Source of the DNA: Armatimonadota bacterium
Lineage (GTDB): Bacteria > Armatimonadota > Fimbriimonadia > Fimbriimonadales > GBS-DC
Length of the DNA stretch: 64,000 nt
Direction of reading: 5' to 3'
Assembly: GCA_030550775.1 (NCBI GenBank)
Contig: JAUQOS010000001.1
Span: 19,259 to 83,258 of the forward strand
In this document: positions 1 to 64,000 of the stretch, one piece after another
Position numbering within the stretch: the first letter of the stretch is position 1
Layout of the letters: each line of letters opens with the position of its first letter
Notes under the pieces: model-generated
The model's database searches: none
The model's input: only the letters and a program-made list of their open reading frames with translations
What the model was told of the DNA's origin: nothing
Position numbers and translations under genes: made by a program

Positions 1-518
1 CTGAGCGCGCTTTGGATTTCGGTGTCAAACGCGCGCCATGTTTCTGGACGCCCAAACCGCAGCACGGTTTGCGAGCGGTCAGGGTCGTACAGGTCTAAAA
101 TCTGTGCCTGCGTGATGGCATCGGTGCTCCCGAGGCTGGTGGGATGGTCGGGGTTGCCTTCCAATTTGATGGGGCGTCCTTCGTACACACGCGCCAGCAC
201 GCCGATGCCATAGCCGTTGCTGAGCACGGCGGTGGCGTAGTAGTTGGAGACGCCCACGATGCGATCTTCGGGCGTTTTGGGGCGCGAGATGATGGGTCCT
301 TGCGGCTTGTAGCCGCACGCCGACAGCCCCGCCAGCGCCATCGACGCGCCCATGAGCTTGAGGAACTGCCGGCGGCTCACAAAGTCGCCCAGCGGCGCCG
401 CCTGACGCGGAAATTCCTGCTTGAGGATTTCCTCAAACTCAGGGTTGCCCTCTAGCTCATTCAGGCTGCGCCAAAACTGCTCGCCGATGCCTTGCTGCTG
501 TTCGCGTTTGGTTTCCAT
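1..518 (-). CDS. actB: Alternative complex III ActB-like molybdopterin/4Fe-4S subunit, N-terminal part (gene continues past the left edge)
   Basis: Absent from the ORF track because the frame stays open to the window edge. My translation of the minus strand from ATG 518-516 gives METKREQQQGIGEQFWRSLNELEGNPEFEEILKQEFPRQAAPLGDFVSRRQFLKLMGASMALAGLSACGYKPQ. This contains the twin-arginine Tat motif SRRQFLK. The 9-nt gap after the pentahaem gene stop is the SD GGAGGAGCG. The N-terminal pattern matches what I recall for Tat-exported MoCo/4Fe-4S ActB proteins. Confidence 0.7.
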   Translation of the reverse strand, partial: METKREQQQGIGEQFWRSLNELEGNPEFEEILKQEFPRQAAPLGDFVSRRQFLKLMGASMALAGLSACGYKPQGPIISRPKTPEDRIVGVSNYYATAVLSNGYGIGVLARVYEGRPIKLEGNPDHPTSLGSTDAITQAQILDLYDPDRSQTVLRFGRPETWRAFDTEIQSAL

Positions 519-527
519 CGCTCCTCC

Positions 528-1262
528 TCACCGATGGCAAATCGAGCAGTCGCTCAGTTGCTCCTTATGAATGTTGTAGTGCTTTACCAACAGCTTGCCC
601 AGCTCCAGCTGGTTGCGCGGGATGTTGTTGGGGTCATAGGGGATGCCGTATTTATCCAACATCGCCTTCATCTCCTCTTGGGTGCGTGGCGTCTGGTAGT
701 ACATGTTGAACACTTCCTCTTTCGGGCGGATATACTTCTCAGGGTTGCGATGGCACTCTAGACACCACTGCATCGAAAAAGCTTGCGACTTGTGGGTCAG
801 GTGCATTTTCTCAATGCCCTGATGGCAATTGGCACAGCTGATGCCCTTGTTTACATGCGCGCTGTGGTCAAAGTAAACGAACTCAGGCAGGTTGTTGACC
901 TTGTACCACACCAGCGGTTTGTCGTTGTTATAGCTATCGCGCACAGGCTCCAGCAAGGGGCTATTCGTCCAGATTTGGGAGTGGCAGGTCATACACACTT
1001 GAGTGGAAGGTACACCTGCGTGCGCTGATTGAGTTACAGACCAATGGCAATAGCGACAGTCAATGCCTAGTTCCTCATAGTGGTGCTTATGGCTGAAGGG
1101 CACAGGCTGGTCGGGGGGTTCGCCGACCTTTGTCCACCACGCCGAGCGGGTAATTGCCGAGCCGCCTAACGCTAGCCCCACAATCGCAAGCAATCCGCCA
1201 ACCACTAAGGAACGCGCTATCGTGTTATGATGCCGCTTAAAGACCTGCGCCATAGTGTTCAC
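528..1262 (-). CDS. actA: Pentahaem cytochrome c, ActA-like subunit of alternative complex III
   Basis: 244 aa with an N-terminal TM helix (SLVVGGLLAIVGLALGG) and five CxxCH motifs (CRYCH, CMTCH, CANCH, CLECH, CSICH). It lies directly upstream of the ActB-like gene, giving the actA-actB order. Confidence 0.75.
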   Translation of the reverse strand: MNTMAQVFKRHHNTIARSLVVGGLLAIVGLALGGSAITRSAWWTKVGEPPDQPVPFSHKHHYEELGIDCRYCHWSVTQSAHAGVPSTQVCMTCHSQIWTNSPLLEPVRDSYNNDKPLVWYKVNNLPEFVYFDHSAHVNKGISCANCHQGIEKMHLTHKSQAFSMQWCLECHRNPEKYIRPKEEVFNMYYQTPRTQEEMKAMLDKYGIPYDPNNIPRNQLELGKLLVKHYNIHKEQLSDCSICHR

Positions 1263-1554
1263 CTCGCCTGCTTAGCGTGGGGGTTCGCGACAGGCACAAC
1301 AATTCCTGCCTGTGCTCCGCTTGTGATGAAAAGCACAATCTTAGCCACGCTAAGCGTTTTTTCCATAAAAAATCACTGGGAGGGCCTTGCGTAGACGAAC
1401 AGCGTTGTTGCCTGCCTCGCCTACGCAAAACCTCCACTACGGGATATATTACCTCATGTCGGCGCGGATTGTCAAGAGGCTTAGGGGCAGTTTGTGAAGC
1501 GTTTCACGGAGTTGAAGGGCAAGCGTTCCATATCAGTTGCGAACTTATGAGATA

Positions 1555-1632
1555 CCTCGCCCTCGGCTCGAGATGACGCGCACACCTTCGCACAAGAAAA
1601 GCTCTGTCATTCCAACCAGAGCAAGGAACCTC
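1555..1632. repeat. Family-B short palindromic intergenic repeat (degenerate copy)
   Basis: Arms cctcgccctcggctcgagatgac ... gtcattccaaccagagcaaggaacctc. These resemble the arms at 32631-32712, 41731-41813 with 42119-42140, 50300-50398 and 57843-57870. Confidence 0.5.
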
Positions 1633-1676
1633 ACCCATTTGCTCTCGATACGAAGTCACTTGGGTTTAACGCATTC

Positions 1677-1881
1677 CTGACAAGGATCCATCGTTTGGGT
1701 TCCCGGCGCGCTTTGCGTGCGGATTTTCCATTTCTGCCCCCTCCGCAAGGTTCCCCTCGTGAAAGGGGAACTGAACTCTGAACGGTTTCCCCTACCGTGT
1801 AGAGAGAACCTCAAGGAGGGGGTTTTGGGAAAATCAGGCAACTGCTTTGGCAGTTGAGGCTGCCTCCTATACCTTTGCCAG
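1677..1881. mobile_element. Family-A MITE-like multi-hairpin element, copy 1 (degenerate ends)
   Basis: Ends are ctgacaagga ... cctttgccag. The interior tctgccccctccgcaaGGTTCCCCtcgtgaaaGGGGAAC...ggtttcccctac..gtagagagaacc...ggcagttgaggc aligns by eye along its length with 56741-56941, and partly with 41813-42118. Confidence 0.6.
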
Positions 1882-1962
1882 TTGACATATTCCTCCAAAA
1901 GCATAAGCGTATAAAGTCATCCGCAAAACAATAGGCATCTCATACTGTAACCCAGACCACCC

Positions 1963-1992
1963 TTGACAACCACTCCCATTTTGGAGTATAAT
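1963..1992 (+). promoter_or_regulatory. Sigma-70-type promoter of the Fur-family/ATPase operon
   Basis: TTGACA (1963-1968), an 18-nt spacer, then TATAAT (1987-1992). The palindrome GAAAActaTTTTC (2001-2013) lies between the -10 box and SD GGAGGGAG, followed by ATG 2029. Confidence 0.55.
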
Positions 1993-2028
1993 TCGCCACA
2001 GAAAACTATTTTCCGCCGGAGGGAGCGC

Positions 2029-2466
2029 ATGAACCGACTAACAGAAGGACTTAAAGCCGCAGGGCTGCGCCTCACACCGCAGCGCGTCGCCATCTGCAAA
2101 ATCTTGGAGGAAAGCAAAGACCATCCCACCGCCCTCATGATTTACCATCAACTGCTGCCGCAGTTTCCAACACTGAGCCTCGCTACTGTGTATAAGACCC
2201 TCAATGTGCTAAAGTCAATGGGGTTGGTACACGCGCTTGGTGACGCAGGCGACGGCGCGGAGCACTTTGATGCTGACCTAACCCCTCACATCAATCTCGT
2301 TTGCACCAAGTGCCACCGCGTGGTGGATTTCGATGAAGCACGCATCCAAGAGATTCAACGCGCGGTGGAGCAGCGCTCAGGCTATGTCATCCAGGGGGCG
2401 CGGATTGTGTACTACGGGCTATGCCCCCAGTGTCGTGCTAACGGTTCGCTGAAGGAGAGCGCGTGA
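2029..2466 (+). CDS. Fur-family metal-responsive transcriptional regulator (Fur/PerR/Zur type not resolved)
   Basis: Winged-helix region LTPQRVAICKILEESKDHPTALMIYHQL...LATVYKTLNVL and two CxxC pairs (CTKCHRV, CPQC). The ORF-track start at 1963 (TTG) lies inside the -35 box. ATG 2029 follows SD GGAGGGAG. The stop overlaps the ATPase start (GTGATG). Confidence 0.85.
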   Translation: MNRLTEGLKAAGLRLTPQRVAICKILEESKDHPTALMIYHQLLPQFPTLSLATVYKTLNVLKSMGLVHALGDAGDGAEHFDADLTPHINLVCTKCHRVVDFDEARIQEIQRAVEQRSGYVIQGARIVYYGLCPQCRANGSLKESA

Positions 2467-4769
2467 TGGGCATCGTGCGGAGCATTCAGAGGCGATTGGC
2501 GGAAGCCGATTCGTGCGCCGACGAGATGGCGAAAGTCGCTCGCGCCTACGCGGGCATTTGGCGCATCCGTTATGAGTATCGCAACAACCTCGTGGAGGTA
2601 GAGTACGATCCGCGCCTGATGAGCACGGAGGAGGCACAACGCGCCGCAGAGCCTCTGCTTCGCGAGTTAGGGATTCGTATTCCTACCTGTCACTTGCGCG
2701 ACCCTAGCGAGGGCTTGTGCGCCGCCTGCCCTAGCATCCAGCAGCGTGGCAAACGCTGGCAACTGGACGGCGTGGTCTACCGCGCCAGCTTCGACGGCAA
2801 CGCGCTGGTGCTGGAGCAAGAACACGCCCCCACCGAGCCGACCCATCGGCTGCTGCGCCGCGTGAAAGCGATTGAGCGCCCCACCCCACTGTGGCAAAGT
2901 CGCGCCTTCTGGGAGCCTGTGTTGTCCGTGCTGACTCTGTTGATGCTCATCGTGGGCGGGCTGCTGCGCTGGCAAGAGCAAATCGGGCTGGCAAACCTCG
3001 CCTATGCTGTCGCCTACCTAGCGGGGGGCTACTTCGGCGTGATTGACGGCTATCAGACCCTGCGCGAACGACGCCTTGATGTGAACTTCCTGATGATAAC
3101 AGCCGCCATCGGCGCGGCGATTGTCGGCGAAGCCCCCGAAGGAGCGACGCTGCTGTTTCTGTTCTCACTTTCCAACACCCTACAAAACTACGCATTGGCG
3201 CGTAGCCGTCGCGCTGTGCGCGCCCTGATGGCGCTCCAACCCGATACCGCCCTGCGCATCACCCCCGCAGGCACCGAAACCGTGCCCGTAGAAGAACTCC
3301 AAGTGGGCGACCGCGTGCTTACCCGCCCTGGCGACCGCATCCCCACCGATGGCGTCGTGCTAAGCGGTGAGTCGCATGTGGATCAATCTCCCATCACGGG
3401 TGAAAGCATCCCCGTGCATAAAGCCCCCGGCGATGTGGTGTATGCAGGCACCATCAATGGCAACGGCACCTTGGAGATCGAAGTGCGCGCGCCCGCCACT
3501 GAAACCCTGCTGCACCGCATCTTGCAGTTGGTCGAGCAAGCCCAAGAGCAGAAGGCACGCACCCAACGCTGGCTGGAGCAGTTTGAACAGCGCTATGCTT
3601 TAGCGGTTATCGGGGGCGCGGCGTTGGTGGCAATTGGGCTGCCTGCGCTTGGCTGGAGCTTCAGCGACGCCTTCTACCGCGCGATGACCCTGTTGGTAGT
3701 TGCCTCGCCCTGTGCGCTGGTCATCAGCACCCCTGCAACCTTGCTTTCTGCCATCGCCAACGGGGCACGACGCGGCATTCTGTTCAAGGGCGGCGAACCG
3801 CTGGAACGATTGGCAGCCGTGCGGGCAATCGCCATCGACAAAACAGGCACTCTCACCGAAGGCAAACTGGTGTTCACGGAAATGGTGACGTTACCAAACG
3901 CCTCAGAAGCCGAAGCGTGGCAGGTGATTGCCGATCTGGAATCGCGTTCCGAGCACCCGTTGGCGCAGGCGTTGTTGCAAGCGGCTGAAGCCCACGGCTA
4001 TCAGCCCCGCCCTGTGGCACGCGTGGAAGCCGTGCCCGGCAAAGGCATCACCGCCACACTCCACGATGGCACTGAAGCGCGTATCGGCAACCCGCGCCTG
4101 TTTGAGGATATTGGGGTGCCTGAGGAAGTTCAGCAAATCGTGCAACGCCTTCGCGAGGCAGGCAACACCGCGATGATTGTGTGGGCAGACGGGCGATTTT
4201 TGGCGGTAGCTGCGGCAGCTGATAAGGTGCGCGCCGAAGCTGCCGAGGCAATCACGCAATTGCACCAGCTGGGCATCCCCTGCGTGGCGATGCTCACAGG
4301 CGATGCGGAGCCGATCGCCCGCGCCGTTGCTCAGCAAACGGGCATTGACCGCGTCTACGCAGACCTGCTGCCCCACGAAAAGCTGGATGCCTTGCGCCAG
4401 CTAAACGCTGAATGGGGTGCCACCGCGATGGTGGGCGATGGTGTGAACGACGCCCCTGCCCTTGCCGCCGCCGAAGTGGGCATCGCGATGGGTGCAGGTA
4501 CCGATGTTGCCCTAGAAACCGCTGACGTCGCCCTCGTGGGCAACGACCTCACAAACCTCCCCTACGCCGTTGCCCTCAGCCGACGCGCGATGCAAGTGCT
4601 CAAGCAAAATCTGATTTTCGCCACAGCCGTTATCGCGGTACTGGTGGTGCTCACTTTCGCCGCCAACTTGCGCCTGCCGCTGGGCGTGGTGGGGCACGAA
4701 GGTAGCACGCTGATCGTGGTGGCAAACGGGCTGCGGTTGCTCTGGTTCCGCCCCCGCCAGCAACGGTAA
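2463..4769 (+). CDS. Heavy-metal P-type ATPase, P1B-4-like (Co/Zn/Fe2+ efflux type)
   Basis: 768 aa with TGES, DKTGTLT and GDGVNDAPAL motifs. It has the TM motif SPC (VASPCALV) and a C-terminal HEGST; SPC plus HEGxT is the P1B-4 signature as I recall it. The N-terminal ~150 aa has Cys motifs (CHLRDPSEGLCAAC) but no GMxCxxC. Confidence 0.85.
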   Translation: MMGIVRSIQRRLAEADSCADEMAKVARAYAGIWRIRYEYRNNLVEVEYDPRLMSTEEAQRAAEPLLRELGIRIPTCHLRDPSEGLCAACPSIQQRGKRWQLDGVVYRASFDGNALVLEQEHAPTEPTHRLLRRVKAIERPTPLWQSRAFWEPVLSVLTLLMLIVGGLLRWQEQIGLANLAYAVAYLAGGYFGVIDGYQTLRERRLDVNFLMITAAIGAAIVGEAPEGATLLFLFSLSNTLQNYALARSRRAVRALMALQPDTALRITPAGTETVPVEELQVGDRVLTRPGDRIPTDGVVLSGESHVDQSPITGESIPVHKAPGDVVYAGTINGNGTLEIEVRAPATETLLHRILQLVEQAQEQKARTQRWLEQFEQRYALAVIGGAALVAIGLPALGWSFSDAFYRAMTLLVVASPCALVISTPATLLSAIANGARRGILFKGGEPLERLAAVRAIAIDKTGTLTEGKLVFTEMVTLPNASEAEAWQVIADLESRSEHPLAQALLQAAEAHGYQPRPVARVEAVPGKGITATLHDGTEARIGNPRLFEDIGVPEEVQQIVQRLREAGNTAMIVWADGRFLAVAAAADKVRAEAAEAITQLHQLGIPCVAMLTGDAEPIARAVAQQTGIDRVYADLLPHEKLDALRQLNAEWGATAMVGDGVNDAPALAAAEVGIAMGAGTDVALETADVALVGNDLTNLPYAVALSRRAMQVLKQNLIFATAVIAVLVVLTFAANLRLPLGVVGHEGSTLIVVANGLRLLWFRPRQQR

Positions 4770-4837
4770 AATCAACTCACAGCGCAACATGGCTTTTTAG
4801 CGCAGCCATTCTAGCTGCGGGGCGTGTGTACGCCTGA

Positions 4838-5266
4838 TCAGCGTGCCAACACACGCGCTGCGCCCAAAAACCCTATCACCAGCAGCCCCAAAATGCCCAC
4901 CATCACGATCCACCCCAACCAGCGGCTCCACCGCGTCTCTGCGCGACGCTCCAACGGCACTGCCTCATGGCGCATGCGCGTATCTTTGCCAAACAGAAAC
5001 ACAAAGTAAAATCGTGTCCACAAAAACGGGATCACGCCGCGCACATCCAGTAGGTGGCGGCGATGATACTGGTACAATGACTGTTTGAGTCGCTGATACT
5101 GCTCAGGCGTAAGCGACTGCAACAAATCAGGCGGTAGCGCGCGCAGCAAGTGCAAAATATATACATCTTGTGGCTGCTCGGCGGGCTGCTCCCCCTCAAA
5201 CGCCTCTCGGACAATCCACAAAGGCGGTTTCTCCTCTGGCTCAGGTTGACGCGCTGGATACGCCAT
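4838..5266 (-). CDS. Hypothetical protein with C-terminal TM helix
   Basis: ORF 4838-5317. I prefer ATG 5266 (MAYPARQ...) because GATAAT (complement of 5274-5279) lies 7 nt upstream. C-terminal TM helix WLGWIVMVGILGLLVIGFLGA. No recognisable domain. Confidence 0.5.
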   Translation of the reverse strand: MAYPARQPEPEEKPPLWIVREAFEGEQPAEQPQDVYILHLLRALPPDLLQSLTPEQYQRLKQSLYQYHRRHLLDVRGVIPFLWTRFYFVFLFGKDTRMRHEAVPLERRAETRWSRWLGWIVMVGILGLLVIGFLGAARVLAR

Positions 5267-5309
5267 ACCGCCAATTATCGGCACAGACTGGCTCAGGTAT
5301 AATCCCTGC

Positions 5310-5735
5310 GTGCGCACGGCGGTAGAGACGGTGGAGCGTTGCTTGCAACTGATGGAGCGCTACCAGCTCCAAACGCTGGAGATTAGCGTGGGCGAGACGC
5401 ATCTGAGGATTGAACGCGCTGAGCTTGCGTCTGCGCCACAGGTCGCGCTTGTCGCACCGCCTGCGGAATCCACACCCTCCGAAGCCCCTGATTGGATTCC
5501 GATTGAGGCGCCGATGACAGGCATGTTCTATCGCGGACCCTCACCCAACGAGCCGCCTTATGTTGAAGAAGGCGACCTCATTTACGAAGGGCAAACTATC
5601 GGGCTGATTGAAGCGATGAAGGTGTTCAACGAAATTCCTTCGCCTGCTACCGGCGTGGTGCGACGGATCGTCGCGCAGAACGCTACTTTAGTGCAGCAAG
5701 GCGAGGTGCTGATGCTGCTGGAGCCACCCGAATGA
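5310..5735 (+). CDS. accB: Biotin carboxyl carrier protein-like (biotinyl domain)
   Basis: 141 aa with the biotinylation motif IEAMKVFNEI (EAMK) and a Pro/Ala linker. GGTATAAT (5296-5303) lies 6 nt upstream of GTG 5310. The stop overlaps the hom start (ATGA at 5732-5735). Confidence 0.75.
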   Translation: MRTAVETVERCLQLMERYQLQTLEISVGETHLRIERAELASAPQVALVAPPAESTPSEAPDWIPIEAPMTGMFYRGPSPNEPPYVEEGDLIYEGQTIGLIEAMKVFNEIPSPATGVVRRIVAQNATLVQQGEVLMLLEPPE

Positions 5736-7012
5736 GCAAAACCCTTCGCTTGGCAATACTGGGCGCGGGCACGGTGGGCGGCGGCGTGCTGACCCTGCTT
5801 CGCGAAAACGCCGACCTCCTGTACGCCCAAACAGGCAAGCAGTTTGTGGTGCGCCATGTAGTTGTGCGCGATCTTAGCAAGCCCCGCGCGGTTTCCATTG
5901 CCCCGCAGGTGCTGACCACCGACGCGCAACGCGCCATTAGCGACCCCCGCGTGGACGTGGTGCTGGAGCTAATGGGCGGCTTGGAACCCGCGCGCACGCT
6001 TATCCGTGAGGCATTGCTGCACGGCAAGCATGTGATTACCGCCAATAAGCTGGTAATAGCTGTGGCAGGCGACGAACTCATCCGCTTGGCGCAAAAGCAG
6101 CGCGTGCGCCTCCTTTACGAGGCGAGTGTGGCAGGCAGCTTGCCGATTCTCACCGCGTTGCAGGGCGCGTTGGGGGGCAACCGCATTACGCGCATCGTGG
6201 GCATCGTCAACAGCACTACCAACTTCATTCTGCGTGAGATGGAGCACGCCGTTGAGGCAGGCGAACCCGCCGAAGACGCCTACGCCAATGCCCTACGCAA
6301 AGCGCAAGAACTCGGCTACGCCGAAGCCGACCCCACCAGCGATGTGGAGGGCTACGACGCCCAGTACAAAACCGCAATCTTAGCGCGGCTGGCGTTCCTT
6401 CAGTATGTGCCTGTGGAAAGCGTCTACCGCGAGGGCATCACCCATCTCAGCGGGCGCGATCTTCTCTGGGCAACCCGCCTGCAGATGGGGCTGAAACTTT
6501 TGAGCATTACCGAACGACTACCCGACGGTAGGCTGTGTGCTCGTGTGCATCCCACGCTGCTCCCGCGCGAGCATCCCCTGTATGCCGTGCGTGGGGCGTT
6601 TAGCGGTATCTGGCTGCAGGGCAACGGCTTCCAAGAGATGCTCTTTCACGGTTTTGGAGCAGGTGCTCGCGCCACCGCCAGCGCGGTCGTCGGCGATCTA
6701 ATAGAAGTCGCCCGCCATCCACGCCCACTCAGGTTCGAGGACCCCTCTCTCCGCGCGGGCGAAACCGCCCCGCTCGAAACGCTGTCTATGCGCTACTACC
6801 TGCGCCTCACCGCGTCCGACGAGACAGCGTTGCGCCTCGTGCGTGAAACACTACACGCGCTTGGCGCCGAGCTACACCCTGCTGAATCCCTCGCGAATGG
6901 TATCGAACAAGTGGCACTTACCCCCATGCTCAACGAGGGCGAGTTCCAAGCTCGCCTTACCGCTTTGCGCCAGCAAACAGGCGTGCAGATTCAAGTCATT
7001 CGAGTGCTGTAG
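5732..7012 (+). CDS. hom: Homoserine dehydrogenase
   Basis: 426 aa with an NAD-binding N-terminus LAILGAGTVGGGV, ITANK, a catalytic region (YEASVAGSLPI, TNFIL, AEADPTSDVEGYDA) and a C-terminal ACT-like domain. Confidence 0.9.
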   Translation: MSKTLRLAILGAGTVGGGVLTLLRENADLLYAQTGKQFVVRHVVVRDLSKPRAVSIAPQVLTTDAQRAISDPRVDVVLELMGGLEPARTLIREALLHGKHVITANKLVIAVAGDELIRLAQKQRVRLLYEASVAGSLPILTALQGALGGNRITRIVGIVNSTTNFILREMEHAVEAGEPAEDAYANALRKAQELGYAEADPTSDVEGYDAQYKTAILARLAFLQYVPVESVYREGITHLSGRDLLWATRLQMGLKLLSITERLPDGRLCARVHPTLLPREHPLYAVRGAFSGIWLQGNGFQEMLFHGFGAGARATASAVVGDLIEVARHPRPLRFEDPSLRAGETAPLETLSMRYYLRLTASDETALRLVRETLHALGAELHPAESLANGIEQVALTPMLNEGEFQARLTALRQQTGVQIQVIRVL

Positions 7013-7017
7013 CCACG

Positions 7018-7706
7018 ATGGTAGGTATAATTCGCTTCGTGCAGGGCAACTACTCTTCTCTGCTCGTGCGGTACCGTTCACTTCGTGCAGAGGGGCATGC
7101 ACCCCGCGAGGCGTGGCAGCAAATCAAGCAAGCATTCCTTGCAGAAAGTACCGCGACAAACCCTGAACAAGCCTGGAAAAATGCCAGTGGGCGGGCATTT
7201 GAGCAAGTCAGTGCAGAGGAATTCGCCAAACAGCTCGAAGAACTCAAAATCTATCAGTGCAAGCCTGGAGTGATATTAAGGAACAGCTTGTCAAACGCAT
7301 CCTTAGCGAAACCTTGTGGTTGCGAGGCGAACTGCAGGAACCTTACATTGCCGAATCACGAGTGGATTTTGTGGCTTTCGAGCAAAGTGAAGGGCGCCCT
7401 ATTCGCGTGATTGCAGTTTATAGTTGCAAGGCTTCGCTTCGTGAGCGGTTCCAGCAAGATCTGTACTGGGCGGAAAAGTTTCGCTCCCGAGGCATTCGCT
7501 TTTGCTTTATTACTCTCGACAACGATGGGGTATTACTTCAAGCCGCTACACAAGGCACGCTGAGCAGCAAGCAAGCCAAAATGGCGCTCGCCCTCTACGA
7601 CAAGGTTTACTTGCTTACGGAAGAACCTATCCGGTATCATCAGCGCATTTTACGCCCCATCGACTCGCTGGGGGAGGACCTGCACCGATGGCAGCAAGCA
7701 GATTAG
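7018..7706 (+). pseudogene. Type II restriction endonuclease, PD-(D/E)xK (S-x-K variant), split by a 1-nt frameshift
   Basis: Two overlapping ORFs, 7018-7410 (frame 1) and 7257-7706 (frame 3). Frame 1 reads sensibly up to ...GRAFEQVSAEEFAKQLEELKI and then turns Cys-rich and implausible. Frame 3 is open from 7203 and reads sensibly from ...AWSDIKEQLVKRILSE. The second part carries VDFVAF...AVYSCKASLRER...AEKF (D, S-C-K, RER, E). The gene ends 19 nt inside the methylase gene. Confidence 0.6.
7025..7041 (+). repeat. Left copy of the 17-bp direct repeat bracketing the R-M cassette
   Basis: GTATAATTCGCTTCGTG here against GTATAATACGCTTCGTG at 9016-9032 (16/17 identical, 1991 bp apart). It contains a -10 box, a 7-nt spacer and GTG. 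Confidence 0.8.
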
Positions 7707-9010
7707 CCGTTTCCCAAGCGCACTTTGAAGGGCTGACACCCAACCCGAGTTGGGCGTTTCAGGAACTCACCCAGAAACAAACAAACTACGCCACTCACGG
7801 CTACCATCGTTACCCCGCCAAGTTCATCCCCCAACTGGCAGCCCGCCTCATTGAAGAATATTCCTCACCTAACGACTGGGTCGTAGATCCTTTTATGGGT
7901 TCGGGCACCACACTCGTGGAAGCGAAACTATTAGGACGCCCCAGTGTAGGCACCGACATCAATCCCGTTGCTCACCTTATCGCACGAGCGAAAACCCAAG
8001 CCATCGAACCAGAATACCTTGCGCAAACCATTGAACAAGTGCTAAGCTCGCTTTACAACACGGCTCAGCCAAGCCTCTTCGAAGAGCTACTGGAAAAAAC
8101 TGCCATAAGCCCCCCAGAATGGCACGAACGCCTCCGCTACTGGTTCCCCGAGAGCGCCCTCCAGCAACTGGCACAAATCCAACATGCAATCAACCGCATA
8201 CCCGACGATTCCGTACGCACATTCCTCGCATGCGCACTTTCGCATATCTTAAAAACCGTCTCATTCTGGCACGACCGAAGCGTGGAACCGATACGCAAAC
8301 TTAACAAAACCATTCCTGACGCACGTGTAGCGTTCCAGAAACACCTCAAGCGAATGGCACGGGGTAATCGCGAGTTTTGGGAGTTGCTGACCCTACACTC
8401 AAGGCTGGATGTGCCTACCCTTCCCCACTGCGCCGATGCGCGTACGCTCCCACTTGTCGACGAATCGGCTACCCTCGTCGTAACCTCGCCACCGTATGTC
8501 ACCAGCTACGAGTATGCGGATCTCCATCAGCTAAGTGCCCTTTGGTTTGGCTGGACAAGCAACCTGCAAGAGTTTCGGCAAAGATTCATCGGGCGCACCA
8601 ACAACAACCACGCGAGAACCCTCGAGTTAGGGTCAACCCTCGCGGAACGAATCGTGGCTCAACTTGCTGAAATTTGCCCACGAAAAGCACGTGAAGTCGC
8701 CCTCTATTTCAGCGAAATGGCTACCTGCTTCGGCGAAATGCGACGTATTCTGAAACCCGGCGGCTATGTCTGTATCGTAATCGGCAACACGAACCTGTGC
8801 GGCGTGGAAGTGCAAAACGCGCAGGTTTTCACGGAACAGCTCGATGCACTAGGCTTTTCCATTGAGCGCGTCATTCTGCGCGAAATTCCGTCCAAAATCC
8901 TTCCGCGTACACGCGACAAAACAACAGGCAAGTTCGCCAAAACCGAAGAAGCGAACTACATCGCTTACCCAACAGAATATATTCTCGTGGCTCGGCGTGC
9001 TTGCTCCTAA
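7688..9010 (+). CDS. DNA amino-methyltransferase (N4-cytosine/N6-adenine family, SPPY type, alpha motif order)
   Basis: SAM motif DPFMGSGTT (7886-7912) precedes catalytic motif TSPPY (SPPY at 8486-8497). ATG 7688 follows SD GGGGAGGA. The ORF-track extension back to 7502 overlaps the endonuclease and I discount it. Confidence 0.85.
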   Translation: MAASRLAVSQAHFEGLTPNPSWAFQELTQKQTNYATHGYHRYPAKFIPQLAARLIEEYSSPNDWVVDPFMGSGTTLVEAKLLGRPSVGTDINPVAHLIARAKTQAIEPEYLAQTIEQVLSSLYNTAQPSLFEELLEKTAISPPEWHERLRYWFPESALQQLAQIQHAINRIPDDSVRTFLACALSHILKTVSFWHDRSVEPIRKLNKTIPDARVAFQKHLKRMARGNREFWELLTLHSRLDVPTLPHCADARTLPLVDESATLVVTSPPYVTSYEYADLHQLSALWFGWTSNLQEFRQRFIGRTNNNHARTLELGSTLAERIVAQLAEICPRKAREVALYFSEMATCFGEMRRILKPGGYVCIVIGNTNLCGVEVQNAQVFTEQLDALGFSIERVILREIPSKILPRTRDKTTGKFAKTEEANYIAYPTEYILVARRACS

Positions 9011-9015
9011 ATCGA

Positions 9016-9032
9016 GTATAATACGCTTCGTG
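9016..9032 (+). repeat. Right copy of the 17-bp direct repeat
   Basis: GTATAATACGCTTCGTG. Its terminal GTG (9030) is the most plausible start of the Dop/PafA-family gene. Confidence 0.8.
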
Positions 9033-10571
9033 AACCGCCTGGTGGGGATTGAAACCGAGTATGGTCTATATGTGGAGGGGCGTGGGGTCGCCGACCAAGT
9101 GATGGAGGCGGTGAACCTGCTGCGCAATTGCCCGTTTCCCGCGGTTAGGGGCTGCTGGGATTACCGCTTGGAAGACCCGCGACGCGACATGCGTGGCTTC
9201 CGCGTGGAGCAACTCGCCGTAGACCCTGCCGATGCTCAAATTGAGCGCGAGCACCCCGTCACCCTCTCCGAGCGCGAAGTGCGTAATGACCATGTGCTTA
9301 CCAACGGCGCACGCCTCTACAACGACCACGCTCACCCCGAATACGCCACCCCCGAGTGTCGCCGCCTAATGGACCTTATCGCTCACGACAAAGCTGGCGA
9401 ACGCATCGTGCTGGCTTGCGCCCAAGCCTACGCTCAAAAAGCAGGTACCACCGTCAAACTTTACAAAAACAACACCGATTACCACGGCAGCAGCTACGGC
9501 ACCCACGAAAGCTACCTCCTGACCCGCGAGATACCTTTTGACACCTTAGCCACCACGATGATGCCGTTTTTGACCACACGGCAAATTTTCGCGGGTGCAG
9601 GCAAAGTGGGCGTGGAGGTCAACACCACCCCGCGCGTGCCGTACCAGATTAGTCAACGCGCCGACTTTTACATGGACACGATGAATGTAGAAACGCTCTA
9701 CCGCCGTCCGATTTTCAATACCCGCGACGAACCCCACGCCAAAATGCGCTACTATCGTCGGCTGCATGTCATCTGCGGCGACGCCAACATGAGTGAGTAT
9801 GCCACCGCGCTCAAAGTAGGCACTACCGCACTCGTGCTGGACTTGCTGGAAGAGGGCTGGGCAATCGACTTTTTCATTATTGAACCTGTGCGTGCTGCGC
9901 AAAGCATCTCGCGCGACCCCGACGGCAAGTGGCTCGTGGAAACCGACGCGGGCGTGATGAGCGCGATTGATATCCAACGCCATTATCTTCAGGCAGCGCA
10001 CACTCGGTTTGCAGGTCGCGACGCCGAAACCGACTGGCTGCTGCGCGAATGGGAAACTGTGCTCGACCTGTTGGAAACCGAACCCGAGCTGCTCAGCAAC
10101 CGCTTGGATTGGATCGCCAAACGCCAGCTGCTTACCCTGTTTGCCGAAACCGAGGGCATCGCACTGGATGACCCCGTAATGATTGCCCTCGACTTGGCGT
10201 ATCATGATATAGACCCTGCCGAGGGGCTATACTATGCCTTAGTCGAGCAAGGGCGTATGCAAACTTTGGTCAGCCCCGAGGCAGTGGAACTGGCAATGCG
10301 CCAGCCGCCAGCAGATACACGGGCGTACATTCGAGGTTTGGTGGTTGAACGCTACCCATCACAAGTGGAAAGCCTCAACTGGGAGCGTATCATCCTGCGC
10401 AACGAGGAGCAAACCGTGCGGCTGGACTTGAGCCAGCTGCTGGGCAATCTGCGCGATTTGAACCGCCGTCTTACGGCGGCACAAAGCATCACCGAGTTCG
10501 TGCAACTATTGCAATCGCCCCACAGGGCGAGCGAAACCAACAAGGAGGCACGCAATGATACTGCAGGCTGA
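9030..10571 (+). CDS. dop: Pup-ligase/deamidase family protein (Dop-like)
   Basis: N-terminus (M)NRLVGIETEYG. Also carries NGARLYNDHAHPEYATPEC; DHAHPEY looks more Dop-like than PafA-like, though this is from memory. The ORF-track start at 8862 overlaps the methylase. GTG 9030 lies 7 nt after TATAAT (9017-9022). Confidence 0.8.
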   Translation: MNRLVGIETEYGLYVEGRGVADQVMEAVNLLRNCPFPAVRGCWDYRLEDPRRDMRGFRVEQLAVDPADAQIEREHPVTLSEREVRNDHVLTNGARLYNDHAHPEYATPECRRLMDLIAHDKAGERIVLACAQAYAQKAGTTVKLYKNNTDYHGSSYGTHESYLLTREIPFDTLATTMMPFLTTRQIFAGAGKVGVEVNTTPRVPYQISQRADFYMDTMNVETLYRRPIFNTRDEPHAKMRYYRRLHVICGDANMSEYATALKVGTTALVLDLLEEGWAIDFFIIEPVRAAQSISRDPDGKWLVETDAGVMSAIDIQRHYLQAAHTRFAGRDAETDWLLREWETVLDLLETEPELLSNRLDWIAKRQLLTLFAETEGIALDDPVMIALDLAYHDIDPAEGLYYALVEQGRMQTLVSPEAVELAMRQPPADTRAYIRGLVVERYPSQVESLNWERIILRNEEQTVRLDLSQLLGNLRDLNRRLTAAQSITEFVQLLQSPHRASETNKEARNDTAG

Positions 10572-10743
10572 AGAGCGCGTCCGACGCTCAATACCAACTG
10601 AGCCGCTGACCCGCCCTGGCGGCGACGGCGACGGTCCAAGCCGTCCCGATGTGAAACGACCCGACACCAACGAGTTGCTGCGGCGTATGCGTCGCGTTGA
10701 TCCTGAGCAGGCGCGTCGCTACCGCCAACGCAGCGGCGAATAG
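10555..10743 (+). CDS. UBact/Pup-like small protein modifier
   Basis: 62 aa, predicted disordered, with a Gly/Asp stretch (PGGDGDGP). The C-terminus is ...VDPEQARRYRQRSGE (terminal Gly-Glu). SD AAGGAGG lies 6 nt upstream. It sits between the Dop-like gene and prcB. Confidence 0.75.
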   Translation: MILQAEERVRRSIPTEPLTRPGGDGDGPSRPDVKRPDTNELLRRMRRVDPEQARRYRQRSGE

Positions 10744-10981
10744 CTACCAACCTCAACATTAGCGCCTTGCTGACAAGCAGAGCTAATGCAGGTCGACTTA
10801 GTCGGCAGCACGGGAACGGCACGCCCCATGAACCATCGCACCAAAAGATGAACAACTAAAGCCGTTCCTGTGCATCATAAGCCTGCTCGTGCAGGTTATG
10901 CAGTGTTAGTATTTTCTCAACGACCCGTTCGCGAGACGCGAACGCTACAAAATAACGAACGGAAAAGACTCGTTTACGACC
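10744..10981 (+). other. Highly structured 238-nt spacer between the UBact gene and prcB
   Basis: Stems seen by eye: CATTAGC..TTGCT gac AAGCA..GCTAATG (10757-10788); GCACGGGAACGGC (10808-10820) pairing with GCCGTTCCTGTGC (10861-10873); CATAAGCCTGC tcgt GCAGGTTATG (10877-10900); CGTTCGCG aga CGCGAACG (10926-10944). Confidence 0.35.
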
Positions 10982-11779
10982 ATGCGGACACATATAGGCG
11001 ACTTTTTTGAATTATTGCAACGCTATCAGGCGCAAACGGGCGTACGCATCCCCATGTTGCAGCCCTTAGAAACGCCCGCTCACACCCCGAACAGCGCGCT
11101 GGAAGTGCACGGCACAACAGTTATCGCCCTGAAGTTCAAGGGCGGCGTGCTGAATGTGGGCGACCGACGCGCCACCGCCGCGAACGCCGTGATGTACGAC
11201 CGCGCCGACAAGATTGTTCCGTTAGACGACTACACGCTGATTGCCATCGCTGGGGCATACGGGCGTGCGATGGAGGTCGTGCGGTACCTGCGCCACGCCT
11301 TCAAGTACTACGCCCGCAGTCAGCTGCAACCAATGAGCCTCGATGGCAAACTGCAAGAAGTTAGCCGTGTCCTCTCGGCAAACCTGCCGAATGCTTTGGG
11401 CGGTATCGGGCTGTTCGTGCCCATCCTCAGCGTGTACGATCCCGACCAAGACCGCGGACGCATCTTCTTCTTCGATATCAGTGGGGCGCGGTTTGAAACC
11501 CCGGAATACGGCGCCGCTGGCTCGGGCGCGGAACGCATCCGTGGTGTGTTTGATTACATTACCAAAACCAAAGGCGCCTTCAGTGAGCGACCGCTGGAAG
11601 AAGTGCTGCGCGAGGCGATCCTGCTGCTCGACATCGCCGCCGACTTAGACGCTGCCACTGGCGGTATAGATAAAGTATTGCCTACCGCCCGCTACGCTAC
11701 CCGCGAGGGCGTGTTCGAAGTGCCCGAAGAGACTATCCGCGCGATCGTGCAATCCATCCGCACAGGAGGCAACGCCTGA
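10982..11779 (+). CDS. prcB: Proteasome subunit beta
   Basis: Propeptide followed by HG|TTVIALKFKGGVLNVGDRRAT (N-terminal Thr nucleophile motif). The stop overlaps the prcA start (ATGA-type junction at 11779). Confidence 0.9.
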   Translation: MRTHIGDFFELLQRYQAQTGVRIPMLQPLETPAHTPNSALEVHGTTVIALKFKGGVLNVGDRRATAANAVMYDRADKIVPLDDYTLIAIAGAYGRAMEVVRYLRHAFKYYARSQLQPMSLDGKLQEVSRVLSANLPNALGGIGLFVPILSVYDPDQDRGRIFFFDISGARFETPEYGAAGSGAERIRGVFDYITKTKGAFSERPLEEVLREAILLLDIAADLDAATGGIDKVLPTARYATREGVFEVPEETIRAIVQSIRTGGNA

Positions 11780-12531
11780 TGCTAACCCCTTACGATTTTC
11801 AGGAGAACCTTCAGCAGCGCGCCCAATATATTCGCAACCGTTTGCGCGCAGGCAGCCCCGTCATCGGCATCAGCTACGACAACGGCATTATGCTATTGTC
11901 GTTCAAGCGACGCGGGCGCAAAGTGTTCGAAATCTACGACCGCTTGATGTTCTCTGCCATTGGCAACCAAGCCGATGTGGAGAATCTGCGCTTGGCAGCG
12001 ATTGACTTCTCGCATCAAGAGGGCTTCGTGCGCAGCCCCGACGATGTGACGATCCAGCGCGTGGTGGGCTTTGCGCTTTCGCCCGCGCTCAAAAAAGCGT
12101 TCGGCGACCCGCTGACAGCGCCGTTTGTGGTGCGCGCGCTGTTTGCAGAGCTGCACGATACCCCCGAACACGACTTGTTCTACACCCTCAACTACGATGG
12201 CGAGTTCCTGCCCTACGAGCGCTTTGCCGTGATTGGCGGCACGGCAAACGCCGAGGAGCAAGCCACACGCTATTTGGAGGCGAACCTCAGTGGCGTGCCT
12301 ACTTTTGAGAGCAGCGTGCCGGTGGCGCTGACCGCGTGGGGCATCGCCTATGAGGCGGCGCAACTGGAAGAGGCAGACGGCGTTTCGGAAGAGGCAGGGC
12401 GACGCCGCCTGCGTGAACTGCTTGCCGAGGGGCAGCTGGAAGTAGGCATCTTAGAGCGGCACACCTTGCGCGAGAACCGCTTTCGCCTCGTGCCCCACGA
12501 GCAGATAGAGCCGTTCCTGCAACGGCTGTAG
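11779..12531 (+). CDS. prcA: Proteasome subunit alpha
   Basis: 250 aa, immediately after prcB. Shows the typical alpha-subunit N-terminus and core (VIGISYDNGIMLLS, FSAIGNQADVENLR). Confidence 0.85.
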   Translation: MLTPYDFQENLQQRAQYIRNRLRAGSPVIGISYDNGIMLLSFKRRGRKVFEIYDRLMFSAIGNQADVENLRLAAIDFSHQEGFVRSPDDVTIQRVVGFALSPALKKAFGDPLTAPFVVRALFAELHDTPEHDLFYTLNYDGEFLPYERFAVIGGTANAEEQATRYLEANLSGVPTFESSVPVALTAWGIAYEAAQLEEADGVSEEAGRRRLRELLAEGQLEVGILERHTLRENRFRLVPHEQIEPFLQRL

Positions 12532-12533
12532 CG

Positions 12534-14036
12534 CTACTGGCGTGCGGTCGTCAGCGAAAGCCCAAACAGCACCGCACTCGGGTTGCGTCGCCAGAACACG
12601 AACGGCTCAATACAGCGGTCGCGCCAGCCCACCAGCAGCTGCACATCGTACAGTTCGCGGCCGTCGAGGTCAAACTTCAGCAATGCGCCCACACGTGCGT
12701 TGCCTTGTTGGTATTCTACACGAAAACTGGCTTCGCGCCGGGCGCGTATCTGCTCCGACAGGAAGGGGCTGGTGTGGCGCGTGGAGGTTTGCGCATAGCC
12801 CGCCATTAGGGTTAGTTGCTCGCGAGGTTGCCACACTATCTCCAACTGGGGGCGTAGCCACTGGTAAGTATCGGCGATGCCTTGATAGCGCGTCAGGCTA
12901 CTCCACAGGCGCAGCTGGAGCTGCACGCTTTGGTTTGTCCACAAAGGCTGAAGCCATTCGCCTTCCAAGCTCAGGCGTTCGCGTGTGGGGGTACGCTGCC
13001 CATCTATCCGCTCGCTAAGGCTGCCATAGCGTAGGCTTACCTCGCCCGTGCCCGTTCGCGCCCGCGTGGGCACGATTAGCCCCAGTTCGCGTCGCGAGAC
13101 GCGTAGGCGCTCGCGTGGGGCAAATAGCGGGCGTATATCCGACGAATACTCCACGCGCACGGTGGGGGCGGGGCGTGTCTGGGTGCGCTCAGGACGTGCG
13201 CGCAGGTTGTACAGTGGCGACTGTTCAAAGCGTAGGCGTAAGTCGGGGTCGCCAAGGCTGGGCTCGCCTTCGCTGAGAGCCGCACCTCCTATCAAGCGCA
13301 GTTCAGGCACCGCGTGCAGGTAGCTTACTATCCCACCTTGCATCACCAAGCGATCGCCGATGGGCAACTCCACCTGCATGCGCAGCCCCCACCCTGTCTC
13401 GCGTGCATATACGGGCGATGGCATACTCACAATCTCGGCGGTCTCGCGCAGGCGCAGTGTGAACTGAGGCAAGCTCAGCACTTGCCTGCCGTAAAGCACG
13501 AGGCGGGCGTTGCTGACTGTAAGGCGCGCCCCTTGACGCAATCGTATTCGCCCTGCCTGCACGCGAATGGGCGGGCGAAACGGATCGCAGGTGGAAACCG
13601 TCGCTTCGCGGGCAGAAAAATCACCGAGGTCTCCTTCCAGCACAGCGGCGCGAACATAAACCCCCAACACCTCGGCTTGCACACCTTCAAACCGCCCCCG
13701 CTGCAATGCGTAGAAATAATCAATGCGCTCGCCTTGCAACACACCTTCAGGGGCGAAGAAACGGAACGGTGCGTTCGCACGCACGCGCTGCTGTTGCGCG
13801 TCTACAGCGAACTGTTCGCCCTCAAGTGTGCGCCCCTGGTATTCCATCACGACGGCGCCCGAGAGGTTGAGCAGCAACGTGCCCTCGTTAGTGCGGATAA
13901 CCTCGTAGGTAAGGGCGCGGATGGTAAGCGCCTCTTCGGATTGGGGAGCGCCGACGGTGAGTAGAAACGCCGCCCCGCAACCGATCGCGAGGCGGCGCAA
14001 TTGGGTGGTTATCTGGCGCGTGGATGGAAATTGCAT
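12534..14036 (-). CDS. LptD/OstA-like outer-membrane protein (short, 500 aa)
   Basis: Signal/anchor LAIGCGAAFLLTVGAP, an OstA-like N-terminal beta-jellyroll pattern, and the motif ATVSTCDPFRPPIRVQAGRIRL...ARLVLYGRQVLSLPQF, which resembles the LptD T-T-C-D...P-W signature. The C-terminal half has alternating beta-strand character. GGGTATAAT (complement of 14048-14056) lies 11 nt upstream of the ATG. Confidence 0.5.
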   Translation of the reverse strand: MQFPSTRQITTQLRRLAIGCGAAFLLTVGAPQSEEALTIRALTYEVIRTNEGTLLLNLSGAVVMEYQGRTLEGEQFAVDAQQQRVRANAPFRFFAPEGVLQGERIDYFYALQRGRFEGVQAEVLGVYVRAAVLEGDLGDFSAREATVSTCDPFRPPIRVQAGRIRLRQGARLTVSNARLVLYGRQVLSLPQFTLRLRETAEIVSMPSPVYARETGWGLRMQVELPIGDRLVMQGGIVSYLHAVPELRLIGGAALSEGEPSLGDPDLRLRFEQSPLYNLRARPERTQTRPAPTVRVEYSSDIRPLFAPRERLRVSRRELGLIVPTRARTGTGEVSLRYGSLSERIDGQRTPTRERLSLEGEWLQPLWTNQSVQLQLRLWSSLTRYQGIADTYQWLRPQLEIVWQPREQLTLMAGYAQTSTRHTSPFLSEQIRARREASFRVEYQQGNARVGALLKFDLDGRELYDVQLLVGWRDRCIEPFVFWRRNPSAVLFGLSLTTARQ

Positions 14037-14058
14037 CCGCCGCGCCGATTATACCCGT

Positions 14059-17000
14059 TTAGTCGCGGTCGGGATCATAGGGGCTCGGGTAGAAGCGCGG
14101 TTGCAGGGCAGCCCCGTAGATGTTGCCCACGCCGTTGCGCGTGCTGCTCCAGAACAAGAGCAACGCCTCATCCAGACCGCCGTACTGGTCGTTGAATAGG
14201 CTGCGCGAGATATCGCGGAACTCCAAGTTTGGCATTGCCCACAGGTAAAGTTCGTTGGTGGGCAGGTCAATCGGCACAGGTGAGGTGTACTCAGGCTCCG
14301 CGCCCAGCCCGCGTGGCAGGTTGCCTTCATCAATCCAGCGGATGATTTGGATCTCTTCTTGCTCCACGATGCGCCCGTCTGGGGTGCGGGTTAGGTAGCG
14401 CACGCGCACCTGCTTGCCAAGGTCTTGCGCGGTGAAGTAGATGTTGCCGCGTTGCGCATCGTACTCGTAGAAGCCAAGTGCCGCGCCGGGGGCGTTCACG
14501 CCCACAAGCTGCACTGTGGCGTGGTTGGTGCCTTGAAGGAGCGTGGCACTGGCATCCAGCGGCAGCTGTCCGCGAACGGTTAGAATCGGCGCATTTAGCC
14601 GAATGCCTGGGCGCAGGGTCTTGAAGAAGAAACCGCCTGCACTATTGGGGGCGGGGCTGCTGCGTCGGAAGAAGACCCACACGCGATCCACCGTTGGGCG
14701 GTCGTCAGGGCTGCACACGCGGTTGAAGTCGCCCTTGCGCACAGGCGAGTCAGCGAGGCGCGTGGTAGCATGGCGCGGGTTGAGCGTGCGCTGAAACACC
14801 ACACGCACCTGCCCGTAAGTGCCTGCGGAGCCGGGCGCAGGCTCGTTTAGGCGATAAACGCGCGGGCGGTAGGTTACGGTCACGAGATCGCGTGCACGCG
14901 GTGCCATGTCTACAAAGCGTATCGTGCCCGTGGCAGGGTCAACCACAACGCGCCCGCGTGGGACAAGCGTGTTGCCGCTTACCTCGTTGTAGGCAAACAC
15001 CAGCAAGCCCGTTTGGGTGTCAACTGCTGGTTGTTGCAGGCGCAACTGGGCAGGATTGGCAGGGTTGCGCTCCAGCAGGATTGACCTGCCGTTGACCTTG
15101 ATATCTAAGTCTGGGTTGTTGGGGTCGCGGTTCCAGTCGCCAAACAGGGCGACCCAGTCAAGGTGGCGTGTGCGCCACACATTTTGGTTGGGGTCTTTGC
15201 GCGCCACCTCATCGGTGATGGCAGCGATGTAGCGTGGCAGCAGAGCATCGGTGATGGCTTCGCGTGCCTGACGGTCGGTCAAGGGCACTAACCGGCGTGT
15301 GAACGGGTTGATGTAGAAGCGTTGCATAAGCACTTCAGGCTCACTCTGGTCGCCCACGGTGCCCACGAAGAACACATCTGCCAGCAGCACGAAACCACTT
15401 GCCAAGTTGCTGGGGTCAGCTGCCACACGGTAGATGTTCGCGCCGACGCTCTCCACCGAGCGCACGATGCTCGACAGCGGCACGCGCTGTTCCGAGGGCA
15501 GTCGACGCACTGATTGCCAATCCGTAAACAGGTCGTTGGGGGTAGCGATGGTGAAAATACCGCTGCGCCCCGCAGGTGCTGCCACATAGAACAGCCAGTG
15601 TCCAACCCCTGTGATGCCAGTGATAGCAAGGCTGCTACGCGGCACAACGGGGTCCAGTGGCACGGTTTGCGGGTTGCCCAAAGGCAGCCCTGTGGCAGCG
15701 TCGAGGCGCACATAGAACAGCAATTCGTAGCGTTGATTGCGCACCACTACTTCGCCCGTCCAGAAGAGGAACGGCGCGCTGCCGGTGAAGTAGACAAACG
15801 GGCGATGATGTTTGATTGTGGCGATTTCAGATGCGGTCAGCGGGCGGTTCAGCCCCAACGCGGTGGCAAAGAGGGTGCCGTTGGGATCGTTCGGATAGGG
15901 TCCGAACAGTTCGCCCCACCAGCGGTCCGCGGAGGCAGGTTCCCAACCGTTGGTCGCACGCACTCCGTCTTGGTTGCGGTTGATGTTCCAGTTCAGCGTG
16001 GATTTGTACAGGTAGAAGCTGTCGGGACGGTTGGCTGGGTCGAAGCGGTTGCTTGCCCAATAGAGGTGCAGCCTACCCGTGTTGGGGTCGCGGAACGCCG
16101 CGGGGGTGAGGTCGCTGACGCGCAGCGCGTTGGGGGGCGGCACATCATCAATCATTGGGCGAACCCCGCGGTTGGTGCTGCCTGTGAGTTGCGTTTCGCG
16201 CACACGCACCACCAAGCGCATGGGCGGCACCGCAAAGCTCCATCCTTCCTGCACCACGCCTGCGCCCTGATTGGGTGGGCCGTTGTGTTGGTAGGGCGCC
16301 ACGAGCTGCGAATAGACGCCCAACGGTTGGAACGGCGGGATGGCGATTGAAACCAATGGCTTGCGCGGGAGCGGCACTTCCACATTGGCTGGGCGGCGCG
16401 GCGGAATCGCAGGAATGCCCAACACGGTGGCGGTGTAGTCGCCCACCTGCGGCTTCTGTAATACGGGAAACGGTTGGTTGAGGGTGGGCGTCCAGAACGG
16501 GTTCGGTTGGGGCCAGAAGCGCGGATCCAAGGTGCTGACCACCGTCGTCCACACTGGGATGCGCGCGAAGAAGGCTGCAGTATCGGAGTAGAGATACTCC
16601 GTGCCTTGAGGCGTGCCAAACGCTTTGCCCAAGTACACAGGGAACAAGTTGACATTGCCTTCGTTGCGTACGGTGAAGGGCTTCCAGAAGGGCTCAAACA
16701 GCGGGTTGTCGGGGCGGAACAGCGAGCCGGCATTGTTGGCAAACAGCGTGCCCCAGTTGAAACCAAAGCCGCCCGGCAGCGAACCGAAATCAATCGTCTG
16801 CTCTTCCACAAACATCCGCTCGTCAACCCGCACCGCGACGGTGGTGTTGACCACACGGTACGGCTCTGCAAACAGGTTGCGCGTGGCGTTGATGCCTGTG
16901 ATGTTCTCCAAGCGATCAATGCGCCCATTGCCGTTCACATCGTGGTAAATGATGATGCCACCGTCGTAGCCGCCAGGGTTGGCAGGCTGGAAGCGTGGGA

Positions 17001-20000
17001 TATCCACCCGCACGTCGACGCGGGTGCCTGTACCGAACACGGGGCTGGGAGCGCGTTGTAGTTCGGTCGCCCCGCCTGCCAACAGCTGCATGCGTCGTGC
17101 GGGGATGTCGGGATAGTCTGGGCTGGCGTTGCTCGGATAGGTCGGTGGGATTTCCCACGGCAGCATGCGGATGGGCACCTGTCCCGCTTGCCAGGCTAAG
17201 TCATTGGCGAAAGCGCGTGCGAGTATCTGCAACGGCACGGGGTTCTCTGTCTGGAGGCGGCGGCGGTCAAACACCTCAAAGTCGCCTACCACAGTGTTGC
17301 CGTGATCGCCTTGCGCGATCGGTTGCTCGCCCAGCGGGCTGAGGAACCGCACGGGCACGCGCACTGCCGGTCGCGATGGATCGGTTTCGTCGGGGCTATT
17401 GCCGTTGAACAGGTTCGCATTCGCGTCGCCGTTGCCCACCACCGCACCTTGCGCCCCACGCACACCCAACGGGTTCGCGATGCCCACACGCCAACCCGAT
17501 GCGGTCGTGAACTCCACGGGCGGATAGGAGGGCACCTCGGCTCCGCCGCCGGGCGCAGGGCGGTCAACCTCGACTGTTTCACGCCACAAGTCAGCTGTCC
17601 AACCAAACACGCCGTCCACGGATACCTGCAGTTCGTAGGTGCTGCCCGGCGTGTAGAAGTTATTGGCAGACGGCTGAATTGCGAACTCACCTGTGGCGAT
17701 GTAGTCCAGCGTGCTGTCTTCGCGGGGCGGGTTCGGCGTTTGGCGCACTTGCAAGACTTGCTCGGCGCGCGACACGCCTGGCCCAAACAGCTGCACGCGC
17801 ACTTGGCGTGGCTGCGTGCCTTGACGGAAGTTCCATACCACCACATAGAAGCGGTCGCCCCACTCCAGCGCGTCGGGGTAAATCGGGGTGAGTTCGTCGG
17901 GGCGGATGCGTCCGTCGCGCACGGCTTCAAACTCTTCGCGCTTGGTCGTGATGGATACGCGCAGCTTACCGTAGTCGCCTCCGTCTTGGGTTGTGGTGCC
18001 TGTGGGATCGCGGATAATCTCGCCCAGCCCGCTCTCAGGTGCCGCTTGGGCGATGCCCGACACATTGAATGCATAGGCGATGCCGTCGTCATCTGCGGCG
18101 TAGAGCCAGCCATCCAGCACGCCTGGCGAGGCGAACACCGTTTCGCCATACAGATCCCAGCCCTCGAACGCCTTGCCACCGCGGGCGTTAGTGAGTTGGT
18201 CGGCGTGGAGAGCGAGCAGCCGCCCTTCATTCGTGGCAACCACCACCGCTGGGCGTGCTGCTGCAATCTCGTTGCCATCGGCGTCGGTGTCTTGCACATT
18301 CGTGAAGATAGGCGAGCTGAATATCGCACCACCCAACGACTCGCTGATGTAAATCAGATTGCCGTTGTCTGCGTTGAAGGCAATAATGCGCCCAATCTCG
18401 CCCCCGACATAGACGATGTTCGTAGGCGTACCGTTGTAGAGCACGCCAGGCACCACCAGCGGCGAGCTGTAGAAGAAGTTGAACTGCGGCACGCGCGGCG
18501 CATCCACGCGGGGCTGCGCCCACACCAGTTGCCCTGTGGCAGCGTCGACCGCGTATACACGACCGCCACCCAAGCCACCGCTGGTAAAGTACACGCGCCC
18601 CAATGCTACCGCCGGCGTGGAAGTAATCGGTTCAATCGGGAAATCGCCCTCCTTAGGATAAACCCACTCCACGCGCTCATCAACGCTCGTGTTGGGATCA
18701 TCCTCACGGAACGGGTTGAGCGCAATCAGCCGCCCATACAGATTACCGCCTTCCACACTGCCGATGTAGACCAAGCGGGTGCTCGGGTCGTACGCTGGCG
18801 TGGACACGAACGCCGCGTTGGGGCGATTATACTGCCAGAAGAAGTAGCTGTCGGGGTCGTTGGGGTTCAAATCGGTTTTGATCACATACACTGAGCCGGC
18901 AGGGTTGCCGATAACAACGCGGTCATCGCCCACGATTAGGGGCGAGGCGTAGTTAAAGCTGGTAGCGTTGCGCGGCTTCACGATCCAGTAGATTTTCGTC
19001 TGTCCGCGCAGGGTGCCGTTCTCGCCGTCGCCTAATGCGTCAATGGCATACACCGCGCCGTTCTGAGCTGCCACAAACACTACCAAGCGCGTGACGATGG
19101 TGTTGCCGTCGCGGATGCGCACCTGCCCGACCGCTGGCGTGGAGTAGATGCCGCTATCTAAGCCCTCGGCGTCCAACAGCCGAATAGCGTCTGCCACCAC
19201 GCGCTGCGAGCCAAGCACCACATCATCGGGCGAATAGTTGGTGACAGAGATTTCGTAGGTGGTGCCCACGCGCATCTCAAGCGGCACATTGTTGAGGCGC
19301 ACCCACCGTCCGCCAAAGCGCTGATCAACGCGAATGCGCTGCTCGCCCCCTTGATACTCAATCACATATTCGGCAAAGCGGGCGTTCTGCTCGTCCGAAG
19401 GGAACCATGCTTCCACGTAGTAGCGCCCCGTGCGCGGTACACGCACACGCCAGTAGGCACGCTGGATATTGTTCGCGTTATTGGTGGGTGCAATCTCGTA
19501 GTAGCTGGGGCTGTAAGCATCGGCTAAGATGTTGTCTTCTGTGAAGAGCCCTGGCGTGAAGTCAGTGCGACTGTCGTAGATAATGCCTTGAGCTTGGTCG
19601 GGCACATCAGGCAGGCGCAGAGTCCAGCGCACGCGCGCGCCTCGCGTGCCCACAGGGTTTTCAACACAGGTTAGCGTGCCGTTGCCGTTAGCGATATAGA
19701 CCAAGTGGTTGCCTGGGTTGAGTGGGTTTCGGATGGCGACCGGCGACGCCTGAACAGTGCCGTAATCGGGCACAAAGCGCACGGCATCTGCTACCACAAT
19801 CGTAGGCGCATCCAGCGACGGAAACTCGCCGTTTTCCGCCTGGAAGCGATTCGTGAGTGTAATCGTGATTCCATCTGCGCTGCCGTTGTGATAGAAGGAA
19901 CGGTCGCCCAACTGACGCCAACCGCCAACGGTTTGGTCAACGAACTCTGGGTGAACCCCTATGCCGTCGGCGACGATGTACTCGGCGCGTGGCGAGTATT

Positions 20001-20457
20001 GCAGCCGTTGCGAACCGGCGCGGGTGGGCGTAGCAGGCACATACACATAGATGCGATAGTAGCCCGCAGGGAGCGGTCCGCTGCGCCAAGTAAAGGTAGA
20101 ACTCGCGTCAGGGCGCGTGTAGGCATATCGGTAGGGCTCAGTTGTGTTCGGGTCGTCGCGATATGGGTCAATCGCGCTTTCGCCTGCTGTGGGCACAATC
20201 CAGTCGCCCGTGGCGCTGGCAAGGGCAGAGTCGTTATCGATAATCAGCGGCGCGCGCACTGCCTCTAAATCAGGCAGTGTCCATGCCAGCAGCAGGCTCA
20301 CTGCGCTGTTGCGCGCGTTGTCCGTGGTGCCTGTGCGTTGTTCGCTGCCACGATGCGTATGCCAGCTATCTTGCGCCGCAACCAGCGCAAACACGCCAAA
20401 CCACAGTCCTGCAAAAAGTCCGCGCACTGCCGAATTCCAGTTCATTCGCCCTACCAT
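14059..20457 (-). CDS. Giant secreted PilY1-like beta-propeller protein (2132 aa), sixth gene of the pilin operon
   Basis: Signal peptide (LFAGLWFGVFALVAAQD). Two golvesin-C-like modules (aa ~120-230 and ~330-428, ending VVADAVRFV / VVADAIRLL). PQQ/BamB-like blades (STPAVG...GAVYAIDALGDG, GRVYAVDAATGQLVWA, GRIIAFNADNGN, GIAYAFN). The remaining ~1300 aa has nothing I recognise. Confidence 0.8.
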   Translation of the reverse strand: MVGRMNWNSAVRGLFAGLWFGVFALVAAQDSWHTHRGSEQRTGTTDNARNSAVSLLLAWTLPDLEAVRAPLIIDNDSALASATGDWIVPTAGESAIDPYRDDPNTTEPYRYAYTRPDASSTFTWRSGPLPAGYYRIYVYVPATPTRAGSQRLQYSPRAEYIVADGIGVHPEFVDQTVGGWRQLGDRSFYHNGSADGITITLTNRFQAENGEFPSLDAPTIVVADAVRFVPDYGTVQASPVAIRNPLNPGNHLVYIANGNGTLTCVENPVGTRGARVRWTLRLPDVPDQAQGIIYDSRTDFTPGLFTEDNILADAYSPSYYEIAPTNNANNIQRAYWRVRVPRTGRYYVEAWFPSDEQNARFAEYVIEYQGGEQRIRVDQRFGGRWVRLNNVPLEMRVGTTYEISVTNYSPDDVVLGSQRVVADAIRLLDAEGLDSGIYSTPAVGQVRIRDGNTIVTRLVVFVAAQNGAVYAIDALGDGENGTLRGQTKIYWIVKPRNATSFNYASPLIVGDDRVVIGNPAGSVYVIKTDLNPNDPDSYFFWQYNRPNAAFVSTPAYDPSTRLVYIGSVEGGNLYGRLIALNPFREDDPNTSVDERVEWVYPKEGDFPIEPITSTPAVALGRVYFTSGGLGGGRVYAVDAATGQLVWAQPRVDAPRVPQFNFFYSSPLVVPGVLYNGTPTNIVYVGGEIGRIIAFNADNGNLIYISESLGGAIFSSPIFTNVQDTDADGNEIAAARPAVVVATNEGRLLALHADQLTNARGGKAFEGWDLYGETVFASPGVLDGWLYAADDDGIAYAFNVSGIAQAAPESGLGEIIRDPTGTTTQDGGDYGKLRVSITTKREEFEAVRDGRIRPDELTPIYPDALEWGDRFYVVVWNFRQGTQPRQVRVQLFGPGVSRAEQVLQVRQTPNPPREDSTLDYIATGEFAIQPSANNFYTPGSTYELQVSVDGVFGWTADLWRETVEVDRPAPGGGAEVPSYPPVEFTTASGWRVGIANPLGVRGAQGAVVGNGDANANLFNGNSPDETDPSRPAVRVPVRFLSPLGEQPIAQGDHGNTVVGDFEVFDRRRLQTENPVPLQILARAFANDLAWQAGQVPIRMLPWEIPPTYPSNASPDYPDIPARRMQLLAGGATELQRAPSPVFGTGTRVDVRVDIPRFQPANPGGYDGGIIIYHDVNGNGRIDRLENITGINATRNLFAEPYRVVNTTVAVRVDERMFVEEQTIDFGSLPGGFGFNWGTLFANNAGSLFRPDNPLFEPFWKPFTVRNEGNVNLFPVYLGKAFGTPQGTEYLYSDTAAFFARIPVWTTVVSTLDPRFWPQPNPFWTPTLNQPFPVLQKPQVGDYTATVLGIPAIPPRRPANVEVPLPRKPLVSIAIPPFQPLGVYSQLVAPYQHNGPPNQGAGVVQEGWSFAVPPMRLVVRVRETQLTGSTNRGVRPMIDDVPPPNALRVSDLTPAAFRDPNTGRLHLYWASNRFDPANRPDSFYLYKSTLNWNINRNQDGVRATNGWEPASADRWWGELFGPYPNDPNGTLFATALGLNRPLTASEIATIKHHRPFVYFTGSAPFLFWTGEVVVRNQRYELLFYVRLDAATGLPLGNPQTVPLDPVVPRSSLAITGITGVGHWLFYVAAPAGRSGIFTIATPNDLFTDWQSVRRLPSEQRVPLSSIVRSVESVGANIYRVAADPSNLASGFVLLADVFFVGTVGDQSEPEVLMQRFYINPFTRRLVPLTDRQAREAITDALLPRYIAAITDEVARKDPNQNVWRTRHLDWVALFGDWNRDPNNPDLDIKVNGRSILLERNPANPAQLRLQQPAVDTQTGLLVFAYNEVSGNTLVPRGRVVVDPATGTIRFVDMAPRARDLVTVTYRPRVYRLNEPAPGSAGTYGQVRVVFQRTLNPRHATTRLADSPVRKGDFNRVCSPDDRPTVDRVWVFFRRSSPAPNSAGGFFFKTLRPGIRLNAPILTVRGQLPLDASATLLQGTNHATVQLVGVNAPGAALGFYEYDAQRGNIYFTAQDLGKQVRVRYLTRTPDGRIVEQEEIQIIRWIDEGNLPRGLGAEPEYTSPVPIDLPTNELYLWAMPNLEFRDISRSLFNDQYGGLDEALLLFWSSTRNGVGNIYGAALQPRFYPSPYDPDRD

Positions 20458-20460
20458 CGC

Positions 20461-23400
20461 CTAAAAACCTCCCCGATCTGCCGAGCTGGGTTTGCGCAGC
20501 GGATACGAACCGCTTAGCGCAGGCTTGTCTAGCGTACTCCATACGATTGAACTCGGGCGAAAGCCCAGCCCGTCCTGTTGTAGATTGTAGTCGCTGCTCT
20601 CTAATTCAAACACTTCGCCCGGAAAGTCGCGCACTTCCACATCGCCACCCGAGCGCACCAGCGTCTCGCCGCTGTAGCTGTTGACAATCAACAGGTTGCC
20701 GTTGTCCAGGTAGCGCGCCTGACGCGGGCGCAATAGGATTGGGCGCACGGGAATGTTGTTCGGGTCCCGAACCAGCTCCGCCCCGCCGATGCGCGTGCGA
20801 ATGAAGTTCGAGTACACCTCGGTTGGCAACATCCATGAGACTGGCAAAGTGTCGCCGATGGTTCCCGTGAGGGGTACCTGCAGCTCGTAGATTCCCGTGC
20901 TGGTAGTGAGCAGCAGGTACAGCCCCGCGGGACCTTGCCCACTGGCGCTTTGCTTTGCCACATCGATGGATTTAGGCGCGAGGATGGGCACAACGGTACC
21001 ATCGGGCAAGCGCATGCGGCGGATGTACAGCGTCTGGTCGCGCCCGTTGACAATCAGTTGCAGCGTCACCATGCCTGCCTCGCTGGTGGCAGGATCCAAC
21101 GGGTCAGCGATACTGGTGGCTTCGAAAGCGCTGACGGCAGCGTTTTGCACTAGCGTTGCAAAGCCGATGCGGGTGCGCGTGCCGTCCCAGTATTCAAAGC
21201 GTTGTGCCGACACATAGCGGTAGTTGCGCCCTAATCGCTGCGAGGGCGTCATCCAGTAGAGCACGCCCAGCATCTCGCCCAGCTGCGGGTGGCGCACCGG
21301 CTCGCCAATGGTGAAGGTATTCGGATCTACTTCATAGCGGTCCACGATATCCACGATTCGGGCGTTGCCCGCATCGGTGATGGTGTAGTGGATCCAGTAC
21401 TCCAGCGGGCGGCGCACGGTGTAGGGGTTGCGCGCCGCGGGCACAAACTCTGTCCACACGCTTACATCGGTGGGGTTGCGCAGGGTTTCAGGGGCACCGC
21501 TGTAGTAGTTTGAGCCGGGCAGGTTGTTCGCCTGTGCGTGGGTCTCGTCACGCAAGTCGATGATATCGATTATTTGCCCTGCGTCGTTGCGCAGTGCCAC
21601 GCGGTCAGGGATGAAGCGCGTGATAACGCGCACTTCAGAGCCAGCGCGGTCAATAATAGCCACGCGATTGCGCTCAGGTTCCACAATCAGGAACTCATTT
21701 TCGCTATAGCGGTAGACACGGGCGTTGGGCGTCAGCGCAAACCGTTGCTTGGTGGGAATTGGCGAGCCGGCGAAAAGGTCTAACTGAGTGTTTTCAGCCG
21801 CCCACACCACACGCCCTGCCGTATCTACCTCTAGCAGGCGGTTCTCGTCGGCAATGATGGTAGTCTGGCGGCTGTAGGCGCGCAGCTCGTTTGCCAAGCT
21901 CACCAGCACTAGCCCCTCGCCCACCGCGATGGGCGACGCCGCGTTGCCCCGCTCGAAGTTCTGCGCAAATCGCTCAAACAGTGCGCGCAACAATGCGCCC
22001 AAGTCGGGGTCGCGTTCAAACTCTTCGCTTAGGTCGTCTACGAAGGGCCAGCGAACAATTGTTTGATAGCGCAGCGGGTTGCTGGGGTCAATCTGTGGGA
22101 TAACGCCTGCTTGGTCTTTGCGCTGCGCCAAATCGGGCTGCAAGCGATACGGGTCTATTGCCAACGCCATCAGCCCCACACGATTGCGTTCCTCACCTTG
22201 CGCGAAGGGGTTGATGGCTACAATCGGCGTGTAGAGCAAGTCGCCCACAATCACAGGCTCAGCACGCGGCTCGGTTAGCAGCAGCACCGCATACCAGCGT
22301 AGGTTGTTCCAGTTTGCCAGCTGCGATTCGGGAACGAAGATGTGGTTGACGGGCGGATTGCCGACGCTGACCACTACAGGCTGCGAGATACTCAGCACAT
22401 TCTCGATAAGATTGATTTGCCCATTGGCATTCGCCCGTGCAAAGCTCTCGATGCGAATCTGTCCAGTTGCGAAATCTATTTTGATGTCGGGGATAGGGTT
22501 GCGCGACTGGTAAGTAAGCGTTGAGAGAGTGTTGTTGGCCGGGTTCGCCCCCGAACGCGCGTAGTCGCGCTGTTGGATGCTAATTTGGAAGTTGTCAGTC
22601 AGCCCGATGGGACCGCCCGTGTTGATGATGAACAGATTCGGTTCCGCGTCCAGTGTAATGAGCACCGTGTAGGGGAAGCTGAAGGGTCCAACGCGCGCTT
22701 GTCCTTCGCCGATTGCGTACACTGCGCCATCGTAGTAGATGGGGGCGCGGCGGAAGGTGAAGTTCATCCACTGCAGTTGTGGTCGGTTGGCGTCGTCGCG
22801 GGCGAAGCTGTGGCTAAAGTTCAGGACGTTGCGCACCAAATCCATAAAGGCGCGGTTTGGCTCGTTGTAGATAGTGCTGGCTTCCACGACGCGCTCCGTG
22901 CGCTCTGGTCCCGGCACGAGTTGGCGGTAGCCGCCGTGCGATTGCCAGCGCCACAAGATGCGGGAAACGCCGCGCGCTTGTGGTTGTGCGCCCGTGCCAC
23001 CTTGGGCTTGCAGCGGCGCTTGCTCCAACAGGGCGATGATGTTGCCGCTGGCGTTGTTGGGGTCAGTCTCTTCCGTGCCAGTGGTAATGTAGAGCACGCC
23101 ATTGGGCGCAAGCGTGTAGCCTCGTAGCAGCTGCGGCGGCACCAGCGCGCCTCCTTCGCTAAACGCGGGCAGCAAGGCTTGGCTACGGAACATCACGCCC
23201 GCATCACGCGCAAATGCCCAGTCGATATAGTAGTCAATCACCAGCGCGATATCGCGCGTGACATCTCCCGGAAGCGGGCGCGTAATGGCGACACGCCCTT
23301 GAGTGCCCACATTGAAGGTGCACTCCGTCGTCACTTCGCTAATCAGCTCGCCTGTAGTGCGGTTAATCACATACACACGCGGGTGCAGCGGGTTATTCGG

Positions 23401-25173
23401 GTCGGCGGTGCCGTCGGCGTTGGCGAAGAACCGCGCGCGCCCCGTAATCCTCGAGCGAAAAGCGTTCTGGAACACGCCCCCCTGTATAATCGGTTCAAGG
23501 ATTTCGCCCTTGGCACCAATCCAAAAGGCGCGTATCGATTCGGTGATTTGGTTGCCTGTGCCCGTGGGGTCGTTGCGCACGCCCATATAGACCACAATGT
23601 CGTTGCCGCTTCCTTGACCGTAGTTGGGCACATAGCCTGCCACAGGCGGCAGCAACCAAGTGCCTATCGTCGTGTTGAGTGGTTGATACCATTCGGCGGG
23701 CACCACATTTTGTGAGCGGATTACATCGGGCGTTTCCGATAGCAACACGGCGTAAAAGCCTGCAGTGGTGGTGTTGCCCACTGTATGCTGGGTCGGCACG
23801 AGCAGGATGGTGTTATCAATCACGATAGGGGCGGGGATGCGTCCGCTGCGCGCAGGGATGGGCAAGGTGCTTCCTGGTGCAGGGGAAGATACTGCCCATG
23901 CCTGTTGCCCAACTTCGGGCACGCGCCCGTCGTTGCCGCGTGGCAACGCCCAATAAGCGCGCACGCCCTGTTCAGTGGCCACCACGACTTGGATCCCGCG
24001 TGGGTGTTCCACAATCACGGGCGGCGAAATGCGCCCTCCGGGCACCTCCACGCGCCATACGCGGTCATACCGTTCGCCGTGTTCGAAGTCTAAAATACCA
24101 TCATCGGCGCGTCCGTCGCCATCCAAGTCGCGTTTGGGCACTGCGTCGTAGCAAACGAGCTCGTTGTTGTTGACCACGAACACCAAGCCGCCGTAGACCA
24201 CCGCACCGCCTTGTTCGCTGAAGCCGCCATCCGCCACGCGCCAGCGAATGCCCAGTGGTGCACCGTACTGGTCTGCCACAGCGTTCGCGCGGCGCTGGTT
24301 GAAGGCATCCGTGCTGCCTGCCCCCGCCCAGCGGATGAGGTTGTAGGCAAATTTGAGCTCCAAATCGGGCACGGTTTGCAGGGCAAGGTCAAACGCCCGT
24401 TGGGGGATATTGCCGTTGGGCAAGCGCAGCGGTTCGTTGATCGCTGCGGCGATGCCTGCCGCGCTGACAAGGATGCGTCCCGAGCCGTAGGTCGCTGCAG
24501 CAATCACGGGTGCGTTGCCCGCGGCGGTGACCACCTGCAACACGGGACGGTTCGCGGTGGTGTCAACTGTCGTGCCGCCGAAGCCACGCCCACGCAGCCC
24601 CAGCTGGGCAACCTCCGCTGGCGAGAGAGTGTAGTAGCCCCGCAGCAGCGGATGGTTCAAATTCACCACGCTCACGCGCGCCGTGTTGGGCGGATTGGTA
24701 AGCTGCACCTCGGGGAACCACAATCTGCCCGTGCTGCCCTCGCGAGGCACATCAATCCACAACATGCCGCCACTGTCCACAAAGCGACGCAACTTCTCGC
24801 GGATATCGGCGGTCATGCCGTTCCAGTTCGTGCGGCTGAGTAGCAAGATTTGGTAGCGTGCCAGCTGTTCATCGCTCAAACGCGCCAAGTTGACCAGCCA
24901 GTAGGCAGCGCGGTCGCGCGTGACAGGGTTGTTGTCTGCGTCGCGGGTGGGCGCAAACGGATTGCGGAACGACACACCGATGGGCTTGAGGTCGGAGCGT
25001 CGCTCCATCGCGTAGAAGGTATACACATCGCGCACGGCGGTGTCGTTCTCACCGAACGCCACCACGCCAGCGTTGATGGTGACGGTGCGCGCCTCGTAGC
25101 CACGCCCATCAGCCCAACTCACCACTGCCAGTCCACTCAGCACGCTCACCAACAGCCACTTCATCCGCATCAT
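20461..25173 (-). CDS. Giant secreted PilY1-like beta-propeller protein (1570 aa), fifth gene of the pilin operon
   Basis: Signal peptide MMRMKWLLVSVLSGLAVVSWA. The N-terminal ~280 aa is DUF4159/GATase-like (ILLLSRTNWNGMTADIREKLRRFVDSGGMLWIDV). The propeller region contains the DLDGDGRADDG loop (24097-24129). The start is 15 nt after the PilX-like gene stop. Confidence 0.8.
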   Translation of the reverse strand: MMRMKWLLVSVLSGLAVVSWADGRGYEARTVTINAGVVAFGENDTAVRDVYTFYAMERRSDLKPIGVSFRNPFAPTRDADNNPVTRDRAAYWLVNLARLSDEQLARYQILLLSRTNWNGMTADIREKLRRFVDSGGMLWIDVPREGSTGRLWFPEVQLTNPPNTARVSVVNLNHPLLRGYYTLSPAEVAQLGLRGRGFGGTTVDTTANRPVLQVVTAAGNAPVIAAATYGSGRILVSAAGIAAAINEPLRLPNGNIPQRAFDLALQTVPDLELKFAYNLIRWAGAGSTDAFNQRRANAVADQYGAPLGIRWRVADGGFSEQGGAVVYGGLVFVVNNNELVCYDAVPKRDLDGDGRADDGILDFEHGERYDRVWRVEVPGGRISPPVIVEHPRGIQVVVATEQGVRAYWALPRGNDGRVPEVGQQAWAVSSPAPGSTLPIPARSGRIPAPIVIDNTILLVPTQHTVGNTTTAGFYAVLLSETPDVIRSQNVVPAEWYQPLNTTIGTWLLPPVAGYVPNYGQGSGNDIVVYMGVRNDPTGTGNQITESIRAFWIGAKGEILEPIIQGGVFQNAFRSRITGRARFFANADGTADPNNPLHPRVYVINRTTGELISEVTTECTFNVGTQGRVAITRPLPGDVTRDIALVIDYYIDWAFARDAGVMFRSQALLPAFSEGGALVPPQLLRGYTLAPNGVLYITTGTEETDPNNASGNIIALLEQAPLQAQGGTGAQPQARGVSRILWRWQSHGGYRQLVPGPERTERVVEASTIYNEPNRAFMDLVRNVLNFSHSFARDDANRPQLQWMNFTFRRAPIYYDGAVYAIGEGQARVGPFSFPYTVLITLDAEPNLFIINTGGPIGLTDNFQISIQQRDYARSGANPANNTLSTLTYQSRNPIPDIKIDFATGQIRIESFARANANGQINLIENVLSISQPVVVSVGNPPVNHIFVPESQLANWNNLRWYAVLLLTEPRAEPVIVGDLLYTPIVAINPFAQGEERNRVGLMALAIDPYRLQPDLAQRKDQAGVIPQIDPSNPLRYQTIVRWPFVDDLSEEFERDPDLGALLRALFERFAQNFERGNAASPIAVGEGLVLVSLANELRAYSRQTTIIADENRLLEVDTAGRVVWAAENTQLDLFAGSPIPTKQRFALTPNARVYRYSENEFLIVEPERNRVAIIDRAGSEVRVITRFIPDRVALRNDAGQIIDIIDLRDETHAQANNLPGSNYYSGAPETLRNPTDVSVWTEFVPAARNPYTVRRPLEYWIHYTITDAGNARIVDIVDRYEVDPNTFTIGEPVRHPQLGEMLGVLYWMTPSQRLGRNYRYVSAQRFEYWDGTRTRIGFATLVQNAAVSAFEATSIADPLDPATSEAGMVTLQLIVNGRDQTLYIRRMRLPDGTVVPILAPKSIDVAKQSASGQGPAGLYLLLTTSTGIYELQVPLTGTIGDTLPVSWMLPTEVYSNFIRTRIGGAELVRDPNNIPVRPILLRPRQARYLDNGNLLIVNSYSGETLVRSGGDVEVRDFPGEVFELESSDYNLQQDGLGFRPSSIVWSTLDKPALSGSYPLRKPSSADRGGF

Positions 25174-25188
25174 CGTCTTACACCTCGC

Positions 25189-27828
25189 TTACGGGCGAAT
25201 ATCGCCGACAAAAATCGGTTTCGGGCACACCGGCAGGCGCGGAATAGGTGGCAGTGCCCTGCCCGGATGTTGCCCTGAAGGGTCTTGAGTCGCATCGTAT
25301 GCCACGCGCAGGGGCTCGGCGTCTACGCGCGGGCGCAAAATCGGGTCATATCGCATAAACAGGTTCACCGCATACTGGCGGGTTCGCTCATCATGGAAAT
25401 ACCGTTGATGCTGCTCTGGGATTTCAAATCGCGAGCTGCCATAGTAGCGTGGGATCCAGCCCCAGCGGCGTAGCCATTCAGTCTGGTCGCCCTGAGCCGC
25501 CGTAAAGTTCTCGGCAATGGAACCGACGATAGTGATCCGAATATCCAGCGGCTCGCCGTAGAACGGAAACTCCTCCGACACCACGCCGGGGGCGCGCTGC
25601 CCTGTGCGCAGGTAGTTCGCCCGTGTGTCCTGCGGGTTAGTGTTGAACCAGTAGCCTGGAATCACAAAGAAGCTGCCCTCTTGGGCAAACAGTGCCGCCT
25701 CGATTCGGATGTCCAGCGGTTGCACGGCAGCCGCGCTCATTAGGTAAGGCGCGTTGCCCGTCGGTAGCTGATAGTTCGCCACATTCGAGAGCGGGTGCAG
25801 TTGCAGCTGCAATAGGTTCGGGATGCCTGGTTCAGGAATCAGCAGGTACTGTGCACCGTTGGGACGCGGCACCAACGGAAGTGCGACTTTCTCGTAGTTC
25901 GGATACACTTGCAGCGGGTTGCCCCCCAGCGTGTAAACGCGCGGGTCTGCCACAACGCCAAACGGATAGTAGGGGTTGTAGCCCGCGTCGTCGAACCACG
26001 CGGGGTTCACCAACAGGTTGATGAACGAGCCGCTGCGTGTGGCGTGGCGCAGGAAGAGCCGAATTGCACCGAAGTTGCCTGTGTATTGCTGAGGGTCAAT
26101 TCCGAAGCTGAACAGTAGGCGCATCGGGCGGTCTGGTAGCACCTCGAAGAAGTAAGGTGCCTCTAGATTGGTGGGGTCGCCCTGAGCTTCCGCTGGGCTG
26201 TCAAAGGTGCGCTGCAAGAACTGCGTGGTGTTCACACACACATAGTCCTTCGCGAGAATCGCTAATGCCGAGTTCTTGTCGCCTTTGACGATGTTGCCTT
26301 CAATATAAGCGGTACCATTGGTGACAATCAGAATTTGTCTGCCTGAAGGGATGCGCCCTTTGATGCGCACATTGCCCTCTGCGTAAATCACGCCGTTGAA
26401 GGGCACATCAAAGGTGCGGTCGTTTTGGGTGATTTCGCTGGTAAGCGTAGGGTCGGTTGGGTCATTCGGGTTGCGGAAGAAGAAGCTCATCGTCTTAAGG
26501 TTGGTGGGACGCCCGGTGGTAGGGTCGAACCACACATCGCGTGGGTCAGCTTGGTTGCGTGTGATGCGGAAGCCCTGAGCGCGAATGGTGCCGTCAGGGT
26601 TAAGGATTTCCACCAGTTCAATGAACGCGCCCGGCGGTTCGTAGAACGGTCCGTTCCAGTATCGCGACTTGCCAGGGTTGAGCCAATCGCTGCGCAAGGT
26701 GTAGCCACCTAACAGGTTGCGGCTCTCTTGTTGGATGTCTTGCGCGTTGTTGATATAGATTCCGCGTCCGTAGCCGTACTGCCCTGTGTTGAACCATGTG
26801 CCGTTGGGGCGTTGGCGCCAGATGCCCGACTCGCGCGTTGCGGCCACATAGCGCGGCAGGTTGGTGGCGGGGTCTACGGTATCCATGCGCGGTGGCTCCA
26901 GGTAGGCGATAGCGCGTGGGTAGCCGTCTGCAGCGGTGAGCGGGCGTCCGTCGCGATACAGCCCGTTGGCAGTCGTGAAATTCGGGTCGCGGCTGGGCGG
27001 CAGGTTGAACACGCCCTGAGGTGTAATCAGTTGCACCGTTGTGTTGTCGCCGTGCACCACCTCGCCTGCTACATAAATTCGCTCGCCGCGTGTGGGGTCA
27101 AGCACAATCCGAACATCGCCGTTGAAGCGCAGGTTGCCGTTCACATAAATCGATCCGCCCCCCATACCAAACTCCGTGATGCCCCCGTCAGGCGGCTCGC
27201 CCAAGATGGTGCGGTATGGTAGCTCGCGCCCTTGCTCATCCAGCAGCCCAATGGTGGGCACGCCCAGCTCCATCAACGTGCCGCGTTGCTCCTTGTTCAT
27301 CACGAAGCGCAGGTAGTCAATGGTGCCGATTTGCACATAGGCAACGCGTTCAGCACGCTGCTCGCGGTCTGCCAACTGGAAGGTCGTGGGGTCGTTCGGG
27401 TCTACCAACCCCACACGCCCGATTGATTCTATCTTTATCACCGGTTGCTGATGCACGGGTCCAGAGGGCTGGTAAGACACGCGAATGAGCGCACGCCCGC
27501 CCTCTAAGTTGAGGCGCGTGAAGCCCCCGGTGCGGTCGGCAGGGTTGTAGGGTTTGAGCCAGAAGTAGTCAGGGTCAGCAGGATTGGTGAGGTTATCGGG
27601 AATCGGTCGCCAGTCGGCACCGAACTCGCTGCGCACCAGCTGGTCAATTGCAAACTGCAAGCCCGATTCGGCAAAGTAGGCGGCGCTGAGCCGTTCGCGT
27701 GCTTGGCGCACATTGATGAGGTTGCGCGCAATTACCGCGATGAACACACCGCCCAAAATCAGTAGGGCAAAGCTCACCAGCAGCGCGACCACCAGCGTCT
27801 GACCGCGTTCCGTTCGTGTGCCTCGCAT
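25189..27828 (-). CDS. PilX-like giant minor pilin (879 aa)
   Basis: N-terminus RGQTLVVALLVSFALLILGGVFIAVIARN...RLSAAYFAESGLQFAIDQL matches the PilX_N pattern (hydrophobic helix, then A-E-x-G). The start is 1 nt after the upstream stop. Confidence 0.75.
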   Translation of the reverse strand: MRGTRTERGQTLVVALLVSFALLILGGVFIAVIARNLINVRQARERLSAAYFAESGLQFAIDQLVRSEFGADWRPIPDNLTNPADPDYFWLKPYNPADRTGGFTRLNLEGGRALIRVSYQPSGPVHQQPVIKIESIGRVGLVDPNDPTTFQLADREQRAERVAYVQIGTIDYLRFVMNKEQRGTLMELGVPTIGLLDEQGRELPYRTILGEPPDGGITEFGMGGGSIYVNGNLRFNGDVRIVLDPTRGERIYVAGEVVHGDNTTVQLITPQGVFNLPPSRDPNFTTANGLYRDGRPLTAADGYPRAIAYLEPPRMDTVDPATNLPRYVAATRESGIWRQRPNGTWFNTGQYGYGRGIYINNAQDIQQESRNLLGGYTLRSDWLNPGKSRYWNGPFYEPPGAFIELVEILNPDGTIRAQGFRITRNQADPRDVWFDPTTGRPTNLKTMSFFFRNPNDPTDPTLTSEITQNDRTFDVPFNGVIYAEGNVRIKGRIPSGRQILIVTNGTAYIEGNIVKGDKNSALAILAKDYVCVNTTQFLQRTFDSPAEAQGDPTNLEAPYFFEVLPDRPMRLLFSFGIDPQQYTGNFGAIRLFLRHATRSGSFINLLVNPAWFDDAGYNPYYPFGVVADPRVYTLGGNPLQVYPNYEKVALPLVPRPNGAQYLLIPEPGIPNLLQLQLHPLSNVANYQLPTGNAPYLMSAAAVQPLDIRIEAALFAQEGSFFVIPGYWFNTNPQDTRANYLRTGQRAPGVVSEEFPFYGEPLDIRITIVGSIAENFTAAQGDQTEWLRRWGWIPRYYGSSRFEIPEQHQRYFHDERTRQYAVNLFMRYDPILRPRVDAEPLRVAYDATQDPSGQHPGRALPPIPRLPVCPKPIFVGDIRP

Positions 27829-27829
27829 C

Positions 27830-29722
27830 TTATCTCCCCCGTACTTGTACGATGTTGGGTGCTTCCAGCTGTGTGGCGACCGAGTAGCTCACGGGACGTT
27901 GCGCCCCGTATAACTTCAGCCCCACCTTGAGGTTCAGCAAGCGTCGAGTGTAGTAATCGGCTACATAGGTGTCGGAGGGCAGATTGAAGCGGTAGTAGAA
28001 AGTCACCACCACTTGCGAGTTGGGTGGCAGTGGGGTTTGCGGATCGCTATGGAACTCGATGTAGCCGCGCAGCAGTTGCGGGGTAAAGCCCATTGTGGTT
28101 ATCACCTCTTGGTAGGGCGCGGCATCCTCATAAAGAATGCGGTATTGGTTCGGACCGGGTGTCGCCAACGCCGACGACACGCGCTGGTAGCGTATTGGCT
28201 TACCGAAGTTGGGACCAGGGCGTTGGTCGGGTCCAATAACTACTTCCGACCCGGGCACCAGTGAGGCGGTGGGTAGCACAAGATGGTTTTGGCGCGGGTC
28301 GTCAATCTGCCCATCGCCGTCTAAATCCAGCAACGATACAAAGCGGCGGGCGTTTGGCGCATCGTCGGGGTCACGAAAAGCGAGATTGAAACGCCCGTTG
28401 ATGGTAGTGGTGTCGGGGGCTGGATCGCGGTCGGGTGGGAGGTAGACGCCCGTCTTGAAGCTCACCCCTTGCACGGGATAGTGGAACCACCACGGCAGCG
28501 CCATATCAACCAACCCCGCTTCGAGGTTGACATAAAACGCCATCGGCTCCGCTTGTGTGAAGTAGTTGAGGTTGGGGTTCAGCCAGCCCGGCTGGGGCGT
28601 GCCCGTATGCACCATGCGCTGGAGCAAAGTAAGGTTAGCTACCCACTCATCGGTGGGGCGCTCATTCGGCACGGCACGATAATAGCGAATGTACCACTGC
28701 CCATCGTTCGGGTTGTAGGCGACATAGAAATAGCGCAGAGGCTGGTTTTGTCGCAGCGCGTCGGGGCGGCTGCGGAACACCACCAAGCGGAACGAGTTGG
28801 GGTCTATATCCCACAATCCCAGCGGGAACCGCACTTGGAGAGGGGCGGCACCGGCGCCCTCATCGCCCAAAGTCTCGGTTTCAATCGGCACACCCATCTG
28901 GTTCACGACCAGCGCGGGCGAAAGCTGTACCAACGGCTCCACGCGCGGGTTGCCTTCAGCGGTGTAGGTGACATTCACCATATCCACGATGCCCAGCGGC
29001 ACGATGGGTTTCGCCACGCGCCGCCACGCCGCGCGCCGTTGGGGGTTCGGGCTGTAGAAAAAGTCGGGGTCAAACAAATCGTCGAGGCTATCAAAGAGTT
29101 CAGGGTTCAGCACCCAGCGGTTGCCCTGACGCACATACAGACGGAATTCGGCGCGGTACAAGACGGCGTAGTTCTCGCGGGCAGTGGCTTCAATCAGCCC
29201 CGCTTCGTCAGGGTTGAGGTAGGGCCGCTCGTTGTCCATCAGCCCGATGAAATAGCGAATGATGGTGCGCCCGGGCGCCACTGGAATCGCAAGCTCGGCG
29301 TCTGGTTCGCCGCTGCGCCCAACAGGAATGTCGGAGGTGGGATCGTTTGATTCCTGCGACGGGTCGCCATAGGCAGGGGCGACCATATCAATAATCGCGT
29401 GGCGCATCGGAACAAAAACCACTTGCCCTTGCCCATTCGCGGGGCGGGTGCGCACAGGCAGGTTCACAATGCGGTCGGCGCTGTCAAACACAAATGCGGC
29501 GCGCTTGAGGTCGTTGCTGATCTGGTTGAGCGCAAGGCGTACCGCGTCTTGTGCTTGGGCTTGTGCTTGTCCCTGGCGTGTGAGCCGAAAGCCCTGCACC
29601 AGTGGAATCAGTAATAACCCAAGCAGGATGGCGGTGATGGCAATCACCACCAACAGCTCCACCAGCGTGAATCCTGTATTCCGCGCCTGCCGATACCGCA
29701 TCGCCGTTTTTGCCACCTCCAT
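27830..29722 (-). CDS. PilW-like giant minor pilin (630 aa) with prepilin-type N-terminal methylation motif
   Basis: ...ARNTG|FTLVELLVVIAITAILLGLLLIP, then AQDAVRLALNQISNDLKRAAFVF. The more likely start is ATG 29701 (MRYRQARNTG leader), preceded by GGAGGTGG. Confidence 0.8.
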   Translation of the reverse strand: MEVAKTAMRYRQARNTGFTLVELLVVIAITAILLGLLLIPLVQGFRLTRQGQAQAQAQDAVRLALNQISNDLKRAAFVFDSADRIVNLPVRTRPANGQGQVVFVPMRHAIIDMVAPAYGDPSQESNDPTSDIPVGRSGEPDAELAIPVAPGRTIIRYFIGLMDNERPYLNPDEAGLIEATARENYAVLYRAEFRLYVRQGNRWVLNPELFDSLDDLFDPDFFYSPNPQRRAAWRRVAKPIVPLGIVDMVNVTYTAEGNPRVEPLVQLSPALVVNQMGVPIETETLGDEGAGAAPLQVRFPLGLWDIDPNSFRLVVFRSRPDALRQNQPLRYFYVAYNPNDGQWYIRYYRAVPNERPTDEWVANLTLLQRMVHTGTPQPGWLNPNLNYFTQAEPMAFYVNLEAGLVDMALPWWFHYPVQGVSFKTGVYLPPDRDPAPDTTTINGRFNLAFRDPDDAPNARRFVSLLDLDGDGQIDDPRQNHLVLPTASLVPGSEVVIGPDQRPGPNFGKPIRYQRVSSALATPGPNQYRILYEDAAPYQEVITTMGFTPQLLRGYIEFHSDPQTPLPPNSQVVVTFYYRFNLPSDTYVADYYTRRLLNLKVGLKLYGAQRPVSYSVATQLEAPNIVQVRGR

Positions 29723-29758
29723 TCGGTAGACTTACTCCTTTGAGGGTAGGTTCCAGTT

Positions 29759-31588
29759 TCAGTCGCCTACGGGCAACAGTACATCGTAATCGGTGCGCGA
29801 GCGTCGACCGGGCGGCTCGAAGGTCACGCGTACCTTGAGCGATAGCCCCTGGATGCCCCGAATCGCCTGTCCGGTCACGCCCGGGTCCCAACGCAGGGCG
29901 TCACGATGGGCGGTTTGCAAATCAATATACACAAAGCCCGTCTCGTCGGGGCGATCGCTGATTCGAAACACACCATTGGTGCCGCGGCGTGTGCGCTGTT
30001 CGCCTGTACGCTCATCCCGTGCCACATACCAATACTCGCGCAGCAGCACGGTCTTGCCCGCCTCACTGCGGCTGAAGTAGAGGCGTCGGGTGCGCTCGCC
30101 CTCCTCGCCTTGATAGGCACGCTCCCAATCGTACCAACAGGTGTCTACCGTAATAGCGCGCGGGTCTGCCACCAAGTCGTAGCGGGCAGCAGCTTTTTGC
30201 ACAGAAACCGCCCAGTTTTCGTGCACCTGATACAGCACTAAAATCTTGCGCCCGCGCATGTTAGGATTACGAATTTCAATCACGCCCGTGCCGTAATCAA
30301 TAGTGGCCTGCAGATTGGGCAACAGGGCTGCGCCCGTGCCAAGATTGAGTTGGGTGCCTTGTTTGAAGTAAGCAGCGCGCCCTGTGAGCATATCCACAAT
30401 CACCAAATCCGCCTCAGATTCGGGCGTTTGATAGCCCACATCACGCCCAAAGCCCAGCCCCTTGTAGGTGGTCTGGTCGTCCAGCACATCGCCAAACTGT
30501 TTGAGGTCGGCAAACGCGAGGCGAATGCGCCCGTTCTGTGGCACCGTAAACTCCTCGCGGATAACTCTCCAGTCGTGCACGAAGTAGCTTACATAAGCTT
30601 GGAGTGGGCGCAACCCGCGCCAGAACCGCTCATAGTAACCCGAGGCTGCGGGGTTAATCACAATGGTGCCCGTCAGCGGGTTCAACACCTTATATTGGTA
30701 AGGATCGTCTGGATCCCACGCTTGGTCAGGCTCCAGCTCAATAAAGGCGCGGGCAGCCGTATCCGAATAGGGCACCACGCCCAAGAAGCCCGGCAGGTTG
30801 CGCACGGGTGTATCGCCCAGCGTCAGGTCGAACCAGCGGGGCACAGGCGGGTCTGCGGGTTGTAGCTCAATTTCGTTGGTAACCAATCGGCTGATGAGGC
30901 GGTTGTTCTCCACCAGCAGCACGCTGAACTCCACTTGATAGCGGATGGGGCGTGTACGCAGCGGACGCAGCAGCACTTGCGCCGTCTCGTAGTCGATTCC
31001 ATACTCAAACAAGCGGATCTCGCGGAATTGGAAGTCAGAATCGAGCACGATGCGGCGCATCGGTCCGCTGGTGACGCTTAGATAGTAGGCATAGCGGCCA
31101 CCGTCGGCGCGGTGAGGCTTTTGAGCGATGGGCGAGAACAGCGTGGTGTACACGATGCCTTCGGTTAGCTCGTCTTGCGAGCCAAGTGTGGGACCAGGCA
31201 AGCCTAAGGCAATGCGCTCGCCCACAATGCGACGGAACCGATTCACCCCGCTGGCGTATTCTCTCGGAAAGTTCTCAGGCAGGTTTGGCTGTACGTCCAG
31301 GTCGTTGGGGTAAATCGTGGGATCGACCACCAGTTCCGCCTCGCCCGTACGGAAATCGTAGCTGACAGGTGCAATCAGGCGCGGCAGGTTCTCGGCGCGC
31401 GTGCGCAATCGCTCCATCTCCTGTTGGGCAAGGCGTGTAGCAGCATCGCCCTGCCCCGAGCGTTTCAGCGCCAAGAAGCCGCTCGGGTACAGGCGAATGA
31501 ACGCCAAGATGGCGATCGCCAAAATCCCAATGGTCACCAGCACCTCGACTAGCGAGGCGCCTCGTTGCAAACGACCCATGCCTACCAT
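29759..31588 (-). CDS. PilV-like giant minor pilin (609 aa)
   Basis: MVGMGRLQRG|ASLVEVLVTIGILAIAILAFIRL..., then DAATRLAQQEMERLR. This is the PilV-type N-terminus (G, x, S-L-V/I-E-V-L-V). Confidence 0.75.
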   Translation of the reverse strand: MVGMGRLQRGASLVEVLVTIGILAIAILAFIRLYPSGFLALKRSGQGDAATRLAQQEMERLRTRAENLPRLIAPVSYDFRTGEAELVVDPTIYPNDLDVQPNLPENFPREYASGVNRFRRIVGERIALGLPGPTLGSQDELTEGIVYTTLFSPIAQKPHRADGGRYAYYLSVTSGPMRRIVLDSDFQFREIRLFEYGIDYETAQVLLRPLRTRPIRYQVEFSVLLVENNRLISRLVTNEIELQPADPPVPRWFDLTLGDTPVRNLPGFLGVVPYSDTAARAFIELEPDQAWDPDDPYQYKVLNPLTGTIVINPAASGYYERFWRGLRPLQAYVSYFVHDWRVIREEFTVPQNGRIRLAFADLKQFGDVLDDQTTYKGLGFGRDVGYQTPESEADLVIVDMLTGRAAYFKQGTQLNLGTGAALLPNLQATIDYGTGVIEIRNPNMRGRKILVLYQVHENWAVSVQKAAARYDLVADPRAITVDTCWYDWERAYQGEEGERTRRLYFSRSEAGKTVLLREYWYVARDERTGEQRTRRGTNGVFRISDRPDETGFVYIDLQTAHRDALRWDPGVTGQAIRGIQGLSLKVRVTFEPPGRRSRTDYDVLLPVGD

Positions 31589-31664
31589 CGGTTATCGCCC
31601 CTTCGTACTTGCACGGCGACCAGTAGCCGTGCGACTACAACACGCCTGCTGTGCGTTGTGCCGC

Positions 31665-32477
31665 CTATGGGCGCATCAGGTAAGGCGACTCGAACATCTG
31701 ACGCGAGTCGACCACCTTCACATTGCCCGTTAGGAACAGCACAATGTCGTTTTTCGCGCGTTGCGGAATATCACCATCATATGAGCGATGATAAGTGCAC
31801 CAAGTAACCACAGCAGTCGTGTCGGGTGCACGATAACCCAGTTGGCGTGGGTTGTCGCTGCCTTTGGGACCTATGTCGCCATCGTAGTAGCCCTGACCGT
31901 ACTGGGTACCGCTACGCTGATTCTCCTGTTGGTTTAGCTCTTGATCCGACCAAAACAGCGTGTAGCGCAGCTCGTACACAAACGAGTTGCCGCGTGGCAC
32001 GCGCCCTACCGAATAACTATCGTAGGCGTAGAAGCAAACTTGTGGCGCGTTCGGTAGCCCCGTGCCAAAACGCACGGGCGTGGTGCCTTGCCCATAGAGG
32101 GCATGCCCGCGCGGATAGTATGCCTGCACGATTGTGCGCTTGTCGCTAATGGGGTTGTTCGGGCAGTAGAAAATCTCGTCGTTCTTGAGATAGCTCCCCA
32201 GTGGTTTCGGGGCACGGTCAAACGGCACCGCCGCTTGCTGGTTACAAGTCAGGTTGCCGTTCGCATCCACCGCATACGCGCCCAACACAAAGGGGTATGC
32301 ACGGTAGTCTTCCTTGTATTGTTGTAGCGCAAGATAAATTTGGCTTAGGTTTGAGATGCAGCGGCTGCGTCGCGCATTCTCGCGCACCGTGCCCGCAACA
32401 GGAAAAATAATCGCCGCCAAAATAGCGATTATCGCGATCACCGTCAACAACTCCACCAGAGTAAAACCTCGCCGCAT
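31665..32477 (-). CDS. Prepilin-type pilin/pseudopilin (270 aa), first gene of the operon
   Basis: MRRG|[23 protein letters not shown] (Gly-1, Phe+1, Glu+5). The GspG/DUF1559-like body has a degenerate C-terminal tail ([15 protein letters not shown]). Confidence 0.85.
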
Positions 32478-32630
32478 GGTTGCGCCCCTTCGTCCTCACC
32501 GCTTTAGACTGCGGTTGGGTTCTTTTCGGTTCCCTATGATTATGACACGTGCCCCCAATTTCCTGCATGGTTTTAGGTTGCGTTGCCCTGAGAACTAACA
32601 AAAGTTGCTCCCTATCTGTATCGAACGTGC

Positions 32631-32712
32631 AGGATTCTTCGCTGCGCTCGGGGTGACAAACGGCTCGGCTCCAGCTAACCCTTGTGATTCCGAGCCGAAG
32701 GCGAGGAATCTC
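32631..32712. repeat. Family-B palindromic intergenic repeat
   Basis: aggattcTTCGCTGCGCTCGGGGTGAC - 26 nt - GTGATTCCGAGCCGAAGGCGAGGAATCtc. The arms form an imperfect inverted repeat. Confidence 0.6.
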
Positions 32713-32728
32713 ATACACGAAACAACTC

Positions 32729-33205
32729 TCAATAAAAGTTCGTGTCACCGTACAGTAGCTGGATATACGCCACCTGCCCCAGGTGGTAAGTCAGGTTCCA
32801 GTAGTGCCCAAGTGCCAGTTCCTTTGCTGTGTACGGTTTGCCCCACGGAGTCATAATCGGCTGTTCCAGCACTTCTTCTGGAAGGGTGCGCACCACCTCC
32901 AAGAACTGCGCGGTGTTGGCACGCAGGGCTTGCTCAATTGCGTCCAGTGTGGTTAGCTGCTCCGCCTCGGCTTGGATGGGGGCAAACAAGTGTGGGTCTA
33001 CCGGCTCCTGCGGACGCGTTTGCAGCAGCAGGGCAAGCGTGCGCGGCGTGTGCACACACTCTTGTAGAATTTCAATCACCGAGCGGGCATGCTCCGCAGG
33101 ACGCCAGCGCAGCTTATCCTCAGGCACGGCACGCGCGTACTGCATCAAGTCCTCTACAGCGTCGTTGGTCATCTCTTCAACTAACTGATGGAACTCCATC
33201 GCCAA
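32729..33205 (-). CDS. DinB-family (DinB_2/YfiT-like) four-helix-bundle protein
   Basis: 158 aa. Pattern ...AVPEDKLRWRP....SVIEILQECVHTP...LGHYWNLTYHLGQVAYIQ is typical of the DinB superfamily. Confidence 0.7.
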   Translation of the reverse strand: MAMEFHQLVEEMTNDAVEDLMQYARAVPEDKLRWRPAEHARSVIEILQECVHTPRTLALLLQTRPQEPVDPHLFAPIQAEAEQLTTLDAIEQALRANTAQFLEVVRTLPEEVLEQPIMTPWGKPYTAKELALGHYWNLTYHLGQVAYIQLLYGDTNFY

Positions 33206-33334
33206 CCTCCGCTAACGATATTCACACTTCGTGAAGGTTTACCTGCTGGCAGGCTCTATCAATCGGCTTCTTCCGATTGCGGTTGAGGCTGTGCCATACG
33301 AGATTCCTCATCTGCGGCGGGGTATCTTATTGCT

Positions 33335-33805
33335 ATGCCTCAGCAACGCCGTCAGCCGCCGAAAGAGCCAACTGAGCGCGAACTACGCGCCCTTGAGCAG
33401 CGCATCCACGCGCTTGTCAACGAGCAGCGCAAGCGCGCCCAACTAGAGCCGCTGGCGTGGCACGAAGCAGTCGCCCGTGCTGCGCGCGACCATAGCAAAA
33501 ACATGGCAGAACGCAACTTCTTCGACCATAAAGACCCCCGCTGGGGCGATGTGGACAAACGGCTCAACCGCTTTCGCATCGCGTGGCGCGCCTGTGGCGA
33601 GAACATCTTTATGTCGCAGGGTCACAGCGACCCCGCGCGCATCGCCATGCAGGGTTGGATGAACAGCCCCGGACACCGCGCCAACATTTTGCGTCAACAG
33701 TTCACGCACGCGGGCGTGGGCGTGTTCTATCGCAAGCACGATCAAGCCTATTTCATCACGCAAATCTTCATCCGCCCATCTGAGGAACACAACCGCCCCC
33801 GATAA
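33335..33805 (+). CDS. CAP/SCP (YkwD-like) domain protein
   Basis: LVNEQRKRAQLEPLAWHEAVARAARDHSKNMAERNFFDH...GENIF...GWMNSPGHRANIL...HAGVGV. GGTATCTT lies 6 nt upstream of the ATG. Confidence 0.8.
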   Translation: MPQQRRQPPKEPTERELRALEQRIHALVNEQRKRAQLEPLAWHEAVARAARDHSKNMAERNFFDHKDPRWGDVDKRLNRFRIAWRACGENIFMSQGHSDPARIAMQGWMNSPGHRANILRQQFTHAGVGVFYRKHDQAYFITQIFIRPSEEHNRPR

Positions 33806-33832
33806 CCCTACAAAGCGGTATCCTTAACTCCG

Positions 33833-35278
33833 ATGGACGCGCGCACGACGACAATTGTGATTTTCGGCGCAACGGGCGACCTCACGCGCCGTCTGCTGCT
33901 GCCCGCTCTGTTGCAGCTGTGCCATAGCCGTATGCTGCCCGAAAATGTGCGCATCGTGCTCTATGCCCGACGCCCCTACACCCTGCAGACCTACCTCAAC
34001 GAAGTGGAGCACGAGTTGCGCGAAGCGGGCAAGCCGCTGAGCGGTTGGGACAAGTTCTGCCAGCGCTTTGTGGCTTATGTGCAGGGCGGGCTGGATGAGC
34101 AAGGCATCTGCCAATTGCACGACTATGTGCAAGGCAATGCACTGTTTTACCTTGCACTGCCCCCTGGCGTGTTTGCAACCGCCAGCCAACTGCTGGCTCA
34201 TGCGGGCTTCCACGATGAGGCACACGGCTTCCGAAGGCTCGTGATTGAAAAACCGTTCGGCTATGACCTAGAAAGCGCCCAAGCCCTCGATCGTCAAGTG
34301 CGCGAGTTCTGGCGCGAGGAGCAAATTTTTCGCATCGACCACTACTTGGGCAAGGAAACCGTTCAGAACATCTTAGTCTTTCGCTTTGCAAACTTGCTTT
34401 TAGAGCCGCTGTGGAACCGCAACTATGTCGAGCATGTGCAAATCACGGCAGCGGAGACTTCGGGGCTGGAAGGGCGCGCCAGCTATTACGACCAAGCGGG
34501 CGCCCTGCGCGACATGATACAGAACCACCTCATTCAGCTGTTCACGCTCACCGCGATGGAGCCGCCCAGCAGCCTGGTATACGACGACCTCCGCTCCGAA
34601 AAAGTGAAAGTGCTCAAAAGCGTGCGCCCGATTCCGCGCAGTGCGGTCAACGCCTTTGCCGTGCGTGCCCAATATACCGCGGGCGAAATCAACCGCGAGC
34701 GTGTGCCCGGCTATTTAGAAGAAGAAGGCATCCCGCACACCTCCACCACCGAAACCTACGCAGCCATCAAACTCTATGTGGACAACTGGCGTTGGCGGGG
34801 CGTGCCGTTTTACCTGCGCACGGGCAAACGGCTTGCCGCCGACCGCAGCGAAATCGCCGTCCAGTTCAAAGTGCCCCCACTACACCTGTTTCGTGAAACA
34901 CCCTTAGACCGGCTTGACCCGAATTGGTTCATTTTTGAGATGAAGCCCGCTGAGGCGATTTACCTGATTGCGCAAGCCAAGAAAGTAGGCTTGGAACTAA
35001 CGCCACGCACCATCGTGCTGCGCGCCCCCTATCGCGAGGCGGGGCAAGAAGGCTTTGATGCCTACACCACCCTACTGCTGGATGCACTGGAGGGCAACCG
35101 CCAACATTTCCTGCGCTTTGACGAGGTAGAGTGGGCGTGGCGCGTGTTAGACCCCATCCTCAAAGCATGGCAAAGCGGCGATAGCCCGCTGGCGACTTAC
35201 CCCGCAGGCAGCGAAGGACCTGCCGAAGCCGCGCGCATTTTGGATTCCGAGCACCACCAGTGGCGCCCGCTGCGCTAA
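33833..35278 (+). CDS. zwf: Glucose-6-phosphate dehydrogenase
   Basis: [17 protein letters not shown] (NADP site) and the RIDHYLGKE signature; 481 aa. Confidence 0.95.
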
Positions 35279-35697
35279 AATGGTGGCTGAGGCGGATTAC
35301 CCGCCGCGTTGACCGTGATTTCGCGCTCGGTGATGTTGCCTGCGCCGTCCACCGCGCGCAGCTGCACACGCACGCGCCCCGCCACGCCGTTCCACTGAGC
35401 CTGAAAATCGCCCTGATAGACGCCCTGCGTGAAACTTAGTGAAACGCTGGCTTGCGTGTTGTCGGGGTAGATGAGTGTTGCTTGCACACTGGCAACGCCC
35501 GAGCGATCATCTGTAACGCTGGCGCGGATCCGAGCGTTCGTGCCGACCGTCAGCAGACTTGGTTCCACGCTCAGGTTCGTGATGAGCGGTGCCGTTGTGT
35601 CGGGGGCTGGAAGCGGCGCGCCACCACCCCCACCGCCGCCACAAGCAAGCGCAAACAGCGCAAATACACCAATTAACCCATTTCGGAAGGCACGCAT
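35275..35697 (-). CDS. Small lipoprotein with Ig-like domain
   Basis: Lipobox FALAC|GGGGGGG. Ig-like body ([26 protein letters not shown]...). SD AAGGAGAA. The start is 10 nt after the WD40 gene stop. Confidence 0.65.
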
Positions 35698-35707
35698 AGG
35701 CTTCTCC

Positions 35708-38700
35708 TTAGCGCGTTAGGATTAGCGGTACCACCGCGCGGGCTGTTTGACCATCTTCTGATTGCGCCGTCAACTGCACCAAGTAGTTGCCCGGCGGCAG
35801 AGCGCGCCCAGCATCGTCGCGTCCATCCCACACGGCTTGCACGGCACTGCCCGAGCGGGTGGCAATCAAGGGCAGCGTACGCACAACGCGCCCTGCAGCA
35901 AGAATGCGCACTTGCAACTGGGCAGCGGTCGTGAGAGTTGCCTGAATCGTAAACTGTCCGTTGGTACTGCGTCCGCCTTGCACGGCGGGCTGGAGAATGC
36001 GCAAGATGGCTTGGGTGCGGCTGGGCTCGATGCGGAAGCGGAACACCCCACCTTCAGCGGGTGCCGTGAAAGTATAGCGTGGGCTGCCTCGCAGGGGTAT
36101 AGCGCGCCCTGTTTGCGTGTCCACCAACACCAGCGCCACAGCATGCGGTAGGTATGCCCAGTCAGGCAGTACCAGCTCCACTGTCTGCGGCGCGTTGCTG
36201 GGCGCAACCGCCACTTCCAGCTCCCATTCGGGGCGCTCGTGGCTGCTACGCACTTCCGCACTGAGCGCGGCTTGCCCACGCCGCAGACGCAGCTGCAACG
36301 GCGAGTGCGACTCTGGCGCAGATGGCGGCGCGGGGGCGCGCAACGCACTGCCCACGCCAATTACCACCTCATCGCTGAACGCTCCTACACGCGCCTGCAC
36401 GCGCAGTGACCAGCCCCGCGCAGTGGTTTCTATACTCCGTCCCGCGCGCCCGCCCGCACTCGGTGCCACGACAAGCTCACATGGCTCCCACGCTAAGAGC
36501 CACATGCCTGCCCCCGAAGGCACCGCGCCTTGCGCACTGGGCACCTCGCGTGGGTCGTACACCAGTTCGTAGCGTCGCTGGGTGCTGTTCCACACCCACG
36601 CATAGGGTTCCAACCAGCCTGCCATGGCTCCCTCACGTAAGGGGCGCGTTTCTCCGCCCCGACGCACGCGCAACTGACTTAGCTCCCACGCCAGCGGCGT
36701 CAAGTACGGGTTGCTAACAAAGTTCCAACCGACACCCAGCGGAATCACCACCTCGCCCGAGATGGGCACCCCACTGAATTCTGGCTGCACAGGAGCGTCT
36801 GCCTTGACAAAGTAGCCCCTCCCGATTTGGAGCTGGGTTACATCCCGATATTGCTGAGTTTGGGCATCCCACTCCACAACACGCGCCATGCCCAAATTGA
36901 GTGCGCTTAGGCTGGCGTCAGGCACTTGCAAAGTTAGCCCGATGCTTTGTACGCCCTGCAGTTGGCGCGGCACCGCAGCGCTAACCGAGATGACACGCGG
37001 CTCGCTCCAGTTACTATAGTTGTTCGCACTGTCGCGTGCACGGGCACGCCACTGCCCACTGCCTTCGGGCAACGCTTGGGCGATGGGCACGCGCCATACC
37101 GCCTCCTGACCGCTGTTGACCGCATCAGTGGTGAAGCTAAACATCCGCCCTCCGATGGCTATCTCTATTTCGAACTGCACGCGGTCGTTGTCGGGGTCGT
37201 CTGCTTGTAAACGGAAGGTCGGCGTGGGCGAAGTGGTTGCCCCGCTTGCAGGCGCGCGCAACACAGGCGTTGTGGGCGGGCGATTGGCAGGTGGGTTATC
37301 ACCACTGTTGCCACCGCCACCACCACCGCCATTGCCGCCACCGTCGTCGCCATCCCCGCCACCATTATTGCCGCCACCGTTGTCGCCAGAGGGCACTTGG
37401 AATGTCCACCACTCGGTCCAATCGCTCACGCCGTCGCGGTTATCAACGGCTCGGGCACGCCACTGGTGCGTGCCTGCTGGAAGCGGTTGGGTATTGGGCA
37501 CGACGATGGTGAATTCGCTGCCAGAGGCTTGGAACGCGCTTTCCTGTAGGCGTGTTGTATTGTCCGCGAGGCGGATTTCGATGCGCACTTTCACTTGGTC
37601 GTTATCGGGGTCGGTGGCGCGCAGGCGGAAGGTGGGCGTGGACGTGGTGGATGCACCATTTTGCGGTTCGAGGCGTTCGGGGGGCGACGGGGGGCGGTTC
37701 GGTTGCGGTACAGTGAATTCCCGCGCCTCCGTCCAGTCGCTTTCTGCACTGAACTCGTCTTCGGCTCTAGCTTGCCAAGTGTAGGTGCCTGGTGCCAGCG
37801 GCTCGCTGGGCGAGAGACGCACCTCTGCCCCAGAGTCCACGAAACCAGAAGTTAGAGTCAGCTCAAAGCCGTTCGCACCGCTAACGCGGATGACCACGCG
37901 ACAGCGGTCGTGTTCGGGATCTGTAAGGCGCACGCGGAACTGGGGGCGGTCGTTGGTGGTTGCGCCCGCCGCGGGTTCGAGAATTTCAGGCTTGCTGGGA
38001 GGTTGGTTGTTTACTGTAAATGTTCGGGTATCGCTCCAGTTGCTTACAGCATTCAGCGAGTCGAGGGCACGTGCGCGCCAAGTGGCGATGCCTGGGCGCA
38101 GGGGGGCGTTTAGGGTGAGTGTGAACTCGCTACCACTGGGTTGGGGCTCACTGCGGAGCACACGCCTCTGCCCGCCTTGGTCCACCTCCAGTTCCACCAC
38201 AAGCGCATCGCCGTCGGGGTCGGTGGCGCGTACTCGAAAGCTGGGGCTGCGCCCAACGGTTGCGTCATTCGGAGGCTCCAGCAACTCCGGCACGCTGGGC
38301 GGTCGGTTCAGCGTCTCGGTGAATTGCAGCAGCACGATGCCCTCATCGCCCCCGGCGAGCAGGTAGCGCCCATCGGCACTCACTGCCAGCGTGGCAATGC
38401 GGGCGGGCGTGGGCTGCCACTGCCCAACCAGCGTGCCCGTAGAGACCTCATACAGGCGCACATACCCCGTGCCGTCGGTTGTAAAAAGTCGCTGGTCATC
38501 CACGAACGCCACCGCTGTCGCCCCAAACTCGTGCCCCACAAGGGGGGGCGCGAGAGCGTCGCCAGTGGTACTTCGCACGCGCACAGTGCCATCCGCGCTG
38601 CCCGATGCTACCAGAGAGCCGTCTGGTGAAAAAGCAAGGCACAACACAGCTTCTGTGTGCCCCTCCAAAGTGCGCAACAGCTGCCCGTTGCTAGCGTTCC

Positions 38701-40114
38701 ACAAACGCACCTGCCCCGCAGCATCGCCTGTGGCAATAACGCCCGCTCCGTAAGCCACTGCAAGGGCACCGCCCGCGTGTCCAGCTAAGGTTCGCAGCAG
38801 CGTGCCTGTAGCGGGGTTCCACACTCTGGCGGTGCCGTCCACACTGCCGCTTACCAACTGCCCTCCATCGGGCGAGTAGGCAAGGCTCACAATCGCTTCG
38901 GTGTGGGCGTTCCACTGGCGCAACCGCGCGCCATCTGCAAGCGCATAGACTGTGATGTGCCCGTTCCAATCGCCCACTGCCAGCATAGCACCATCGGGCG
39001 AAACCGCAACGGCTTGAATGTCTGTGTCGTGCGTGATTGATGCCCCTACCGCCCCACCTGTATCAAATGCCCAGAAGCGCACTGTGCCATCGTTGCTGGC
39101 AGACCATATAAGGTTATTCGCTGCGAAGCCCACACCCACTACAGGGGCCTGATGCCCGCCTAAAGTGGCTTGCCGCGTACCAGTTGCGGGGTTCCACAGG
39201 TGGACTTGCTGGTCAAACCCGCTTGTTGCCAGCGTGTTGCCCCCTGGATGCAGCGCCATGCTAACAATGCCCGCGGCGTGGGCGTCAAACTCGCCTGCAG
39301 GGTCACCTGTAGCCGGGCTCCAACCCCGCACCTTGCCGTCCATGCCCCCCGCAGAATAGAGCAGTGATGCACTGGCGTAGATCAAGCGCGCCACACTCCC
39401 GACATGGGCATTCATCACATGAGCAAGCACCCACTCCCCTGCAAAGTTGCGCGCCCACAGCCGGATTTGTCCATCTTCCGAAGCGGTGGCGATGCGCGTG
39501 CCGTCGGGCGACCAAGCAACCGCCGTTGCTGCTCCCACGTGGGCTTGCCAAGTGTAGTTTTGGAGCGTACCGCCAGCAATCTGCCAAGTGCGTGCGATAC
39601 CCGCCTCATCAACGCTTACCAACTCTTCGCCGTTCGGTGCAAGGGCGATGGCGCGCACCGTTTCTATATGCCCCATCAAGGTGCGCTCCAGCGCGCCTGT
39701 ACTCGCGTTGCGCAGTTCCAACCGCCCCTCGCTGCCCCCTACAGCCACCCAGTTCGCACCTGCACGAACGAGGCAAACCCCCATCGCCGCGCCTGTTGGT
39801 ACCTGCCATGTCAGCGTGCCTGTGCTCACCTGCCAACGCAGCAGCTGACCGTCGGTGGTAAGCGCAAGCACCGCCTGACTATCCGACGAGAACACAAGAT
39901 CGGCAATCGGTGCCTCATTCCCTTCCAAGAAGCGCACCAGTTGCCCACCCTGATACAAGGCAACCCGATTGCCCACCGTAGGCGTTGCTAACCACTGCCC
40001 GTCTGGCGAATAGGCAACCGCTTGTCCGCTCAAAATCGGTTGACGCCATACCACCTGCTGGCTCCATCCAAGCGCCAGCCACCACAGCCCCACAACGATT
40101 GCCAGCCCTCGCAT
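35708..40114 (-). CDS. Secreted 1468-aa WD40 (double beta-propeller) protein with four tandem Ig-like modules and a FlgD-Ig-like C-terminus
   Basis: Signal MRGLAIVVGLWWLALGWS. About 14 WD40 units (GH...V..LAFSPDG..L.SGS.DGT.R.W) span aa 25-600. Four ~105-aa modules span aa 603-1043. A Gly/Asn/Asp linker spans aa 909-941. The C-terminus VWDGRDDAGRALPPGNYLVQL is FlgD-Ig-like. Confidence 0.85.
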   Translation of the reverse strand: MRGLAIVVGLWWLALGWSQQVVWRQPILSGQAVAYSPDGQWLATPTVGNRVALYQGGQLVRFLEGNEAPIADLVFSSDSQAVLALTTDGQLLRWQVSTGTLTWQVPTGAAMGVCLVRAGANWVAVGGSEGRLELRNASTGALERTLMGHIETVRAIALAPNGEELVSVDEAGIARTWQIAGGTLQNYTWQAHVGAATAVAWSPDGTRIATASEDGQIRLWARNFAGEWVLAHVMNAHVGSVARLIYASASLLYSAGGMDGKVRGWSPATGDPAGEFDAHAAGIVSMALHPGGNTLATSGFDQQVHLWNPATGTRQATLGGHQAPVVGVGFAANNLIWSASNDGTVRFWAFDTGGAVGASITHDTDIQAVAVSPDGAMLAVGDWNGHITVYALADGARLRQWNAHTEAIVSLAYSPDGGQLVSGSVDGTARVWNPATGTLLRTLAGHAGGALAVAYGAGVIATGDAAGQVRLWNASNGQLLRTLEGHTEAVLCLAFSPDGSLVASGSADGTVRVRSTTGDALAPPLVGHEFGATAVAFVDDQRLFTTDGTGYVRLYEVSTGTLVGQWQPTPARIATLAVSADGRYLLAGGDEGIVLLQFTETLNRPPSVPELLEPPNDATVGRSPSFRVRATDPDGDALVVELEVDQGGQRRVLRSEPQPSGSEFTLTLNAPLRPGIATWRARALDSLNAVSNWSDTRTFTVNNQPPSKPEILEPAAGATTNDRPQFRVRLTDPEHDRCRVVIRVSGANGFELTLTSGFVDSGAEVRLSPSEPLAPGTYTWQARAEDEFSAESDWTEAREFTVPQPNRPPSPPERLEPQNGASTTSTPTFRLRATDPDNDQVKVRIEIRLADNTTRLQESAFQASGSEFTIVVPNTQPLPAGTHQWRARAVDNRDGVSDWTEWWTFQVPSGDNGGGNNGGGDGDDGGGNGGGGGGGNSGDNPPANRPPTTPVLRAPASGATTSPTPTFRLQADDPDNDRVQFEIEIAIGGRMFSFTTDAVNSGQEAVWRVPIAQALPEGSGQWRARARDSANNYSNWSEPRVISVSAAVPRQLQGVQSIGLTLQVPDASLSALNLGMARVVEWDAQTQQYRDVTQLQIGRGYFVKADAPVQPEFSGVPISGEVVIPLGVGWNFVSNPYLTPLAWELSQLRVRRGGETRPLREGAMAGWLEPYAWVWNSTQRRYELVYDPREVPSAQGAVPSGAGMWLLAWEPCELVVAPSAGGRAGRSIETTARGWSLRVQARVGAFSDEVVIGVGSALRAPAPPSAPESHSPLQLRLRRGQAALSAEVRSSHERPEWELEVAVAPSNAPQTVELVLPDWAYLPHAVALVLVDTQTGRAIPLRGSPRYTFTAPAEGGVFRFRIEPSRTQAILRILQPAVQGGRSTNGQFTIQATLTTAAQLQVRILAAGRVVRTLPLIATRSGSAVQAVWDGRDDAGRALPPGNYLVQLTAQSEDGQTARAVVPLILTR
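36986..38308 (-). repeat. Four tandem ~315-nt coding repeats inside the WD40 gene
   Basis: The protein modules share NRPP..P.LLEP..GATT...P.FR.RATDPD.D.V...I....................G.EF.........PG...W.ARA.D.....S.WSE...F.V. A (GCCACC)n-like poly-Gly coding stretch at 37292-37390 separates modules 3 and 4. Confidence 0.75.
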
Positions 40115-40247
40115 GCCAACAGAATTATCGGCAGCAAATCTCAGGGGTGTAGTGGGTAACTACAGGGGTATAGTGCCCTACCTTAGCCTGCAACGCGGCT
40201 GCTAAATCTTCTTCCGAACCCCCTTCAGCAGGTATACTCCAACGGAG

Positions 40248-40922
40248 GTGAGAACCGACATGAGCCGCGAGTTTCTGGCGTTGGCACAAGACAAACTGCG
40301 CGATTTGCAAATGGAAGCGCGCGCCGAAGGCGTGCGCCTCGGCGAACTGCGCAAAATCAATAAAGACTTCGCCAATGCCTACCGCTTCCGACACATGCGC
40401 GTGTTCTATAAAGAGCCGCTCAAACTGCGCTTAGAATCGGAAGTTCAAGGGCAACGGATTACTTACATTCTCAACGGGGGGCAGAAGTTGGTGATTGCGC
40501 CGCGCCAACGCGTGCGCGAAGATGTGTCTAACTCCCCAGGCAAAAAACAAACCCCGATGGATTTCGGCTTTTTCACACCCTCTGTGGCGCGCCAATTTGA
40601 TGTGAAGTTCCTGCGCGAAGAACGCGAAAACGGCATTTTGTACTTAGTCTTTGAGTTGCAGTGGAACTATGGCGACGATGATGCCCGCCATATCGTCTGG
40701 ATAGACCCTGAACGCCGCTACTCTGCACGACGCGTGTGGTACAGCCGTACAGGTCGCTACCGTGCCCGCTTTGAATACAAAGACCCCGTTGAGGCTGCTC
40801 CCGGTATCTGGATTCCTAGCAAGATCGAAGTGTACAATGTTGACCAGCGCTTCGGCGGGCGTACCGTGAACACTAACATTCGCGTCAATCAAGGTCTCGA
40901 TGACAGGCTCTTCGACGTCTGA
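40248..40922 (+). CDS. Hypothetical protein (possibly LolA-like beta-sheet fold; weak)
   Basis: 224-aa ORF. GGTATACT (40231-40238) lies 9 nt upstream of GTG 40248. The alternative start ATG 40260 follows GGAGG. No signal peptide seen. Confidence 0.55.
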   Translation: MRTDMSREFLALAQDKLRDLQMEARAEGVRLGELRKINKDFANAYRFRHMRVFYKEPLKLRLESEVQGQRITYILNGGQKLVIAPRQRVREDVSNSPGKKQTPMDFGFFTPSVARQFDVKFLREERENGILYLVFELQWNYGDDDARHIVWIDPERRYSARRVWYSRTGRYRARFEYKDPVEAAPGIWIPSKIEVYNVDQRFGGRTVNTNIRVNQGLDDRLFDV

Positions 40923-41658
40923 ATCGTTTGAGGCGATTGCGCCATACTACGACTTGCTCATGCAGAGCATCCCCTACCTGTGGTGGATGCACTATGTGGA
41001 AACGCTGCTGGAGCACTTCAACCGCACCGCCCACAAGGTGCTGGATTTGTGCTGCGGCACGGGCAACCTCAGCGAACTGTTAGCACTCAGCGGCTACGAG
41101 GTGGTGGGCGTAGATAAATCGCCCGCAATGATTGAACAGGCGCGGCGCAAAGCCGACGCAAACCACAGCGGCGTGCGTTACTATGTGCAAGACGCTGCAC
41201 AACTGAAACTGAACGAAACTTTTGACCTCATCGTGAGCCTGTTCGATAGCCTCAACTATATCACAGAGCCAACAGAGTTCGCTGAAACGATGCGGCGCGC
41301 CCACATCCACCTAAACCCCGAAGGCGTGTTTATATTTGACCTCAACACAGAATACGCCTTCGTGCAAAAGCTGTTCGACCAGTCGCTGCTAGAACCAAAC
41401 GCCCCCCTGCGCTACCGCTGGCGCAGCCAATACGACAAACAAACGCGCCTGTGCACCGTGCAGATGGAGTTTTGGGTTCGCGAGGGCGAGGCTGAACGCT
41501 ACTTCACCGAAACCCATGTGCAGCGCGCCTACCCCGAACCAGAAGTGCGCCAAATGCTACACGATGCAGGCTTCCCCGAAGTGCATACCTTCGACGCCTA
41601 CACCCTCGCCCCACCTACCCGCCGCAGCGACCGCATCTTTTATGTGGCGTTGCGCTAA
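40900..41658 (+). CDS. Class I SAM-dependent methyltransferase
   Basis: Motif I VLDLCCGTGNLSELLA, post-I VVGVDKSPAMI, motif II/III YVQDAAQL...FDLIVSLFDSLNY. Confidence 0.8.
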   Translation: MTGSSTSESFEAIAPYYDLLMQSIPYLWWMHYVETLLEHFNRTAHKVLDLCCGTGNLSELLALSGYEVVGVDKSPAMIEQARRKADANHSGVRYYVQDAAQLKLNETFDLIVSLFDSLNYITEPTEFAETMRRAHIHLNPEGVFIFDLNTEYAFVQKLFDQSLLEPNAPLRYRWRSQYDKQTRLCTVQMEFWVREGEAERYFTETHVQRAYPEPEVRQMLHDAGFPEVHTFDAYTLAPPTRRSDRIFYVALR

Positions 41659-41689
41659 TCCCGCACAGATTTATAGGCTTTGAAAAGTC

Positions 41690-41713
41690 GCAACCGATGC
41701 CGTAATCGGTTGC
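41690..41713 (+). terminator. Candidate stem-loop terminator after the methyltransferase gene
   Basis: GCAACCGAT gccgta ATCGGTTGC, a perfect 9-bp stem 32 nt after the stop. There is no U-tract, so function is uncertain. Confidence 0.35.
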
Positions 41714-41812
41714 CTGCAGCGCAAAACAAAGGGATGACAGTATGCTTTTACGAGCAAAAGTGTTGTCATTCCCAATCGCGGGCGAGAAAGCTCTGCAGCC
41801 CCTCGCTACGCT

Positions 41813-42118
41813 CTGATAAGGGTACAACGCATAGGTTCAACTCGGCTGTACCAACAACCAACTTGGCTCCCTCAACCCTCTTACCCCCATCCGTGAGGTT
41901 CCTCCCCGCTTCGCGAGGGGAACCGAAAAACTCACTTGATTCCCCCAACGCCGTAGGGGGAACCGAAAAACGCTCTCGGCTCCCCCTACGCAGGAGGGGG
42001 AACCTGAAGGAGGGGGTTCGAGAAAAATCCGTCTCTGCCCCCTGCTTGAGGGGTTGCAAGTGGGGAAAAATGAGCCAGCGGCGCCCGAATTTGGTGTAGA
42101 ACCGTCTACCCTTATCAG
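41813..42118. mobile_element. Family-A MITE-like element, copy 2 (intact ends plus target duplication)
   Basis: Perfect 10-bp terminal inverted repeats: CTGATAAGGG (41813-41822) and CCCTTATCAG (42109-42118). Flanked by the direct repeat CTCGCTACGCTC (41802-41813 and 42119-42130). The interior holds three GGTTCC(C)CC...GGGGGAACC hairpins. Confidence 0.7.
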
Positions 42119-42235
42119 CTCGCTACGCTCGGGGTGACACAATCGGGACACCGCCTGCATCCCAGGCTCAATTGCGTGTTGGGTGGGCGTTGCCGTCAGT
42201 GAGGGTACGAATGTCAAGGCTTGCCCATGGCGTAA

Positions 42236-45792
<3,557 letters not shown>

Positions 45793-45847
45793 CTGACGAT
45801 TCGCGCCGATGCCAGTTTCTCCTTGCGTGAGGTATGCTAAGCGCAGC

Positions 45848-47260
45848 ATGCCAAGAGCGCGCACGCAGTATGTGTGCACGGAGTGTGGTTATACCACGCC
45901 GCGTTGGATGGGGCAGTGCCCTGAATGTGGTGCGTGGAACACACTGCAGGAGGAAACCGTCGCGCCCGCACGCGTAGCGGCAACACGACCTGCCAAAAGC
46001 ACACCCACGCCTACCGTGCACGCCCAGCCAATCGCAGCGTTGGGCGAGCTGGTGGAAGCACGCCTGCCCACGGGTATTGAGGAGTTCGACCGTGTGTTGG
46101 GGGGCGGGGTGGTGCCCGGTTCGCTGATTTTGCTGGGGGGCGAGCCAGGCATTGGCAAGAGCACGCTGTTGCTGCAGGCAGCGCAGGGGCTGACGCGTCA
46201 CGGCAAGGTACTCTACATCACAGGCGAGGAATCGCTGCGCCAGTTGCAAATCCGCGCTCGGCGCCTGCGCACGCTCAGCCCCAACCTGCGTGCCGCTGCC
46301 ACTGCCGATTTAGATGCTGCGCTCGGTCTGCTACTCACCGAGCAGCCGCGCGTCGCCGTTATCGACTCCATCCAAACGCTCTACTCGTCGCAGATTGACA
46401 ATCCCCCGGGTACCGTGTCGCAAATCCGCGCCTGTGCCACGGCACTCCAACAGGTAGCCAAAGAGCAAGAGATTGCGCTGTTTTTGATTGGGCATGTCAC
46501 CAAAGAGGGCGCCATTGCGGGTCCCAAAGTGCTGGAGCACTTGGTGGATGTGGTGCTTTACTTCGAGGGCGATCCGCAGGGGCTATTTCGGATTTTGCGC
46601 GCGACTAAGAACCGCTTCGGCGCGACCGACGAGGTGGGCGTGTTTGACATGCAAGCAGAGGGGCTGGTGGCGGTGCCCAACCCGTCGGAGCGGTTGCTGG
46701 CGGAGCGGGCGGTGGATGTGCCCGGCTCGGTGGTGTTCCCGCTGCTAGAAGGCAGTCGCGCGATTTTGGTGGAGATTCAAGCGCTGACCACGCCCTCGTT
46801 TCTCAACACGCCGCGTCGTGTGATTACAGGGCTTAGCTACGAGCGCGTGAGCTTGGTGTTGGCAGTGTTGGAGAAGCGGCTCGGCTTTCGGATGCTCTCG
46901 CACGATGTGTTTGTGAATGTGGCAGGGGGCGTGCGCGTGTGTGAGCCAGCGGCAGATTTGGCGGTGCTGGTGGCAGTGGCGTCGGCGATGCGCAACCGCG
47001 CCTTGCGCAGCGACTTGGTGGTGTTTGGTGAGGTGGGCTTGGGGGGCGAGGTGCGTGGTGTGCCGCGCTTAGAAACACGCCTTCAAGAGGCGGCGCGATT
47101 GGGCTTTCGCTATGCGATTGTGCCGCGCAGCAACCTCCAACGCCCTCACGAGCGGCTGCCCCTCACAGCGCTGCCCGCACGCACGGCTCAAGAGGCAGTG
47201 GGGCTTGCGCTCGGCAGCTCCCGCGAGGAAGCTACCGAGCCAGAGTCGCCGTTTGACTAA
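45848..47260 (+). CDS. radA: DNA repair protein RadA
   Basis: Zn finger YVCTECGYTTPRWMGQCPECGAWNT, Walker A GGEPGIGKST, KNRFG motif and a Lon-like C-terminus. GGTATGCT lies 9 nt upstream of ATG 45848. Confidence 0.95.
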   Translation: MPRARTQYVCTECGYTTPRWMGQCPECGAWNTLQEETVAPARVAATRPAKSTPTPTVHAQPIAALGELVEARLPTGIEEFDRVLGGGVVPGSLILLGGEPGIGKSTLLLQAAQGLTRHGKVLYITGEESLRQLQIRARRLRTLSPNLRAAATADLDAALGLLLTEQPRVAVIDSIQTLYSSQIDNPPGTVSQIRACATALQQVAKEQEIALFLIGHVTKEGAIAGPKVLEHLVDVVLYFEGDPQGLFRILRATKNRFGATDEVGVFDMQAEGLVAVPNPSERLLAERAVDVPGSVVFPLLEGSRAILVEIQALTTPSFLNTPRRVITGLSYERVSLVLAVLEKRLGFRMLSHDVFVNVAGGVRVCEPAADLAVLVAVASAMRNRALRSDLVVFGEVGLGGEVRGVPRLETRLQEAARLGFRYAIVPRSNLQRPHERLPLTALPARTAQEAVGLALGSSREEATEPESPFD

Positions 47261-49260
47261 CGCAGGTACTTCGCCCACCACTGGAGATACTGTTCCAGCC
47301 GATGGCGACGCAGGTCGGGTGGTCCGCTGCGCGAGAGCCCATGGCTGGCTTCCGCAGGGTAGCGCACATACAGCACTTCCTTGCCCTGACGCACCAGCGC
47401 GGCGAACAACTGGTCGGCTTCGCTAATGGGGCACCGCAGGTCGCCCTCGCTGTGCACAATCAGCAACGGGGTGGTGATGCGTCCCGCATATGCCAACGGC
47501 GAGCATTCCCATAACTTCTGCGGTTCATCCCAGAAGTTGCCTTGCCAATAGCGGTTCGGGATCATCGGAAAGTCGGAGGTGCCCGCCATGCTCACTAAGT
47601 TCACCACGCTGCGGTCGGTAATCGCGGCTTTGAAGCGATTCGTGTGCCCCACAATCCAGTTGGTCATGTAGCCGCCGTAGCTGCCGCCTGCCACGCCCAT
47701 GCGCTCGGCGTCTACAAACGGTAGGCTTGCCAAATAGTCGGCGACAATCATCAGGTCTTTGAAATCGCGGTTGCCCCAGTCGCCCTTGATGGCGCGGGCG
47801 AACGCCTCACCATAGCCGATGCTGCCGCGCGGGTTGGTGTACGCCACCACATAGCCCTGCGCGGCGTGCAGCTGAAACTCGTGGAAAAACACGCGCCCAT
47901 ACATCGCGTGGGGTCCGCCGTGAATCATCAAGACGGTGGGGTACTTGCGATGCGGGTCGAAGTCGGGCGGTTTGAGCAACCAGCCGTGCACCTTCACGCC
48001 GTCGTCGGCTTCCACCTCGAACTCCTCAGGGTGCATTAGTTCCACTTCATCCAGCAAAGGCTGGTTGAGGGCAGTGAGTTGGATAAGGTTTAGCGTGTTG
48101 CCCGTGCGCTCTGCCAAAAACACCTCGTGGGGGTGCGTGGCGTCGCCTTTCAACAGCGCAAGGCGATGCTCGTCGCGGGCGAGGCTGATGTCCGCCACCT
48201 CAAAATCGCCGTCTAACAGCTTGTCCAGATGGGTGCCATCCACTTTCACGCGGTAGGGGTAAACACCGCCCCGCTCGCTGACCAGAAAGTACAGATGTTG
48301 GTTGTCTGCGCTCCACAGCAGGGGTGCGCCGCCGCCAAACTCGCGCACATCGGTCAGTGTGCCAACGCCAACGGTGTTGTCCAGCTGCGGGATCAGATCC
48401 ACGGCGTCGCCCCCATCGGGCGAAACGCGCCACACATGGTCGTTGCGCGGATACGAGTCGTCAGGGTAAGGATTGCCGATGTACGCCAAGTATGTGCCGT
48501 CAGGCGACCAGCGCAAGGCGTACTTGGGTCCATCGGGCGCTTCTACCTTGCGCAACTCGCCCCCATCGGCAGGCACAATCCAGATGGCATCGTAGCCAGG
48601 ATGGTTGTCGGGGTCGGGGTGGCGATTGCTGATGAAGGCGATATACTTGCCATCGGGCGACCAAGTGGGGCTGTGCTCGCTGAATTCGGGATCGGTGGTC
48701 AGTTGTTTGGTTTCGCCCGTTTTCACATCAACCACATAGAGGTGATAACGCTGGTCGACAAACGCGCCGTCGCCATCCAGTCGCCAGTAGGCACGGCGGA
48801 TGATGCGCGGCGGGTTAGATAAGCCCTTCTCTTGGCGTTCCTTGCGAGCTTGCTCGCGCCATTCGGACGCGGTTTCGCGATAGATGAAAGCGATTTTCGT
48901 GCCGTCGGGCGACCAAGCGAACTCGGCGATGCTGCCCTCCTCCAAGTTCGTAATCGGGCGCGCCTCGCCGCCGTCGGCAGCAATCAGGTAAATTTGGCTT
49001 TTGGGCTTCTGGCGATTGCTGATGAAGGCAATATACTTGCCGTCGGGCGACCAGCGGGGTTGAGAATCATTCCACTCGCCGAAGGTGAAGGGCTGGGCTT
49101 CTTCGCCGATGCGCACGCGCCATAGGTTGGAGAAGTATTTGTTTTTCTCGACATCAATCCACTTATACACAAACACGACTTGGCTTCCGTCGGGCGCGAT
49201 TTGCGGGCTTCCTAACAGTTTGATGCGAAACAGATCCTCAATAGTGATAGCGCGTTTCAT
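47257..49260 (-). CDS. S9-family serine peptidase (acylaminoacyl-/prolyl-oligopeptidase type)
   Basis: N-terminal beta-propeller with repeated WSPDG motifs. C-terminal hydrolase with GGSYGGYM (nucleophile Ser), a Asp and an SHG (His). Confidence 0.85.
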   Translation of the reverse strand: MKRAITIEDLFRIKLLGSPQIAPDGSQVVFVYKWIDVEKNKYFSNLWRVRIGEEAQPFTFGEWNDSQPRWSPDGKYIAFISNRQKPKSQIYLIAADGGEARPITNLEEGSIAEFAWSPDGTKIAFIYRETASEWREQARKERQEKGLSNPPRIIRRAYWRLDGDGAFVDQRYHLYVVDVKTGETKQLTTDPEFSEHSPTWSPDGKYIAFISNRHPDPDNHPGYDAIWIVPADGGELRKVEAPDGPKYALRWSPDGTYLAYIGNPYPDDSYPRNDHVWRVSPDGGDAVDLIPQLDNTVGVGTLTDVREFGGGAPLLWSADNQHLYFLVSERGGVYPYRVKVDGTHLDKLLDGDFEVADISLARDEHRLALLKGDATHPHEVFLAERTGNTLNLIQLTALNQPLLDEVELMHPEEFEVEADDGVKVHGWLLKPPDFDPHRKYPTVLMIHGGPHAMYGRVFFHEFQLHAAQGYVVAYTNPRGSIGYGEAFARAIKGDWGNRDFKDLMIVADYLASLPFVDAERMGVAGGSYGGYMTNWIVGHTNRFKAAITDRSVVNLVSMAGTSDFPMIPNRYWQGNFWDEPQKLWECSPLAYAGRITTPLLIVHSEGDLRCPISEADQLFAALVRQGKEVLYVRYPAEASHGLSRSGPPDLRRHRLEQYLQWWAKYLR

Positions 49261-49366
49261 AACGGTTGCCTCCTGCGGCTAAGGTTCAGCAAGGGAAGTC
49301 ACTTTCCTGCCACTGGGAGCCTGAAGCGCGGGTGCGCACTTCACCGCTCTCAGGTACACTACAGCC

Positions 49367-50242
49367 ATGCGATGCCTAGGGTTGGATGGAGCCGTCGTGG
49401 CGACTGCTTGGGTGCTGATTGGCGGGCTTAGCGCAGGTCTGTGGCTTGCTTCACACGCTTCACAAAGGTCCTCTCTGTCTTCCTACACTCTCAAAACCTT
49501 CAAGGAGCGTATACCAGGCACCACAGTGGAGTTTGAAATGGTGTATGTGCCCCCTGGCAAGATTGAACTGCCTGACCCAGACAACCCTGCCCAGATGCGC
49601 GTGGTTGAGGTCGGTGGCTTCTGGATTGGCAGAACGGAAGTGACTTGGGATGAGTACGGTACCTATGCCTTCAACACCGAGATAGCCGCCATTGAGAAGG
49701 AGCGCACCGCGGATGCCATCGCCAAGCCAAGCAAACCCTACGGCGCGATTGACCGCGGCTATGGCTACGAGGGCAACCCCGCGATTGGAATGACCTTTAT
49801 GGCAGCGCAGCGATATTGCGAGTGGCTCAGTCGTATGACGGGCAAGAAGTACCGCCTGCCCACCGAGGCTGAGTGGGAGTACGCGGCGCGCGCAGGCGTG
49901 TTGGGGCGCGAGCCGCTGCCACGCGAGCAACTGGATGCGATGGCGTGGCACGCCGAGAACTCCGACCTCAAGCCGCATAAGGTGGCGCAGAAGCAACCGA
50001 ACGCTTGGGGTTTATATGATATGCTGGGCAATGTGATGGAGTGGTGCGTGGGGCTGGATGGCAAAGCAGTTGCCTGCGGCGGCTCGTTTATGGATAAGCC
50101 TGAGGCGGTACATCCGGGCGCGCGGGCACGCCAAACCCCCGACTGGAACATGACCGACCCACAGTACCCCAAGAGCCGTTGGTGGCTTTCGGACGCGCCG
50201 TTTGTAGGATTGCGCGTAGTGTGCGAGGCACCAGCCCCTTAG
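49367..50242 (+). CDS. Formylglycine-generating-enzyme (SUMF1/FGE-sulfatase) family protein, membrane anchored
   Basis: RLPTEAEWEYAARAG, GLYDMLGNVMEWC and a C-terminal GLRVV. Has an N-terminal TM helix. GGTACACT lies 6 nt upstream of the ATG. Confidence 0.8.
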   Translation: MRCLGLDGAVVATAWVLIGGLSAGLWLASHASQRSSLSSYTLKTFKERIPGTTVEFEMVYVPPGKIELPDPDNPAQMRVVEVGGFWIGRTEVTWDEYGTYAFNTEIAAIEKERTADAIAKPSKPYGAIDRGYGYEGNPAIGMTFMAAQRYCEWLSRMTGKKYRLPTEAEWEYAARAGVLGREPLPREQLDAMAWHAENSDLKPHKVAQKQPNAWGLYDMLGNVMEWCVGLDGKAVACGGSFMDKPEAVHPGARARQTPDWNMTDPQYPKSRWWLSDAPFVGLRVVCEAPAP

Positions 50243-50299
50243 GCGGCGACTTCAGTACGTCGCGGGTTGCTGCCGCTGGCGAGAGCCCCCGCTGTGCTT

Positions 50300-50398
50300 G
50301 GAATGACAAGTTTCTTTACGCAGAATAGGCTCGTCATTCCGAACTGCAGGTGAGGAACCCACACTGTCGTTCCGAGCCGCAGGTGAGGAATCCGAGAG
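50300..50398. repeat. Family-B repeat cluster
   Basis: GGAATGAC - 25 nt - GTCATTCCgaactgcaggtGAGGAACCc, followed by a second arm gtcgttccgagccgcaggtGAGGAATCc. Confidence 0.6.
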
Positions 50399-50418
50399 CA
50401 GATCGCAATCTGGTTTAG

Positions 50419-51423
50419 CTACAAAATCGGAAACTGCTCCAAAAAGCGCAGGTCGTTTTCCAGAAACAGGCGCAGGTCGTCTACGCCGTACTGCAGCATG
50501 GGGATGCGCTCGATGCCCAAGCCGAAGGCGAAGCCGCTGTAGCGTTCGGTGTCAACGCCGTACCGTTCTAAGATGGCAGGATGAATCAGCCCTGCGCCGC
50601 CCAGCTCCAGCCAACCGCCCTTCCACGAAATTGCGAAATCCACCCCTGGCTCTACAAAGGGGAAGTAGTCGGGGCGGAAACGCACGCGCACATCCTCGCC
50701 GAACATCATTTGCGCGAACTGGGTCAGCGTGCCTTTGAGGTGCGCCATGCTCACGCCCTCATCCACCATAAAGGCGTCCACTTGGTGGAAGGTGTGGGAG
50801 TGGGTGGCGTCCACATTTTCGTAGCGGTAGCACCGCCCGATGATGGCGATTCGCAACGGCAGCTGGCGTTCGCCCCGCTGCAGCTGTTCGAAGATGCGCC
50901 CCTGAATGGAGGTAGTTTGGGTGCGCAGCAGGTAGCCCGGCGCGATATGAAACGAGTTTTGTTCGTCCATCGCGGGGTGGTCTTCGGGGTAGTTGAGCGC
51001 GCCGAAGTTATAGCGGAACTCTTCGAGGTCATAGCCGTCTACGAACTCAAAGCCCAGCCCGATTAGAGCAGCTTTGACGCGACGCATCGTGAGTGTAAGC
51101 GGGTGCAGCCGAGCGGGGCGCAGGGGCATGCCGGGCAGCGTCACATCAAGCCGTTCGGCTTCGATGCGTCGCGCAAGTTCCAGCTGTTCCAGTTCGGCGC
51201 GGCGGGCGGCAAAGCGTTGCTCCAGCTGCTCGCGGGCGGCGTTGACCTGCTGCCCGAAGGCAGGTCGCTCTTCGAGTGGCAGGGTACCTACTTGGCGCAG
51301 CAGCTGGCTGATAGCTCCTTTTTTGCCCAAATAGCGCACCTCCACCTCTTGGAGTTCGGCGGTGGAGGTGGCTTGGGCGATCGCGTGTTCCGCTTCCGCT
51401 AAGAGTTGATGAATCGTTTGCAC
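50419..51423 (-). CDS. pheS: Phenylalanine--tRNA ligase subunit alpha
   Basis: 334 aa with class II motifs (...IIGRCYRYE..., ...GFAFGLGIERIPMLQYGVDDLRLF). No pheT follows. Confidence 0.95.
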   Translation of the reverse strand: MQTIHQLLAEAEHAIAQATSTAELQEVEVRYLGKKGAISQLLRQVGTLPLEERPAFGQQVNAAREQLEQRFAARRAELEQLELARRIEAERLDVTLPGMPLRPARLHPLTLTMRRVKAALIGLGFEFVDGYDLEEFRYNFGALNYPEDHPAMDEQNSFHIAPGYLLRTQTTSIQGRIFEQLQRGERQLPLRIAIIGRCYRYENVDATHSHTFHQVDAFMVDEGVSMAHLKGTLTQFAQMMFGEDVRVRFRPDYFPFVEPGVDFAISWKGGWLELGGAGLIHPAILERYGVDTERYSGFAFGLGIERIPMLQYGVDDLRLFLENDLRFLEQFPIL

Positions 51424-51425
51424 GG

Positions 51426-51776
51426 CTACGCGCTGGGGCGTACCGCGTCCACGAGCATCTTGAAGGCTTCGGGGTCGCGGATTGCCATTTCAGATAGTTG
51501 CTTACGGTTGATTTGGATGCCGCGCTCGCTTAGGGCGTGGATGAACTCGTGATAGCGAATGCCGTGCAAGCGGCAAGCAGCGCTGATTCGGGTAATCCAC
51601 AGGCGTCGAAAATCGCGTTTGCGCTGCCGACGGTCACGAAAAGCGTAATGCAGCGATTTCATCACCTGTTCGTTCGCTTTGCGGAACAGGCGGCTTTTCG
51701 CGCCGTAGTAGCCCTCTGCGCGCTTGAGTATCTTCTTATGGCGACGCCGCGTTACGGTACCACCTTTGACGCGCAT
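51426..51776 (-). CDS. rplT: 50S ribosomal protein L20
   Basis: [32 protein letters not shown]... Confidence 0.95.
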
Positions 51777-51788
51777 CTTTTTGCCTCC

Positions 51789-51986
51789 TTAGCGTCCTGC
51801 CAGCAAGCGGTTCACACGCCGATACTCGCCCTTGAACAGTTCGTCCTCGTGGTCGAGCCGGCGTTTACGGGCGGGCGACTTACTCAGAAACAGGTGGCTG
51901 TTGCCCGCTTTCTTGTGCATGAGTTTGCCCGTCGCTGTCCGTTTGAACCGCTTGGCGGCGGTTTTGCTCGTTTTCATCTTGGGCAT
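51789..51986 (-). CDS. rpmI: 50S ribosomal protein L35
   Basis: MPKMKTSKTAAKRFKRTATGKLMHKKAGNSH... with SD GAAGGAGG upstream. Confidence 0.95.
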   Translation of the reverse strand: MPKMKTSKTAAKRFKRTATGKLMHKKAGNSHLFLSKSPARKRRLDHEDELFKGEYRRVNRLLAGR

Positions 51987-52545
51987 GGGTTATACCTCCT
52001 TCGGTGGCAGCCGACGCTTTGGGTTTGGCTTGCGGCTTTTTGCCGGGCGCGATGACCATCGTCATCTGCCTGCCTTCCATCGTCGGCTGCTTTTCGACAA
52101 AGCCGTACTCCTCCACAGCGGTAGCGATTTTGCGCAGCAGCTTTTCGGCTGCTTCGGGGCGGTCGGCTTCCCGGCTGCGGAAGATGACCACGAATTTTAC
52201 CTTATTGCCGTCCTGCAAAAACTCGATCGTGTTGCGGATTTTGACCTCGATGTCGTGTGCGCCGATGGCGGGGCGCAGGCGCAGCGTTTTTATATCGCCA
52301 CCCTTTTGCTTCTTTTTGGTCTCTTTGGCGAGTTTTTCTTGTTCATAGCGGTAGCGTCCATAGTCTAAGATTTTGCACACGGGCGGGTTCGCTGTCGGCG
52401 CGACTTCGACAAGGTCTAGCCCCCGCTCCTGCGCGATTTTGAGCGCGCGGCGCAGGGGCATAATCCCCAACTGCTTGCCGTCGGTATCAATAACGCGCAC
52501 CTCTTTGGCGCGAATGCGGTTATTTACTCGCAGCTCCTTTTGAAT
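51880..52545 (-). CDS. infC: Translation initiation factor IF-3 (ATT start; C-terminal extension overlapping rpmI)
   Basis: The ORF-track entry starts at GTG 52500 (MRVIDTDGKQLGIM). Upstream in frame I read ATT CAA AAG GAG CTG CGA GTA AAT AAC CGC ATT CGC GCC AAA GAG, giving (I)QKELRVNNRIRAKE, the conserved IF3 N-terminus. This follows GGTGAGGAAGCC. There is no stop until 51880. Confidence 0.85.
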   Translation of the reverse strand: MQKELRVNNRIRAKEVRVIDTDGKQLGIMPLRRALKIAQERGLDLVEVAPTANPPVCKILDYGRYRYEQEKLAKETKKKQKGGDIKTLRLRPAIGAHDIEVKIRNTIEFLQDGNKVKFVVIFRSREADRPEAAEKLLRKIATAVEEYGFVEKQPTMEGRQMTMVIAPGKKPQAKPKASAATEGGITHAQDENEQNRRQAVQTDSDGQTHAQESGQQPPVSE

Positions 52546-52571
52546 GGCTTCCTCACCCTCGCTTTGATGTG

Positions 52572-53084
52572 TTATTCGATGAGCACTTGACCGAGCACAC
52601 GACGAATGTCTTCCATGACCTCAGGAGCGAAGCCCTCCTCCGAGTAGCGGATAATACCTTTTTTGTCCACGATGTAGGTGGTGGGGAAGGCTTTGATACG
52701 CGCTCGGCGCATCACTTCCGACTCGTTGGGGGGCACCACGATTGGGTAGGTTACTTTGAGTTGTTCAACGAAGGCGCGCACTTCGTCAGGTGTACCTGAG
52801 TCGAGGGCAATCCCCACGACGACCAAGCCGCGATCGCGATATTTTTCGTGCAGCTCTTGGAAAAAGGGCATCGCTTCACGACAGGGCGCACACCAAGTTG
52901 CCCAGAAGTCCACCAGATATACCTTATCCTGCTTGCCTCCGAGTTTGACCTCGTTGCCGTTGAGGTCCTTGAAGGTCATTTCGGGCATCTTTTGCCCAAC
53001 GCGCAACTGCGCCCCTGAGGGCACTCCCAGCAGCAGGAGTGCCGCAATGCCCAGCAGCACCACTGGTAGAATCAGGCGTTTCAT
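52572..53084 (-). CDS. TlpA/ResA-like thiol:disulfide oxidoreductase (thioredoxin fold)
   Basis: Signal peptide, active site WATWCAPCREAMP. GGTATAAT (complement of 53102-53109), then acggcgcGGAGGcagtg, then the ATG. Confidence 0.85.
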   Translation of the reverse strand: MKRLILPVVLLGIAALLLLGVPSGAQLRVGQKMPEMTFKDLNGNEVKLGGKQDKVYLVDFWATWCAPCREAMPFFQELHEKYRDRGLVVVGIALDSGTPDEVRAFVEQLKVTYPIVVPPNESEVMRRARIKAFPTTYIVDKKGIIRYSEEGFAPEVMEDIRRVLGQVLIE

Positions 53085-53117
53085 CACTGCCTCCGCGCCG
53101 TATTATACCATGCTTGA

Positions 53118-53540
53118 TTACAAGCCACGCAGAATCATCTCGATGGCTTCCTTGTGCTTGGTCTCGTCGGAGATGATTTCTTCAAGGTCGTTTACCAGCC
53201 CGTAGTCGCCTAGTTGCTCGGCTTGCTCACGGCGTTGTTTGTAGCGAGCGATAGTGTCTTCCTCGGCACGCAGCACATTCTGCAACATCTCTTTCAGGTT
53301 GGCTGCGGGAGGCACAGCTGTAGGGGTTGTGACGGGTGTGCCGCCCAGCGCAGCGATTTTGTTTGCCAGAAACTCGGCGTGGCGCAGCTCGTCGGGCACC
53401 TCACGCATAAAGAACTCCTTCATCTCCTCGCGATAGATGCCCGTTACCGTCGCCCCGTAGGTGATGTAGGTGATAATCGCCTGATACTCGTTTGCCAAAT
53501 CGATGTTCAAGCCCTCAATCAACTGTTCTCTAATAGACAT
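53118..53540 (-). CDS. Ferritin-like (bacterioferritin/rubrerythrin-type di-iron) protein
   Basis: ANEYQAIITY...ELRHAEFLANKI...LRAEEDTIARY...ISDETKHKEAIE, showing E/ExxH-type ligand spacing. Confidence 0.7.
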   Translation of the reverse strand: MSIREQLIEGLNIDLANEYQAIITYITYGATVTGIYREEMKEFFMREVPDELRHAEFLANKIAALGGTPVTTPTAVPPAANLKEMLQNVLRAEEDTIARYKQRREQAEQLGDYGLVNDLEEIISDETKHKEAIEMILRGL

Positions 53541-53705
53541 CGCAACCTCCGTGGCGTAGTATACCCAGTGCGGGTTTAGTTTGTGATACCGTCGGCGGGA
53601 CGCTGACGCTACGATGTTTCGTCGGCGCGGGCGCTGAAGCTACGGTAGGGGCAGGTTCTGAACCCACCCCTCCATCGGGCGGTTCAAAAGCGCATACCCC
53701 CTAGC

Positions 53706-54284
53706 TTACTCCACACCCTCGATGAGGTCGTAGACGCCCGGCTCCACCTGAACCAACGCACAGGGGGCGTCGGTGTCGGCGTCGTGGAACATGAACACAT
53801 GCGCGCCCTCCGTATCGGCTTGGAGCAGTGCCTCTTCCAAGCTCATCGGCTTGAGGGGCACGCGGATGGTGCGCCGAATGGAAGGGTTGGGCGCGGAGGT
53901 TTCGGTAGTGGTTTCGGGCATTTCGCCCAGCACGGTTTCGATGATCTCCTCGCGTGAGCGGCGCCCACGCTTTTGCAGTCGCTCCTTGTACCGCGCCAGT
54001 TGGTGCTCCAAGTGCTGCACAACTGCGTCGACGGCGGCGCGGAACTCAGGGGCGCGGTCGTCGTAGTAGAACTTTTGCCCGTCGGCATCAATCAGCACGG
54101 AGATATGGTGCTGCCCGCGCGAGAGTTCGTAGGTGACTTCCAGCGCCCACAGTTTGTGGAAAAAGCGTGCCAGTTTCGCGAGTTTGCGTCGCACATACTC
54201 TTTTTCCGCCTCGCTGAGTTCTTGGTGCGGGCTGCGGAAAGTCACATCAACCATTTCCACTTGTTTGCGTTTGGCTTTGCTCAT
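53706..54284 (-). CDS. hpf: Ribosome hibernation-promoting factor (long HPF)
   Basis: S30AE-type N-domain ([31 protein letters not shown]) plus a C-terminal dimerisation domain (IRRTIRVPLKPMSLEEALLQ...FMFHDADTD). The start may be ATG 54254. Confidence 0.85.
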   Translation of the reverse strand: MSKAKRKQVEMVDVTFRSPHQELSEAEKEYVRRKLAKLARFFHKLWALEVTYELSRGQHHISVLIDADGQKFYYDDRAPEFRAAVDAVVQHLEHQLARYKERLQKRGRRSREEIIETVLGEMPETTTETSAPNPSIRRTIRVPLKPMSLEEALLQADTEGAHVFMFHDADTDAPCALVQVEPGVYDLIEGVE

Positions 54285-55464
54285 CGTTCTCCCCTCCGTA
54301 GGTTGGGTGAATGGTCGCGACGGCGTAGCAGGCGATGGCTCGGCGTGCGCCGACAGCGTCCATGCCTTCGTTCGTCGTCGCTTTGAGGCTCACTTGTTCA
54401 GGTAGGATGCCCAATGTGTGGGCGATTCGGGCGCGCATCGTCGGAAGGTAGGACGCAAGTTTGGGTGCCTCCGCCAAGATAGTGGCATCTACTTGCAGGG
54501 GCTGCCAACCGTGTTGATGGAGCAGGGCGCGCACCTGCGCTAACAAGTCCACGCTGGAGGCGTCTTTCCAGCGCGGGTCGGTGTTTGGAAAGTGGTGTCC
54601 AATGTCGCCCAAAGCCGCGGCGCCCAACAAAGCGTCGCAAATCGCGTGCAACACCACATCAGCGTCGGAATGTCCTAGCAATCCCAGCGGATACTCGATT
54701 TCCACGCCTCCCAGCTTTAGCGTGCGCCCTTGCACTAGTTGGTGGATATCATACCCAATCCCTACACGCAGGGGCGTGCGCTCCCCCACATAGGTGCGCA
54801 GCAGGGTGAGGTCGTCGGGTGTGGTGAGTTTGAGGTTGCGCGGGTCGCCCGCCACGAGGAACACAGGGTAGCCCGCCTGTTCCAATAGTTGCGCGTCGTC
54901 GGTAGCATTGGCGAGGGCATAGTCATCGGTGCGTTGGTAGGCGTCGCGCAGCCAATCGGCGCGAAATACCTGCGGGGTTTGCACGCGGTAAAGGTCAGCA
55001 CGCGGCACGGTGGCGACCACTTGCCCGTCGGCGTGGGCGCGTTTGAGCGTATCTTGCACGGGCAAAGCGGGTACGGCTGCGCCGTGCACGCGCGCTGCTG
55101 CAAGCAACCGATCCACCAGCGCGTGGCTAACCAGCGGGCGCGCAGCGTCGTGGATGAGCACAAACTCTGCTTGTTCTGGCAGATATGCCAGCGCGTTGCG
55201 CACGGTGTGTTGACGCGATTCGCCCCCGCAGGGCGCCACCGTAAGTGGTTTAGGGGCAGGGTATTGCGCTAAGTACGCCTCGTAAGGGGCGGTGTTGCCC
55301 TGCGCGACAGCCAGCGTGCCCGAATCGAGTGCAGGATGGCTCAACAGGCGCCACACCGCATGGCGCCACACGGGCGCGCCCTGCAACCGCTGCCACAGCT
55401 TGTCGCCCTTACCGAATCGGGCGCCGCTTCCTGCTGCCAGGATAAGGGCGTGTTGTATAGTCAA
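54247..55464 (-). CDS. ispDF: Bifunctional IspD/IspF (MEP cytidylyltransferase / MEcPP synthase)
   Basis: IspD motif [11 protein letters not shown]; IspF motifs [30 protein letters not shown] prefer TTG 55464, which follows GAAGGAGGG. The longer ORF back to 55557 overlaps the upstream gene. Confidence 0.85.
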
Positions 55465-56548
55465 TCCCTCCTTCGCCTTTGGAGTCGGCAGGCTTCGGTT
55501 CGGCAAAGATGATTTTACCGCGCGCCGATTGCAGTACGCTGGTAACGACCACCTCAATCGCTTGGTTGATGTAGTCGCGCCCGTTTTCTACGACGACCAT
55601 CGTGCCGTCTTCAAGGTAAGCGATGCCTTGATTTGGCTCCTGCCCCTCGCGAATAGGTATCACCGTGAGTTCCTCGCCAGGCAACACATTGATGCGCACG
55701 GCTTCCGCTAGCTCATTGATGTTCAGCACACGCACACCTTGTAACTCCGCCACACGGTTGAGGTTGTAGTCGTTGGTGACGATATCGGCACGCATCGCTT
55801 TGGCAAGGCGCACCAACCGCGAATCCACCTCATCGCCAGCAGGGGGTGCAAGGCGGTCGTGCACGCGCACTTCTAAGTTCTCGCCCAAGTCGGCTTGGAG
55901 CTGTTTGAGCACATCTAAACCGCGCCGCCCCCGCGCCCGACGCAGCGGATCCTCCGAGTCGGCGATGTGTTGCAGCTCATCCAGCACAAAACCAGGCACA
56001 TACAATTTGCCTTCCAGAAAACCCGTGCGCAAAATGTCGCGAATACGCCCGTCAATAATCACGCTCGTATCCAGCACCTTGATGCCTTTGGAGCGGCGCG
56101 CCATCTGCGCTGTGAGGGGCAAATATTCCTTCATACTCAGAAAGCTCACTACACTCAGGTAAATCAAAATAACAAACGCTAACAGCGTGAGCGCCCAGCC
56201 CAGACGCGCCCCCCCAATCGCAAATAGCAACGGATAGAGCGCAAAGGTAATAACCGCAGCCGAAACCAGCCCTAACCCGATTGCCAGCTTCTCGTCTGGC
56301 TCTGCCTCTTCTAAGTGACGTGCCACGCGCGAAAGCAACTGAAAGCTATGGTTCGCCACCAAAATGCCCATCAATAACCCCGCAGTGGTCAGCCCCACGC
56401 GTGTCCAGAGTGGCTCAATGGGAGCGTTCCCAGAAAACCAGTCATCCACTACCTTGAGGAATGGGTCGGCGGTCAAAAAGCCTATCGTGGCAAACACAAT
56501 CATTCCGACCCCAAGAAACAGCCAATACATCAGGCGATGGATTGTCAT
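55409..56548 (-). CDS. PIN/TRAM domain membrane protein (YacL-like)
   Basis: Four N-terminal TM helices, a PIN domain ([14 protein letters not shown]...) and a C-terminal TRAM-like domain ([17 protein letters not shown]). The position upstream of ispD/ispF matches Bacillus yacL. Confidence 0.75.
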
Positions 56549-56740
56549 CGAACCCTCCAGTTATATTATACGCCCTGCTGGGTGTGGTATCGCACAGATG
56601 GCGGGTTCATAGCAGGGGTTACGGTCTCTAACGGCCCGAGTTGCGAGGCAGTTGATGGCTACGAATGAGCAGTGAACTCAGACGGCTCAAGCCGTTCTTG
56701 TGTGAGCCAAGCTAACCTCCGTCGCCCCCGTTCGTCAGTG

Positions 56741-56941
56741 TTGGTAAGGGCACGATGCCCAAGTTCCAACATGCGCCAATTGCTATAAATCTGCCCCCTC
56801 CTGCAGGTTCCCCCCGCTCCGCAAGGGGGAACCGAAAACCTGCTTGGTTCCCCCTACTTGTAGGGGGAACCTTACGGAGAGAGTTCGGGACAGGCGGACA
56901 ACGGCTTGGGCAGTTGAAGCAGTACCCTGTACCCTTGTCAG
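56741..56941. mobile_element. Family-A MITE-like element, copy 3 (degenerate ends)
   Basis: Ends are ttggtaaggg ... cccttgtcag. The interior has tctgccccctcctgcaGGTTCCCCCCgctccgcaaGGGGGAACC and GGTTCCCCCTACttGTAGGGGGAACC hairpins, and the tail ggcagttgaagc...gtacccttgtcag is collinear with copy 1. Confidence 0.65.
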
Positions 56942-56987
56942 GGGAGTAACCCGCTCCTCCTGCTCGTGACAACCCTGAGTTGCGGGG

Positions 56988-57758
56988 TTAGCACCCTTGC
57001 CCGAAGCTAAAGAGCACGCGCAACAGGTCAGAGTCGTTCACCACGCCGTCGCAAGTGACATCCTCAGGCAGGAAGTTGCCCTCATTCCCGAAGGCGAACA
57101 GCACACGCAGCAGGTCGGTGTCGTCGATGCAGCCATCAAGGTTCACATCGCCGCTGGCAGTAACGCAGCAGCCGTTCTCGTTCACAAAGAACGCGCCTGT
57201 AAGTTGGATGGTGTAGCTACCCTCTGCCAGCGTAATGCCCGACCAAGCGGCAACTGGTTGGTCGGCGCGAATACCATCGGCACAGCGGATGGCGTTCGGG
57301 TCGCCCAGCGGGTCCCACAGCGGCTGCCCCTCGGCACTTACGGGGAAGCGGTTGTATCGGGTGATTGCCAACAGGTAAATCCCTGCGCCCGGTAAGCAGT
57401 TGGTGCTGTTGTCAATCCGCGATTGGATGGAGCCGCCGAAGTCGTCGTTGAACACCACGCCACGTCCATCGCAGCGGAACAGCCATAGCTGGGTGTCCCA
57501 ACCCGTTGCGCCCACTGTGGTTGCAGAGAATGCAGCAGGGTTTGTAATGCAGATGACGTACATATCTACATCGTTCTCGCCCATCGTGCCTTGAATCTGG
57601 TCAACGGGCGTTTGGCAACCCTGTGCACCTGCGGACTGCACCAGTTGGGCAGTACGGGGCAGATCTCCTGCGTCGTCGCGTTCTTGATAGATGTTTTGCG
57701 CCGTCGCCAGCGCCCACGAGATATTTACCACCACCAAAGTCCACAACAAGCGTTGCAT
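56988..57758 (-). CDS. Secreted protein with PPC-like domain and a C-terminal dockerin-type double repeat
   Basis: Signal MQRLLWTLVVVNISWALATA. DAGDLPRTAQ...GENDVDMYVICI is PPC-like. The dockerin-like repeats are DVNLDGCIDDTDLLRVLFAFG and DVTCDGVVNDSDLLRVLFSFG. ATG 57758 follows AAGGGAGG. Confidence 0.7.
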   Translation of the reverse strand: MQRLLWTLVVVNISWALATAQNIYQERDDAGDLPRTAQLVQSAGAQGCQTPVDQIQGTMGENDVDMYVICITNPAAFSATTVGATGWDTQLWLFRCDGRGVVFNDDFGGSIQSRIDNSTNCLPGAGIYLLAITRYNRFPVSAEGQPLWDPLGDPNAIRCADGIRADQPVAAWSGITLAEGSYTIQLTGAFFVNENGCCVTASGDVNLDGCIDDTDLLRVLFAFGNEGNFLPEDVTCDGVVNDSDLLRVLFSFGQGC

Positions 57759-57962
57759 TATTAGCCTCCCTTTCACGGCAAAGTGCCGCGGATATCGGGG
57801 GCGCTAAGGATGCCCCCTGCAAATATTATAGCCTAAGTTTCTACTTATCGCTCGCCCTTGGCTCGAAATGACAAGTTCACTTTCGCAAAAATGGATTTGC
57901 CGTTCTGGGCGAAGTGCAGCATCGCGCTTGCTTGGAAGCAACTTGGGCCATTGTAGCCTATG

Positions 57963-58874
57963 TTAGTCTCTGCCGCTGCGAGCGCGCAGGTAGCTGCTGG
58001 GCGGTGTGGCACGCTGCAAGTGCCCCAGGATAAAGCGTGCCGCTGCTACTACGCCCTCTAAGTCCACGCCCGTTTGGATGCCCATTCCGTGTAGCATATA
58101 AAGTAAGTCCTCGGTGGCAAGATTGCCTGACGCGCCCGGCGCAAAGGGGCAGCCGCCTAAGCCACCCGCACTGGAATCGAAAATGAAAATACCATACTGA
58201 AGCGCAGCAAGCACATTTGCCAGCGCGGTGCCATAGGTGTTGTGGAAGTGGTAGGCAAACCGTTGGGGAGGCAGGATGGGCAGTAACGCCTCTGTGAGGC
58301 GTGCCACCTGAGTGGGAACCGCGGCGCCGATGGTATCGCCCAAACTCACCTCGTCCACGCCCATTGCCAAGAGGCGCTCTACGATGGGCTTAACCGCGTC
58401 TGGTAAGATTTCGCCCTCGTAAGGGCACATCAGCGCAGTGGAAATATAGCCGCGTACCCAACAGCCCGCCGCCTTCGCCTCGCGCACCACCATTTCATAC
58501 TCGTGCAGCGACTGCTCGATGCTGCGGTTCAGGTTGCGCTGGCAAAAGCTTTCGGAAGCGGCGGTGAAAACCGCCACTTCCGTGGCGCCTGCTTGCAACG
58601 CACGCTCCAGCCCTTTGAGATTGGGCACTAGCACAGGATAGCGCACTCCCTCCCGCCGACGGAGTTGGCTCAGCACATGCTCTGCGTCAGCCAGCTGAGG
58701 CACCCACTTGGGACTAACGAAGGCAGTCGCCTCCACCATCGGCAAGCTCGCATCAGCCAGCATCTCAATAAAGCGCACCTTCACTTCCGTGGGCACGGTG
58801 GTTGGTTCGTTCTGTAAACCATCGCGCGCGCCCACCTCCACTACCCGAACAAACGACGGCAGCGAACCTACCAT
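57963..58874 (-). CDS. Hydroxymethylglutaryl-CoA lyase
   Basis: VRVVEVGARDGLQNE, FHFHNTYGTALANV, GLGGCPFAPGASGN. Confidence 0.9.
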   Translation of the reverse strand: MVGSLPSFVRVVEVGARDGLQNEPTTVPTEVKVRFIEMLADASLPMVEATAFVSPKWVPQLADAEHVLSQLRRREGVRYPVLVPNLKGLERALQAGATEVAVFTAASESFCQRNLNRSIEQSLHEYEMVVREAKAAGCWVRGYISTALMCPYEGEILPDAVKPIVERLLAMGVDEVSLGDTIGAAVPTQVARLTEALLPILPPQRFAYHFHNTYGTALANVLAALQYGIFIFDSSAGGLGGCPFAPGASGNLATEDLLYMLHGMGIQTGVDLEGVVAAARFILGHLQRATPPSSYLRARSGRD

Positions 58875-58933
58875 AGCCGACTCCCGCTGTAGGTATACCT
58901 AAGACACCACAGCAGGTACACTGTTTAACCGCT

Positions 58934-59872
58934 ATGGAAGGTGTAGAGAAGCTGATTATTATCGGCTCGGGGCCAGCGGGCTACACGGCGGCAATCTACG
59001 CCGCGCGTGCCGCCCTGCAACCGCTCCTGTTTGCGGGCGTTCAACCCGGCGGACAACTAATGATAACCACCGATGTCGAGAACTACCCCGGCTTTCCCGA
59101 AGGCATTCAAGGACCTGAACTGATGGAACTGTTCCGTCAGCAGGCGGAGCGGTTTGGCACACGGATTATGTATGAAACAATTATCAAAGTAGACTTCAAC
59201 GAGCATCCGTTCCGCTTGTGGAGCGACGCGGGCACCGAATATCGCGCGCTTGCCGTGATTGTCGCCACAGGCGCATCTGCCAAGTGGCTCGGCTTGGAAA
59301 GCGAGGAAAAGCTCAAAGGGCGCGGCGTGTCGGCATGCGCCACCTGCGACGGCTTCTTCTTCCGCGGCAAAAAAGTCATCGTTGTCGGGGGCGGTGACAC
59401 CGCGATGGAGGAAGCGCTCTACCTCACCAATCACTGCGAGAAGGTGTATGTGGTACACCGCCGCGACGAGCTGCGTGCCTCCAAGATTATGCAGGAACGC
59501 GCCTTCCGCAACCCCAAAATTGAGTTCATCTGGAGCACTGTGGTACGCGACATCTACGATGTCAATCAAGGCAAAGTGACGGGCGTGCGCCTGCGTAACC
59601 TCAAAACCAACGAAGAGTATGACTTCCCGATTGATGGAGTGTTCATCGCTATCGGGCACTCGCCCAACACGCAAATCTTTCAGGGCATTCTGGAGATGGA
59701 CGAGCAAGGCTACATCATCACCCGCAACGGCACCTACACCAGCGTGGAAGGGGTGTTCGCTGCAGGCGATGTGATGGATAAAGTCTATCGCCAAGCCGTT
59801 ACGGCAGCTGGTACGGGCTGTATGGCGGCGCTGGACGCCGAGCGTTGGCTCGCAGCGAAGTTTTTGCACTAA
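58934..59872 (+). CDS. trxB: Thioredoxin-disulfide reductase
   Basis: [19 protein letters not shown], redox site [26 protein letters not shown]. Confidence 0.95.
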
Positions 59873-59885
59873 TCCAGAGCGCATA

Positions 59886-60638
59886 GTGGGTATACTTGCA
59901 CTTGCTATGCGCTCGGCTCAGCGCTCCACCACGCGAATTGCACTCGGCGTTGCGGGGGTGTTGCTGCTATTGTATGTGGGCAACATCGGCGTTGGCTATT
60001 ACCAAGCCAGCCGCATGCAGCTAAGCACACTTCGCCCTTCGCAGTTCACGGTGTTCGGCTTCCCCGCCGTTGAAATGGAAGAGCGACGCTGGAAAATCAT
60101 CATTACGCACGAAGTGCCGAAAGTTGTGGAGATGCTGCGCGAGATAGCGTTTGAACGCCCCGAGTTCGGCACTGAAGACCAGCAGAACTTCCGTCGCGTA
60201 CCTATGGAAGAAGTTATGCGCACGCTGCCCGTGGTGCTGACCGAGCAACACATCGAGAAAGTGTGGGTCGAGTCGCGCGAAGCAGAAACGCTGCGTGCCC
60301 AACGCGCTTACTATGTGGTGCACCTGCGCCTGACCACCGAAGGGCGTGCCCGACTGTGGCACTATGCCCGCGAACAGCTTGCCCGCAGTCGCGTCTTAGG
60401 CGAAAAACTGCGCGACCAACGCCTGCTGGTGGTCGTGGGCGAACAGCCGTGGGCTGCGCCCATCATCAGCTCCGAAGTCGCCAGCAGCTGGTGGCTGATG
60501 AGCCGGTTCTCCATGCTACAGCCCTCTGATGTACAAATCTTCCCCATCTACGACGAGGAAATCGCGAACACCATCGCGCAGGGCTTTGCCGAAGCCAAGC
60601 AAAAAGCCATCGCCACCGCCTCACGGAGCCAGCCATGA
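59886..60638 (+). CDS. Hypothetical membrane-anchored protein
   Basis: 250-aa ORF with an N-terminal TM helix (IALGVAGVLLLLYVGNIG). The stop overlaps the next start (ATGA at 60635-60638). No recognisable domain. Confidence 0.55.
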   Translation: MGILALAMRSAQRSTTRIALGVAGVLLLLYVGNIGVGYYQASRMQLSTLRPSQFTVFGFPAVEMEERRWKIIITHEVPKVVEMLREIAFERPEFGTEDQQNFRRVPMEEVMRTLPVVLTEQHIEKVWVESREAETLRAQRAYYVVHLRLTTEGRARLWHYAREQLARSRVLGEKLRDQRLLVVVGEQPWAAPIISSEVASSWWLMSRFSMLQPSDVQIFPIYDEEIANTIAQGFAEAKQKAIATASRSQP

Positions 60639-61462
60639 CCATCCGCTTAGGACACAGCCCCGACGCCGATGACGCCTTCATGTTTTGGGCACTAAGCGCA
60701 GGCTTGGTGCAAACGCCCCTGCAGTTTGAGCATGTGTTGCGCGATATCCAAACCCTTAACGAATGGGCGCGCGATGGTACGCTGGAGTTCACCGCAATGT
60801 CGGTGCATAACCTCGCCTATGTGGCAGACAAGTACATTGTGCTACGGCAAGGCGGCAGCTTCGGCGACGGTTATGGACCGATGCTTGTGGCACGCGAGCC
60901 GATTCCGCTGGAGCAGCTGCGCGAATTGACAATCGCAGTACCCGGCTACCTCACCAGCGCGTATCTGGCGCTGCGCCTGTTTTTGCCCGACGCCCGCACG
61001 GTGGCGATGCCCTTCGACGCGATTATGCCCGCCGTGCAGCGCGGTGAGGTGCCTGTGGGCGTGCTGATTCACGAGGGGCAACTGACGCACCAGCAAGCGG
61101 GGCTGCACCTATTGCTGGATTTGGGCGCGTGGTGGCATACTGAAACGGGAGGCTTGCCCCTGCCGCTGGGCATCAACGCCGTGCGTGCCGACCTGCCCGA
61201 ACCCATCCAACGCGAAATCGCTCGCGCGTTCCGCGAAAGCATTCAGTTAGGGCTGCACCATCGCGAACGCGCCCTCGAATACGCCCTCCAATATGGGCGC
61301 GGAATCGACCCCGCAACCGCCGACCGCTTCGTGGGTATGTATGTGAACGAACTCACCCTTGATATGGGCGAGCGGGGCAAACGCGCCATCGTGGAGTTCC
61401 TCGCGCGCGGCGCTGCAGCGGGCATTACCCCGCCTGCCGCCGTGCGATTTTTGGAAACCTGA
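60635..61462 (+). CDS. MqnA/MqnD/SBP-family protein (futalosine-pathway-like periplasmic-binding fold)
   Basis: IRLGHSPDADDAFMFWAL..., ...GVLIHEGQLT...; this is the pattern I associate with the PF02621-type family. The exact enzyme is not resolved. Confidence 0.6.
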   Translation: MTIRLGHSPDADDAFMFWALSAGLVQTPLQFEHVLRDIQTLNEWARDGTLEFTAMSVHNLAYVADKYIVLRQGGSFGDGYGPMLVAREPIPLEQLRELTIAVPGYLTSAYLALRLFLPDARTVAMPFDAIMPAVQRGEVPVGVLIHEGQLTHQQAGLHLLLDLGAWWHTETGGLPLPLGINAVRADLPEPIQREIARAFRESIQLGLHHRERALEYALQYGRGIDPATADRFVGMYVNELTLDMGERGKRAIVEFLARGAAAGITPPAAVRFLET

Positions 61463-61574
61463 CCCTCGAGGCACGCACCCCTTCCCACCACCAAAGCCCA
61501 TTAGGTATGCTTAATGCACTCCACGGGCAACTACCCTCGCTCAAAGAGGAGCGAGGCATAGGAGGAGTTCAGCG

Positions 61575-63134
61575 ATGCCGATTGATTGGACTGCAGAGGC
61601 AGACAACCGCGAAATCGATGCACTCTTAGGTCAAGCCAATCCGTTGTATCACAATCTTTCAGTGGCTCATTTAGTTGAGCATGCAGTGTTGAATGGGGAA
61701 GCCCAACTGGCGTCGAACGGTGCGCTCATCGCCCGCACAGGACAATACACGGGACGCTCCCCCAAAGACAAGTTCGTGGTGCGCCATCCTGAGTTCGAGA
61801 CGGACATTGACTGGGGGGCGGTCAACCAGCCGATGGCACCCGAAGTGTTCGAACGGCTGTTGCTGCGCGTGTCCGCCTACTTAGCGCATCGCCCACTCTA
61901 TGTGCAAGACTGCTTCGCCGGGGCAGACCCACGCTACCGCATCGGCGTGCGCGTGATTACCGAAATGGCGTGGCACAATCTGTTTGCCAAGCAGTTGTTT
62001 ATCCGCCCCTCACGCGAGGAGCTTACGCACTTCCGACCCAGCTTTGTGGTGTTGCACGCGCCCAACTTCAAAACTGACCCCAAGATCGATGGCACGCGCA
62101 GCGAAGTGGTAATTGCGCTCGATTTTCGGCGGCGCATCGTGCTGATTGCGGGCACAGGCTATGCTGGCGAAATCAAAAAATCGATTTTTACCGTCATGAA
62201 CTTCATTTTGCCGTTGCAGGGCGTATTCCCGATGCACTGCTCGGCGAATGTTGGTGCTGAAGGCGATGTTGCACTCTTTTTCGGGCTGAGCGGCACGGGC
62301 AAAACCTCGCTCTCGGCAGACCCTGAGCGACGCCTGATTGGCGACGATGAACACGGCTGGAGCGATACGGGCGTTTTCAACTTCGAAGGAGGCTGCTATG
62401 CCAAGTGCATCAACCTCTCGCGCGAAAACGAACCGCAAATCTGGAACGCCATTCGCTTCGGTAGCGTCGTGGAGAATGTGGTGGTCAACCCCGAAACGCG
62501 CGAACCCGACTATGCCGACGCCTCTATTACCGAAAACACGCGCGCAGCGTATCCTGTGGACTACATCGAAGGTGCGGTGCTGCCCGGCATCGGGGGGCAC
62601 CCGCGCAATCTGTTTTTCTTAGCAGCCGATGCGTTCGGCGTGCTGCCCCCGATGAGCCGCCTGAGCATTCCCCAGGCGATGGATATGTTCTTGCTGGGCT
62701 ACACTGCGAAAGTGGCGGGCACCGAGCGCGGCATCACCACCCCAGAGATGACCTTCAGCGCGTGTTTTGGGGCACCGTTTTTGCCGATGGCGCCCGCGCG
62801 CTATGGACAAATGCTTGCCGAAAAGCTCAGCCAGTCCCACGCCCAAGTGTGGCTGGTTAACACAGGTTGGACAGGCGGACCTTACGGCGTGGGGCATCGG
62901 ATTCCCATTCAGTATACGCGAGCGATGATTCGTGCTGCGCTCAACGGCGTGCTTACGGAAGTGCCCTATCGCACGGATCCCGTGTTCGGATGGGAAGTGC
63001 CTGCGCACATTCCCGGTGTGCCCGACGAACTGTTGACCCCGCGCGACACTTGGCAGGACAAGGTCGCCTACGACGCGCAGGCACACCTGCTGGTAGAAAA
63101 GATGCAAGAGCGGCTCAAGCAGCTGCGGGGCTAA
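61575..63134 (+). CDS. pckA: Phosphoenolpyruvate carboxykinase (ATP)
   Basis: [23 protein letters not shown] (kinase-1a) and IGDDEHGW. The 63-nt leader has a hairpin CCTCGCTC...GAGCGAGG and SD GGAGGAG. Confidence 0.95.
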
Positions 63135-63144
63135 GCAGGGGTCG

Positions 63145-63180
63145 CCCCCAACAGCAAGGGATCGCCTTGCGCGTTGGGGG
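63145..63180. terminator. Nested stem-loop between convergent pckA and the NlpC/P60 gene (candidate bidirectional terminator)
   Basis: CCCCCAAC (63145-52) pairs with GTTGGGGG (63173-80) and encloses GCAAGG gatcg CCTTGC (63154-70). No U-tract. Confidence 0.4.
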
Positions 63181-63194
63181 ATGTCGCAGCCCTT

Positions 63195-64000
63195 TCAGCG
63201 TCGCACGACACGGCGTGCCCCGACATAACGCTCCTGGTAATAGCCTGAATGGAGCGTGTCGATGCGCACGCGCCCCCGCGAACTGGAAGCGTGAATGAAC
63301 TTGCCGTCGCCGATGTAGATGCCCACATGCGAGATGCCACGCCCGCGCGTGCGGAAGAACACCAAGTCGCCCGGCTTCAGCTCGTGCCGTGCGACAGGCA
63401 CGCCCACGCGGTACTGCGCGCTGGAGTTGTGGGGTAGATGGATGCCGTGCTTACGATAGATGTGCATCGTGAAGCCGGAGCAGTCAAAGCCCCGCGAGCC
63501 GCTACCACCGTAGCGGTAGCGTGTGCCCAAATATGCCATCGCACTTCGCACGGCTTCAGGAAGCCCCGCTGCCTGCGCAGCTGCAAGCATCTGCGCGCGC
63601 GACGGCTCACGCACCGTTCGCTTTGCTCGAGAAACTACTTGCTTCGCTTGTTGAGGCGGTCTAGTCGGGCTGAGATACTCACTTTTGACCCAGCCCTCGC
63701 GCCCGTTTGCCAAGCGCACGCGACTCCATTCGCCCTGCCGTGCTAACACCTGCACTTTCGTCCACCGATCCACAATGGTGATGCGCTTGGCAGATACATC
63801 AGGCGCGCTGCGGACGTTGATGCGGTCTTTGTTGAGTTCCGCCCAGCCCGATGCGGGGGCACTCGAGCGGGCGCTGCCAGTCTGCACGCGACTCGCCGCA
63901 GAGTTGCGCGGAACGGGAATCTTGATTTGATCGCCCACCTGCAGCGCATGCGGGTTGCGCAGATTGTTGACTCGCAACAAATCAGGCAGGCGCAGACCAT
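63195..64000 (-). CDS. NlpC/P60 (C40) cell-wall peptidase with LysM and SH3 domains (N-terminus beyond the right edge)
   Basis: C40 catalytic core GFDCSGFTMHIY...HVGIYIGDGKFIHAS. SH3b-like region (INVRSAPD...GWVKSEYL). LysM tail ...GLRLPDLLRVNNLRNPHALQVGDQIKIP; the frame stays open to position 64000, so the ORF-track start at 63980 (TTG) is not the real start. Confidence 0.85.
   Translation of the reverse strand, partial: GLRLPDLLRVNNLRNPHALQVGDQIKIPVPRNSAASRVQTGSARSSAPASGWAELNKDRINVRSAPDVSAKRITIVDRWTKVQVLARQGEWSRVRLANGREGWVKSEYLSPTRPPQQAKQVVSRAKRTVREPSRAQMLAAAQAAGLPEAVRSAMAYLGTRYRYGGSGSRGFDCSGFTMHIYRKHGIHLPHNSSAQYRVGVPVARHELKPGDLVFFRTRGRGISHVGIYIGDGKFIHASSSRGRVRIDTLHSGYYQERYVGARRVVRR

Follow-up and report, generated by a model that had tools for sequence, protein, structure and literature searches.

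The R-M genes described here lie in a 64,000-nucleotide stretch of DNA from an uncultured Fimbriimonadales bacterium of the Armatimonadota (hereafter the window), between the end of one conserved gene block and the start of another. The features of the locus are as follows, with L142 denoting the sister species.

5296–5312, + strand: a third promoter-plus-start module, in the BCCP-hom operon; GGTATAAT-N6-GTG, in which GTG 5310 starts a Biotin_lipoyl ORF
5732–7012, + strand: hom, homoserine dehydrogenase (PF00742, PF03447), last gene of the conserved BCCP-hom block
7025–7041, + strand: left 17-mer, with the -10 box TATAAT at 7026–7031, spacer tcgcttc and GTG at 7039
7039–7410, + strand: endonuclease 5' fragment, in frame to about 7247, with its stop at 7408–7410; it aligns with residues 1–70 of intact 225-aa homologs
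7247–7248, + strand: site of the 10-bp deletion whose frameshift inactivates the endonuclease, from the alignment with the intact L142 ortholog
7257–7706, + strand: endonuclease 3' fragment, RE_BsaWI (CCGG-family) catalytic domain (PF18643, E = 1.5e-9, 38.3 bits, cut-off 26.2)
7688–9010, + strand: N4/N6 DNA methyltransferase, 440 aa (PF01555, E = 5.9e-26), intact in this strain
9010–9032, + strand: right 17-mer and native dop promoter; AATCGAG, -10 box at 9017–9022, spacer acgcttc, GTG at 9030
9030–10571, + strand: dop/PafA2-type gene of the Pup_ligase family (PF03136, E = 5e-157), first gene of the UBact-proteasome operon
10555–10743, + strand: UBact (Pfam UBact, E = 1.3e-23)
10982–11779, + strand: proteasome beta, in the right-hand conserved block (10555–12531)
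11779–12531, + strand: proteasome alpha, in the same block

The cassette recalls R-M systems of the type IIP CCGG family, such as BsaWI (W/CCGGW) and AgeI (A/CCGGT) (PMC4652773, PMC5389614). Its endonuclease exceeds the RE_BsaWI gathering score in the window, as do the homologs of L142, L152 and L147 (35–42 bits), and there is a marginal PDB match to AgeI. The endonuclease gene adjoins an amino-methyltransferase gene, is co-oriented with it and overlaps it by 19 nt at the endonuclease 3' end, the methylase ATG being 7688 and not 7691. In translation the methylase shows an N-terminal FxGxG motif (DPFMGSGTT) and a C-terminal SPPY; its PDB relatives are N4C and N6A methyltransferases, and it is identical to P0001. 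Unlike the CCGG-family enzymes, the endonuclease is of about 225 aa, just its C-terminal half fits the model, and its CCGG specificity is a prediction. CCGG is under-represented (86 observed, 266 expected), and since GGCC, ACGT, CTAG and GATC are under-represented too, the count is uninformative on specificity. Neither Rfam nor tRNA scans gave a hit in the window.

In contrast to intact CCGG-family systems, the endonuclease gene here is a frameshifted pseudogene. This agrees with the original prediction, which had placed an endonuclease remnant and a methylase between the two 17-mers: the 10-bp deletion relative to the L142 ortholog leaves a BsaWI-family enzyme in two frames, followed by an N6_N4_Mtase gene. 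The endonuclease is dead in 5/5 assemblies checked (the window, L062, L144, L145 and L154), the latter four of which align to the window ungapped except for one gap in L154, inside the methylase. The same 149-aa C-terminal endonuclease gene call recurs in L144–L146 and L154, and dN/dS of the 3' fragment against L142 is 0.08. The methylase carries W22* in L062 and L154, and a +1 frameshift affects L154 as well as the fragments P0250/P0252/P0256. Constraint on the methylase is relaxed within the species: against L062, 6 of 10 differences alter the amino-acid sequence, and one of these six creates a stop codon.

The cassette had also been predicted to be of foreign origin, and both composition and distribution bear this out. 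It is the lowest-GC 2-kb stretch of the window, its GC3 is 54–57% against 65–75%, and in every context it lies 3–7 GC points under its flanks. The GC contrast originally proposed is real, only smaller than had been estimated: 53.1% at 7024–9010, where the window as a whole has 59.7% and hom 62%. None of 20 relatives carries the cassette next to hom or dop, and homologous R-M pairs (methyltransferase 63–71% identical) are widespread in Fimbriimonadales MAGs. The pair is mobile, turning up in at least five other contexts, where its 5' signals differ: a TTGACA/TAAAAT promoter of its own, translational coupling 4 nt behind the stop codon of an upstream gene, a post-terminator position or GGTATAAT-N6-GTG; the cassette in L149 lacks any promoter. 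No flanking direct repeat scoring 9 or more was found at the five other cassette contexts. The GGTATAAT-N6-GTG of L152 might be taken to prove that the left module moves together with the cassette. We give this argument less weight because a resident GGTATAAT lies at about the same intergenic position in L001, the L149 cassette is promoterless, and in L063 and L064 GGTATAAT overlaps the stop codon of hom.

On either side of the cassette, the gene order is conserved in different sets of relatives. BCCP-hom is kept in L063–L070, where the downstream genes share nothing with the window. The dop-UBact-proteasome order is kept in L001–L013, L142 and L148; the dop-type gene itself reaches neither the Dop nor the PafA equivalog cut-off of NCBIfam. 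We searched for an empty site with Dop in genome contigs (61 loci) and with hom in metagenomes (80 loci), adding exact-protein look-ups for the closest Dop and methyltransferase clusters. Among these scanned relatives, hom and dop were nowhere found joined without the cassette between them. In 12 relatives (Dop 81–87% identical), the up to 8 kb upstream of dop hold no hom, endonuclease or close methyltransferase homolog, L009 and L010 having only 36–40% methyltransferase fragments, downstream of the proteasome operon; in 8 relatives (hom 59–80% identical), neither dop nor R-M genes lie downstream of hom. Thus, relatives without the cassette never have hom beside dop, an outcome that the original prediction had itself named as speaking against it, and its suggestion that excision would restore a hom-dop junction is not upheld. 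Nor did a check for block replacement find similarity between the relatives' genes downstream of hom and those upstream of dop. Wherever Dop identity reaches 90% (8 contigs), the methylase gene or pieces of it are present, and the closest cassette-free relative has only 87% Dop identity; the state just before acquisition therefore lies outside the sampled genomes.

The two 17-mers, GTATAATTCGCTTCGTG at 7025–7041 and GTATAATACGCTTCGTG at 9016–9032, are indeed 16/17 identical at the positions claimed, with T7032 against A9023 as the sole mismatch, and both have the claimed layout of GTATAAT, 7 nt and GTG. Identity ends at both edges of the repeat (upstream gatggtag vs taaatcga; downstream CAG vs AAC), and the methylase TAA (9008–9010) abuts the dop promoter. 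No third match is present in the 64-kb window with up to 3 mismatches allowed. Further weak copies at 7070–7090 and 7433–7443 were dismissed as chance matches within coding sequence: each encodes Ser-Leu-Arg of the endonuclease, and the matches are weaker in L142. Of all pairs that can be formed from the 62 GTATAAT sites in 305 kb of Fimbriimonadales DNA, 1.3% agree at 6 or more of the 7 bases that follow. The match is thus unusual, about 1 in 100, and as a post hoc observation it is not compelling. Since a spacer match of 6/7 exceeds about 99% of GTATAAT site pairs, chance is an uncomfortable explanation; functional constraint, for its part, covers most of the 17 bases.

This constraint is that of a generic promoter-plus-start module. 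G precedes TATAAT at 9/10 sites in the window, wCGC on the 3' side of the -10 box is found again at other promoters, and 29 of the 62 GTATAAT sites in the 305 kb are followed at N6 or N7 by GTG or ATG. GTATAAT-N6/7-GTG is thus generic in the lineage. With six more upstream bases (AATCGAGTATAAT), the right module is the dop promoter in 12 cassette-free relatives, and AATCGAGTATAAT-N6/7-GTGAACCG is kept in these 12 and in L142, 13 relatives altogether. On the endonuclease side, GGTATAAT-N7-GTGCAGGGCAAC and its GTG are kept in L142, the alternative ATG 7018 is not, and the endonuclease N-termini of the window, L142 and L152 line up at GTG 7039; the endonuclease-side module thus has support from L142, plus L152 in another context. 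GTG 7039 is likely to be the leaderless endonuclease start. Modules orthologous to the one upstream of BCCP are present in L063, L064, L066, L067 and L070. At dop, the endonuclease and BCCP alike, a -10 hexamer stands 6–7 nt before the start, without a Shine-Dalgarno sequence, and is conserved in orthologs. From the conservation of the dop module in 13 relatives and of the endonuclease module in L142, it is plausible that each 17-mer serves as a leaderless promoter and start, as had been proposed. Scans for consensus -35/-10 promoters and for terminators returned nothing at either cassette junction, the former because the modules have no -35 element.

Leaderless mRNAs from -10-only promoters occur in Actinobacteria and Deinococcus-Thermus. 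The modules here resemble them in having TATAAT 6–7 nt before the start and neither -35 element nor Shine-Dalgarno sequence. Our literature search returned nothing specific on such a pattern in Armatimonadota, where, unlike in those phyla, it is known here from sequence alone. The present comparison strengthens the case that Fimbriimonadales commonly use leaderless GTATAAT-N6/7-GTG modules.

The sister species L142 (identity to the window: Dop 95.5%, PrcB 97.4%, methyltransferase 83.8%) has the same layout, hom-stop, GGTATAATctgcctcGTG-RE-M, GAGTATAATacgccctGTG-dop. Its left and right modules, however, agree at just 13/17 positions, as against 16/17 in the window, and their spacers at 3/7. When left and right spacers are compared in all four combinations, inside each species and across the two, mean identity is about 4/7, against a background of about 2/7, and a remote common origin of the two modules is possible. 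The L142 left region, CGAGTATAgGTATAAT, would become the dop promoter's CGAGTATAAT on removal of 6 bases. The right spacer of the window ends in TC, while T precedes GTG in 12 of 13 relatives, L142 included, and the last two bases are CT in 8 of the 13. The added left-right identity is therefore derived in this species and not a decaying relic.

The anatomy, conservation, distribution, composition and decay described above are observations; from them we infer, as follows, that the modules act as promoters of leaderless transcripts, and in what order the events took place. Quite probably, the hom|R-M|dop locus holds an R-M unit of an ordinary kind, acquired and now lying at the junction of a rearrangement, and the 17-mers are separate promoter modules rather than an insertion scar. 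The 2-kb segment is a compact type II R-M unit, with a CCGG-family, BsaWI-like endonuclease and an N4/N6 methyltransferase, that would have been acquired horizontally before the species split from L142. It lies where two otherwise unlinked blocks, BCCP-hom and dop-UBact-prcB-prcA, were joined, and it is now decaying, with the endonuclease frameshifted in all strains seen and the methylase intact here and lost in others. The 17-mers would be two separate copies of a lineage-standard leaderless signal, a -35-less G-TATAAT with the start 6–7 nt on, and transcription would be expected to begin at or beside the GTG. The left copy would drive the R-M genes, and the right copy would be the ancestral dop promoter. 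Their near-identity would then reflect the consensus (GTATAAT, wCGC, GTG) and a small lineage-specific coincidence (TTC), and not a target-site duplication. The left -10 box could have arrived with the cassette, or it could already have stood behind hom, as it does in L063 and L064.

The original prediction had instead read the repeat as a duplicated target: the R-M unit would have inserted into the dop promoter and start of an ancestral hom-dop junction, and a staggered-cut duplication or Campbell-type recombination would have copied the promoter-plus-GTG that now drives the endonuclease. Insertion of R-M units with long target duplications is a documented class, defined by a repeat of more than 30 bp, an insert of less than 20 kb and no other mobile-element genes (Furuta, Abe and Kobayashi 2010, PMC2853133). 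The present locus is like this class in having R and M genes between the repeats, atypical GC and a 16/17 direct repeat exactly at both cassette ends, with 1,974 bp between the copies (7042–9015) that hold just two genes and no mobility gene. The low frequency of a 6/7 spacer match and the CGAGTATA common to the L142 left region and the dop promoter also favor a duplication, and a cassette that elsewhere has no constant promoter of its own would depend on local signals. Unlike in the class, the repeat is of 17 bp and a generic promoter word, and none of the genomes scanned offers a single-copy target that matches both flanks: the right copy can be aligned with the dop promoters of 12 relatives, none with hom upstream. 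Target duplication and Campbell-type integration both predict the native flank AATCGAG on the left, but it stands beside the right copy. Furthermore, L142, with the same insertion, has only 13/17 module identity, the bases that raise identity in the window's right copy are derived, and the L152 cassette, which sits in a different context, begins with the same GTG-CAR. We therefore consider a target-duplicating insertion into the dop promoter unlikely. Its broader form, in which a bare R-M unit gained expression by duplicating the dop leaderless promoter-plus-start on integration, whether by target duplication or by short-homology integration, seems to us just as doubtful. The 16/17 repeat and the CGAGTATA-gGTATAAT of L142 would under such promoter capture be remnants of the duplication, and the locus would show how an R-M unit can acquire a host promoter by the very mechanism of its insertion.

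Alternatively, the modules may be independent in origin and have been partly homogenized after the split from L142, by a short-patch gene conversion in which the R-M module, 2 kb upstream, overwrote the end of the dop spacer. Three adjacent changes in the window's right spacer relative to L142 (cct to ttc) all match the window's left copy, whose TC is also in the L142 left copy, and the outgroups back CT as the ancestral dop spacer ending. Recombination, however, usually needs homology far longer than the 9 nt (CGCTTCGTG) and 7 nt (GTATAAT) that are identical here, and at an interspecies synonymous divergence of 0.2–0.8 per site, two or three changes in an unconstrained 7-nt spacer are unremarkable; such a conversion is improbable. 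Still less credible, and very improbable in our view, is a cassette that is ancestral to the locus order and was lost from other lineages, without any acquisition. The wide distribution of homologous pairs in Fimbriimonadales MAGs would suit such an origin, but these pairs occupy unrelated contexts, adjoin neither hom nor dop outside the clade of the window and L142, and are atypical in GC and GC3 in every host, and the hom-dop linkage is itself specific to this clade.

Separate modules at a rearrangement junction, the reading that we prefer, carry a caution for other loci: where the -10 box sits 6–7 nt before starts, any inserted gene would look bracketed by a short direct repeat, and short flanking repeats in such lineages should not be taken for target-site duplications unless the empty site is known. 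R-M units have been tied to genome rearrangement or substitution at synteny breaks (PMC2853133). Our cassette is like these in lying exactly where two blocks that are unlinked in relatives meet, a likeness of position at the break and not of an ordered or causal link with the rearrangement. The locus would record a complete R-M life cycle in an uncultured Armatimonadota lineage, from acquisition at a synteny break and fixation across speciation to loss of the endonuclease and then, strain by strain, of the methylase.

Solitary (orphan) methyltransferases are left by decay of the endonuclease partner. The cassette is similar in that the endonuclease is frameshifted in all strains and the methylase is intact in this one; it differs in that the methylase is itself disappearing in some strains, so that its recruitment to a host function is improbable.

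Two 17-mers, GTATAATTCGCTTCGTG at 7025-7041 and GTATAATACGCTTCGTG at 9016-9032, share 16 of their 17 bases and lie 1,991 bp apart, as the original prediction had described them; a search of the window allowing up to 3 mismatches returned no match beyond these two copies. ORFs and Pfam matches bear out that an endonuclease remnant and a methylase sit between them. Our analysis supports an acquired restriction-modification (R-M) cassette with a remnant endonuclease and promoter-like repeats; it does not support an insertion scar or a restored hom-dop junction. The features concerned are these:

5296-5312: GTATAAT with start codon, at the start of the BCCP-hom operon
5732-7012: hom, left flank of the cassette
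7024-7041: GTATAAT with start codon, containing the left 17-mer
7039-7410 and 7257-7706: endonuclease gene, split over two frames
7688-9010: N6_N4_Mtase (methylase) gene, start ATG at 7688, not 7691
9015-9032: GTATAAT with start codon, containing the right 17-mer
9030-10571: dop/PafA2, Pup_ligase family, right flank of the cassette
14036-14053, minus strand: GTATAAT with start codon

The second part of the endonuclease scores 38.3 bits with Pfam RE_BsaWI, whose gathering score is 26.2; by profile this places the endonuclease in the BsaWI/AgeI CCGG family (PMC4652773). Its 3' end overlaps the methylase 5' end by 19 nt. The methylase carries an N-terminal FxGxG and a C-terminal SPPY motif, and its likeness to solved N4C and N6A methyltransferases is confined to the surroundings of the AdoMet-binding site. 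Downstream of dop lie UBact and then the proteasome beta and alpha subunits. The UBact ORF, whose C-terminus reads ...RQRSGE, begins 17 nt within the dop 3' end (10555-10571), and Dop scores under both NCBIfam equivalog cut-offs (Dop, 470 vs 492 bits; PafA, 362 vs 551 bits).

For comparison, a Dop genome scan found MAGs of Fimbriimonadales and Armatimonadota with 81-85% identity, and a hom metagenome scan gave relatives at 59-80% together with one conspecific contig, L062 (99.3% identity to the window across 17 kb, zero gaps). Exact-protein look-ups added four further conspecific contigs (L144-L146 and L154) and a sister species, L142 (Dop 95.5%, PrcB 97.4%, PrcA 97.2% and methylase 83.8% identical). 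L148, at 87% Dop identity, is the next outgroup.

The cassette is acquired, and its predicted foreign origin is borne out by composition and distribution alike. At 53.1% GC, against 59.7% for the window (SD of 2-kb windows, 2.2 points), 7024-9010 is the lowest-GC stretch of the window, and its GC3 of 54-57% compares with 65-75% in the adjoining genes. Neither an endonuclease homolog nor a close methylase homolog occurs within up to 8 kb upstream of dop in any of 12 relatives, and none of 8 relatives has homologs of either gene downstream of hom; two relatives (L009 and L010) have only methylase fragments, 36-40% identical, downstream of the proteasome operon. The endonuclease-methylase pair was found in five other contexts, with the methylase 67-69% identical: beside NADH dehydrogenase genes (contig L147), downstream of an HD-domain operon (L149) and of an H+-pyrophosphatase gene (L150/L151), and flanked by a Macro-domain gene and a 2Fe-2S protein gene (L152/L153). 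In every context with flanks, the pair lies 3-7 GC points under its surroundings. Of additional note, synonymous divergence between the window and L142 in the R-M genes (window 7039-9010; L142 58-2039; dS 0.66-0.81) is about twice that of dop, UBact, prcB and prcA (0.19-0.40), and identity shifts from ~82% to ~91% at both edges of the cassette; this could mean that codon bias is weaker there or that the cassette underwent allelic replacement.

The whole R-M unit is decaying. L142 has an intact endonuclease of 225 aa, and in alignment with it the window has lost 10 bp at 7247/7248, confirming the remnant state. Four conspecific contigs (L062, L144, L145 and L154) have the frame structure of the window, with the endonuclease ungapped in alignments to it, and a 149-aa C-terminal gene call is common to L144-L146 and L154. 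The dN/dS of the endonuclease 3' part against L142 is 0.08, so inactivation would have come late on this branch. The methylase is intact in the window and disrupted in conspecific strains: in L062 (11957-13279), W22 has become a stop (G7752A) and 6 of 10 nucleotide differences alter the protein, while L154 (2658-3981) combines that stop with a 1-bp insertion near 8250, with fragments called at 2865-3275 and 3325-3981. Three Logan contigs code for the corresponding 205- and 218-aa fragments. The picture as a whole fits well-described R-M biology, in which a two-gene unit, promoterless or minimally equipped, moves between intergenic sites and lies at rearrangement points, its endonuclease decaying first.

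That the repeats are promoter-like is upheld by the recurrence of GTATAAT with a start codon across Fimbriimonadales DNA: at 29 of 62 GTATAAT sites in 305 kb, GTG or ATG follows after 6 or 7 nt. On both strands of the window TATAAT occurs 10 times, preceded by G in 9, at sites shortly upstream of ORF starts; GTATAAT with a start codon 6-7 nt on heads three successive operons, including BCCP-hom (GGTATAAT-N6-GTG), and wCGC after the -10 box is common to several promoters. Neither a -35 element nor a terminator was detected at either cassette junction. GTG 7039 of the endonuclease is kept in L142, ATG 7018 is not, and when the endonucleases of the window, L142 and L152 are aligned, their N-termini coincide at GTG 7039. 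Read most simply, the 17-mers would head two leaderless units of transcription (R-M and dop-UBact-proteasome), both using the standard module. These sequence patterns point to widespread leaderless expression in Fimbriimonadales, on which we found no literature.

The original prediction took the repeat for a target duplication left by insertion into the promoter/start of dop. No relative examined has hom adjoining dop without the cassette, an outcome the prediction itself had named as refuting it, and the restored junction therefore finds no support. Upstream of dop we found a dockerin-protein gene (L148, L004 and L013), reverse-strand genes (L008-L010) or a CRISPR-like array (L007); downstream of hom, relatives have convergent genes without a homolog anywhere in the window. 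These two neighbour sets do not overlap, and the cassette thus occupies a clade-specific junction of two blocks. The arrangement in L142 matches the window from the hom stop codon onward, yet its modules, GGTATAATctgcctcGTG and GAGTATAATacgccctGTG, match at only 13 of 17 positions (spacers, 3/7). In all cassette-free relatives, dop is preceded by AATCGAGTATAAT or a near variant, N6/7 and then GTGAACCG. The extra dop-upstream bases (9010-9016) adjoin the right copy in the window, and the left copy is preceded by an unrelated gatggtag; this counts against target duplication and Campbell-type integration, because both predict the native flank beside the left copy. A T directly precedes the dop GTG in 12 of 13 relatives, including L142 (8 of 13 end in CT), and only in the window does the right spacer end in TC, matching the left copy. 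The extra identity is thus derived in this species rather than a fading relic. The invoked class of R-M insertions was defined by duplications that exceed 30 bp and that, in an insert-free genome, align to a single-copy target (PMC2853133), and the 17-bp repeat is neither that long nor aligned to such a target. On empty-site, L142, topology, polarity and class grounds alike, we regard an insertion scar as unsupported.

Where the left -10 box came from is a separate matter. It could have arrived with the cassette, as the L152 copy has GGTATAAT-N6-GTGCAA, although a resident GGTATAAT is found at roughly that intergenic position in the relative L001, and the L149 cassette lacks a promoter altogether, being translationally coupled to the gene before it. 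It could also be a resident post-hom promoter, for which two hom-bearing relatives, L063 (~2290-2330) and L064 (~3530-3570), offer precedent: their GGTATAAT overlaps the hom stop codon (GCGGTATAAttcc...) and, with the ATG of a gene absent from the window 9 nt on, probably drives that gene. Less likely than either, and in our view improbable, is a copy of the dop module; in its favour are the left-right spacer match of 6/7, the L142 sequence CGAGTATAgGTATAAT, and left and right spacers that are on average ~4/7 identical (background, ~2/7). Empirically, 1.3% of GTATAAT site pairs agree at 6 or more of the 7 bases that follow, and the TTC of the spacer is the sole part of the repeat identity left without explanation. 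Conversion of the right copy by the left over a short tract could also account for this derived TTC, but the shared stretch is very short and neutral divergence between the species (dS 0.2-0.8) is enough for point changes alone.

The intergenic comparison of L001 with L152 places a second R-M copy, too, at a synteny break beside a resident-looking -10 box. In L001 (~4930-5120, reverse orientation), a TTGACA-N17-GGTATAAT promoter, divergent from a Macro-domain gene, drives two tRNA genes, and the endonuclease GGTATAAT-N6-GTG of L152 (4283-4341) lies at about the same position.

The upstream neighbour of dop differs in almost every relative, and the proteasome locus is repeatedly rearranged in Fimbriimonadales. 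Genes 2-5 kb upstream of dop in L010 (complete genome KatS3mg018; 3199-5994) lie in the window at 50422-53099 on the minus strand, ~41 kb downstream of dop. In L007 (JP3_11 MAG, ~160-280), copies of a 35-nt repeat unit, cattcacccccaagggtgggtgcccattgaaacaa, with spacer-like sequence between them abut the dop promoter and look like the end of a CRISPR array. A second low-GC stretch of the window (1-2500, ~53%) holds an ORF resembling a multihaem cytochrome c (528-1262, minus strand) and, upstream of a P-type ATPase, a Fur-like regulator. Across the window, 4-bp palindromes are avoided to an extreme degree (observed/expected: GGCC 0.05, 18 vs 386; ACGT 0.14; CTAG 0.25; CCGG 0.32; GATC 0.33), suggesting that the lineage has long been exposed to many 4-cutter R-M systems. 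The same avoidance is seen in all relatives checked (L008, L010, L066, L147, L148 and L152), with 0-2 GGCC sites per 11-21 kb.

Follow-up and report, generated by a model that had tools for sequence, protein, structure and literature searches.

A Fimbriimonadales bacterium (Armatimonadota) of a hot-spring lineage carries, on the + strand at positions 9030-12531 of the 64-kb stretch of DNA analysed here (the window, to which all coordinates refer), four genes in the order Dop-type enzyme, UBact, PrcB and PrcA, which, judged from their sequences, are a UBact-proteasome operon, i.e. a UBact-type tagging and proteasome cluster of an already catalogued kind. The arrangement of four genes with neither PafA nor Mpa at the locus is an unusual, conserved form of this known system. 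We consider it quite probable that the operon, with its Dop-type enzyme, is a self-contained cassette, and that PafA and Mpa are encoded elsewhere in the genome. Gene callers applied independently to public metagenome contigs from this organism arrived at the same four genes. A sequence-only reading of the window had already proposed a UBact-type locus, and this proposal is borne out by the family scores, the Dop type of the enzyme, the presence of both PrcB and PrcA, and the lack of Mpa and PafA in the window; it rightly made no claim about the remainder of the genome.

The UBact-proteasome system of Gram-negative phyla was reportedly described by Lehmann et al. in 2017 in BBRC, and Armatimonadetes are said to be among the phyla named there; the UBact family has curated models in Pfam (PF20513) and NCBIfam (NF033388). 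By analogy with the Pup system, from which the biochemical roles of the cassette proteins are inferred, UBact would be a small disordered tag that is attached through the side chain of its C-terminal Glu to lysines in target proteins; the Dop-type enzyme would take UBact off tagged proteins and, in sister species, would also turn Gln-ended UBact into its Glu-ended form; and PrcB and PrcA would form a 20S protease degrading the tagged proteins. Together, the four genes would be a self-contained unit with a promoter box of its own immediately ahead of the GTG start, and the PafA ligase and the Mpa unfoldase, outside the cassette, would complete the pathway from another site in the genome.

The four genes and their products

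The first gene (9030-10571, + strand, GTG start) encodes a 513-aa enzyme of the Pup-ligase family (PF03136, Pup_ligase, 523.7 bits), which by sequence and model comparison is of the Dop type, a putative deamidase/deconjugase. The Dop model TIGR03688 is its best-scoring family (470.5 bits, below the equivalog cut-off of 492.3) and beats by 109 bits the PafA model TIGR03686 (361.5 bits versus a cut-off of 551.3), the alignment to which begins only at residue 87. Likewise, the solved Dop 4b0r aligns with residues 1-498 (374 bits), whereas the solved PafA 4b0t aligns from residue 85 only (237 bits). Phylogenetic placement, which the sequence-only reading had called for, puts the enzyme in the Dop clade, separate from the PafA clade (neighbour-joining tree of 86 sequences). 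Its AF2 model (pLDDT 82.6) reaches Foldseek TM scores of 0.79-0.84 to Dop structures versus 0.69-0.74 to PafA. For the alpha-loop, compared on the premise that it is a loop in Dop and a helix in PafA, the model has no helix at residues 209-226 (pLDDT 68-87), a region in which the PafA control stays below pLDDT 50.

Before strand beta-2, the enzyme has an insertion (residues about 40-86) that aligns with the Dop-loop of Acidothermus, and within which W43, Y45, E48, D53, R55, G56 and F57 do not vary across 31 homologues; the role of the conserved Trp of the Dop-loop, W47, is described in PMC8599861. At the positions that distinguish Dop from PafA (Table 1 of PMC7947786), it reads D-H-A-H with no PafA insertion, carries an aliphatic residue at 84, Pro103 and Phe208, and has none of the PafA-type residues Phe84, His208 and Asp452; the only PafA-like change, Ser101 to Ala, is also found in several Dops having a PafA partner. 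The catalytic Asp in NDHAHPEY and GIETEYG are present as well. The catalytic residues are thus kept, and the Dop signatures, the Dop-loop, the absence of PafA signatures, the clade and the fold all agree with the earlier description of the enzyme as Dop-like.

The second gene (10555-10743, + strand) encodes UBact, a 62-aa Pup-like tag, which scores 82.9 bits against PF20513 (cut-off 27.8) and 89.5 bits against NF033388 (cut-off 35), i.e. 3 times and 2.6 times above the respective cut-offs; no other Pfam family, Pup included, matched it at E <= 0.01. Its C-terminus, ...ARRYRQRSGE, had been said to fit UBact and not the GGE/GGQ of Pup, in keeping with these scores, and the orthologues in related loci all end in RQR[ST]G[EQ]. 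Full-length orthologues occur in 61 of the 61 related loci that cover the UBact position, and dN/dS is 0.05 overall, with 0.10 in the N-terminal half and 0.015 in the C-terminal half. The hydropathy of the protein (0.33, boundary 0.44) and its composition, with 14 Arg and 7 Pro among 62 residues, are consistent with the disorder predicted earlier, and no solved structural relative of UBact was found. The sequence-only reading had also held that no deamidation is required, which is right for the window genome, where UBact ends in Glu, but not for the clade: UBact ends in Gln in 7 of the 11 related species, the complete genome AP024673.1 among them, so that a deamidase role would be expected for the Dop-type enzyme in the clade. 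We know of no published biochemistry of UBact, and a literature search found it only in passing mentions.

A 238-nt spacer (10744-10981, + strand; 3-181 nt in relatives), with no terminator-like site on its + strand, separates UBact from prcB. PrcB (10982-11779, + strand), the 20S proteasome beta subunit, matches the Proteasome family PF00227 with 85.6 bits, and its best NCBIfam match is TIGR03690 (bacterial 20S beta). Residue 45, behind a 44-aa propeptide, corresponds in the alignment to residue 1 of mature beta chains from Rhodococcus and M. tuberculosis, and the catalytic Thr1, Asp17 and Lys33 are all present. PrcA (11779-12531, + strand), the 20S alpha subunit, scores 30.7 bits against PF00227 (cut-off 22.4) and 84.3 bits against its best NCBIfam match TIGR03691 (bacterial 20S alpha), below the cut-off of 139; PrcB likewise lies above the Pfam and below the NCBIfam equivalog cut-off. 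We infer that the NCBIfam cut-offs are missed by Dop, PrcB and PrcA because the models were built mainly on Actinobacteria.

Organization and conservation of the cassette

A putative -10-type promoter box, GTATAAT (9016-9022, + strand), ends 7 nt before the GTG start of dop, and the unit GTATAAT-7 nt-GTG is invariant in 12 of the 12 clade species, with unrelated sequence upstream of it in different sub-lineages. The box probably gives rise to a leaderless or near-leaderless transcript. It was not reported by a generic promoter scan, since a -35 box is absent, and a promoter and terminator scan of positions 8700-12800 gave counts not above those of shuffled controls. The end of dop overlaps the start of UBact by 17 nt, and the stop of prcB overlaps the start of prcA by 1 nt; by this layout, both pairs are predicted to be translationally coupled.

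It had been claimed that R-M genes disturbed the start of dop, which does not hold, as the GTG, the N-terminus MNRL(V/L)GIETEYG and GTATAAT are identical in all 12 clade species; the N-terminus of the enzyme also aligns with the solved Dop from residue 1. As noted before, hom and R-M genes lie upstream: hom occupies 5732-7012, and the R-M genes are a BsaWI-like restriction remnant and an N6/N4 DNA methylase. The convergent 500-aa gene downstream, previously called an OMP gene, has no family match. Neither hom nor the R-M genes nor the genes downstream adjoin the cassette in any of the relatives, and since hom is not found beside dop in a single one of them, an R-M insertion event between the two is not reconstructable.

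The same four genes are found in the same order in 11 other species (enzyme identity 81-85%), including one with a complete 2.99-Mb genome, and the genes flanking the cassette are unrelated between sub-lineages. With its predicted promoter box, the four-gene cassette appears as a mobile, self-promoted unit. Over the 12 species, with dS about 1, the dN/dS of all four genes is 0.05-0.11 (dop 0.11, prcB 0.08 and prcA 0.09 among clade relatives), indicating strong purifying selection. Loci of six genes, Mpa-Dop-UBact-PrcB-PrcA-PafA, exist in other Armatimonadota, Nitrospirota and Fraserbacteria, and were recovered in Chthonomonadales, Nitrospiraceae, Leptospirillum, Fraserbacteria and Bipolaricaulia. 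In deeper Fimbriimonadia, the locus is down to Dop-UBact-PrcB and to Dop-UBact, and within one phylum the system is found with anything from six down to two genes side by side.

The cassette shares with the UBact system of Gram-negative phyla the C-terminal R-[ST]-G-[EQ] motif and the position of UBact directly after the Dop-type gene and before prcB-prcA; unlike six-gene UBact loci, it has no Mpa upstream and no PafA downstream, a form fixed in the hot-spring Fimbriimonadales clade. The locus is also what corresponds, outside Actinobacteria, to the Pup-proteasome system, which in M. tuberculosis consists of mpa, dop, pup, prcB, prcA and pafA. Common to both are the enzyme family and fold (Acidothermus Dop, E = 1e-110, about 40% identity), the order dop-tag-prcB-prcA, a disordered tag ending in Glu or Gln, and a beta subunit with a propeptide and Thr1. 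In contrast to the Pup system, the window tag has RSGE at its end where Pup has GGE/GGQ, and in the Pfam scan it was matched by the UBact model alone, the proteasome subunits are divergent, scoring below the NCBIfam equivalog cut-offs, and neither mpa nor pafA lies near the cassette.

Whereabouts of PafA and Mpa

In the 64-kb window, a tblastn search with the enzyme found no second gene of the Pup-ligase family, which agrees with the count of one given earlier, and searches with two Mpa and one PafA queries from related loci found neither gene. Pfam scans of 20 further large window ORFs gave no Mpa and no second Pup-ligase gene either; the sole AAA-type match in the window is a RadA/Sms-like gene at 45809-47260. 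The loci of three relatives with full flanks, including AP024673.1, have no Mpa or PafA within about 8-10 kb, and the same was found within about 10 kb for more than 25 loci in three Armatimonadota clades. When PafA and Mpa from L022, an Armatimonadota locus, were used as protein queries, the best 120 matches of each were filled by 63-75% identical proteins from other orders, with no Fimbriimonadales name among them; these same best 120, both sets taken up by closer relatives of the L022 queries, included no protein from the 2,987,958-bp genome, and with the lists filled in this way their outcome does not count as absence of the two genes.

By analogy with related systems, PafA and Mpa of the Fimbriimonadales lineage are most likely encoded elsewhere in the genome. 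Several observations argue for this. Close species differ in whether their UBact ends in Glu or in Gln, as with Pup in two-enzyme Actinobacteria, and the N-terminal half of UBact is still under selection and keeps a motif common to Mpa-adjacent lineages; it is the N-terminal half of Pup that engages Mpa. Furthermore, split loci occur in the phylum, since in Capsulimonadaceae PafA stands alone (L073), and Mpa-Dop-UBact-PrcB-PrcA lie together without PafA (L075); L011, too, has Mpa-Dop-UBact-PrcB-PrcA with no PafA adjoining. The Capsulimonadaceae resemble the window lineage in phylum, in components and in having PafA apart from the Dop-UBact-PrcB-PrcA block; however, they keep Mpa beside Dop, and a stand-alone PafA was found for them whereas none has been found so far for the Fimbriimonadales clade. 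Other points speak against relocation: no PafA or Mpa of the window lineage turned up in any of the searches described above, the locus is without both genes in each of three separate Armatimonadota clades, a deeper Fimbriimonadia clade has no PrcA beside PrcB, which looks like progressive reduction more than simple relocation, and Gln ends of UBact are more frequent at loci that have no adjacent PafA.

On an alternative that we think rather unlikely, Fimbriimonadia lost PafA and Mpa, and the Dop-type enzyme both attaches UBact to lysines and removes it. Conceivably, a lysine instead of water captures the phosphorylated UBact intermediate, or Gln-ended UBact is transferred directly by transamidation, the Gln form possibly serving as a donor that is activated from the outset. 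The 20S particle would in that case rely on a different activator or do without one, lacking a canonical unfoldase, and a beta-only protease particle may exist in Fimbriimonadaceae. The lack of Mpa and PafA in the flanks in three clades and the further shrinkage of the locus in deeper Fimbriimonadia are compatible with such a loss, and so is the enrichment of Gln ends, found in 13 of 19 loci without adjacent PafA versus 1 of 15 six-gene loci, counting good flanks only (Fisher p = 0.0002, with loci treated as unrelated and the value uncorrected for relatedness). Dop phosphorylates the C-terminal Glu of Pup, and so already makes the intermediate that PafA uses (PMC8599861); twenty substitutions make Dop a ligase, one variant performing both reactions, and the ancestor of Dop and PafA is thought to have been promiscuous (PMC7947786); single-copy Dop/PafA homologues are known in some Planctomycetes (PMC7947786, PMC2588565). 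However, wild-type Dop has no detectable ligase activity (PMC7947786), the ligase/hydrolase positions of the window enzyme are plainly Dop-like, with no systematic difference from Dops that have a PafA partner, and its retained Dop-loop favours hydrolysis. Moreover, the window UBact, ending in Glu, is not usable for transamidation, and the split loci of Capsulimonadaceae imply that absence at the locus is not absence from the genome.

Partial forms and a single family enzyme do occur among reduced pupylation systems. Corynebacterium has Pup, PafA, Dop and ARC, and no 20S. Planctomycetes and Plesiocystis have one PafA/Dop homologue and a Pup-like gene, with no proteasome genes (PMC2588565, PMC7947786). 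In these systems the protease is lacking and the ligase or an undifferentiated homologue is kept, whereas the window cassette has kept the protease, with a differentiated Dop as the only enzyme observed.

Although the locus lacks two genes of the usual six, and Dop, PrcB and PrcA fall short, narrowly or clearly, of their NCBIfam equivalog cut-offs, it is very improbable that the cassette is a decaying, non-functional remnant of the six-gene system, a reading that we rejected on the dN/dS of all four genes: these are intact in 12 species at the divergence and selection given above, the catalytic residues of the Dop-type enzyme and PrcB are kept, and the promoter box and gene overlaps are conserved. 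Hardly any credence is due to the idea that the 62-aa ORF, short, of low complexity and overlapping the end of dop, is open by chance or encodes an ordinary Pup of the actinobacterial type, in view of its scores with two UBact models and no Pup match in Pfam, its C-terminal RSGE, and its full-length conservation across phyla, at the same position and under the strong constraint noted above.

Significance of the locus

As a UBact-proteasome cassette, the locus adds a clean UBact example from a thermophilic lineage, in a family already recognised by standard annotation. If PafA and Mpa were truly absent genome-wide, the clade would be a natural test case for ligation by a Dop-type enzyme, which, if true, would bear on the divergence of ligase and hydrolase (PMC7947786), and the true absence of Mpa would make it a test case for substrate delivery to a bacterial 20S proteasome without Mpa. 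In addition, the proteins of this hot-spring organism would be convenient for structural work.

Gene content of the cassette and its surroundings

The sequence-only reading had placed a UBact-type proteasome locus at window 9030-12531, and this is borne out by four open reading frames, all on the same (+) strand, with matches to the UBact, Pup-ligase and proteasome families. The first gene (9030-10571, +) begins with GTG and encodes a 513-aa Dop-type enzyme that matches the Pup-ligase family PF03136 with 523.7 bits. The second (10555-10743, +) encodes the 62-aa UBact, with the C-terminus ARRYRQRSGE, which matches both PF20513 (82.9 bits, cut-off 27.8) and NF033388 (89.5 bits, cut-off 35); no other family, including Pup, was matched in a Pfam scan of this protein. 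The third and fourth genes, prcB and prcA (both +), match the proteasome beta and alpha subunit families, respectively. When PrcB is aligned with the mature beta chains of Rhodococcus and M. tuberculosis, its residue 45 corresponds to their residue 1, so that Thr1, Asp17 and Lys33 follow a 44-residue propeptide. Adjacent genes overlap at two junctions, by 17 nt between the end of the dop-type gene and UBact, and by 1 nt between the prcB stop and prcA. The spacer between UBact and prcB (10744-10981) measures 238 nt versus 3-181 nt in relatives, and no terminator-like site was found when its coding strand was scanned. In public metagenomes (JGI 3300022541, SRR7787772 and others), contigs from this organism carry gene calls for the identical four proteins.

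The system is the already known UBact-proteasome system, which is curated in Pfam and NCBIfam, and which a 2017 study reportedly described in Nitrospirae, Verrucomicrobia, Armatimonadetes and other phyla. Pup-like genes outside Actinobacteria, in some lineages with a single family enzyme, were noted in 2008 (PMC2588565) and again in 2020 (PMC7947786).

Neither a second Pup-ligase-family gene nor an Mpa-like ATPase was found within the 64-kb window, in agreement with the sequence-only reading, which was also rightly cautious about genes outside it. Upstream of the cassette come hom and a restriction-modification (R-M) pair (7018-9010; G+C 0.53 vs ~0.60) made up of a BsaWI-like restriction remnant and an N6/N4 DNA methylase. 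The pair occurs in the window's species only. Its endonuclease is broken into two ORFs (7018-7410 and 7257-7706) that overlap and use different reading frames, the second alone matching the family. Its methylase looks intact. The pair is probably an orphan methylase next to a decayed nuclease. In the complete genome AP024673.1, an unrelated, apparently split methylase lies directly downstream of the cassette (13401-14464 of locus L008). Downstream of the window's cassette, a convergent 500-aa gene (12534-14036, -) has a signal-like N-terminus; it has no match in Pfam or NCBIfam, and its outer-membrane label is thus putative. The region 14059-32477 (-) beyond it holds very large genes in a row (2132, 1570 and 879 aa), the 2132-aa one with matches to Golvesin_C and a PQQ-like propeller. 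After the 879-aa gene, prepilin-type N-terminal methylation motifs are found in the next three genes, and DUF1559 in one of these.

Enzyme type and the last residue of UBact

Judged by its sequence and predicted fold, the window enzyme is of the Dop type, a predicted deamidase/deconjugase rather than the ligase PafA, as had been claimed. It scored 470.5 bits with the Dop model and 361.5 bits with the PafA model. The solved Acidothermus Dop aligned over residues 1-498 (374 bits), and the PafA alignment begins only at residue 85 (237 bits), because PafA is without the Dop-loop. At the positions listed by Hecht et al. as telling Dop from PafA (PMC7947786), the enzyme has the Dop states, namely D-H-A-H without an inserted residue, an aliphatic residue 84, Pro103 and Phe208; the PafA states, taken from 23 UBact-type PafAs recovered in this analysis (Phe84, D-[AVM]-[SGD]-H, His208 and Asp452), are absent. 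The phylogenetic placement that the sequence-only reading had proposed puts the enzyme among the Dops, in a neighbour-joining tree whose 86 sequences fall into a PafA clade and a Dop clade, and its AlphaFold model (pLDDT 82.6) has TM scores of 0.79-0.84 to Dop structures and 0.69-0.74 to PafA.

It had also been proposed that no deamidation is needed. The window's UBact does already end in Glu, but the last residue is Gln in 7 of the 11 related species, including AP024673.1. Among the UBact loci L009-L072 with at least 2.5 kb on each side, Glu and Gln end the tag in 14 and 1 six-gene loci, 3 and 4 four-gene loci, and 2 and 9 three-gene loci, respectively; the last residue thus tracks the locus type (Fisher p = 0.0002 over all loci, in a test that ignores shared ancestry). 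A deamidase role is expected for the Dop-type enzyme in the window's clade, which would explain why Dop is the enzyme retained in the cassette.

Locus architectures and conservation of the cassette

A genome scan with the Dop-type enzyme gave 61 loci, whose gene content was mapped by tblastn. The nearest relatives of the enzyme come from Fimbriimonadales MAGs, for the most part from hot springs, and it is 81-85% identical to those of the 11 related species. Dop-UBact-PrcB-PrcA is present in every one of these with a long enough contig, three short contigs stopping inside the cassette, and no Mpa or PafA was found by tblastn in the ~8-10 kb flanks of three of the loci (L019, L020 and L021, the last being the complete 2.99-Mb genome AP024673.1). 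Two Capsulimonadales-type loci also hold these four genes without adjoining Mpa or PafA. The six-gene order Mpa-Dop-UBact-PrcB-PrcA-PafA occurs in Chthonomonadales, Nitrospiraceae, Leptospirillum, Fraserbacteria, Bipolaricaulia and others; in two six-gene loci extra genes intervene: in L009, Dop and UBact are separated by an 82-aa ORF (11666-11914), and in L074, Mpa is separated from Dop by a methyltransferase-like gene together with two small ORFs (4688-6372). Fimbriimonadaceae and their relatives, which form a deeper group of Fimbriimonadia (38-47% identity), have Dop-UBact-PrcB followed by unrelated genes, which in L050, L054, L056, L057, L059, L064 and L068 (~11400-13700 in each) encode RibBA, a peptidase and a secreted repeat protein. 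At these loci, no gene for an alpha subunit was seen adjoining PrcB; either PrcA is encoded elsewhere in such bacteria, or they form a beta-only particle. One genome has Dop-UBact alone (L043). We know of no description of this graded series from six down to two adjacent genes within Armatimonadota.

Within the window's clade, the flanks of the cassette are unrelated from one sub-lineage to another, and those present in the window (hom, the R-M pair and the genes downstream) were found in the window's species only. GTATAAT (window 9016-9032 region; same place in L012-L021 and L024) is invariant in all 12 species and ends 7 nt before the GTG, and the DNA further upstream differs among them. The GTG start and the N-terminus MN(K)RL(V/L/I)GIETEYG are likewise common to all 12, so the adjacent R-M pair has left the dop start undamaged, which corrects the earlier suggestion. 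No Shine-Dalgarno sequence precedes this GTG in the 12 species. These features suggest that GTATAAT is a -10 box, and that the transcript may be leaderless or nearly so, beginning with GUG. To our knowledge, a fixed four-gene, self-promoted cassette across a whole Fimbriimonadales clade has not been described. Strong purifying selection acts on each of the four genes (dN/dS 0.11 for the Dop-type gene, 0.05 for UBact, 0.08 for PrcB and 0.09 for PrcA, with dS near 1); the cassette is therefore functional rather than a remnant.

Location of the ligase and the unfoldase

PafA and Mpa are probably encoded in some other part of the genome. The phylum does have split loci: in Capsulimonadaceae, a lone PafA lies between unrelated genes, with two ankyrin-repeat genes after it (L073, 10001-14648), and another locus has Mpa-Dop-UBact-PrcB-PrcA with no PafA alongside (L075, 10001-16823), an arrangement resembled by L011. 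In L075, PrcA is followed by a 489-aa gene whose sole match, to bPH_6, is faint. Furthermore, the Glu/Gln alternation of UBact parallels that in Actinobacteria, which possess both enzymes, and the N-terminal half of UBact is constrained (dN/dS 0.10) and retains a motif common to Mpa-bearing lineages; in Pup, this half serves Mpa, not the enzymes. In protein searches with Armatimonadota PafA and Mpa queries, the matches listed were filled by nearer relatives of the queries.

True loss, leaving a single-enzyme system without PafA and Mpa, seems rather unlikely. In favour of loss, both genes are missing from the locus in three clades, one clade has no PrcA at the locus as well, and reduced loci are enriched in Gln-ended tags. 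Phosphorylated Pup, PafA's own intermediate, is formed by Dop too (PMC8599861), and substitutions turn Dop into a ligase, one variant having dual activity (PMC7947786). Against loss, the window enzyme is not shifted to PafA states relative to Dops that have a PafA partner. Mixed outcomes for the two genes take up the remaining probability beside location elsewhere and loss. The finding as it stands is sound and largely ordinary; it would gain considerably in interest if a closed genome of the clade lacked both PafA and Mpa.

Follow-up and report, generated by a model that had tools for sequence, protein, structure and literature searches.

Organization of the six-gene locus

Six minus-strand open reading frames, g1 to g6, follow one another in the window, the whole 64,000-nucleotide stretch of DNA that was analyzed, with gaps from g1 to g6 of 76, 36, 1, 15, and 3 nt as computed from the ORF coordinates (Table 1). 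A preliminary description of this DNA had reported this layout together with the gene sizes and N-terminal sequences, and the ORF coordinates and translations contain all of these as claimed. Its guess of an armatimonadotal origin agrees with the names attached to homologues. A GAAGGGG ribosome-binding site can be read 7 nt ahead of the g1 ATG, and it lies in a non-coding leader in which a consensus scan found no significant sigma-70 match. Past the leader, a GC-rich hairpin sits just beyond the stop of the upstream DinB-like ORF (32729–33205). Judged from its sequence, this hairpin is likely the terminator of the preceding gene, marking the upstream boundary of the operon; a consensus terminator scan did not report it.

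A motif scan placed prepilin-like N-termini at the starts of g1–g4, and two further matches of the scan fall inside non-pilin sequence. Genes for a pilus motor or platform, a prepilin peptidase, or a secretin are missing from the window, as the preliminary description had stated: tblastn with the PilB, PilT, PilC, and PilD proteins of a relative gave no match, and the 30 remaining large ORFs, when scanned with Pfam, fell into housekeeping or unrelated families, apart from two with no match.

Table 1. Features of the six-gene locus, in window positions.
Feature	Position	Strand	Size or basis
g1	31665–32477	-	270 aa
g2	29759–31588	-	609 aa
g3	27830–29722	-	630 aa
g4	25189–27828	-	879 aa
g5	20461–25173	-	1570 aa
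g6	14059–20457	-	2132 aa
GC-rich hairpin (cggctcgg...ccgagccg) then TTTGT	32661–32697	-	read from sequence
Non-coding leader and putative promoter region of the operon	32478–32660	-	inferred from sequence
g4 C-terminal motif LPPxPRLPVCPxxxΦxGD/E (residues 859–879)	25192–25254	-	family alignment
g5 DUF4159-like (GATase1-like) domain (residues 98–188)	24610–24882	-	Pfam
g5 extreme C-terminal tail (…SYPLRKPSSADRGGF)	20464–20508	-	tail alignment
g6 second Golvesin_C domain (residues 307–427)	19177–19539	-	Pfam
g6 8-bladed PQQ/BamB-type beta-propeller (residues ~460–797)	18067–19080	-	Pfam and PDB profile search

Four pilin-like proteins

The first protein, g1, begins MRRG↓FTLVELL... (arrow, cleavage site) and is a prepilin of the DUF1559 / H-X(n)-DG type, with profile matches to N_methyl (E 6e-7), SBP_bac_10/DUF1559 (E 3e-9), and the GspG N-terminus (E 3e-9). 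Its first 30 residues are almost unchanged among homologues, with Pro22 (mature numbering) invariant, and in relatives it is the first gene after pilD. The earlier reading of g1 as a FimU-like minor pilin stands as to its pilin nature and is undecided as to a minor or major role: g1 is either a fibre subunit or a FimU/GspH-like adapter, and it may be the fibre-forming (major) pilin instead of a FimU-like one.

In the PilV/GspI position, g2 (…LQRG↓ASLVEVL…) matches the TIGR02523 PilV N-terminus (E 5e-6), the Verru_Chthon-B N-terminus, and, just under Pfam's cut-off, N_methyl (E 9e-4). In the PilW/GspJ position, g3 (…RNTG↓FTLVELL…) matches N_methyl (E 4e-7) and the HpsC N-terminal 72 residues (E 9e-9). 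When the family profiles of both proteins were compared with the PDB, pilin N-termini alone were recovered, and the globular parts (~570 aa in g2, ~590 aa in g3) matched no solved fold. Because g2, g3, and g4 are kept over their full length at 25–40% identity across the phylum, their extra mass is, on sequence grounds, core to the family and not a variable add-on.

Glu5 is invariant in the families of g1 (n = 29), g2 (n = 33), and g3 (n = 27, where F1 and T2 are invariant as well), whereas g4 (…TERG↓QTLVVALL) has no Glu5 while retaining Gly at the cleavage site, G(−1) and Q(+1) being conserved in at least 90% of its homologues (n = 46). Together with the N-terminal signals and profiles, this pattern bears out the H-I-J-K (FimU-PilV-PilW-PilX) order claimed for g1–g4; the same H/I/J/K Glu5 pattern has been described for PilX in a cyanobacterial preprint (bioRxiv 10.64898/2026.02.12.705559).

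No Pfam match was found for g4, and neither the PilX_N nor the T2SSK profile matched the window protein. Its AF2 model (pLDDT 88.7, pTM 0.88) contains a 57-residue N-terminal helix (residues 10–66), four strands (104–165) forming a sheet, an insertion of ~700 aa made up of beta-solenoid and jelly-roll, and finally a well-placed C-terminal strand. Foldseek matched the model to CBM28/CBM6/CBM4 jelly-rolls and, at rank 3, to ComZ (6qvi), the latter weakly (E 3.6e-3, probability 0.33). The C-terminal motif of g4 is nearly invariant phylum-wide (invariant columns L859, P860, P863, L865, P866, and V867) and includes strand 873–876; the last two blocks of the model have pLDDT values of 94 and 79. With the strand topology read from the DSSP string of the model, this motif may supply the strand that closes the pilin sheet in cis. 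As modeled, g4 is a cap-type (PilX/GspK/ComZ-class) pilin-like protein. Its earlier designation as PilX-type thus holds for the cap-pilin class, by the missing Glu5 and the AF2 fold, and fails for the PilX_N profile, which matched only 2 of the 46 family members, at E 0.046.

It is highly improbable that the hydrophobic N-termini are ordinary Sec signal-anchors on proteins unrelated to pilins. Such a reading could draw on the globular parts of g2 and g3, which match no pilin profile or solved structure, and on g4, which matches no family, but it is opposed by G↓(F/A)(T/S)L(V/I)E with an invariant Glu5 in three families, by significant N_methyl matches, by the pilin-type helix plus sheet of the g4 model, and by the PilD and pilus motor genes that adjoin the cassette in 39 loci.

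Two exported propeller proteins

Both remaining proteins start with a Sec-type signal peptide (...VSWA↓DG in g5, ...LVAA↓QD in g6). In g5, a DUF4159 domain is combined with two propellers, one PQQ-like and carrying insertions, the other of NHL type, and with a conserved tail; the propeller assignment holds at the level of family and model only. The DUF4159 E value is 8e-4 for g5 itself and falls as low as 1.8e-8 among relatives; among 25 diverse homologues, DUF4159 was detected in 23, NHL in 11, and PQQ_2 in 7, and a PDB profile search matched Pizza6/NHL and BamB. The AF2 model of residues 371–1570 (pLDDT 76.5) is all-beta, and Foldseek related it to EMC1, CPSF160, sGDH, Sema, and double-propeller proteins. 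Structure prediction, which the preliminary description had proposed, gave a pilin-type helix and sheet in g4 and a propeller-like fold in g5, with the PilY1 structure 3HX6 absent from the top 50 fold matches of the latter.

In g6, PQQ_2 scores 33.6 bits against a cut-off of 27.6, and there are two Golvesin_C beta-sandwich domains (E 4e-26; two stretches, 92 bits in all). Golvesin_C is present in all 20 homologues and PQQ_2 in 19, and a PDB profile search matched Cake/PQQ propellers (E 5e-63) as well as BamB. The first Golvesin_C copy probably lies around residues 100–230, as placed by the repeated features …VVADAVRFV and …VVADAIRLL. About 1300 aa of g6 match no family in the profile search; its C-terminus is conserved (…LFWSSTRNGxxDIYxxAxQPRF…).

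PQQ/BamB propellers had been claimed for both giants and were found directly in g6 (PQQ_2), in g5 only through homologues and the model. Their proposed likeness to PilY1 is retained in position, Sec export, and propellers. Membership of the PilY1/PilC family was rejected for g5 and for g6, since no member tested of either gave a PF05567 match.

The extreme C-terminal tail of g5, conserved phylum-wide, has the consensus [ST]xx[LIM]xxPx[FSC][AS][DE]R-x(0-3)-COOH. Scored on 32 representatives less than 60% identical to each other, its conservation is 0.59 versus a protein mean of 0.37 (rank 102 of 1559 sequence windows), and the last 16 residues have pLDDT <50 when modeled alone. The PilC plug is likewise reported to be disordered when modeled alone (bioRxiv 10.64898/2026.09.18.752573). 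By this analogy, the g5 tail is a candidate PilC/PilY1-type 'plug' strand.

Conservation and neighborhood in relatives

A search for the six-gene synteny found the g1–g6 order consistent in all 81 related loci, whose carriers are apparently all Armatimonadota. Among the 57 loci that hold g1–g5, PilC and PilD lie immediately upstream in 39, with PilB and PilT ahead of them wherever the flank reaches. A g6 homologue was detected in 41 of the 81 loci, many flanks stopping before or within g6. In one locus (L085), the genes directly downstream of the cassette encode PilM (E 6.5e-50), a protein weakly matching PilP, and a secretin N-terminus of the STN/GspD-N0 type. The PilB of relatives has an MshEN+T2SSE architecture (type_IV_pilB, 654 bits), and their PilD is a Peptidase_A24 protein. 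These neighborhoods support the proposed link to type IV pili and the co-conservation of two giant propeller proteins in the PilY1 position.

Because of this synteny and the linkage to PilB, PilT, PilC, and PilD (in one locus to PilM, weak PilP, and a secretin N-terminus), we regard the cassette as probably the pilin/tip ('priming complex') module of a type IVa pilus from an armatimonadotal (Fimbriimonadales-like) lineage, with the motor genes separated in this clade. What sets it apart is mainly size, each part exceeding its textbook counterpart several-fold.

Alternatively, the locus could encode a T2SS-like pseudopilus without an extended pilus, in which g1 is a GspG-like major pseudopilin, g2–g4 a GspI/J/K-like tip, and g5 and g6, instead of belonging to the tip, are cargo or periplasmic partners driven through the secretin; we consider this unlikely. 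Among profiles, g1 scores best against the GspG N-terminus, and some g4 homologues carry the NCBI names 'GspH family' or 'PulJ/GspJ family'. In relatives, the ATPase and platform proteins match GspE/GspF nearly as well as PilB/PilC, and an in-cis closing strand, as the g4 model suggests, is the solution of T2SS GspK. Sec-exported giants encoded beside pseudopilins would also fit substrates, and Denise et al. 2019 assigned some Armatimonadetes systems to T2SS. However, the best matches remain PilB and a Thermus-type PilC, and the cluster of relatives includes a bona fide PilT retraction ATPase (pilT_fam, 519 bits versus a cut-off of 319), which T2SSs lack. PilM and the weak PilP match follow the cassette in L085, no GspC/L/M family is recorded beside it in annotated loci, a conserved disordered tail in g5 suits a tip-docking protein and not a T2SS substrate, and fimbriae have been observed in the phylum, on the cultured relative Fimbriimonas ginsengisoli (PMC4072686).

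A further alternative, which we judge rather unlikely, is that g1–g4 form an ordinary priming module while g5 and g6 share its transcript but function apart from it, as proteins that are secreted or associated with the outer membrane and that bind or degrade polysaccharide, for instance; the conserved g5 tail would then be a signal for sorting or anchoring. Wherever the flank is long enough, however, g5 comes directly after g4, even at 23–30% identity and across the classes of the phylum, and synteny so tight over such divergence usually points to physical interaction. Within the pilus cluster of L085, g5 and g6 stand between g4 and pilM, and the 3-nt and 15-nt gaps suggest translational coupling. 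Against these points stand the missing PilY1 domain in both proteins, the wide occurrence of Golvesin_C, PQQ/NHL propellers, and DUF4159 outside pilus systems, and an opposite-strand gene that separates g6 from g5 in locus L001. Moreover, cyanobacteria with a beta-solenoid PilX generally lack PilY1 and have been proposed to need none, and g4 appears in its model to close its own sheet.

A proposed route to the pilus tip

For a type IVa tip module, we envisage that g1–g4 would enter the inner membrane, where prepilin peptidase would cleave them behind the conserved Gly. Judging by gene order, Glu5 pattern, and the modeled fold of g4, g2 would pair with g3 and g4 would cap the pair, like the Glu5-less GspK, PilX, and ComZ. 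The g2-g3-g4 complex could then nucleate the filament, with PilC as platform and PilB as ATPase, and end at the pilus tip, g1 joining next as adapter or fibre subunit. From the secondary-structure order and confidence values, g4 would close its own pilin sheet with the C-terminal strand past the ~700-residue insertion, as in ComZ and cyanobacterial PilX. g5, and probably g6, would be exported by Sec and meet the complex in the periplasm, where g5 may dock through its conserved disordered C-terminal tail by beta-strand addition, like the last 10–12 residues of PilC/PilY1. The tip would thereby present propeller, Golvesin_C, and CBM-like surfaces for attachment to polysaccharide or other surfaces, and PilT would retract the fibre.

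Two counterpoints apply to this scheme. Closure of the g4 sheet in cis may leave the published trans-complementation site unavailable to the g5 tail. In addition, a folded g2–g6 tip would comprise ~5,800 residues; nothing near this size is known to pass a secretin, and the ComZ authors already treated ~60 Å as a limit, so that surface display needs explaining.

Comparison with known systems

As in type IVa minor-pilin loci, a pilin gene and genes in the PilV, PilW, and PilX positions precede the gene for a giant beta-propeller protein exported by Sec, the first three pilins have Glu5 and the fourth does not, and the PilB/PilT/PilC/PilD machine is found, here in relatives. The pilin-like proteins are 3–4 times longer than in type IVa models, the minor pilins of P. 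aeruginosa measuring ~170–270 aa, and the claim that every component greatly exceeds its proteobacterial models is upheld. Core minor pilins with a tip adhesin are known as FimU-PilV-PilW-PilX-PilY1 in P. aeruginosa, PilH-I-J-K plus PilC in Neisseria, and the M. xanthus clusters (PMC7541494, PMC13533445, bioRxiv 10.64898/2026.09.18.752573). Like PilC/PilY1, g5 ends in a short conserved segment that comes out disordered if modeled by itself, but g5 and g6 lack the PF05567/IPR008707 propeller, there are two giants instead of one, the domain order differs (the g6 propeller lies near the N-terminus), and g4 seems to supply its own closing strand.

The order also recalls GspH-GspI-GspJ-GspK of the T2SS, with a GspG/GspH-like N-terminus in g1 and a GspK-like cap subunit that lacks Glu5 and would close its sheet in cis around an inserted domain. 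Unlike in the T2SS, PilT accompanies the cassette in relatives (motor genes upstream in 39 of 57 loci), PilM and a weak PilP match occur in one locus, sizes exceed those of the T2SS tip 3–4 times, and two giant co-conserved proteins follow.

In the Verru_Chthon cassette of Verrucomicrobia (proteins A–D), three prepilin-type proteins likewise accompany one very large protein, and the N-termini of g1, g2, and g3 match models D, B, and C, respectively (TIGR02596, TIGR02598, TIGR02599 set). However, these matches span only the first 30–60 residues, at 14–25 bits versus cut-offs of 51–256, and g4, g5, and g6 have no NCBIfam match, the protein A model included.

The fourth protein has counterparts in the PilA1-PilA2-PilA3-ComZ locus of Thermus thermophilus (ComZ structure 6QVI; PMC6561018) and in cyanobacterial PilX/HpsA, whose hosts, like this one, belong to Terrabacteria. 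ComZ and cyanobacterial PilX/HpsA carry a beta-solenoid between the penultimate and last strands of a GspK-like domain (PMC6561018, bioRxiv 10.64898/2026.02.12.705559), and in the g4 model a bulky beta-solenoid similarly interrupts the pilin domain, which would force a tip position. In sequence, the HpsC profile is matched by the N-terminus of g3, but nothing reached a curated cut-off for ComZ or HpsA-D. Compared with ComZ (a 507-residue chain), g4 is larger and has a CBM-like jelly-roll in addition, giant size extends here to the proteins in the PilV and PilW positions, and the cassette has two proteins in the PilY1 position, which cyanobacteria generally leave empty.

[quoted passage not shown] The tail docking predicted here by analogy would resemble theirs, while g5 and g6 are larger, have other domains, and show no detectable sequence relationship to them. 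The preliminary description had found nothing recognizable in the extra mass and no characterized system with this architecture; both statements were too strong, as the g4 architecture is known from Thermus ComZ and cyanobacterial PilX/HpsA, and large tip proteins outside the PilY1 family, such as MshQ and CpaL, have been described too.

Layout and borders of the cassette

The six minus-strand genes of the cassette, g1 to g6, have exactly the sizes (270, 609, 630, 879, 1570, and 2132 aa) and gaps (76, 36, 1, 15, and 3 nt) that the preliminary description attributed to them. About 180 nt of non-coding sequence separate g1 from the hairpin that follows the DinB-like ORF, and on the strength of this arrangement the transcription unit plausibly starts in the stretch 5' of g1. 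Scans for consensus promoters and terminators around the g1 leader returned background levels only. The g1-g2 spacer was considered as a terminator or attenuator, which would favor g1 as an abundant major pilin, and was rejected: its fold scored z = -0.44 against shuffled sequence, and the consensus scan stood at background. At the downstream end, g7 was evaluated as a seventh operon member; its product is possibly an LptD-like outer-membrane protein, judging from its weak matches, and we place it outside the unit because a 63%-identical relative carries isocitrate dehydrogenase there.

Coordinates of the cassette genes and of neighboring features in the window
Feature	Position	Strand	Remarks
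Pup ligase, then two proteasome-subunit genes	8862-12531	+	Pup ligase PF03136, E 8e-157
g7	12534-14036	-	500-aa ORF, 22 nt downstream of g6; weak DUF3769 and LptC-like matches
g6	14059-20457	-	
g5	20461-25173	-	
g4	25189-27828	-	PilX/GspK position
g3	27830-29722	-	PilW/GspJ position
g2	29759-31588	-	PilV/GspI position
g1-g2 spacer	31589-31664	-	two 7-bp hairpins: acaacgc…gcgttgt, gcacggc…gccgtgc
g1	31665-32477	-	
Hairpin	32661-32697	-	GC-rich hairpin then TTTGT, directly 3' of upstream DinB-like ORF; read from sequence
Giant WD40 protein	35708-40114	-	1468 aa; many WD40 repeats (several propellers) and an Ig_Rha78A_N domain

The WD40 protein, a further giant with propellers, is encoded on the cassette's strand at a distance of 3 kb upstream, with plus-strand G6PD and CAP-domain genes and the minus-strand DinB-like gene in between. 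On the other side of the cassette, the Pup ligase and proteasome-subunit genes point to a Pup-proteasome system in this organism; as annotated, the Pup-ligase ORF shares ~150 nt with the DNA-methylase ORF before it, so that its real start codon probably lies downstream of the annotated one.

Pilin-like proteins g1, g2, and g3

A motif scan placed prepilin-type N-termini at the starts of g1, g2, g3, and g4, with two further matches inside non-pilin sequence. The g1 product begins MRRG/FTLVELL (the slash separating residues -1 and +1) and matches N_methyl (PF07963/TIGR02532) above the Pfam cut-off (E 6e-7), in addition to DUF1559/SBP_bac_10 and the GspG N-terminus. N_methyl is likewise matched above the Pfam cut-off by g3 (…NTG/FTLVELL, E 4e-7) and weakly by g2 (…LQRG/ASLVEVL, 19.2 bits against a cut-off of 21.2), which also matches the PilV and Verru_Chthon-B N-termini. 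Neither protein reaches the full-length NCBIfam cut-offs for Hps or Verru_Chthon families: g3 scores 35 bits against HpsC (cut-off 200), over the N-terminal 72 residues only, and 25 bits against Verru_Chthon cassette C (cut-off 256), and g2 scores 25 bits against cassette B (cut-off 51). When the g2 and g3 family profiles were compared with PDB sequences, only pilin N-termini were matched. The signals have the build of a class III signal peptide, with a basic leader running to Gly, a hydrophobic stretch of ~20 residues, and Glu at +5, and in alignments of divergent homologues (33 for g2) Glu5 is invariant in the g1, g2, and g3 families. We regard the possibility that the N-termini of g1 to g4 are not pilin signals at all as highly improbable.

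In the g1 family, the alignment further shows that Pro is invariant at position 22 of the mature protein and that the first 30 residues hardly vary, features that we take to resemble those of fibre-forming subunits; g1 could be the major pilin instead of a FimU-like adapter. Relatives carry a Peptidase_A24 gene directly upstream of g1, while the window contains none. In five Chthonomonadales/Fimbriimonadales loci (L003, L050, L066, L067, and L068), two g1-like pilin genes stand in tandem between pilD and g2; one copy may encode the fibre subunit and the second the adapter.

Conservation and pilus gene context

The g4 family gave 497 matches in a word-indexed search, 1018 representatives of 50%-identity clusters in an exhaustive representative search (511 at E≤1e-30), and 316 matching stretches in a genome set with a single genome for each GTDB species. 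Judged by the names of its members, the family is confined to Armatimonadota, and among the best 150 of the representative matches to the g4 profile, all of them strong, none formed a bridge to a named family in another phylum. Proteins g2, g3, and g4 can be aligned full-length across the phylum. Synteny bears out the proposal that the genes belong together: the g1-g2-g3-g4-g5(-g6) order is never broken in 81 non-redundant loci, 57 of which hold g1 to g5 complete. Among the carriers is the cultured species Chthonomonas calidirosea, represented by a MAG (L049).

The window itself holds no pilus ATPase, platform, peptidase, or secretin gene, as had been stated from its sequence; tblastn with a relative's PilB, PilT, PilC, and PilD was empty, and a scan of 30 flanking ORFs gave housekeeping or unrelated genes, with two ORFs matching nothing. 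In 39 of the 57 complete loci, PilC and PilD lie immediately upstream of the cassette, and PilT and PilB come before them wherever the flank extends far enough. The 18 complete loci that do not have both PilC and PilD upstream belong mostly to the window's clade (55-84% identity to g4), in which the cassette stands alone. A representative motor-linked locus, L001, contains PilB (MshEN+T2SSE; type_IV_pilB, 654 bits), PilT (pilT_fam, 519 bits against a cut-off of 319), PilC with a Thermus-type best match, and Peptidase_A24. In another related locus, L085, PilM (E 6.5e-50) comes directly after the g6 homologue, and behind it lie two ORFs of ~270 aa, a weak PilP match, and a secretin N-terminus (STN, E 1.6e-10) truncated by the contig end, which suggests that in some lineages the cassette is embedded in a complete type IVa pilus cluster. 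A T2SS-like pseudopilus, with g5 and g6 as its cargo, is an unlikely reading, given that PilT is part of the relatives' cluster, that PilM and not GspL stands behind the cassette in L085, and that no GspC, GspL, or GspM family is recorded near the cassette in the annotated loci. Our preferred reading, which we consider probable, is that the cassette is the pilin/tip-priming module of an Armatimonadota type IVa pilus.

Several loci carry labels that call for care. L085 (JASNGF010000019.1, 1-21417, GCA_030163865.1), with g3-, g4-, g5-, and g6-like genes, is labelled Kamptonema cortianum; because its g4 homologue is 59% identical to a g4-family member and the named members are all Armatimonadota, this cyanobacterial label probably reflects a mis-binned contig. 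We likewise suspect mis-binning of the 'Synechococcus sp. RC10B2' g5 homologues (63% identity) and of the 'Sedimentisphaerales' locus L065. The MAG SKW30 (JAOAFW01) has two g4 paralogues on different contigs (L029 and L034), 76% and 40% identical to the window g4, which represent either two cassettes in some genomes, one free-standing and one perhaps motor-linked, or a bin of two Armatimonadota populations.

The probable cap-type protein g4

Fourth in the H-I-J-K order, g4 has the N-terminus G/QTL(V/I)(V/I)A, with Val at +5 in the window protein; Gly(-1)-Gln(+1) is present in at least 90% of family members, and Glu5 is lacking. Absence of Glu5 marks the terminal cap subunit PilX (bioRxiv 10.64898/2026.02.12.705559). 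The succession from g1 to g4 of three proteins with Glu5 and one that lacks it thus follows H-I-J-K logic. The g4 protein had no match in Pfam (E≤1), including PilX_N (PF14341) and T2SSK, or in NCBIfam, and PilX_N was found in only 2 of 46 g4 homologues (E 0.046). No match was returned by the g4 family profile against PDB sequences, and g4 had no exact entry in the gene-position index.

An AlphaFold2 model of g4, built with 46 homologues, is confident (pLDDT 88.7, pTM 0.88). It begins with a 57-residue helix (residues 10-66), followed by strands at 104-108, 111-120, 130-139, and 158-165, as read from the DSSP string, and by ~700 residues of beta structure, in part short-stranded and solenoid-like and in part long-stranded and sandwich-like. 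The C-terminal segment is also modelled with confidence (pLDDT 94 and 79), its last strand spanning 873-876, and the terminal 21 residues, LPPxPRLPVCPxxxΦxGD/E, hardly vary throughout the phylum. Foldseek comparison of the model with the PDB returned CBM28/CBM6/CBM4 and Cry-domain-III jelly-rolls, with the Thermus competence pilin ComZ at rank 3 as a weak match (E 3.6e-3, probability 0.33). In ComZ, an inserted beta-solenoid separates the penultimate strand of a GspK-like pilin domain from its last strand (PMC6561018), a plan reported to be common to all cyanobacterial PilX proteins, HpsA included (bioRxiv 10.64898/2026.02.12.705559).

The giant proteins g5 and g6

Both g5 and g6 start with Sec-type signal peptides, and g5, which begins 15 nt after g4, has an SPI-like N-terminus and occupies the place of a large Sec-exported non-pilin protein directly behind the PilX/PilK-position gene. 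Its domains are DUF4159 (GATase1-like), present in 23 of 25 divergent homologues, a propeller of the PQQ-like type, and an NHL-type propeller at the C-terminal end; conservation is highest in the N-terminal domain and in this last propeller. In g6, two copies of Golvesin_C accompany an 8-bladed PQQ/BamB-type propeller (residues ~460-800), and the other ~1300 residues match no family. NCBIfam searches with g4's two giant neighbors, as with g4, matched no family. Homologue searches with g5 and g6 returned mostly close relatives, and the AlphaFold2 model of g5 residues 371-1570, from which distant homologues taken from related loci were left out, is all-beta with a pLDDT of 76.5. Its Foldseek matches are the double-propeller proteins EMC1 and CPSF160, together with sGDH and Sema.

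The giants had been described as PilY1-like. PF05567 (PilY1/PilC, IPR008707) is not matched by the window proteins at E≤1, by 25 g5 homologues at E≤0.1, or by 20 g6 homologues at E≤0.01. PDB profile searches with g5 and g6 returned BamB, PQQ, and NHL propellers and not 3HX6, which is also outside the top 50 Foldseek matches, and a profile of close g5 homologues gave no match to PDB sequences. The likeness to PilY1 accordingly holds for position and general build, and does not extend to membership of the PilY1/PilC family.

In a rival reading, g1 to g4 form an ordinary priming module and the two giants behind it are functionally separate. That reading is improbable: g5 is next to g4 in every locus whose flank reaches past g4, an adjacency unbroken at 25% identity, and the giants lie inside the pilus cluster in L085. 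The g5-g6 junction is not fixed across the phylum, as L001 has a 408-aa gene without family match on the opposite strand between the two homologues (17570-18796, minus strand; 70% identity in L051).

A conserved tail on g5

The g5 proteins end in the motif [ST]xx[LIM]xxPx[FSC][AS][DE]R plus 0-3 residues (in the window, SYPLRKPSSADRGGF), which is retained in homologues only 23-30% identical. Conservation of the tail is 0.59 against a protein mean of 0.37, ranking 102 of 1559 windows (32 representatives below 60% identity), and the last 16 residues are modelled with pLDDT below 50. Two studies from 2026 show that the last 10-12 residues of PilC/PilY1 are similarly disordered when modelled alone and enter PilK by beta-strand addition, and that this strand is needed for tip localization and pilus biogenesis; in GspK and CpaL the equivalent strand is supplied in cis, and for MshQ supply in trans is predicted (PMC13533445; bioRxiv 10.64898/2026.09.18.752573). 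By this comparison, the g5 tail is a good candidate for a PilC/PilY1-type plug. The conserved g6 C-terminus, …LFWSSTRNGxxDIYxxAxQPRF…, resembles a blade of a propeller more than it does a free tail.

A proposed tip assembly

If the cassette is indeed a tip-priming module, a g2-g3-g4 complex would nucleate the fibre and end at the pilus tip, with g1 as adapter or fibre subunit; g5, and probably g6, would be tip proteins recruited in the periplasm, presenting carbohydrate-binding-like and propeller surfaces. A bolder version, which we offer tentatively and hold to be less likely true than false, is that the Armatimonadota tip is unlike any described: a structure of ~0.6 MDa in which each of the three core minor pilins has a conserved globular part 570-800 residues long and two PilY1-unrelated giants (170 and 230 kDa) are held by a newly evolved C-terminal docking peptide ([ST]xxLxxPx[FS]A[DE]R). 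Were this so, g5 would be the founder of a second, independent family of plug-anchored tip adhesins. In either version, a tip of ~5,800 residues would raise the question of how it passes the outer-membrane secretin or is assembled beyond it. A g4 sheet closed in cis would in turn raise the question of where the g5 tail binds.

Comparison with known systems

Nearly everything known about type IV filaments comes from Proteobacteria, Firmicutes, Thermus, and a small number of cyanobacteria. Armatimonadota are under-studied, and four of the families described here, currently named 'hypothetical', 'GspH family', 'PulJ/GspJ family', 'DUF4159 protein', or 'BamB', could be re-annotated. The enlarged PilV-, PilW-, and PilX-position proteins also provide a test of ideas on the size limit for secretin passage. 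In PilC/PilY1, the C-terminal strand of 10-12 residues licenses pilus assembly and keeps the adhesin on the tip (PMC13533445; bioRxiv 10.64898/2026.09.18.752573). Should the g5 tail dock in the same way, beta-strand addition would be a general solution used with different adhesin scaffolds, and the motif would supply a simple sequence signature for tip proteins in other phyla. Our literature searches on the cassette in Armatimonadota and on DUF1559 pilins turned up no description of it; the Fimbriimonas genome paper counted 79 PulG-like genes and noted fimbriae, and nothing more (PMC4072686).

The view that this architecture has no known counterpart is overstated; it has clear precedents. The cassette shares order and logic with the proteobacterial FimU-PilVWX-PilY1 and PilHIJK-PilC systems and its cap logic with GspHIJK; Thermus ComZ and cyanobacterial PilX/HpsA have an architecture that g4 appears to share; and MshQ and CpaL are tip proteins of large size outside the PilY1 family that have C-terminal strands. 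The Verru_Chthon cassette is analogous but has no relationship to g1-g6 past the N-termini. The new element is how the parts are combined: PilV- and PilW-position proteins of ~600 aa conserved full-length, a cap pilin of ~900 aa, two co-conserved giants of new families, and a conserved tail motif on one of them.

Follow-up and report, generated by a model that had tools for sequence, protein, structure and literature searches.

A six-gene cassette encoding pilin-like proteins and two unrelated secreted giants as a probable type IV pilus tip complex in Armatimonadota

Six genes on one strand (-) of the window (the whole 64,000-nucleotide stretch of Armatimonadota DNA that was analysed) encode, in order, a prepilin, a PilV-like protein, a PilW-like protein, a GspK/PilX-like protein without Glu5 and two secreted non-pilin giants of 1570 and 2132 amino acids (aa). 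On balance, we read this cassette as the priming and tip complex of an Armatimonadota type IV pilus, an obligate and calcium-dependent complex with non-homologous giant adhesins. The giants probably act as pilus tip adhesins, the job of PilY1 in Pseudomonas. Judged by sequence, they are neither relatives of PilY1 nor copies of each other. Since no PilY1/PilC homology was found in sequence or fold, the argument for a PilY1-like role comes entirely from gene context and analogy. Directly observed are the domain make-up, the missing homology with PilY1 and between the giants, the motif conservation, the strict synteny and, in relatives, the embedding in the pilBCD...pilM cluster; tip location, calcium binding, glycan binding and heteromeric assembly are inferred. 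Literature searches found no pilus experiments in Armatimonadota.

The six genes are separated by gaps of 1 to 76 nt, with 3 nt between the genes of the two giants, and the cassette, whose giants comprise three pilins and two non-pilin proteins, totals approximately 6090 aa. The gene order was kept in all 24 GTDB-representative loci that reach beyond the 1570-aa gene (only reference loci with enough DNA past this gene were counted), and it also holds for orthologs of the 1570-aa protein of only 26% identity. The fixed order of both giants was also seen at loci L003, L033 and L034. Such fixed pairing fits an obligate two-component arrangement. Whether both giants are always present, a point raised by the preliminary description, received a divided answer: both occur in each of the 24 reference loci, while in one lineage (L032) no 2132-aa gene lies downstream of the 1570-aa gene, so that the second giant is not universally required.

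The first gene (31665..32477, -) encodes a 270-aa prepilin with the N-terminus MRRG|FTLVE. It matched Pfam N_methyl (E 6e-7, above the cut-off) and SBP_bac_10/DUF1559 (E 3e-9) as well as the NCBIfam GspG N-terminus (E 2.7e-9) and TIGR02532 (32.4 bits, above the cut-off of 16.3), and an ortholog was found at every locus with upstream DNA. The protein is a candidate for the major pilin or for a FimU/GspH-like pilin with a DUF1559 head. The second gene (29759..31588, -), syntenic at all loci, encodes a 609-aa giant minor pilin with a PilV/GspI-like N-terminus (RG|ASLVE). Its N_methyl match fell slightly below the cut-off (E 9e-4, 19.2 versus 21.2 bits), with the motif visible, and matches to TIGR02523 PilV (E 5e-6) and Verru_Chthon cassette B (E 1.4e-5) were confined to the N-terminus and were both sub-cut-off. 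The third gene (27830..29722, -) encodes a 630-aa giant minor pilin with a PilW/GspJ/HpsC-like N-terminus (TG|FTLVE), which matched N_methyl (E 4e-7, 29.7 bits, above the cut-off of 21.2), HpsC (E 9e-9), Verru_Chthon C (E 9e-6) and, above cut-off, TIGR02532. The class III signal of type IV pilins, with the methylation motif G|(F/A)xLxE and a hydrophobic helix behind it, is present in all three proteins.

The fourth gene (25189..27828, -) encodes our candidate for a GspK/PilX-like cap, an 879-aa protein whose N-terminal helix resembles that of pilins but has no Glu5 (ERG|QTLVVALLV). Six diverse orthologs share this N-terminus (G|Q(T/S)L-hydrophobic, without Glu5). The protein had no Pfam or PDB match, and T2SS_GspK was matched weakly in two of six family members (best E 0.038), so that its assignment to GspK/PilX by sequence is weak. 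It is the best conserved member of the cassette, with 35-38% identity where the 1570-aa ortholog has 26%.

Distant Armatimonadota carry the block with pilB/pilC/pilD on one side and pilM on the other. T2SSF (PilC), Peptidase_A24 (PilD), the cassette and PilM_2 follow one another at L031 and L034, and T2SSE, T2SSF, A24 and the cassette do so at L033. At L004, the cassette is followed by PilM_2, an unassigned gene and a third gene whose T2SSM-like match is weak and sub-threshold (E 1.1e-4, 22.8 bits versus a cut-off of 27.8). No pilus machinery gene adjoins the cassette in the window; there and in HR15 it is intact though apart from the machinery genes.

The fifth gene (20461..25173, -) occupies the PilY1 position and encodes the 1570-aa giant, which has a Sec-type signal peptide at aa 1-21 (VSWA|DG, identified by eye) and no pilin N-terminus. 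We found 122 + 118 homologs, all of them from Armatimonadota where named. The family includes 694 cluster representatives at E ≤ 1e-3 and at least 389 clusters (50% identity) at E ≤ 1e-30, the latter being of uniform length (approximately 1350-1840 aa) bar a few shorter fragments. The signal peptide is followed by a DUF4159 domain, a propeller-like domain that carries a calcium-type loop and a probable NHL-type propeller.

The first of these, an alpha/beta domain resembling class-I glutamine amidotransferases (GATases), spans aa ~30-285 (24319..25086, -); ILLLSRTNWNGMTADIREKLRRFVDSGGMLWIDV corresponds to aa 108-141 of the protein. Pfam DUF4159 (PF13709) matched aa 98-188 of the window protein below the cut-off (E 8e-4, 19.4 versus 25.9 bits), while 30 of the 31 diverse family members matched, the best of them (E 4.6e-7, 30.0 bits) above it. 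The clan relatives GLMA_2nd, DUF4350, GIFT and ThuA were also matched in the family. The domain was modeled by AF2 with a pLDDT of ~90, and Foldseek returned the class-I-GATase-like STM3548 (2gk3; prob 1.0, TMt 0.49) and also GlmA. The family member above the gathering score, together with the GATase-like model fold, places the domain in DUF4159, as the preliminary description had proposed.

The second domain (aa ~300-1107; 21853..24276, -) is large, all-beta and rich in inserts, and shows repeated 4-strand units in the AF2 model (mean pLDDT 87.4 and pTM 0.89 for the part of the protein that includes it). Its best Foldseek matches were the propellers of DDB1, RAVE and semaphorin (E 1e-6 to 3e-5, low TM). 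A probable NHL-type (six-bladed) propeller region at aa ~1108-1530 (20584..21852, -) emerged from comparing the family profile with the PDB, where it matched the designed NHL 'Pizza' (E 4e-7) and Brat NHL (E 0.012). Pfam NHL was found in 11 and PQQ_2 in 9 of the 31 family members, with no NHL match in the window protein itself. The conserved extreme C-terminal tail (20464..20553, -), which ends in WSTLDKPALSGSYPLRKPSSADRGGF, has the phylum-wide consensus P-x-F-A-D-R-x, with invariant columns from S1542 to R1567 and the terminal P and R at least 90% conserved.

The sixth gene (14059..20457, -) encodes the 2132-aa giant, the second of the pair, again with a signal peptide (ALVAA|QD, by eye) and no pilin N-terminus. 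It has 72 homologs, and public annotation reads 'BamB'; the NCBIfam BamB equivalog scored 29 against a cut-off of 285, and an identity with BamB itself was rejected. Behind the signal peptide come two Golvesin_C modules and a PQQ/BamB-type propeller, then beta-sandwiches and finally a sialidase/GH43-like propeller. Golvesin_C (PF25275) matched in two stretches (E 3.7e-26, 92.2 bits versus a cut-off of 31.6) and in 18 of 18 family members (best E 1.8e-41), in agreement with the golvesin-C-like modules noted earlier. Module 1 (aa ~100-230, start approximate; 19768..20160, -) ends in VVADAVRFV (aa 221-229), and module 2 (aa 307-427; 19177..19539, -), the best PF25275 stretch, in VVADAIRLL (aa 420-428). 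A carbohydrate-binding function of the modules is putative.

The propeller of about 450 aa that the preliminary description had placed behind these modules is of the PQQ_2/BamB type and lies at aa ~440-830 (17968..19140, -). PQQ_2 (PF13360) scored 33.6 bits (cut-off 27.6), and against the PDB the family profile matched 'Cake' designs (1e-36), quinoprotein alcohol dehydrogenases (1e-13) and BamB (1e-8), the hits to these groups ranging from 1e-36 to 1e-7. Beta-sandwich domains (aa ~835-1450) precede a 5-6-bladed propeller region at aa ~1450-2125 (approximate; 14083..16110, -). The AF2 model of aa 956-2132 is all-beta (pLDDT 81.5, pTM 0.76); in Foldseek, its tandem sandwiches matched protocadherins and its propeller the Neu2 and NanH sialidases, GH43 and GH32 (E 4e-6 to 1e-4, prob 1.0), a likeness at the level of fold only (7-11% identity, TMt ≤ 0.42). 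No Pfam glycoside hydrolase or BNR match was found in the family. Golvesin_C and the sialidase/GH43-like propeller are the carbohydrate-type folds of this protein. Both open reading frames, the peptides quoted from them, the loop discussed below and the two Golvesin_C modules were found where the preliminary description had located them, and PDB profiles and AF2 modeling bear out its propeller region in each giant.

A loop in the first blade of the propeller-like domain of the 1570-aa protein, DLDGDGRADDGILD (aa 349-362; 24088..24129, -), sits between model strands 338-343 and 370-376. It begins with DLDGDGRADDG (aa 349-359; nt 24097-24129 by coordinate arithmetic), in which DLDGDGRAD (aa 349-357) matches in sequence the Dx(D/N)xDGxxD of PilY1 calcium-binding motif 1 (PMC13190605, where the role of this motif in PilY1 is summarised). 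The loop, which the preliminary description had compared with one in Pseudomonas PilY1, is conserved at the homologous position in 27 of 27 orthologs covering the site, down to ~26% identity. In a 101-sequence phylum-wide alignment, conservation is 90% or higher at D349, D357, G359, D362, G366, D370 and W373. A similar loop, DLDGDGQID, was found by regular expression at aa 466-474 of the 630-aa pilin (28301..28327, -); a homologous match is present in 19 Fimbriimonadales orthologs and absent in the distant L029-L031. The third, the EF-hand-like DVNGNGRID of the 2132-aa protein (aa 1173-1181; 16915..16941, -), follows the pattern DxNxNGxxD in nearly all orthologs, those at 30% identity included, and its D1173 and G1178 are invariant in an 18-sequence alignment. 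Over the whole cassette (6090 aa), the pattern D.[DN].[DN]G..[DE] was found three times where 0.04 occurrences were expected, and none of 2000 shuffles reached three; the DxDxDG loop exceeds chance expectation. From their sequence, the conserved loops are predicted to bind calcium.

The cassette resembles the FimU-PilV-PilW-PilX-PilY1 module of Pseudomonas and Myxococcus (PilC in Neisseria) in that pilins are followed by a Sec-exported non-pilin propeller protein, Glu5 is missing from one cap-like pilin, the exact motif Dx(D/N)xDGxxD is present beside a variable N-terminal accessory domain, and there is linkage to pilBCD/pilM, here in the relatives. Unlike that module, it has no PF05567 propeller and no detectable PilY1 homology in its giants, of which there are two, unrelated, for one PilY1. 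Minor pilins are usually roughly 130-270 aa in length, whereas those of the cassette have 600-900 aa. The calcium loop lies in the N-proximal propeller, and DUF4159 and Golvesin_C serve as accessory domains in place of vWFA or DUF4114. With the type II secretion (T2SS) pseudopilus tip GspH-GspI-GspJ-GspK, the cassette shares N-terminal helices that score against GspG, GspH, XpsI and GspK and a last pilin without Glu5; GspK is the largest subunit of that tip and binds calcium. However, the matches to Gsp models are confined to the N-termini and miss the family cut-offs, the neighboring machinery genes include PilM and not GspL/M/C, and nothing equivalent to the two giants is encoded in T2SS operons.

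A large protein coded with several pseudopilins is also a feature of the Verru_Chthon cassette (TIGR02596/98/99/02600) and of cyanobacterial HpsA-D, and the N-termini of the 609-aa and 630-aa proteins match Verru_Chthon B/C and HpsC weakly. These matches span approximately 60 N-terminal residues, with scores of 25 versus 51-256 bits and 35 versus 200, and no full-length match to TIGR02598, TIGR02599, TIGR02600 or HpsA-D was obtained; the 879-, 1570- and 2132-aa proteins had no NCBIfam match to the Verru_Chthon/Hps cassette models at E ≤ 0.1. Large modules at the tip or on minor pilins are known from Thermus ComZ, the S. sanguinis modular pilins PilB/PilC and V. cholerae TcpB (modular pilins are described in PMC8179133). 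Those are single and much smaller modules, unlike the cassette giants, which are co-inherited as one ~6,090-aa block. Domain matches to known propellers are at the sequence level for PQQ_2 and NHL and at the fold level for sialidase/GH43. In contrast to those propellers, the domains here are parts of secreted multi-domain proteins encoded in a pilin operon, and PQQ binding or catalysis by them would be speculative.

The preliminary description had taken the giants for tandem PilY1-like paralogs with swapped accessory domains, that is, for true but very divergent PilY1/PilC homologs. The position of the 1570-aa gene, directly after PilV-like, PilW-like and PilX/GspK-like genes, and its Sec-exported non-pilin product agree with PilY1 (the PilX/GspK assignment is weak and the signal peptides were identified by eye), as do the exact calcium motif 1 and the known variation of PilY1 N-terminal domains (vWFA, DUF4114; PMC13190605). 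Against this, PF05567, whose presence at Pfam E ≤ 0.1 is the PilY1/PilC criterion used in PMC13190605, had no match at that threshold in either window protein and none at E ≤ 1 in the 31 members of the 1570-aa family or the 18 of the 2132-aa family. PilY1 (3HX6) did not appear at E ≤ 10 in any of three profile searches of the PDB, nor in either Foldseek top-50 list, where DDB1/semaphorin or sialidase/GH43 propellers appeared instead; neither measure of similarity places the giants with PilY1. The paralogy did not hold up either, with BLASTP at E ≥ 1 and an hhalign probability of 0.7% between the giants. Moreover, the loop lies in the first blade of the N-proximal propeller and not in a C-terminal PilY1-type domain, and the C-terminal domains are probably NHL-type and sialidase/GH43-like. 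Grouping of the propellers with BamB or PQQ-dehydrogenases and not with PilY1 had been named as an observation that would speak against the family assignment, and the 2132-aa propeller literally behaves so. This dichotomy is not clean, because the canonical PilY1 C-terminal domains are themselves recognized as SMART PQQ repeats and resemble the PQQ quinoprotein dehydrogenases 1H4J, 1LRW, 1YIQ and 1FLG (PMC6322766), which the 2132-aa family profile also matched. Taken together, we regard divergent PilY1 homology as improbable.

A T2SS-like secretion pseudopilus, with the giants as its cargo (secreted or surface-released exoproteins that bind or degrade glycans), would account for pilin-like N-termini that score best against GspG, GspH, XpsI, GspK and the polysaccharide-secretion pseudopilin HpsC, for the DUF1559 pseudopilin character of the 270-aa protein, for the enzyme-like folds (sialidase/GH43/GH32, PQQ) and for signal peptides like those of T2SS substrates. 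Yet the flanks examined in relatives carry PilB/C/D-type genes and PilM_2 (PF11104), a family characteristic of T4aP rather than T2SS, with no GspL, GspC or secretin seen; strict 1:1 co-inheritance with minor pilins at matched divergence is commoner for structural partners, and conserved calcium-type loops are common to one pilin and both giants. We therefore consider cargo unlikely. More doubtful still than PilY1 homology is the suggestion, also made in the preliminary description, that the giants are alternative, interchangeable tips of one pilus used according to condition, as with the multiple PilY1 sets of Myxococcus. Two different large non-pilin proteins encoded one after the other, each with putative binding domains of its own, and a lineage (L032) with the first alone, would suit it. 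It is disfavored since the two genes keep their order at 24 of 24 reference loci (and at L003, L033 and L034), in a single tight operon; the giants also are not paralogs and have no common pilin-docking domain, and known alternative tips are separate minor-pilin/PilY1 clusters (PMC13190605). We give the least credence, very little, to the giants being periplasmic or envelope scaffolds of the pilus machine (BamB-like platforms, or peptidoglycan or outer-membrane anchors) instead of tip adhesins. The BamB/PQQ_2-type propeller, the 'BamB' annotation, the location between pilD and pilM in relatives and Golvesin_C, which may be wall-associated, are in its favor, but the large size, several carbohydrate-type domains and calcium loops of these proteins are what one typically sees in adhesins, the linkage is directly to the minor-pilin trio and not to pilMNOPQ, and the cassette stays whole where it is detached from the machinery.

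For the tip complex that we favor, FimU-PilVWX-PilY1 and GspHIJK serve as models: the N-terminal helices of the pilin-like proteins would come together to form the filament's first turn, and the Glu5-less 879-aa protein would cap this assembly. The two Sec-exported propeller proteins could then dock on the capped assembly and ride to the pilus tip. There the 1570-aa protein would take the place of PilY1 with its DUF4159 domain, loop-bearing large propeller and probable NHL-type propeller, and the 2132-aa protein, with two Golvesin_C modules and its PQQ-type and sialidase/GH43-like propellers, would be the likely glycan-directed surface for adhesion or processing. Calcium at the three conserved acidic loops may stabilize or gate the complex, as in PilY1. 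A bolder version, which we hold only tentatively and think doubtful, is that the PilY1-type tip has been replaced in Armatimonadota by a six-protein, calcium-latched complex of ~670 kDa that binds, and perhaps cleaves, polysaccharide at the tip. If true, this would be a pilus-borne glycan-harvesting device, beyond mere adhesion, built from three giant minor pilins of 600-900 aa and two unrelated multi-propeller proteins.

Downstream of the 2132-aa gene by 22 nt lies a 500-aa gene (12534..14036, -) that is outside the conserved cassette. Its only matches in Pfam and NCBIfam were weak ones to DUF3769 and LptC, and among the reference loci compared an ortholog was present only in the closest relative, L015; in HR15, other genes come after the cassette than in the window. 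The 500-aa gene is possibly co-transcribed with the cassette.

The cassette is probably a minor-pilin/tip-adhesin module with non-homologous, unusually large components, and it is conserved across the phylum. Within the window, its six genes lie on the minus strand with intergenic gaps of 1-76 nt, and the two giant proteins close the conserved part of the operon. The block begins with a canonical 270-aa prepilin (31665-32477; G/FTLVE, with a DUF1559 head), followed by a 609-aa pilin-like protein (29759-31588; G/ASLVE), whose N-terminus scores against PilV/GspI, and a 630-aa pilin-like protein (27830-29722; G/FTLVE), which scores against HpsC, PilW-type proteins and GspH. The fourth pilin-like protein, of 879 aa (25189-27828), has a hydrophobic N-terminus, G/QTLVV, that lacks Glu5. 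ORF calling and translation recovered the 1570-aa protein (20461-25173) and the 2132-aa protein (14059-20457) where the preliminary description had placed them, and every peptide quoted there was found in the two translations. Scanning the two ends of the operon for promoters and terminators gave counts at shuffle level.

The 879-aa protein is the best-conserved member of the cassette, with 35-38% identity where the giants keep 26-30%. Judged from its sequence, the N-terminus resembles GspK/PilX; a marginal T2SS_GspK match (E 0.038) was obtained in two of six orthologues, and searches of the family against Pfam, NCBIfam and the PDB returned nothing beyond it. The 879-aa protein itself matched nothing in Pfam or the PDB. 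For the block as a whole, membership in a Verru_Chthon or Hps cassette was ruled out, the likeness being confined to the N-terminal helix of the 609- and 630-aa proteins. Encoded 22 nt downstream of the cassette (12534-14036, minus strand) is a 500-aa protein whose N-terminus looks signal-like and which has weak LptC/DUF3769 (OstA-like) matches. It was excluded from the module because its orthologue is restricted to the closest relative (locus L015).

Wherever the source names the organism, full-length homologues of both giants were found in Armatimonadota only: Fimbriimonadales hot-spring MAGs, 'bacterium HR15', Fimbriimonadaceae, Chthonomonadaceae and Armatimonas. One source is a MAG labelled Abditibacteriota, and two matches carrying the label Synechococcus or Kamptonema probably reflect mis-binning. 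The profile built from aa 1-1110 of the 1570-aa protein matched 694 representatives of clusters at 50% identity with E <= 1e-3, of which 389 reached E <= 1e-30; the family comprises at least 389 clusters. The best 150 of the 694 HMMER matches were all family members, with no bridge to a known family among them, and nearly all were 1350-1840 aa long, with a few shorter fragments.

Synteny was assessed by scanning one genome per GTDB species, which gave 27 loci, and by comparing all their ORFs with the six window proteins using BLAST. Wherever a locus was long enough, all six genes were present in one and the same order. In each of the 24 loci that reach beyond the 1570-aa gene, the 2132-aa gene comes next, and this holds also where the orthologues share only 26-30% identity. 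In distant lineages the cassette is embedded in a type IV pilus gene cluster. Two loci (L031 and L034) encode T2SSF (PilC), Peptidase_A24 (PilD), the cassette, PilM_2 and two membrane proteins, with an additional lipoprotein in L031, while a third (L033) carries T2SSE, T2SSF and A24 ahead of the cassette. In L004 the cassette is followed by PilM_2, a 313-aa gene without assignment and a gene with a weak T2SSM-like match that is sub-threshold (E 1.1e-4, 22.8 bits vs a 27.8 cut-off). An exception was found in L032 (JAUSGG010000161.1, 1-15671), which encodes pilC, pilD, three giant pilins, two small ones and the 1570-aa homologue, with neither a 2132-aa homologue nor pilM downstream of the latter. 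One lineage at least can thus do without the second giant. In two MAG contigs the 1570-aa orthologue is split into two ORFs (L018, 10001-14642; L029, 10001-14483), which may reflect a frameshift, an assembly error or a pseudogene.

The giants had been described as tandem PilY1-like paralogues. Paralogy was rejected, as no similarity between the two was detected (BLASTP E >= 1; hhalign probability 0.7%), and membership of either protein in the PilY1 family was ruled out by Pfam, PDB-profile and Foldseek tests. The PilY1/PilC propeller domain PF05567 was absent from both giants and from further members of their families, 31 for the 1570-aa protein and 18 for the 2132-aa protein. PilY1 was missing from the results of three profile searches run against the whole PDB (E <= 10), and the solved PilY1 C-terminal domain, 3HX6, was in neither top-50 Foldseek list obtained with the models of the two proteins. 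What stands is the role: by gene context, the giants probably have a PilY1-like function. They occupy the position of pilY1 in fimU-pilVWXY1, the cassette in relatives sits between pilD and pilM, and both proteins are non-pilins, predicted to be Sec-exported, with propellers and a loop of the PilY1 calcium-binding motif (motif 1).

The 1570-aa protein has a Sec-type signal peptide, as read by eye, and for aa 1-1110 a confident AF2 model was obtained from 48 diverse sequences (pLDDT 87.4, pTM 0.89). It begins with an alpha/beta domain (aa 30-285) that matches the class-I-GATase-like STM3548 structure 2gk3 (Foldseek prob 1.0, TMt 0.49) and also GlmA. The proposed DUF4159/GATase-like assignment holds at the level of fold and family: the window protein's own Pfam match is sub-threshold, and DUF4159 was detected in 30 of the 31 diverse members of the family, in some of them above the cut-off, with sporadic GLMA_2nd, DUF4350, GIFT and ThuA matches. 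An all-beta region follows (aa 300-1107), with repeated four-strand units and long insertions, for which the best PDB matches were the multi-propeller or insert-rich DDB1, RAVE and semaphorin, with significant Foldseek E-values and low TM scores. The region from aa ~1108 to 1530 is probably of NHL type: the family profile matched designed NHL 'Pizza' propellers at 4e-7 and the Brat NHL, and Pfam found NHL in 11/31 members and PQQ_2 in 9/31. The last 30 aa (...LRKPSSADRGGF; 20464-20553, minus strand) carry the consensus P-x-F-A-D-R-x; this extreme C-terminal tail is kept phylum-wide and could act as a sorting signal or as a strand used in docking.

In the 2132-aa protein, where a signal peptide was likewise read by eye, the two golvesin-C-like modules recognized earlier were borne out by Pfam, which gives two Golvesin_C copies (E 3.7e-26; aa ~100-230 and 307-427) containing VVADAVRFV (aa 221-229) and, at the end of the second, VVADAIRLL (aa 420-428). 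Golvesin_C was found in 18 of 18 family members. A literature search returned nothing on bacterial Golvesin_C function; papers mentioning golvesin treat a eukaryotic Golgi/vesicle marker protein, mostly of Dictyostelium. The modules are followed by a PQQ_2/BamB-type propeller (aa ~440-830, Pfam and PDB profile). Against the PDB, the family profile matched PQQ-like 'Cake' designs (1e-36), quinoprotein dehydrogenases (1e-13) and BamB (1e-8). The propeller groups formally with PQQ/BamB and not with PilY1, an outcome the preliminary description would have counted against its reading, but the dichotomy is soft because canonical PilY1 C-terminal domains themselves are reported to contain a PQQ repeat and to resemble quinoprotein dehydrogenases (PMC6322766), the same ones matched by our profile. 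Identity with BamB, the public annotation, was ruled out, with equivalog models scoring 26-29 bits vs cut-offs of 285-423. The remainder, earlier described as 1,300 aa of unknown sequence, was modelled as all-beta (aa 956-2132; pLDDT 81.5, pTM 0.76). Foldseek hits for this model fell on five- to six-bladed propellers, those of the sialidases Neu2 and NanH and of GH43/GH32 (E 4e-6, prob 1.0, TMt up to 0.42), and on tandem Ig-like folds (protocadherin).

Three copies of the calcium-loop pattern were counted in the cassette, one each in the 630-aa pilin and the two giants; the expectation from shuffles was 0.04, and three were reached in 0 of 2000 shuffles. In the 1570-aa protein, DLDGDGRADDG (aa 349-359, nt 24097-24129) fits PilY1 motif 1, Dx(D/N)xDGxxD, whose role in the balance of extension and retraction has been summarized (PMC13190605). 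In the AF2 model this loop (aa 349-362) sits at the margin of the first blade unit, with strand 338-343 before it and strand 370-376 after it. Loss in orthologues, named beforehand as evidence against the loop, was not seen, since it is conserved in the family (27 of the 27 orthologues covering the site) and reads DLD[GN]DG..DDG..D even at 26% identity; D349, D357, G359, D362, G366, D370 and W373 are each conserved in at least 90% of 101 sequences. A second exact DxDxDGxxD loop, DLDGDGQID, lies in the 630-aa PilW-like pilin (aa 466-474; 28301-28327, minus strand), at a homologous position in 19 Fimbriimonadales orthologues, and is absent in the distant loci L029-L031. The EF-hand-like DVNGNGRID (DxNxNGxxD; aa 1173-1181 of the 2132-aa protein; 16915-16941, minus strand) is kept in nearly all orthologues, including those at ~30% identity, and in some lineages there is one extra EF-hand-like loop further downstream.

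We propose that the four pilin-like proteins would form a priming complex capped by the 879-aa subunit without Glu5. Docking at the PilY1 position would fall to the 1570-aa protein, glycan-directed binding or processing modules would come from the 2132-aa protein, and calcium at the three loops may stabilize or gate assembly. Because their co-inheritance is fixed, the giants are better read as an obligate pair than as alternative tips. The main rival explanation, a less likely one, is that a T2SS-like pseudopilus exports the giants as cargo; the PilM context counts against this, as does co-evolution like that of structural partners.

To our knowledge, type IV pilus tip biology is almost wholly founded on PilY1/PilC of Proteobacteria and Myxococcota, and no paper in the literature library we searched describes such a pilus tip cassette from Armatimonadota. 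The data suggest that a poorly studied phylum as a whole builds its pilus tip from non-homologous, much larger parts, while retaining the calcium-loop motif and the arrangement of genes in which pilins and a cap lacking Glu5 precede a secreted propeller protein. If true, a device central to adhesion and mechanosensing would have either converged or diverged to an extreme degree. The reading would also give a function to a large family (at least 389 clusters at 50% identity) and correct the misleading label 'outer membrane protein assembly factor BamB' of the 2132-aa family; public annotations of the giants read 'hypothetical', 'DUF4159 domain-containing' or 'BamB'. The calcium loops, conserved C-terminal tail and Golvesin_C modules would then be handles on how Armatimonadota, in soils and hot-spring mats, attach to polysaccharides or surfaces.

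The rest of the window holds no pilus machinery genes and is of housekeeping content. Directly upstream of the cassette are a DinB-family protein (32729-33205, minus strand) and a CAP/SCP-family secreted protein (33335-33805, plus strand), with no evident link to it. A further giant, of 1468 aa (35708-40114, minus strand), combines multiple WD40 propellers with Rha78A-like Ig domains that come after them, and is unlinked to the cassette. The housekeeping genes include a Pup-proteasome cluster (8862-12531, plus strand), in which two proteasome subunit genes come after that of a PafA-type Pup-ligase (E 8e-157). A DNA methylase ORF (7502-9010) overlaps the annotated start of the Pup-ligase ORF.
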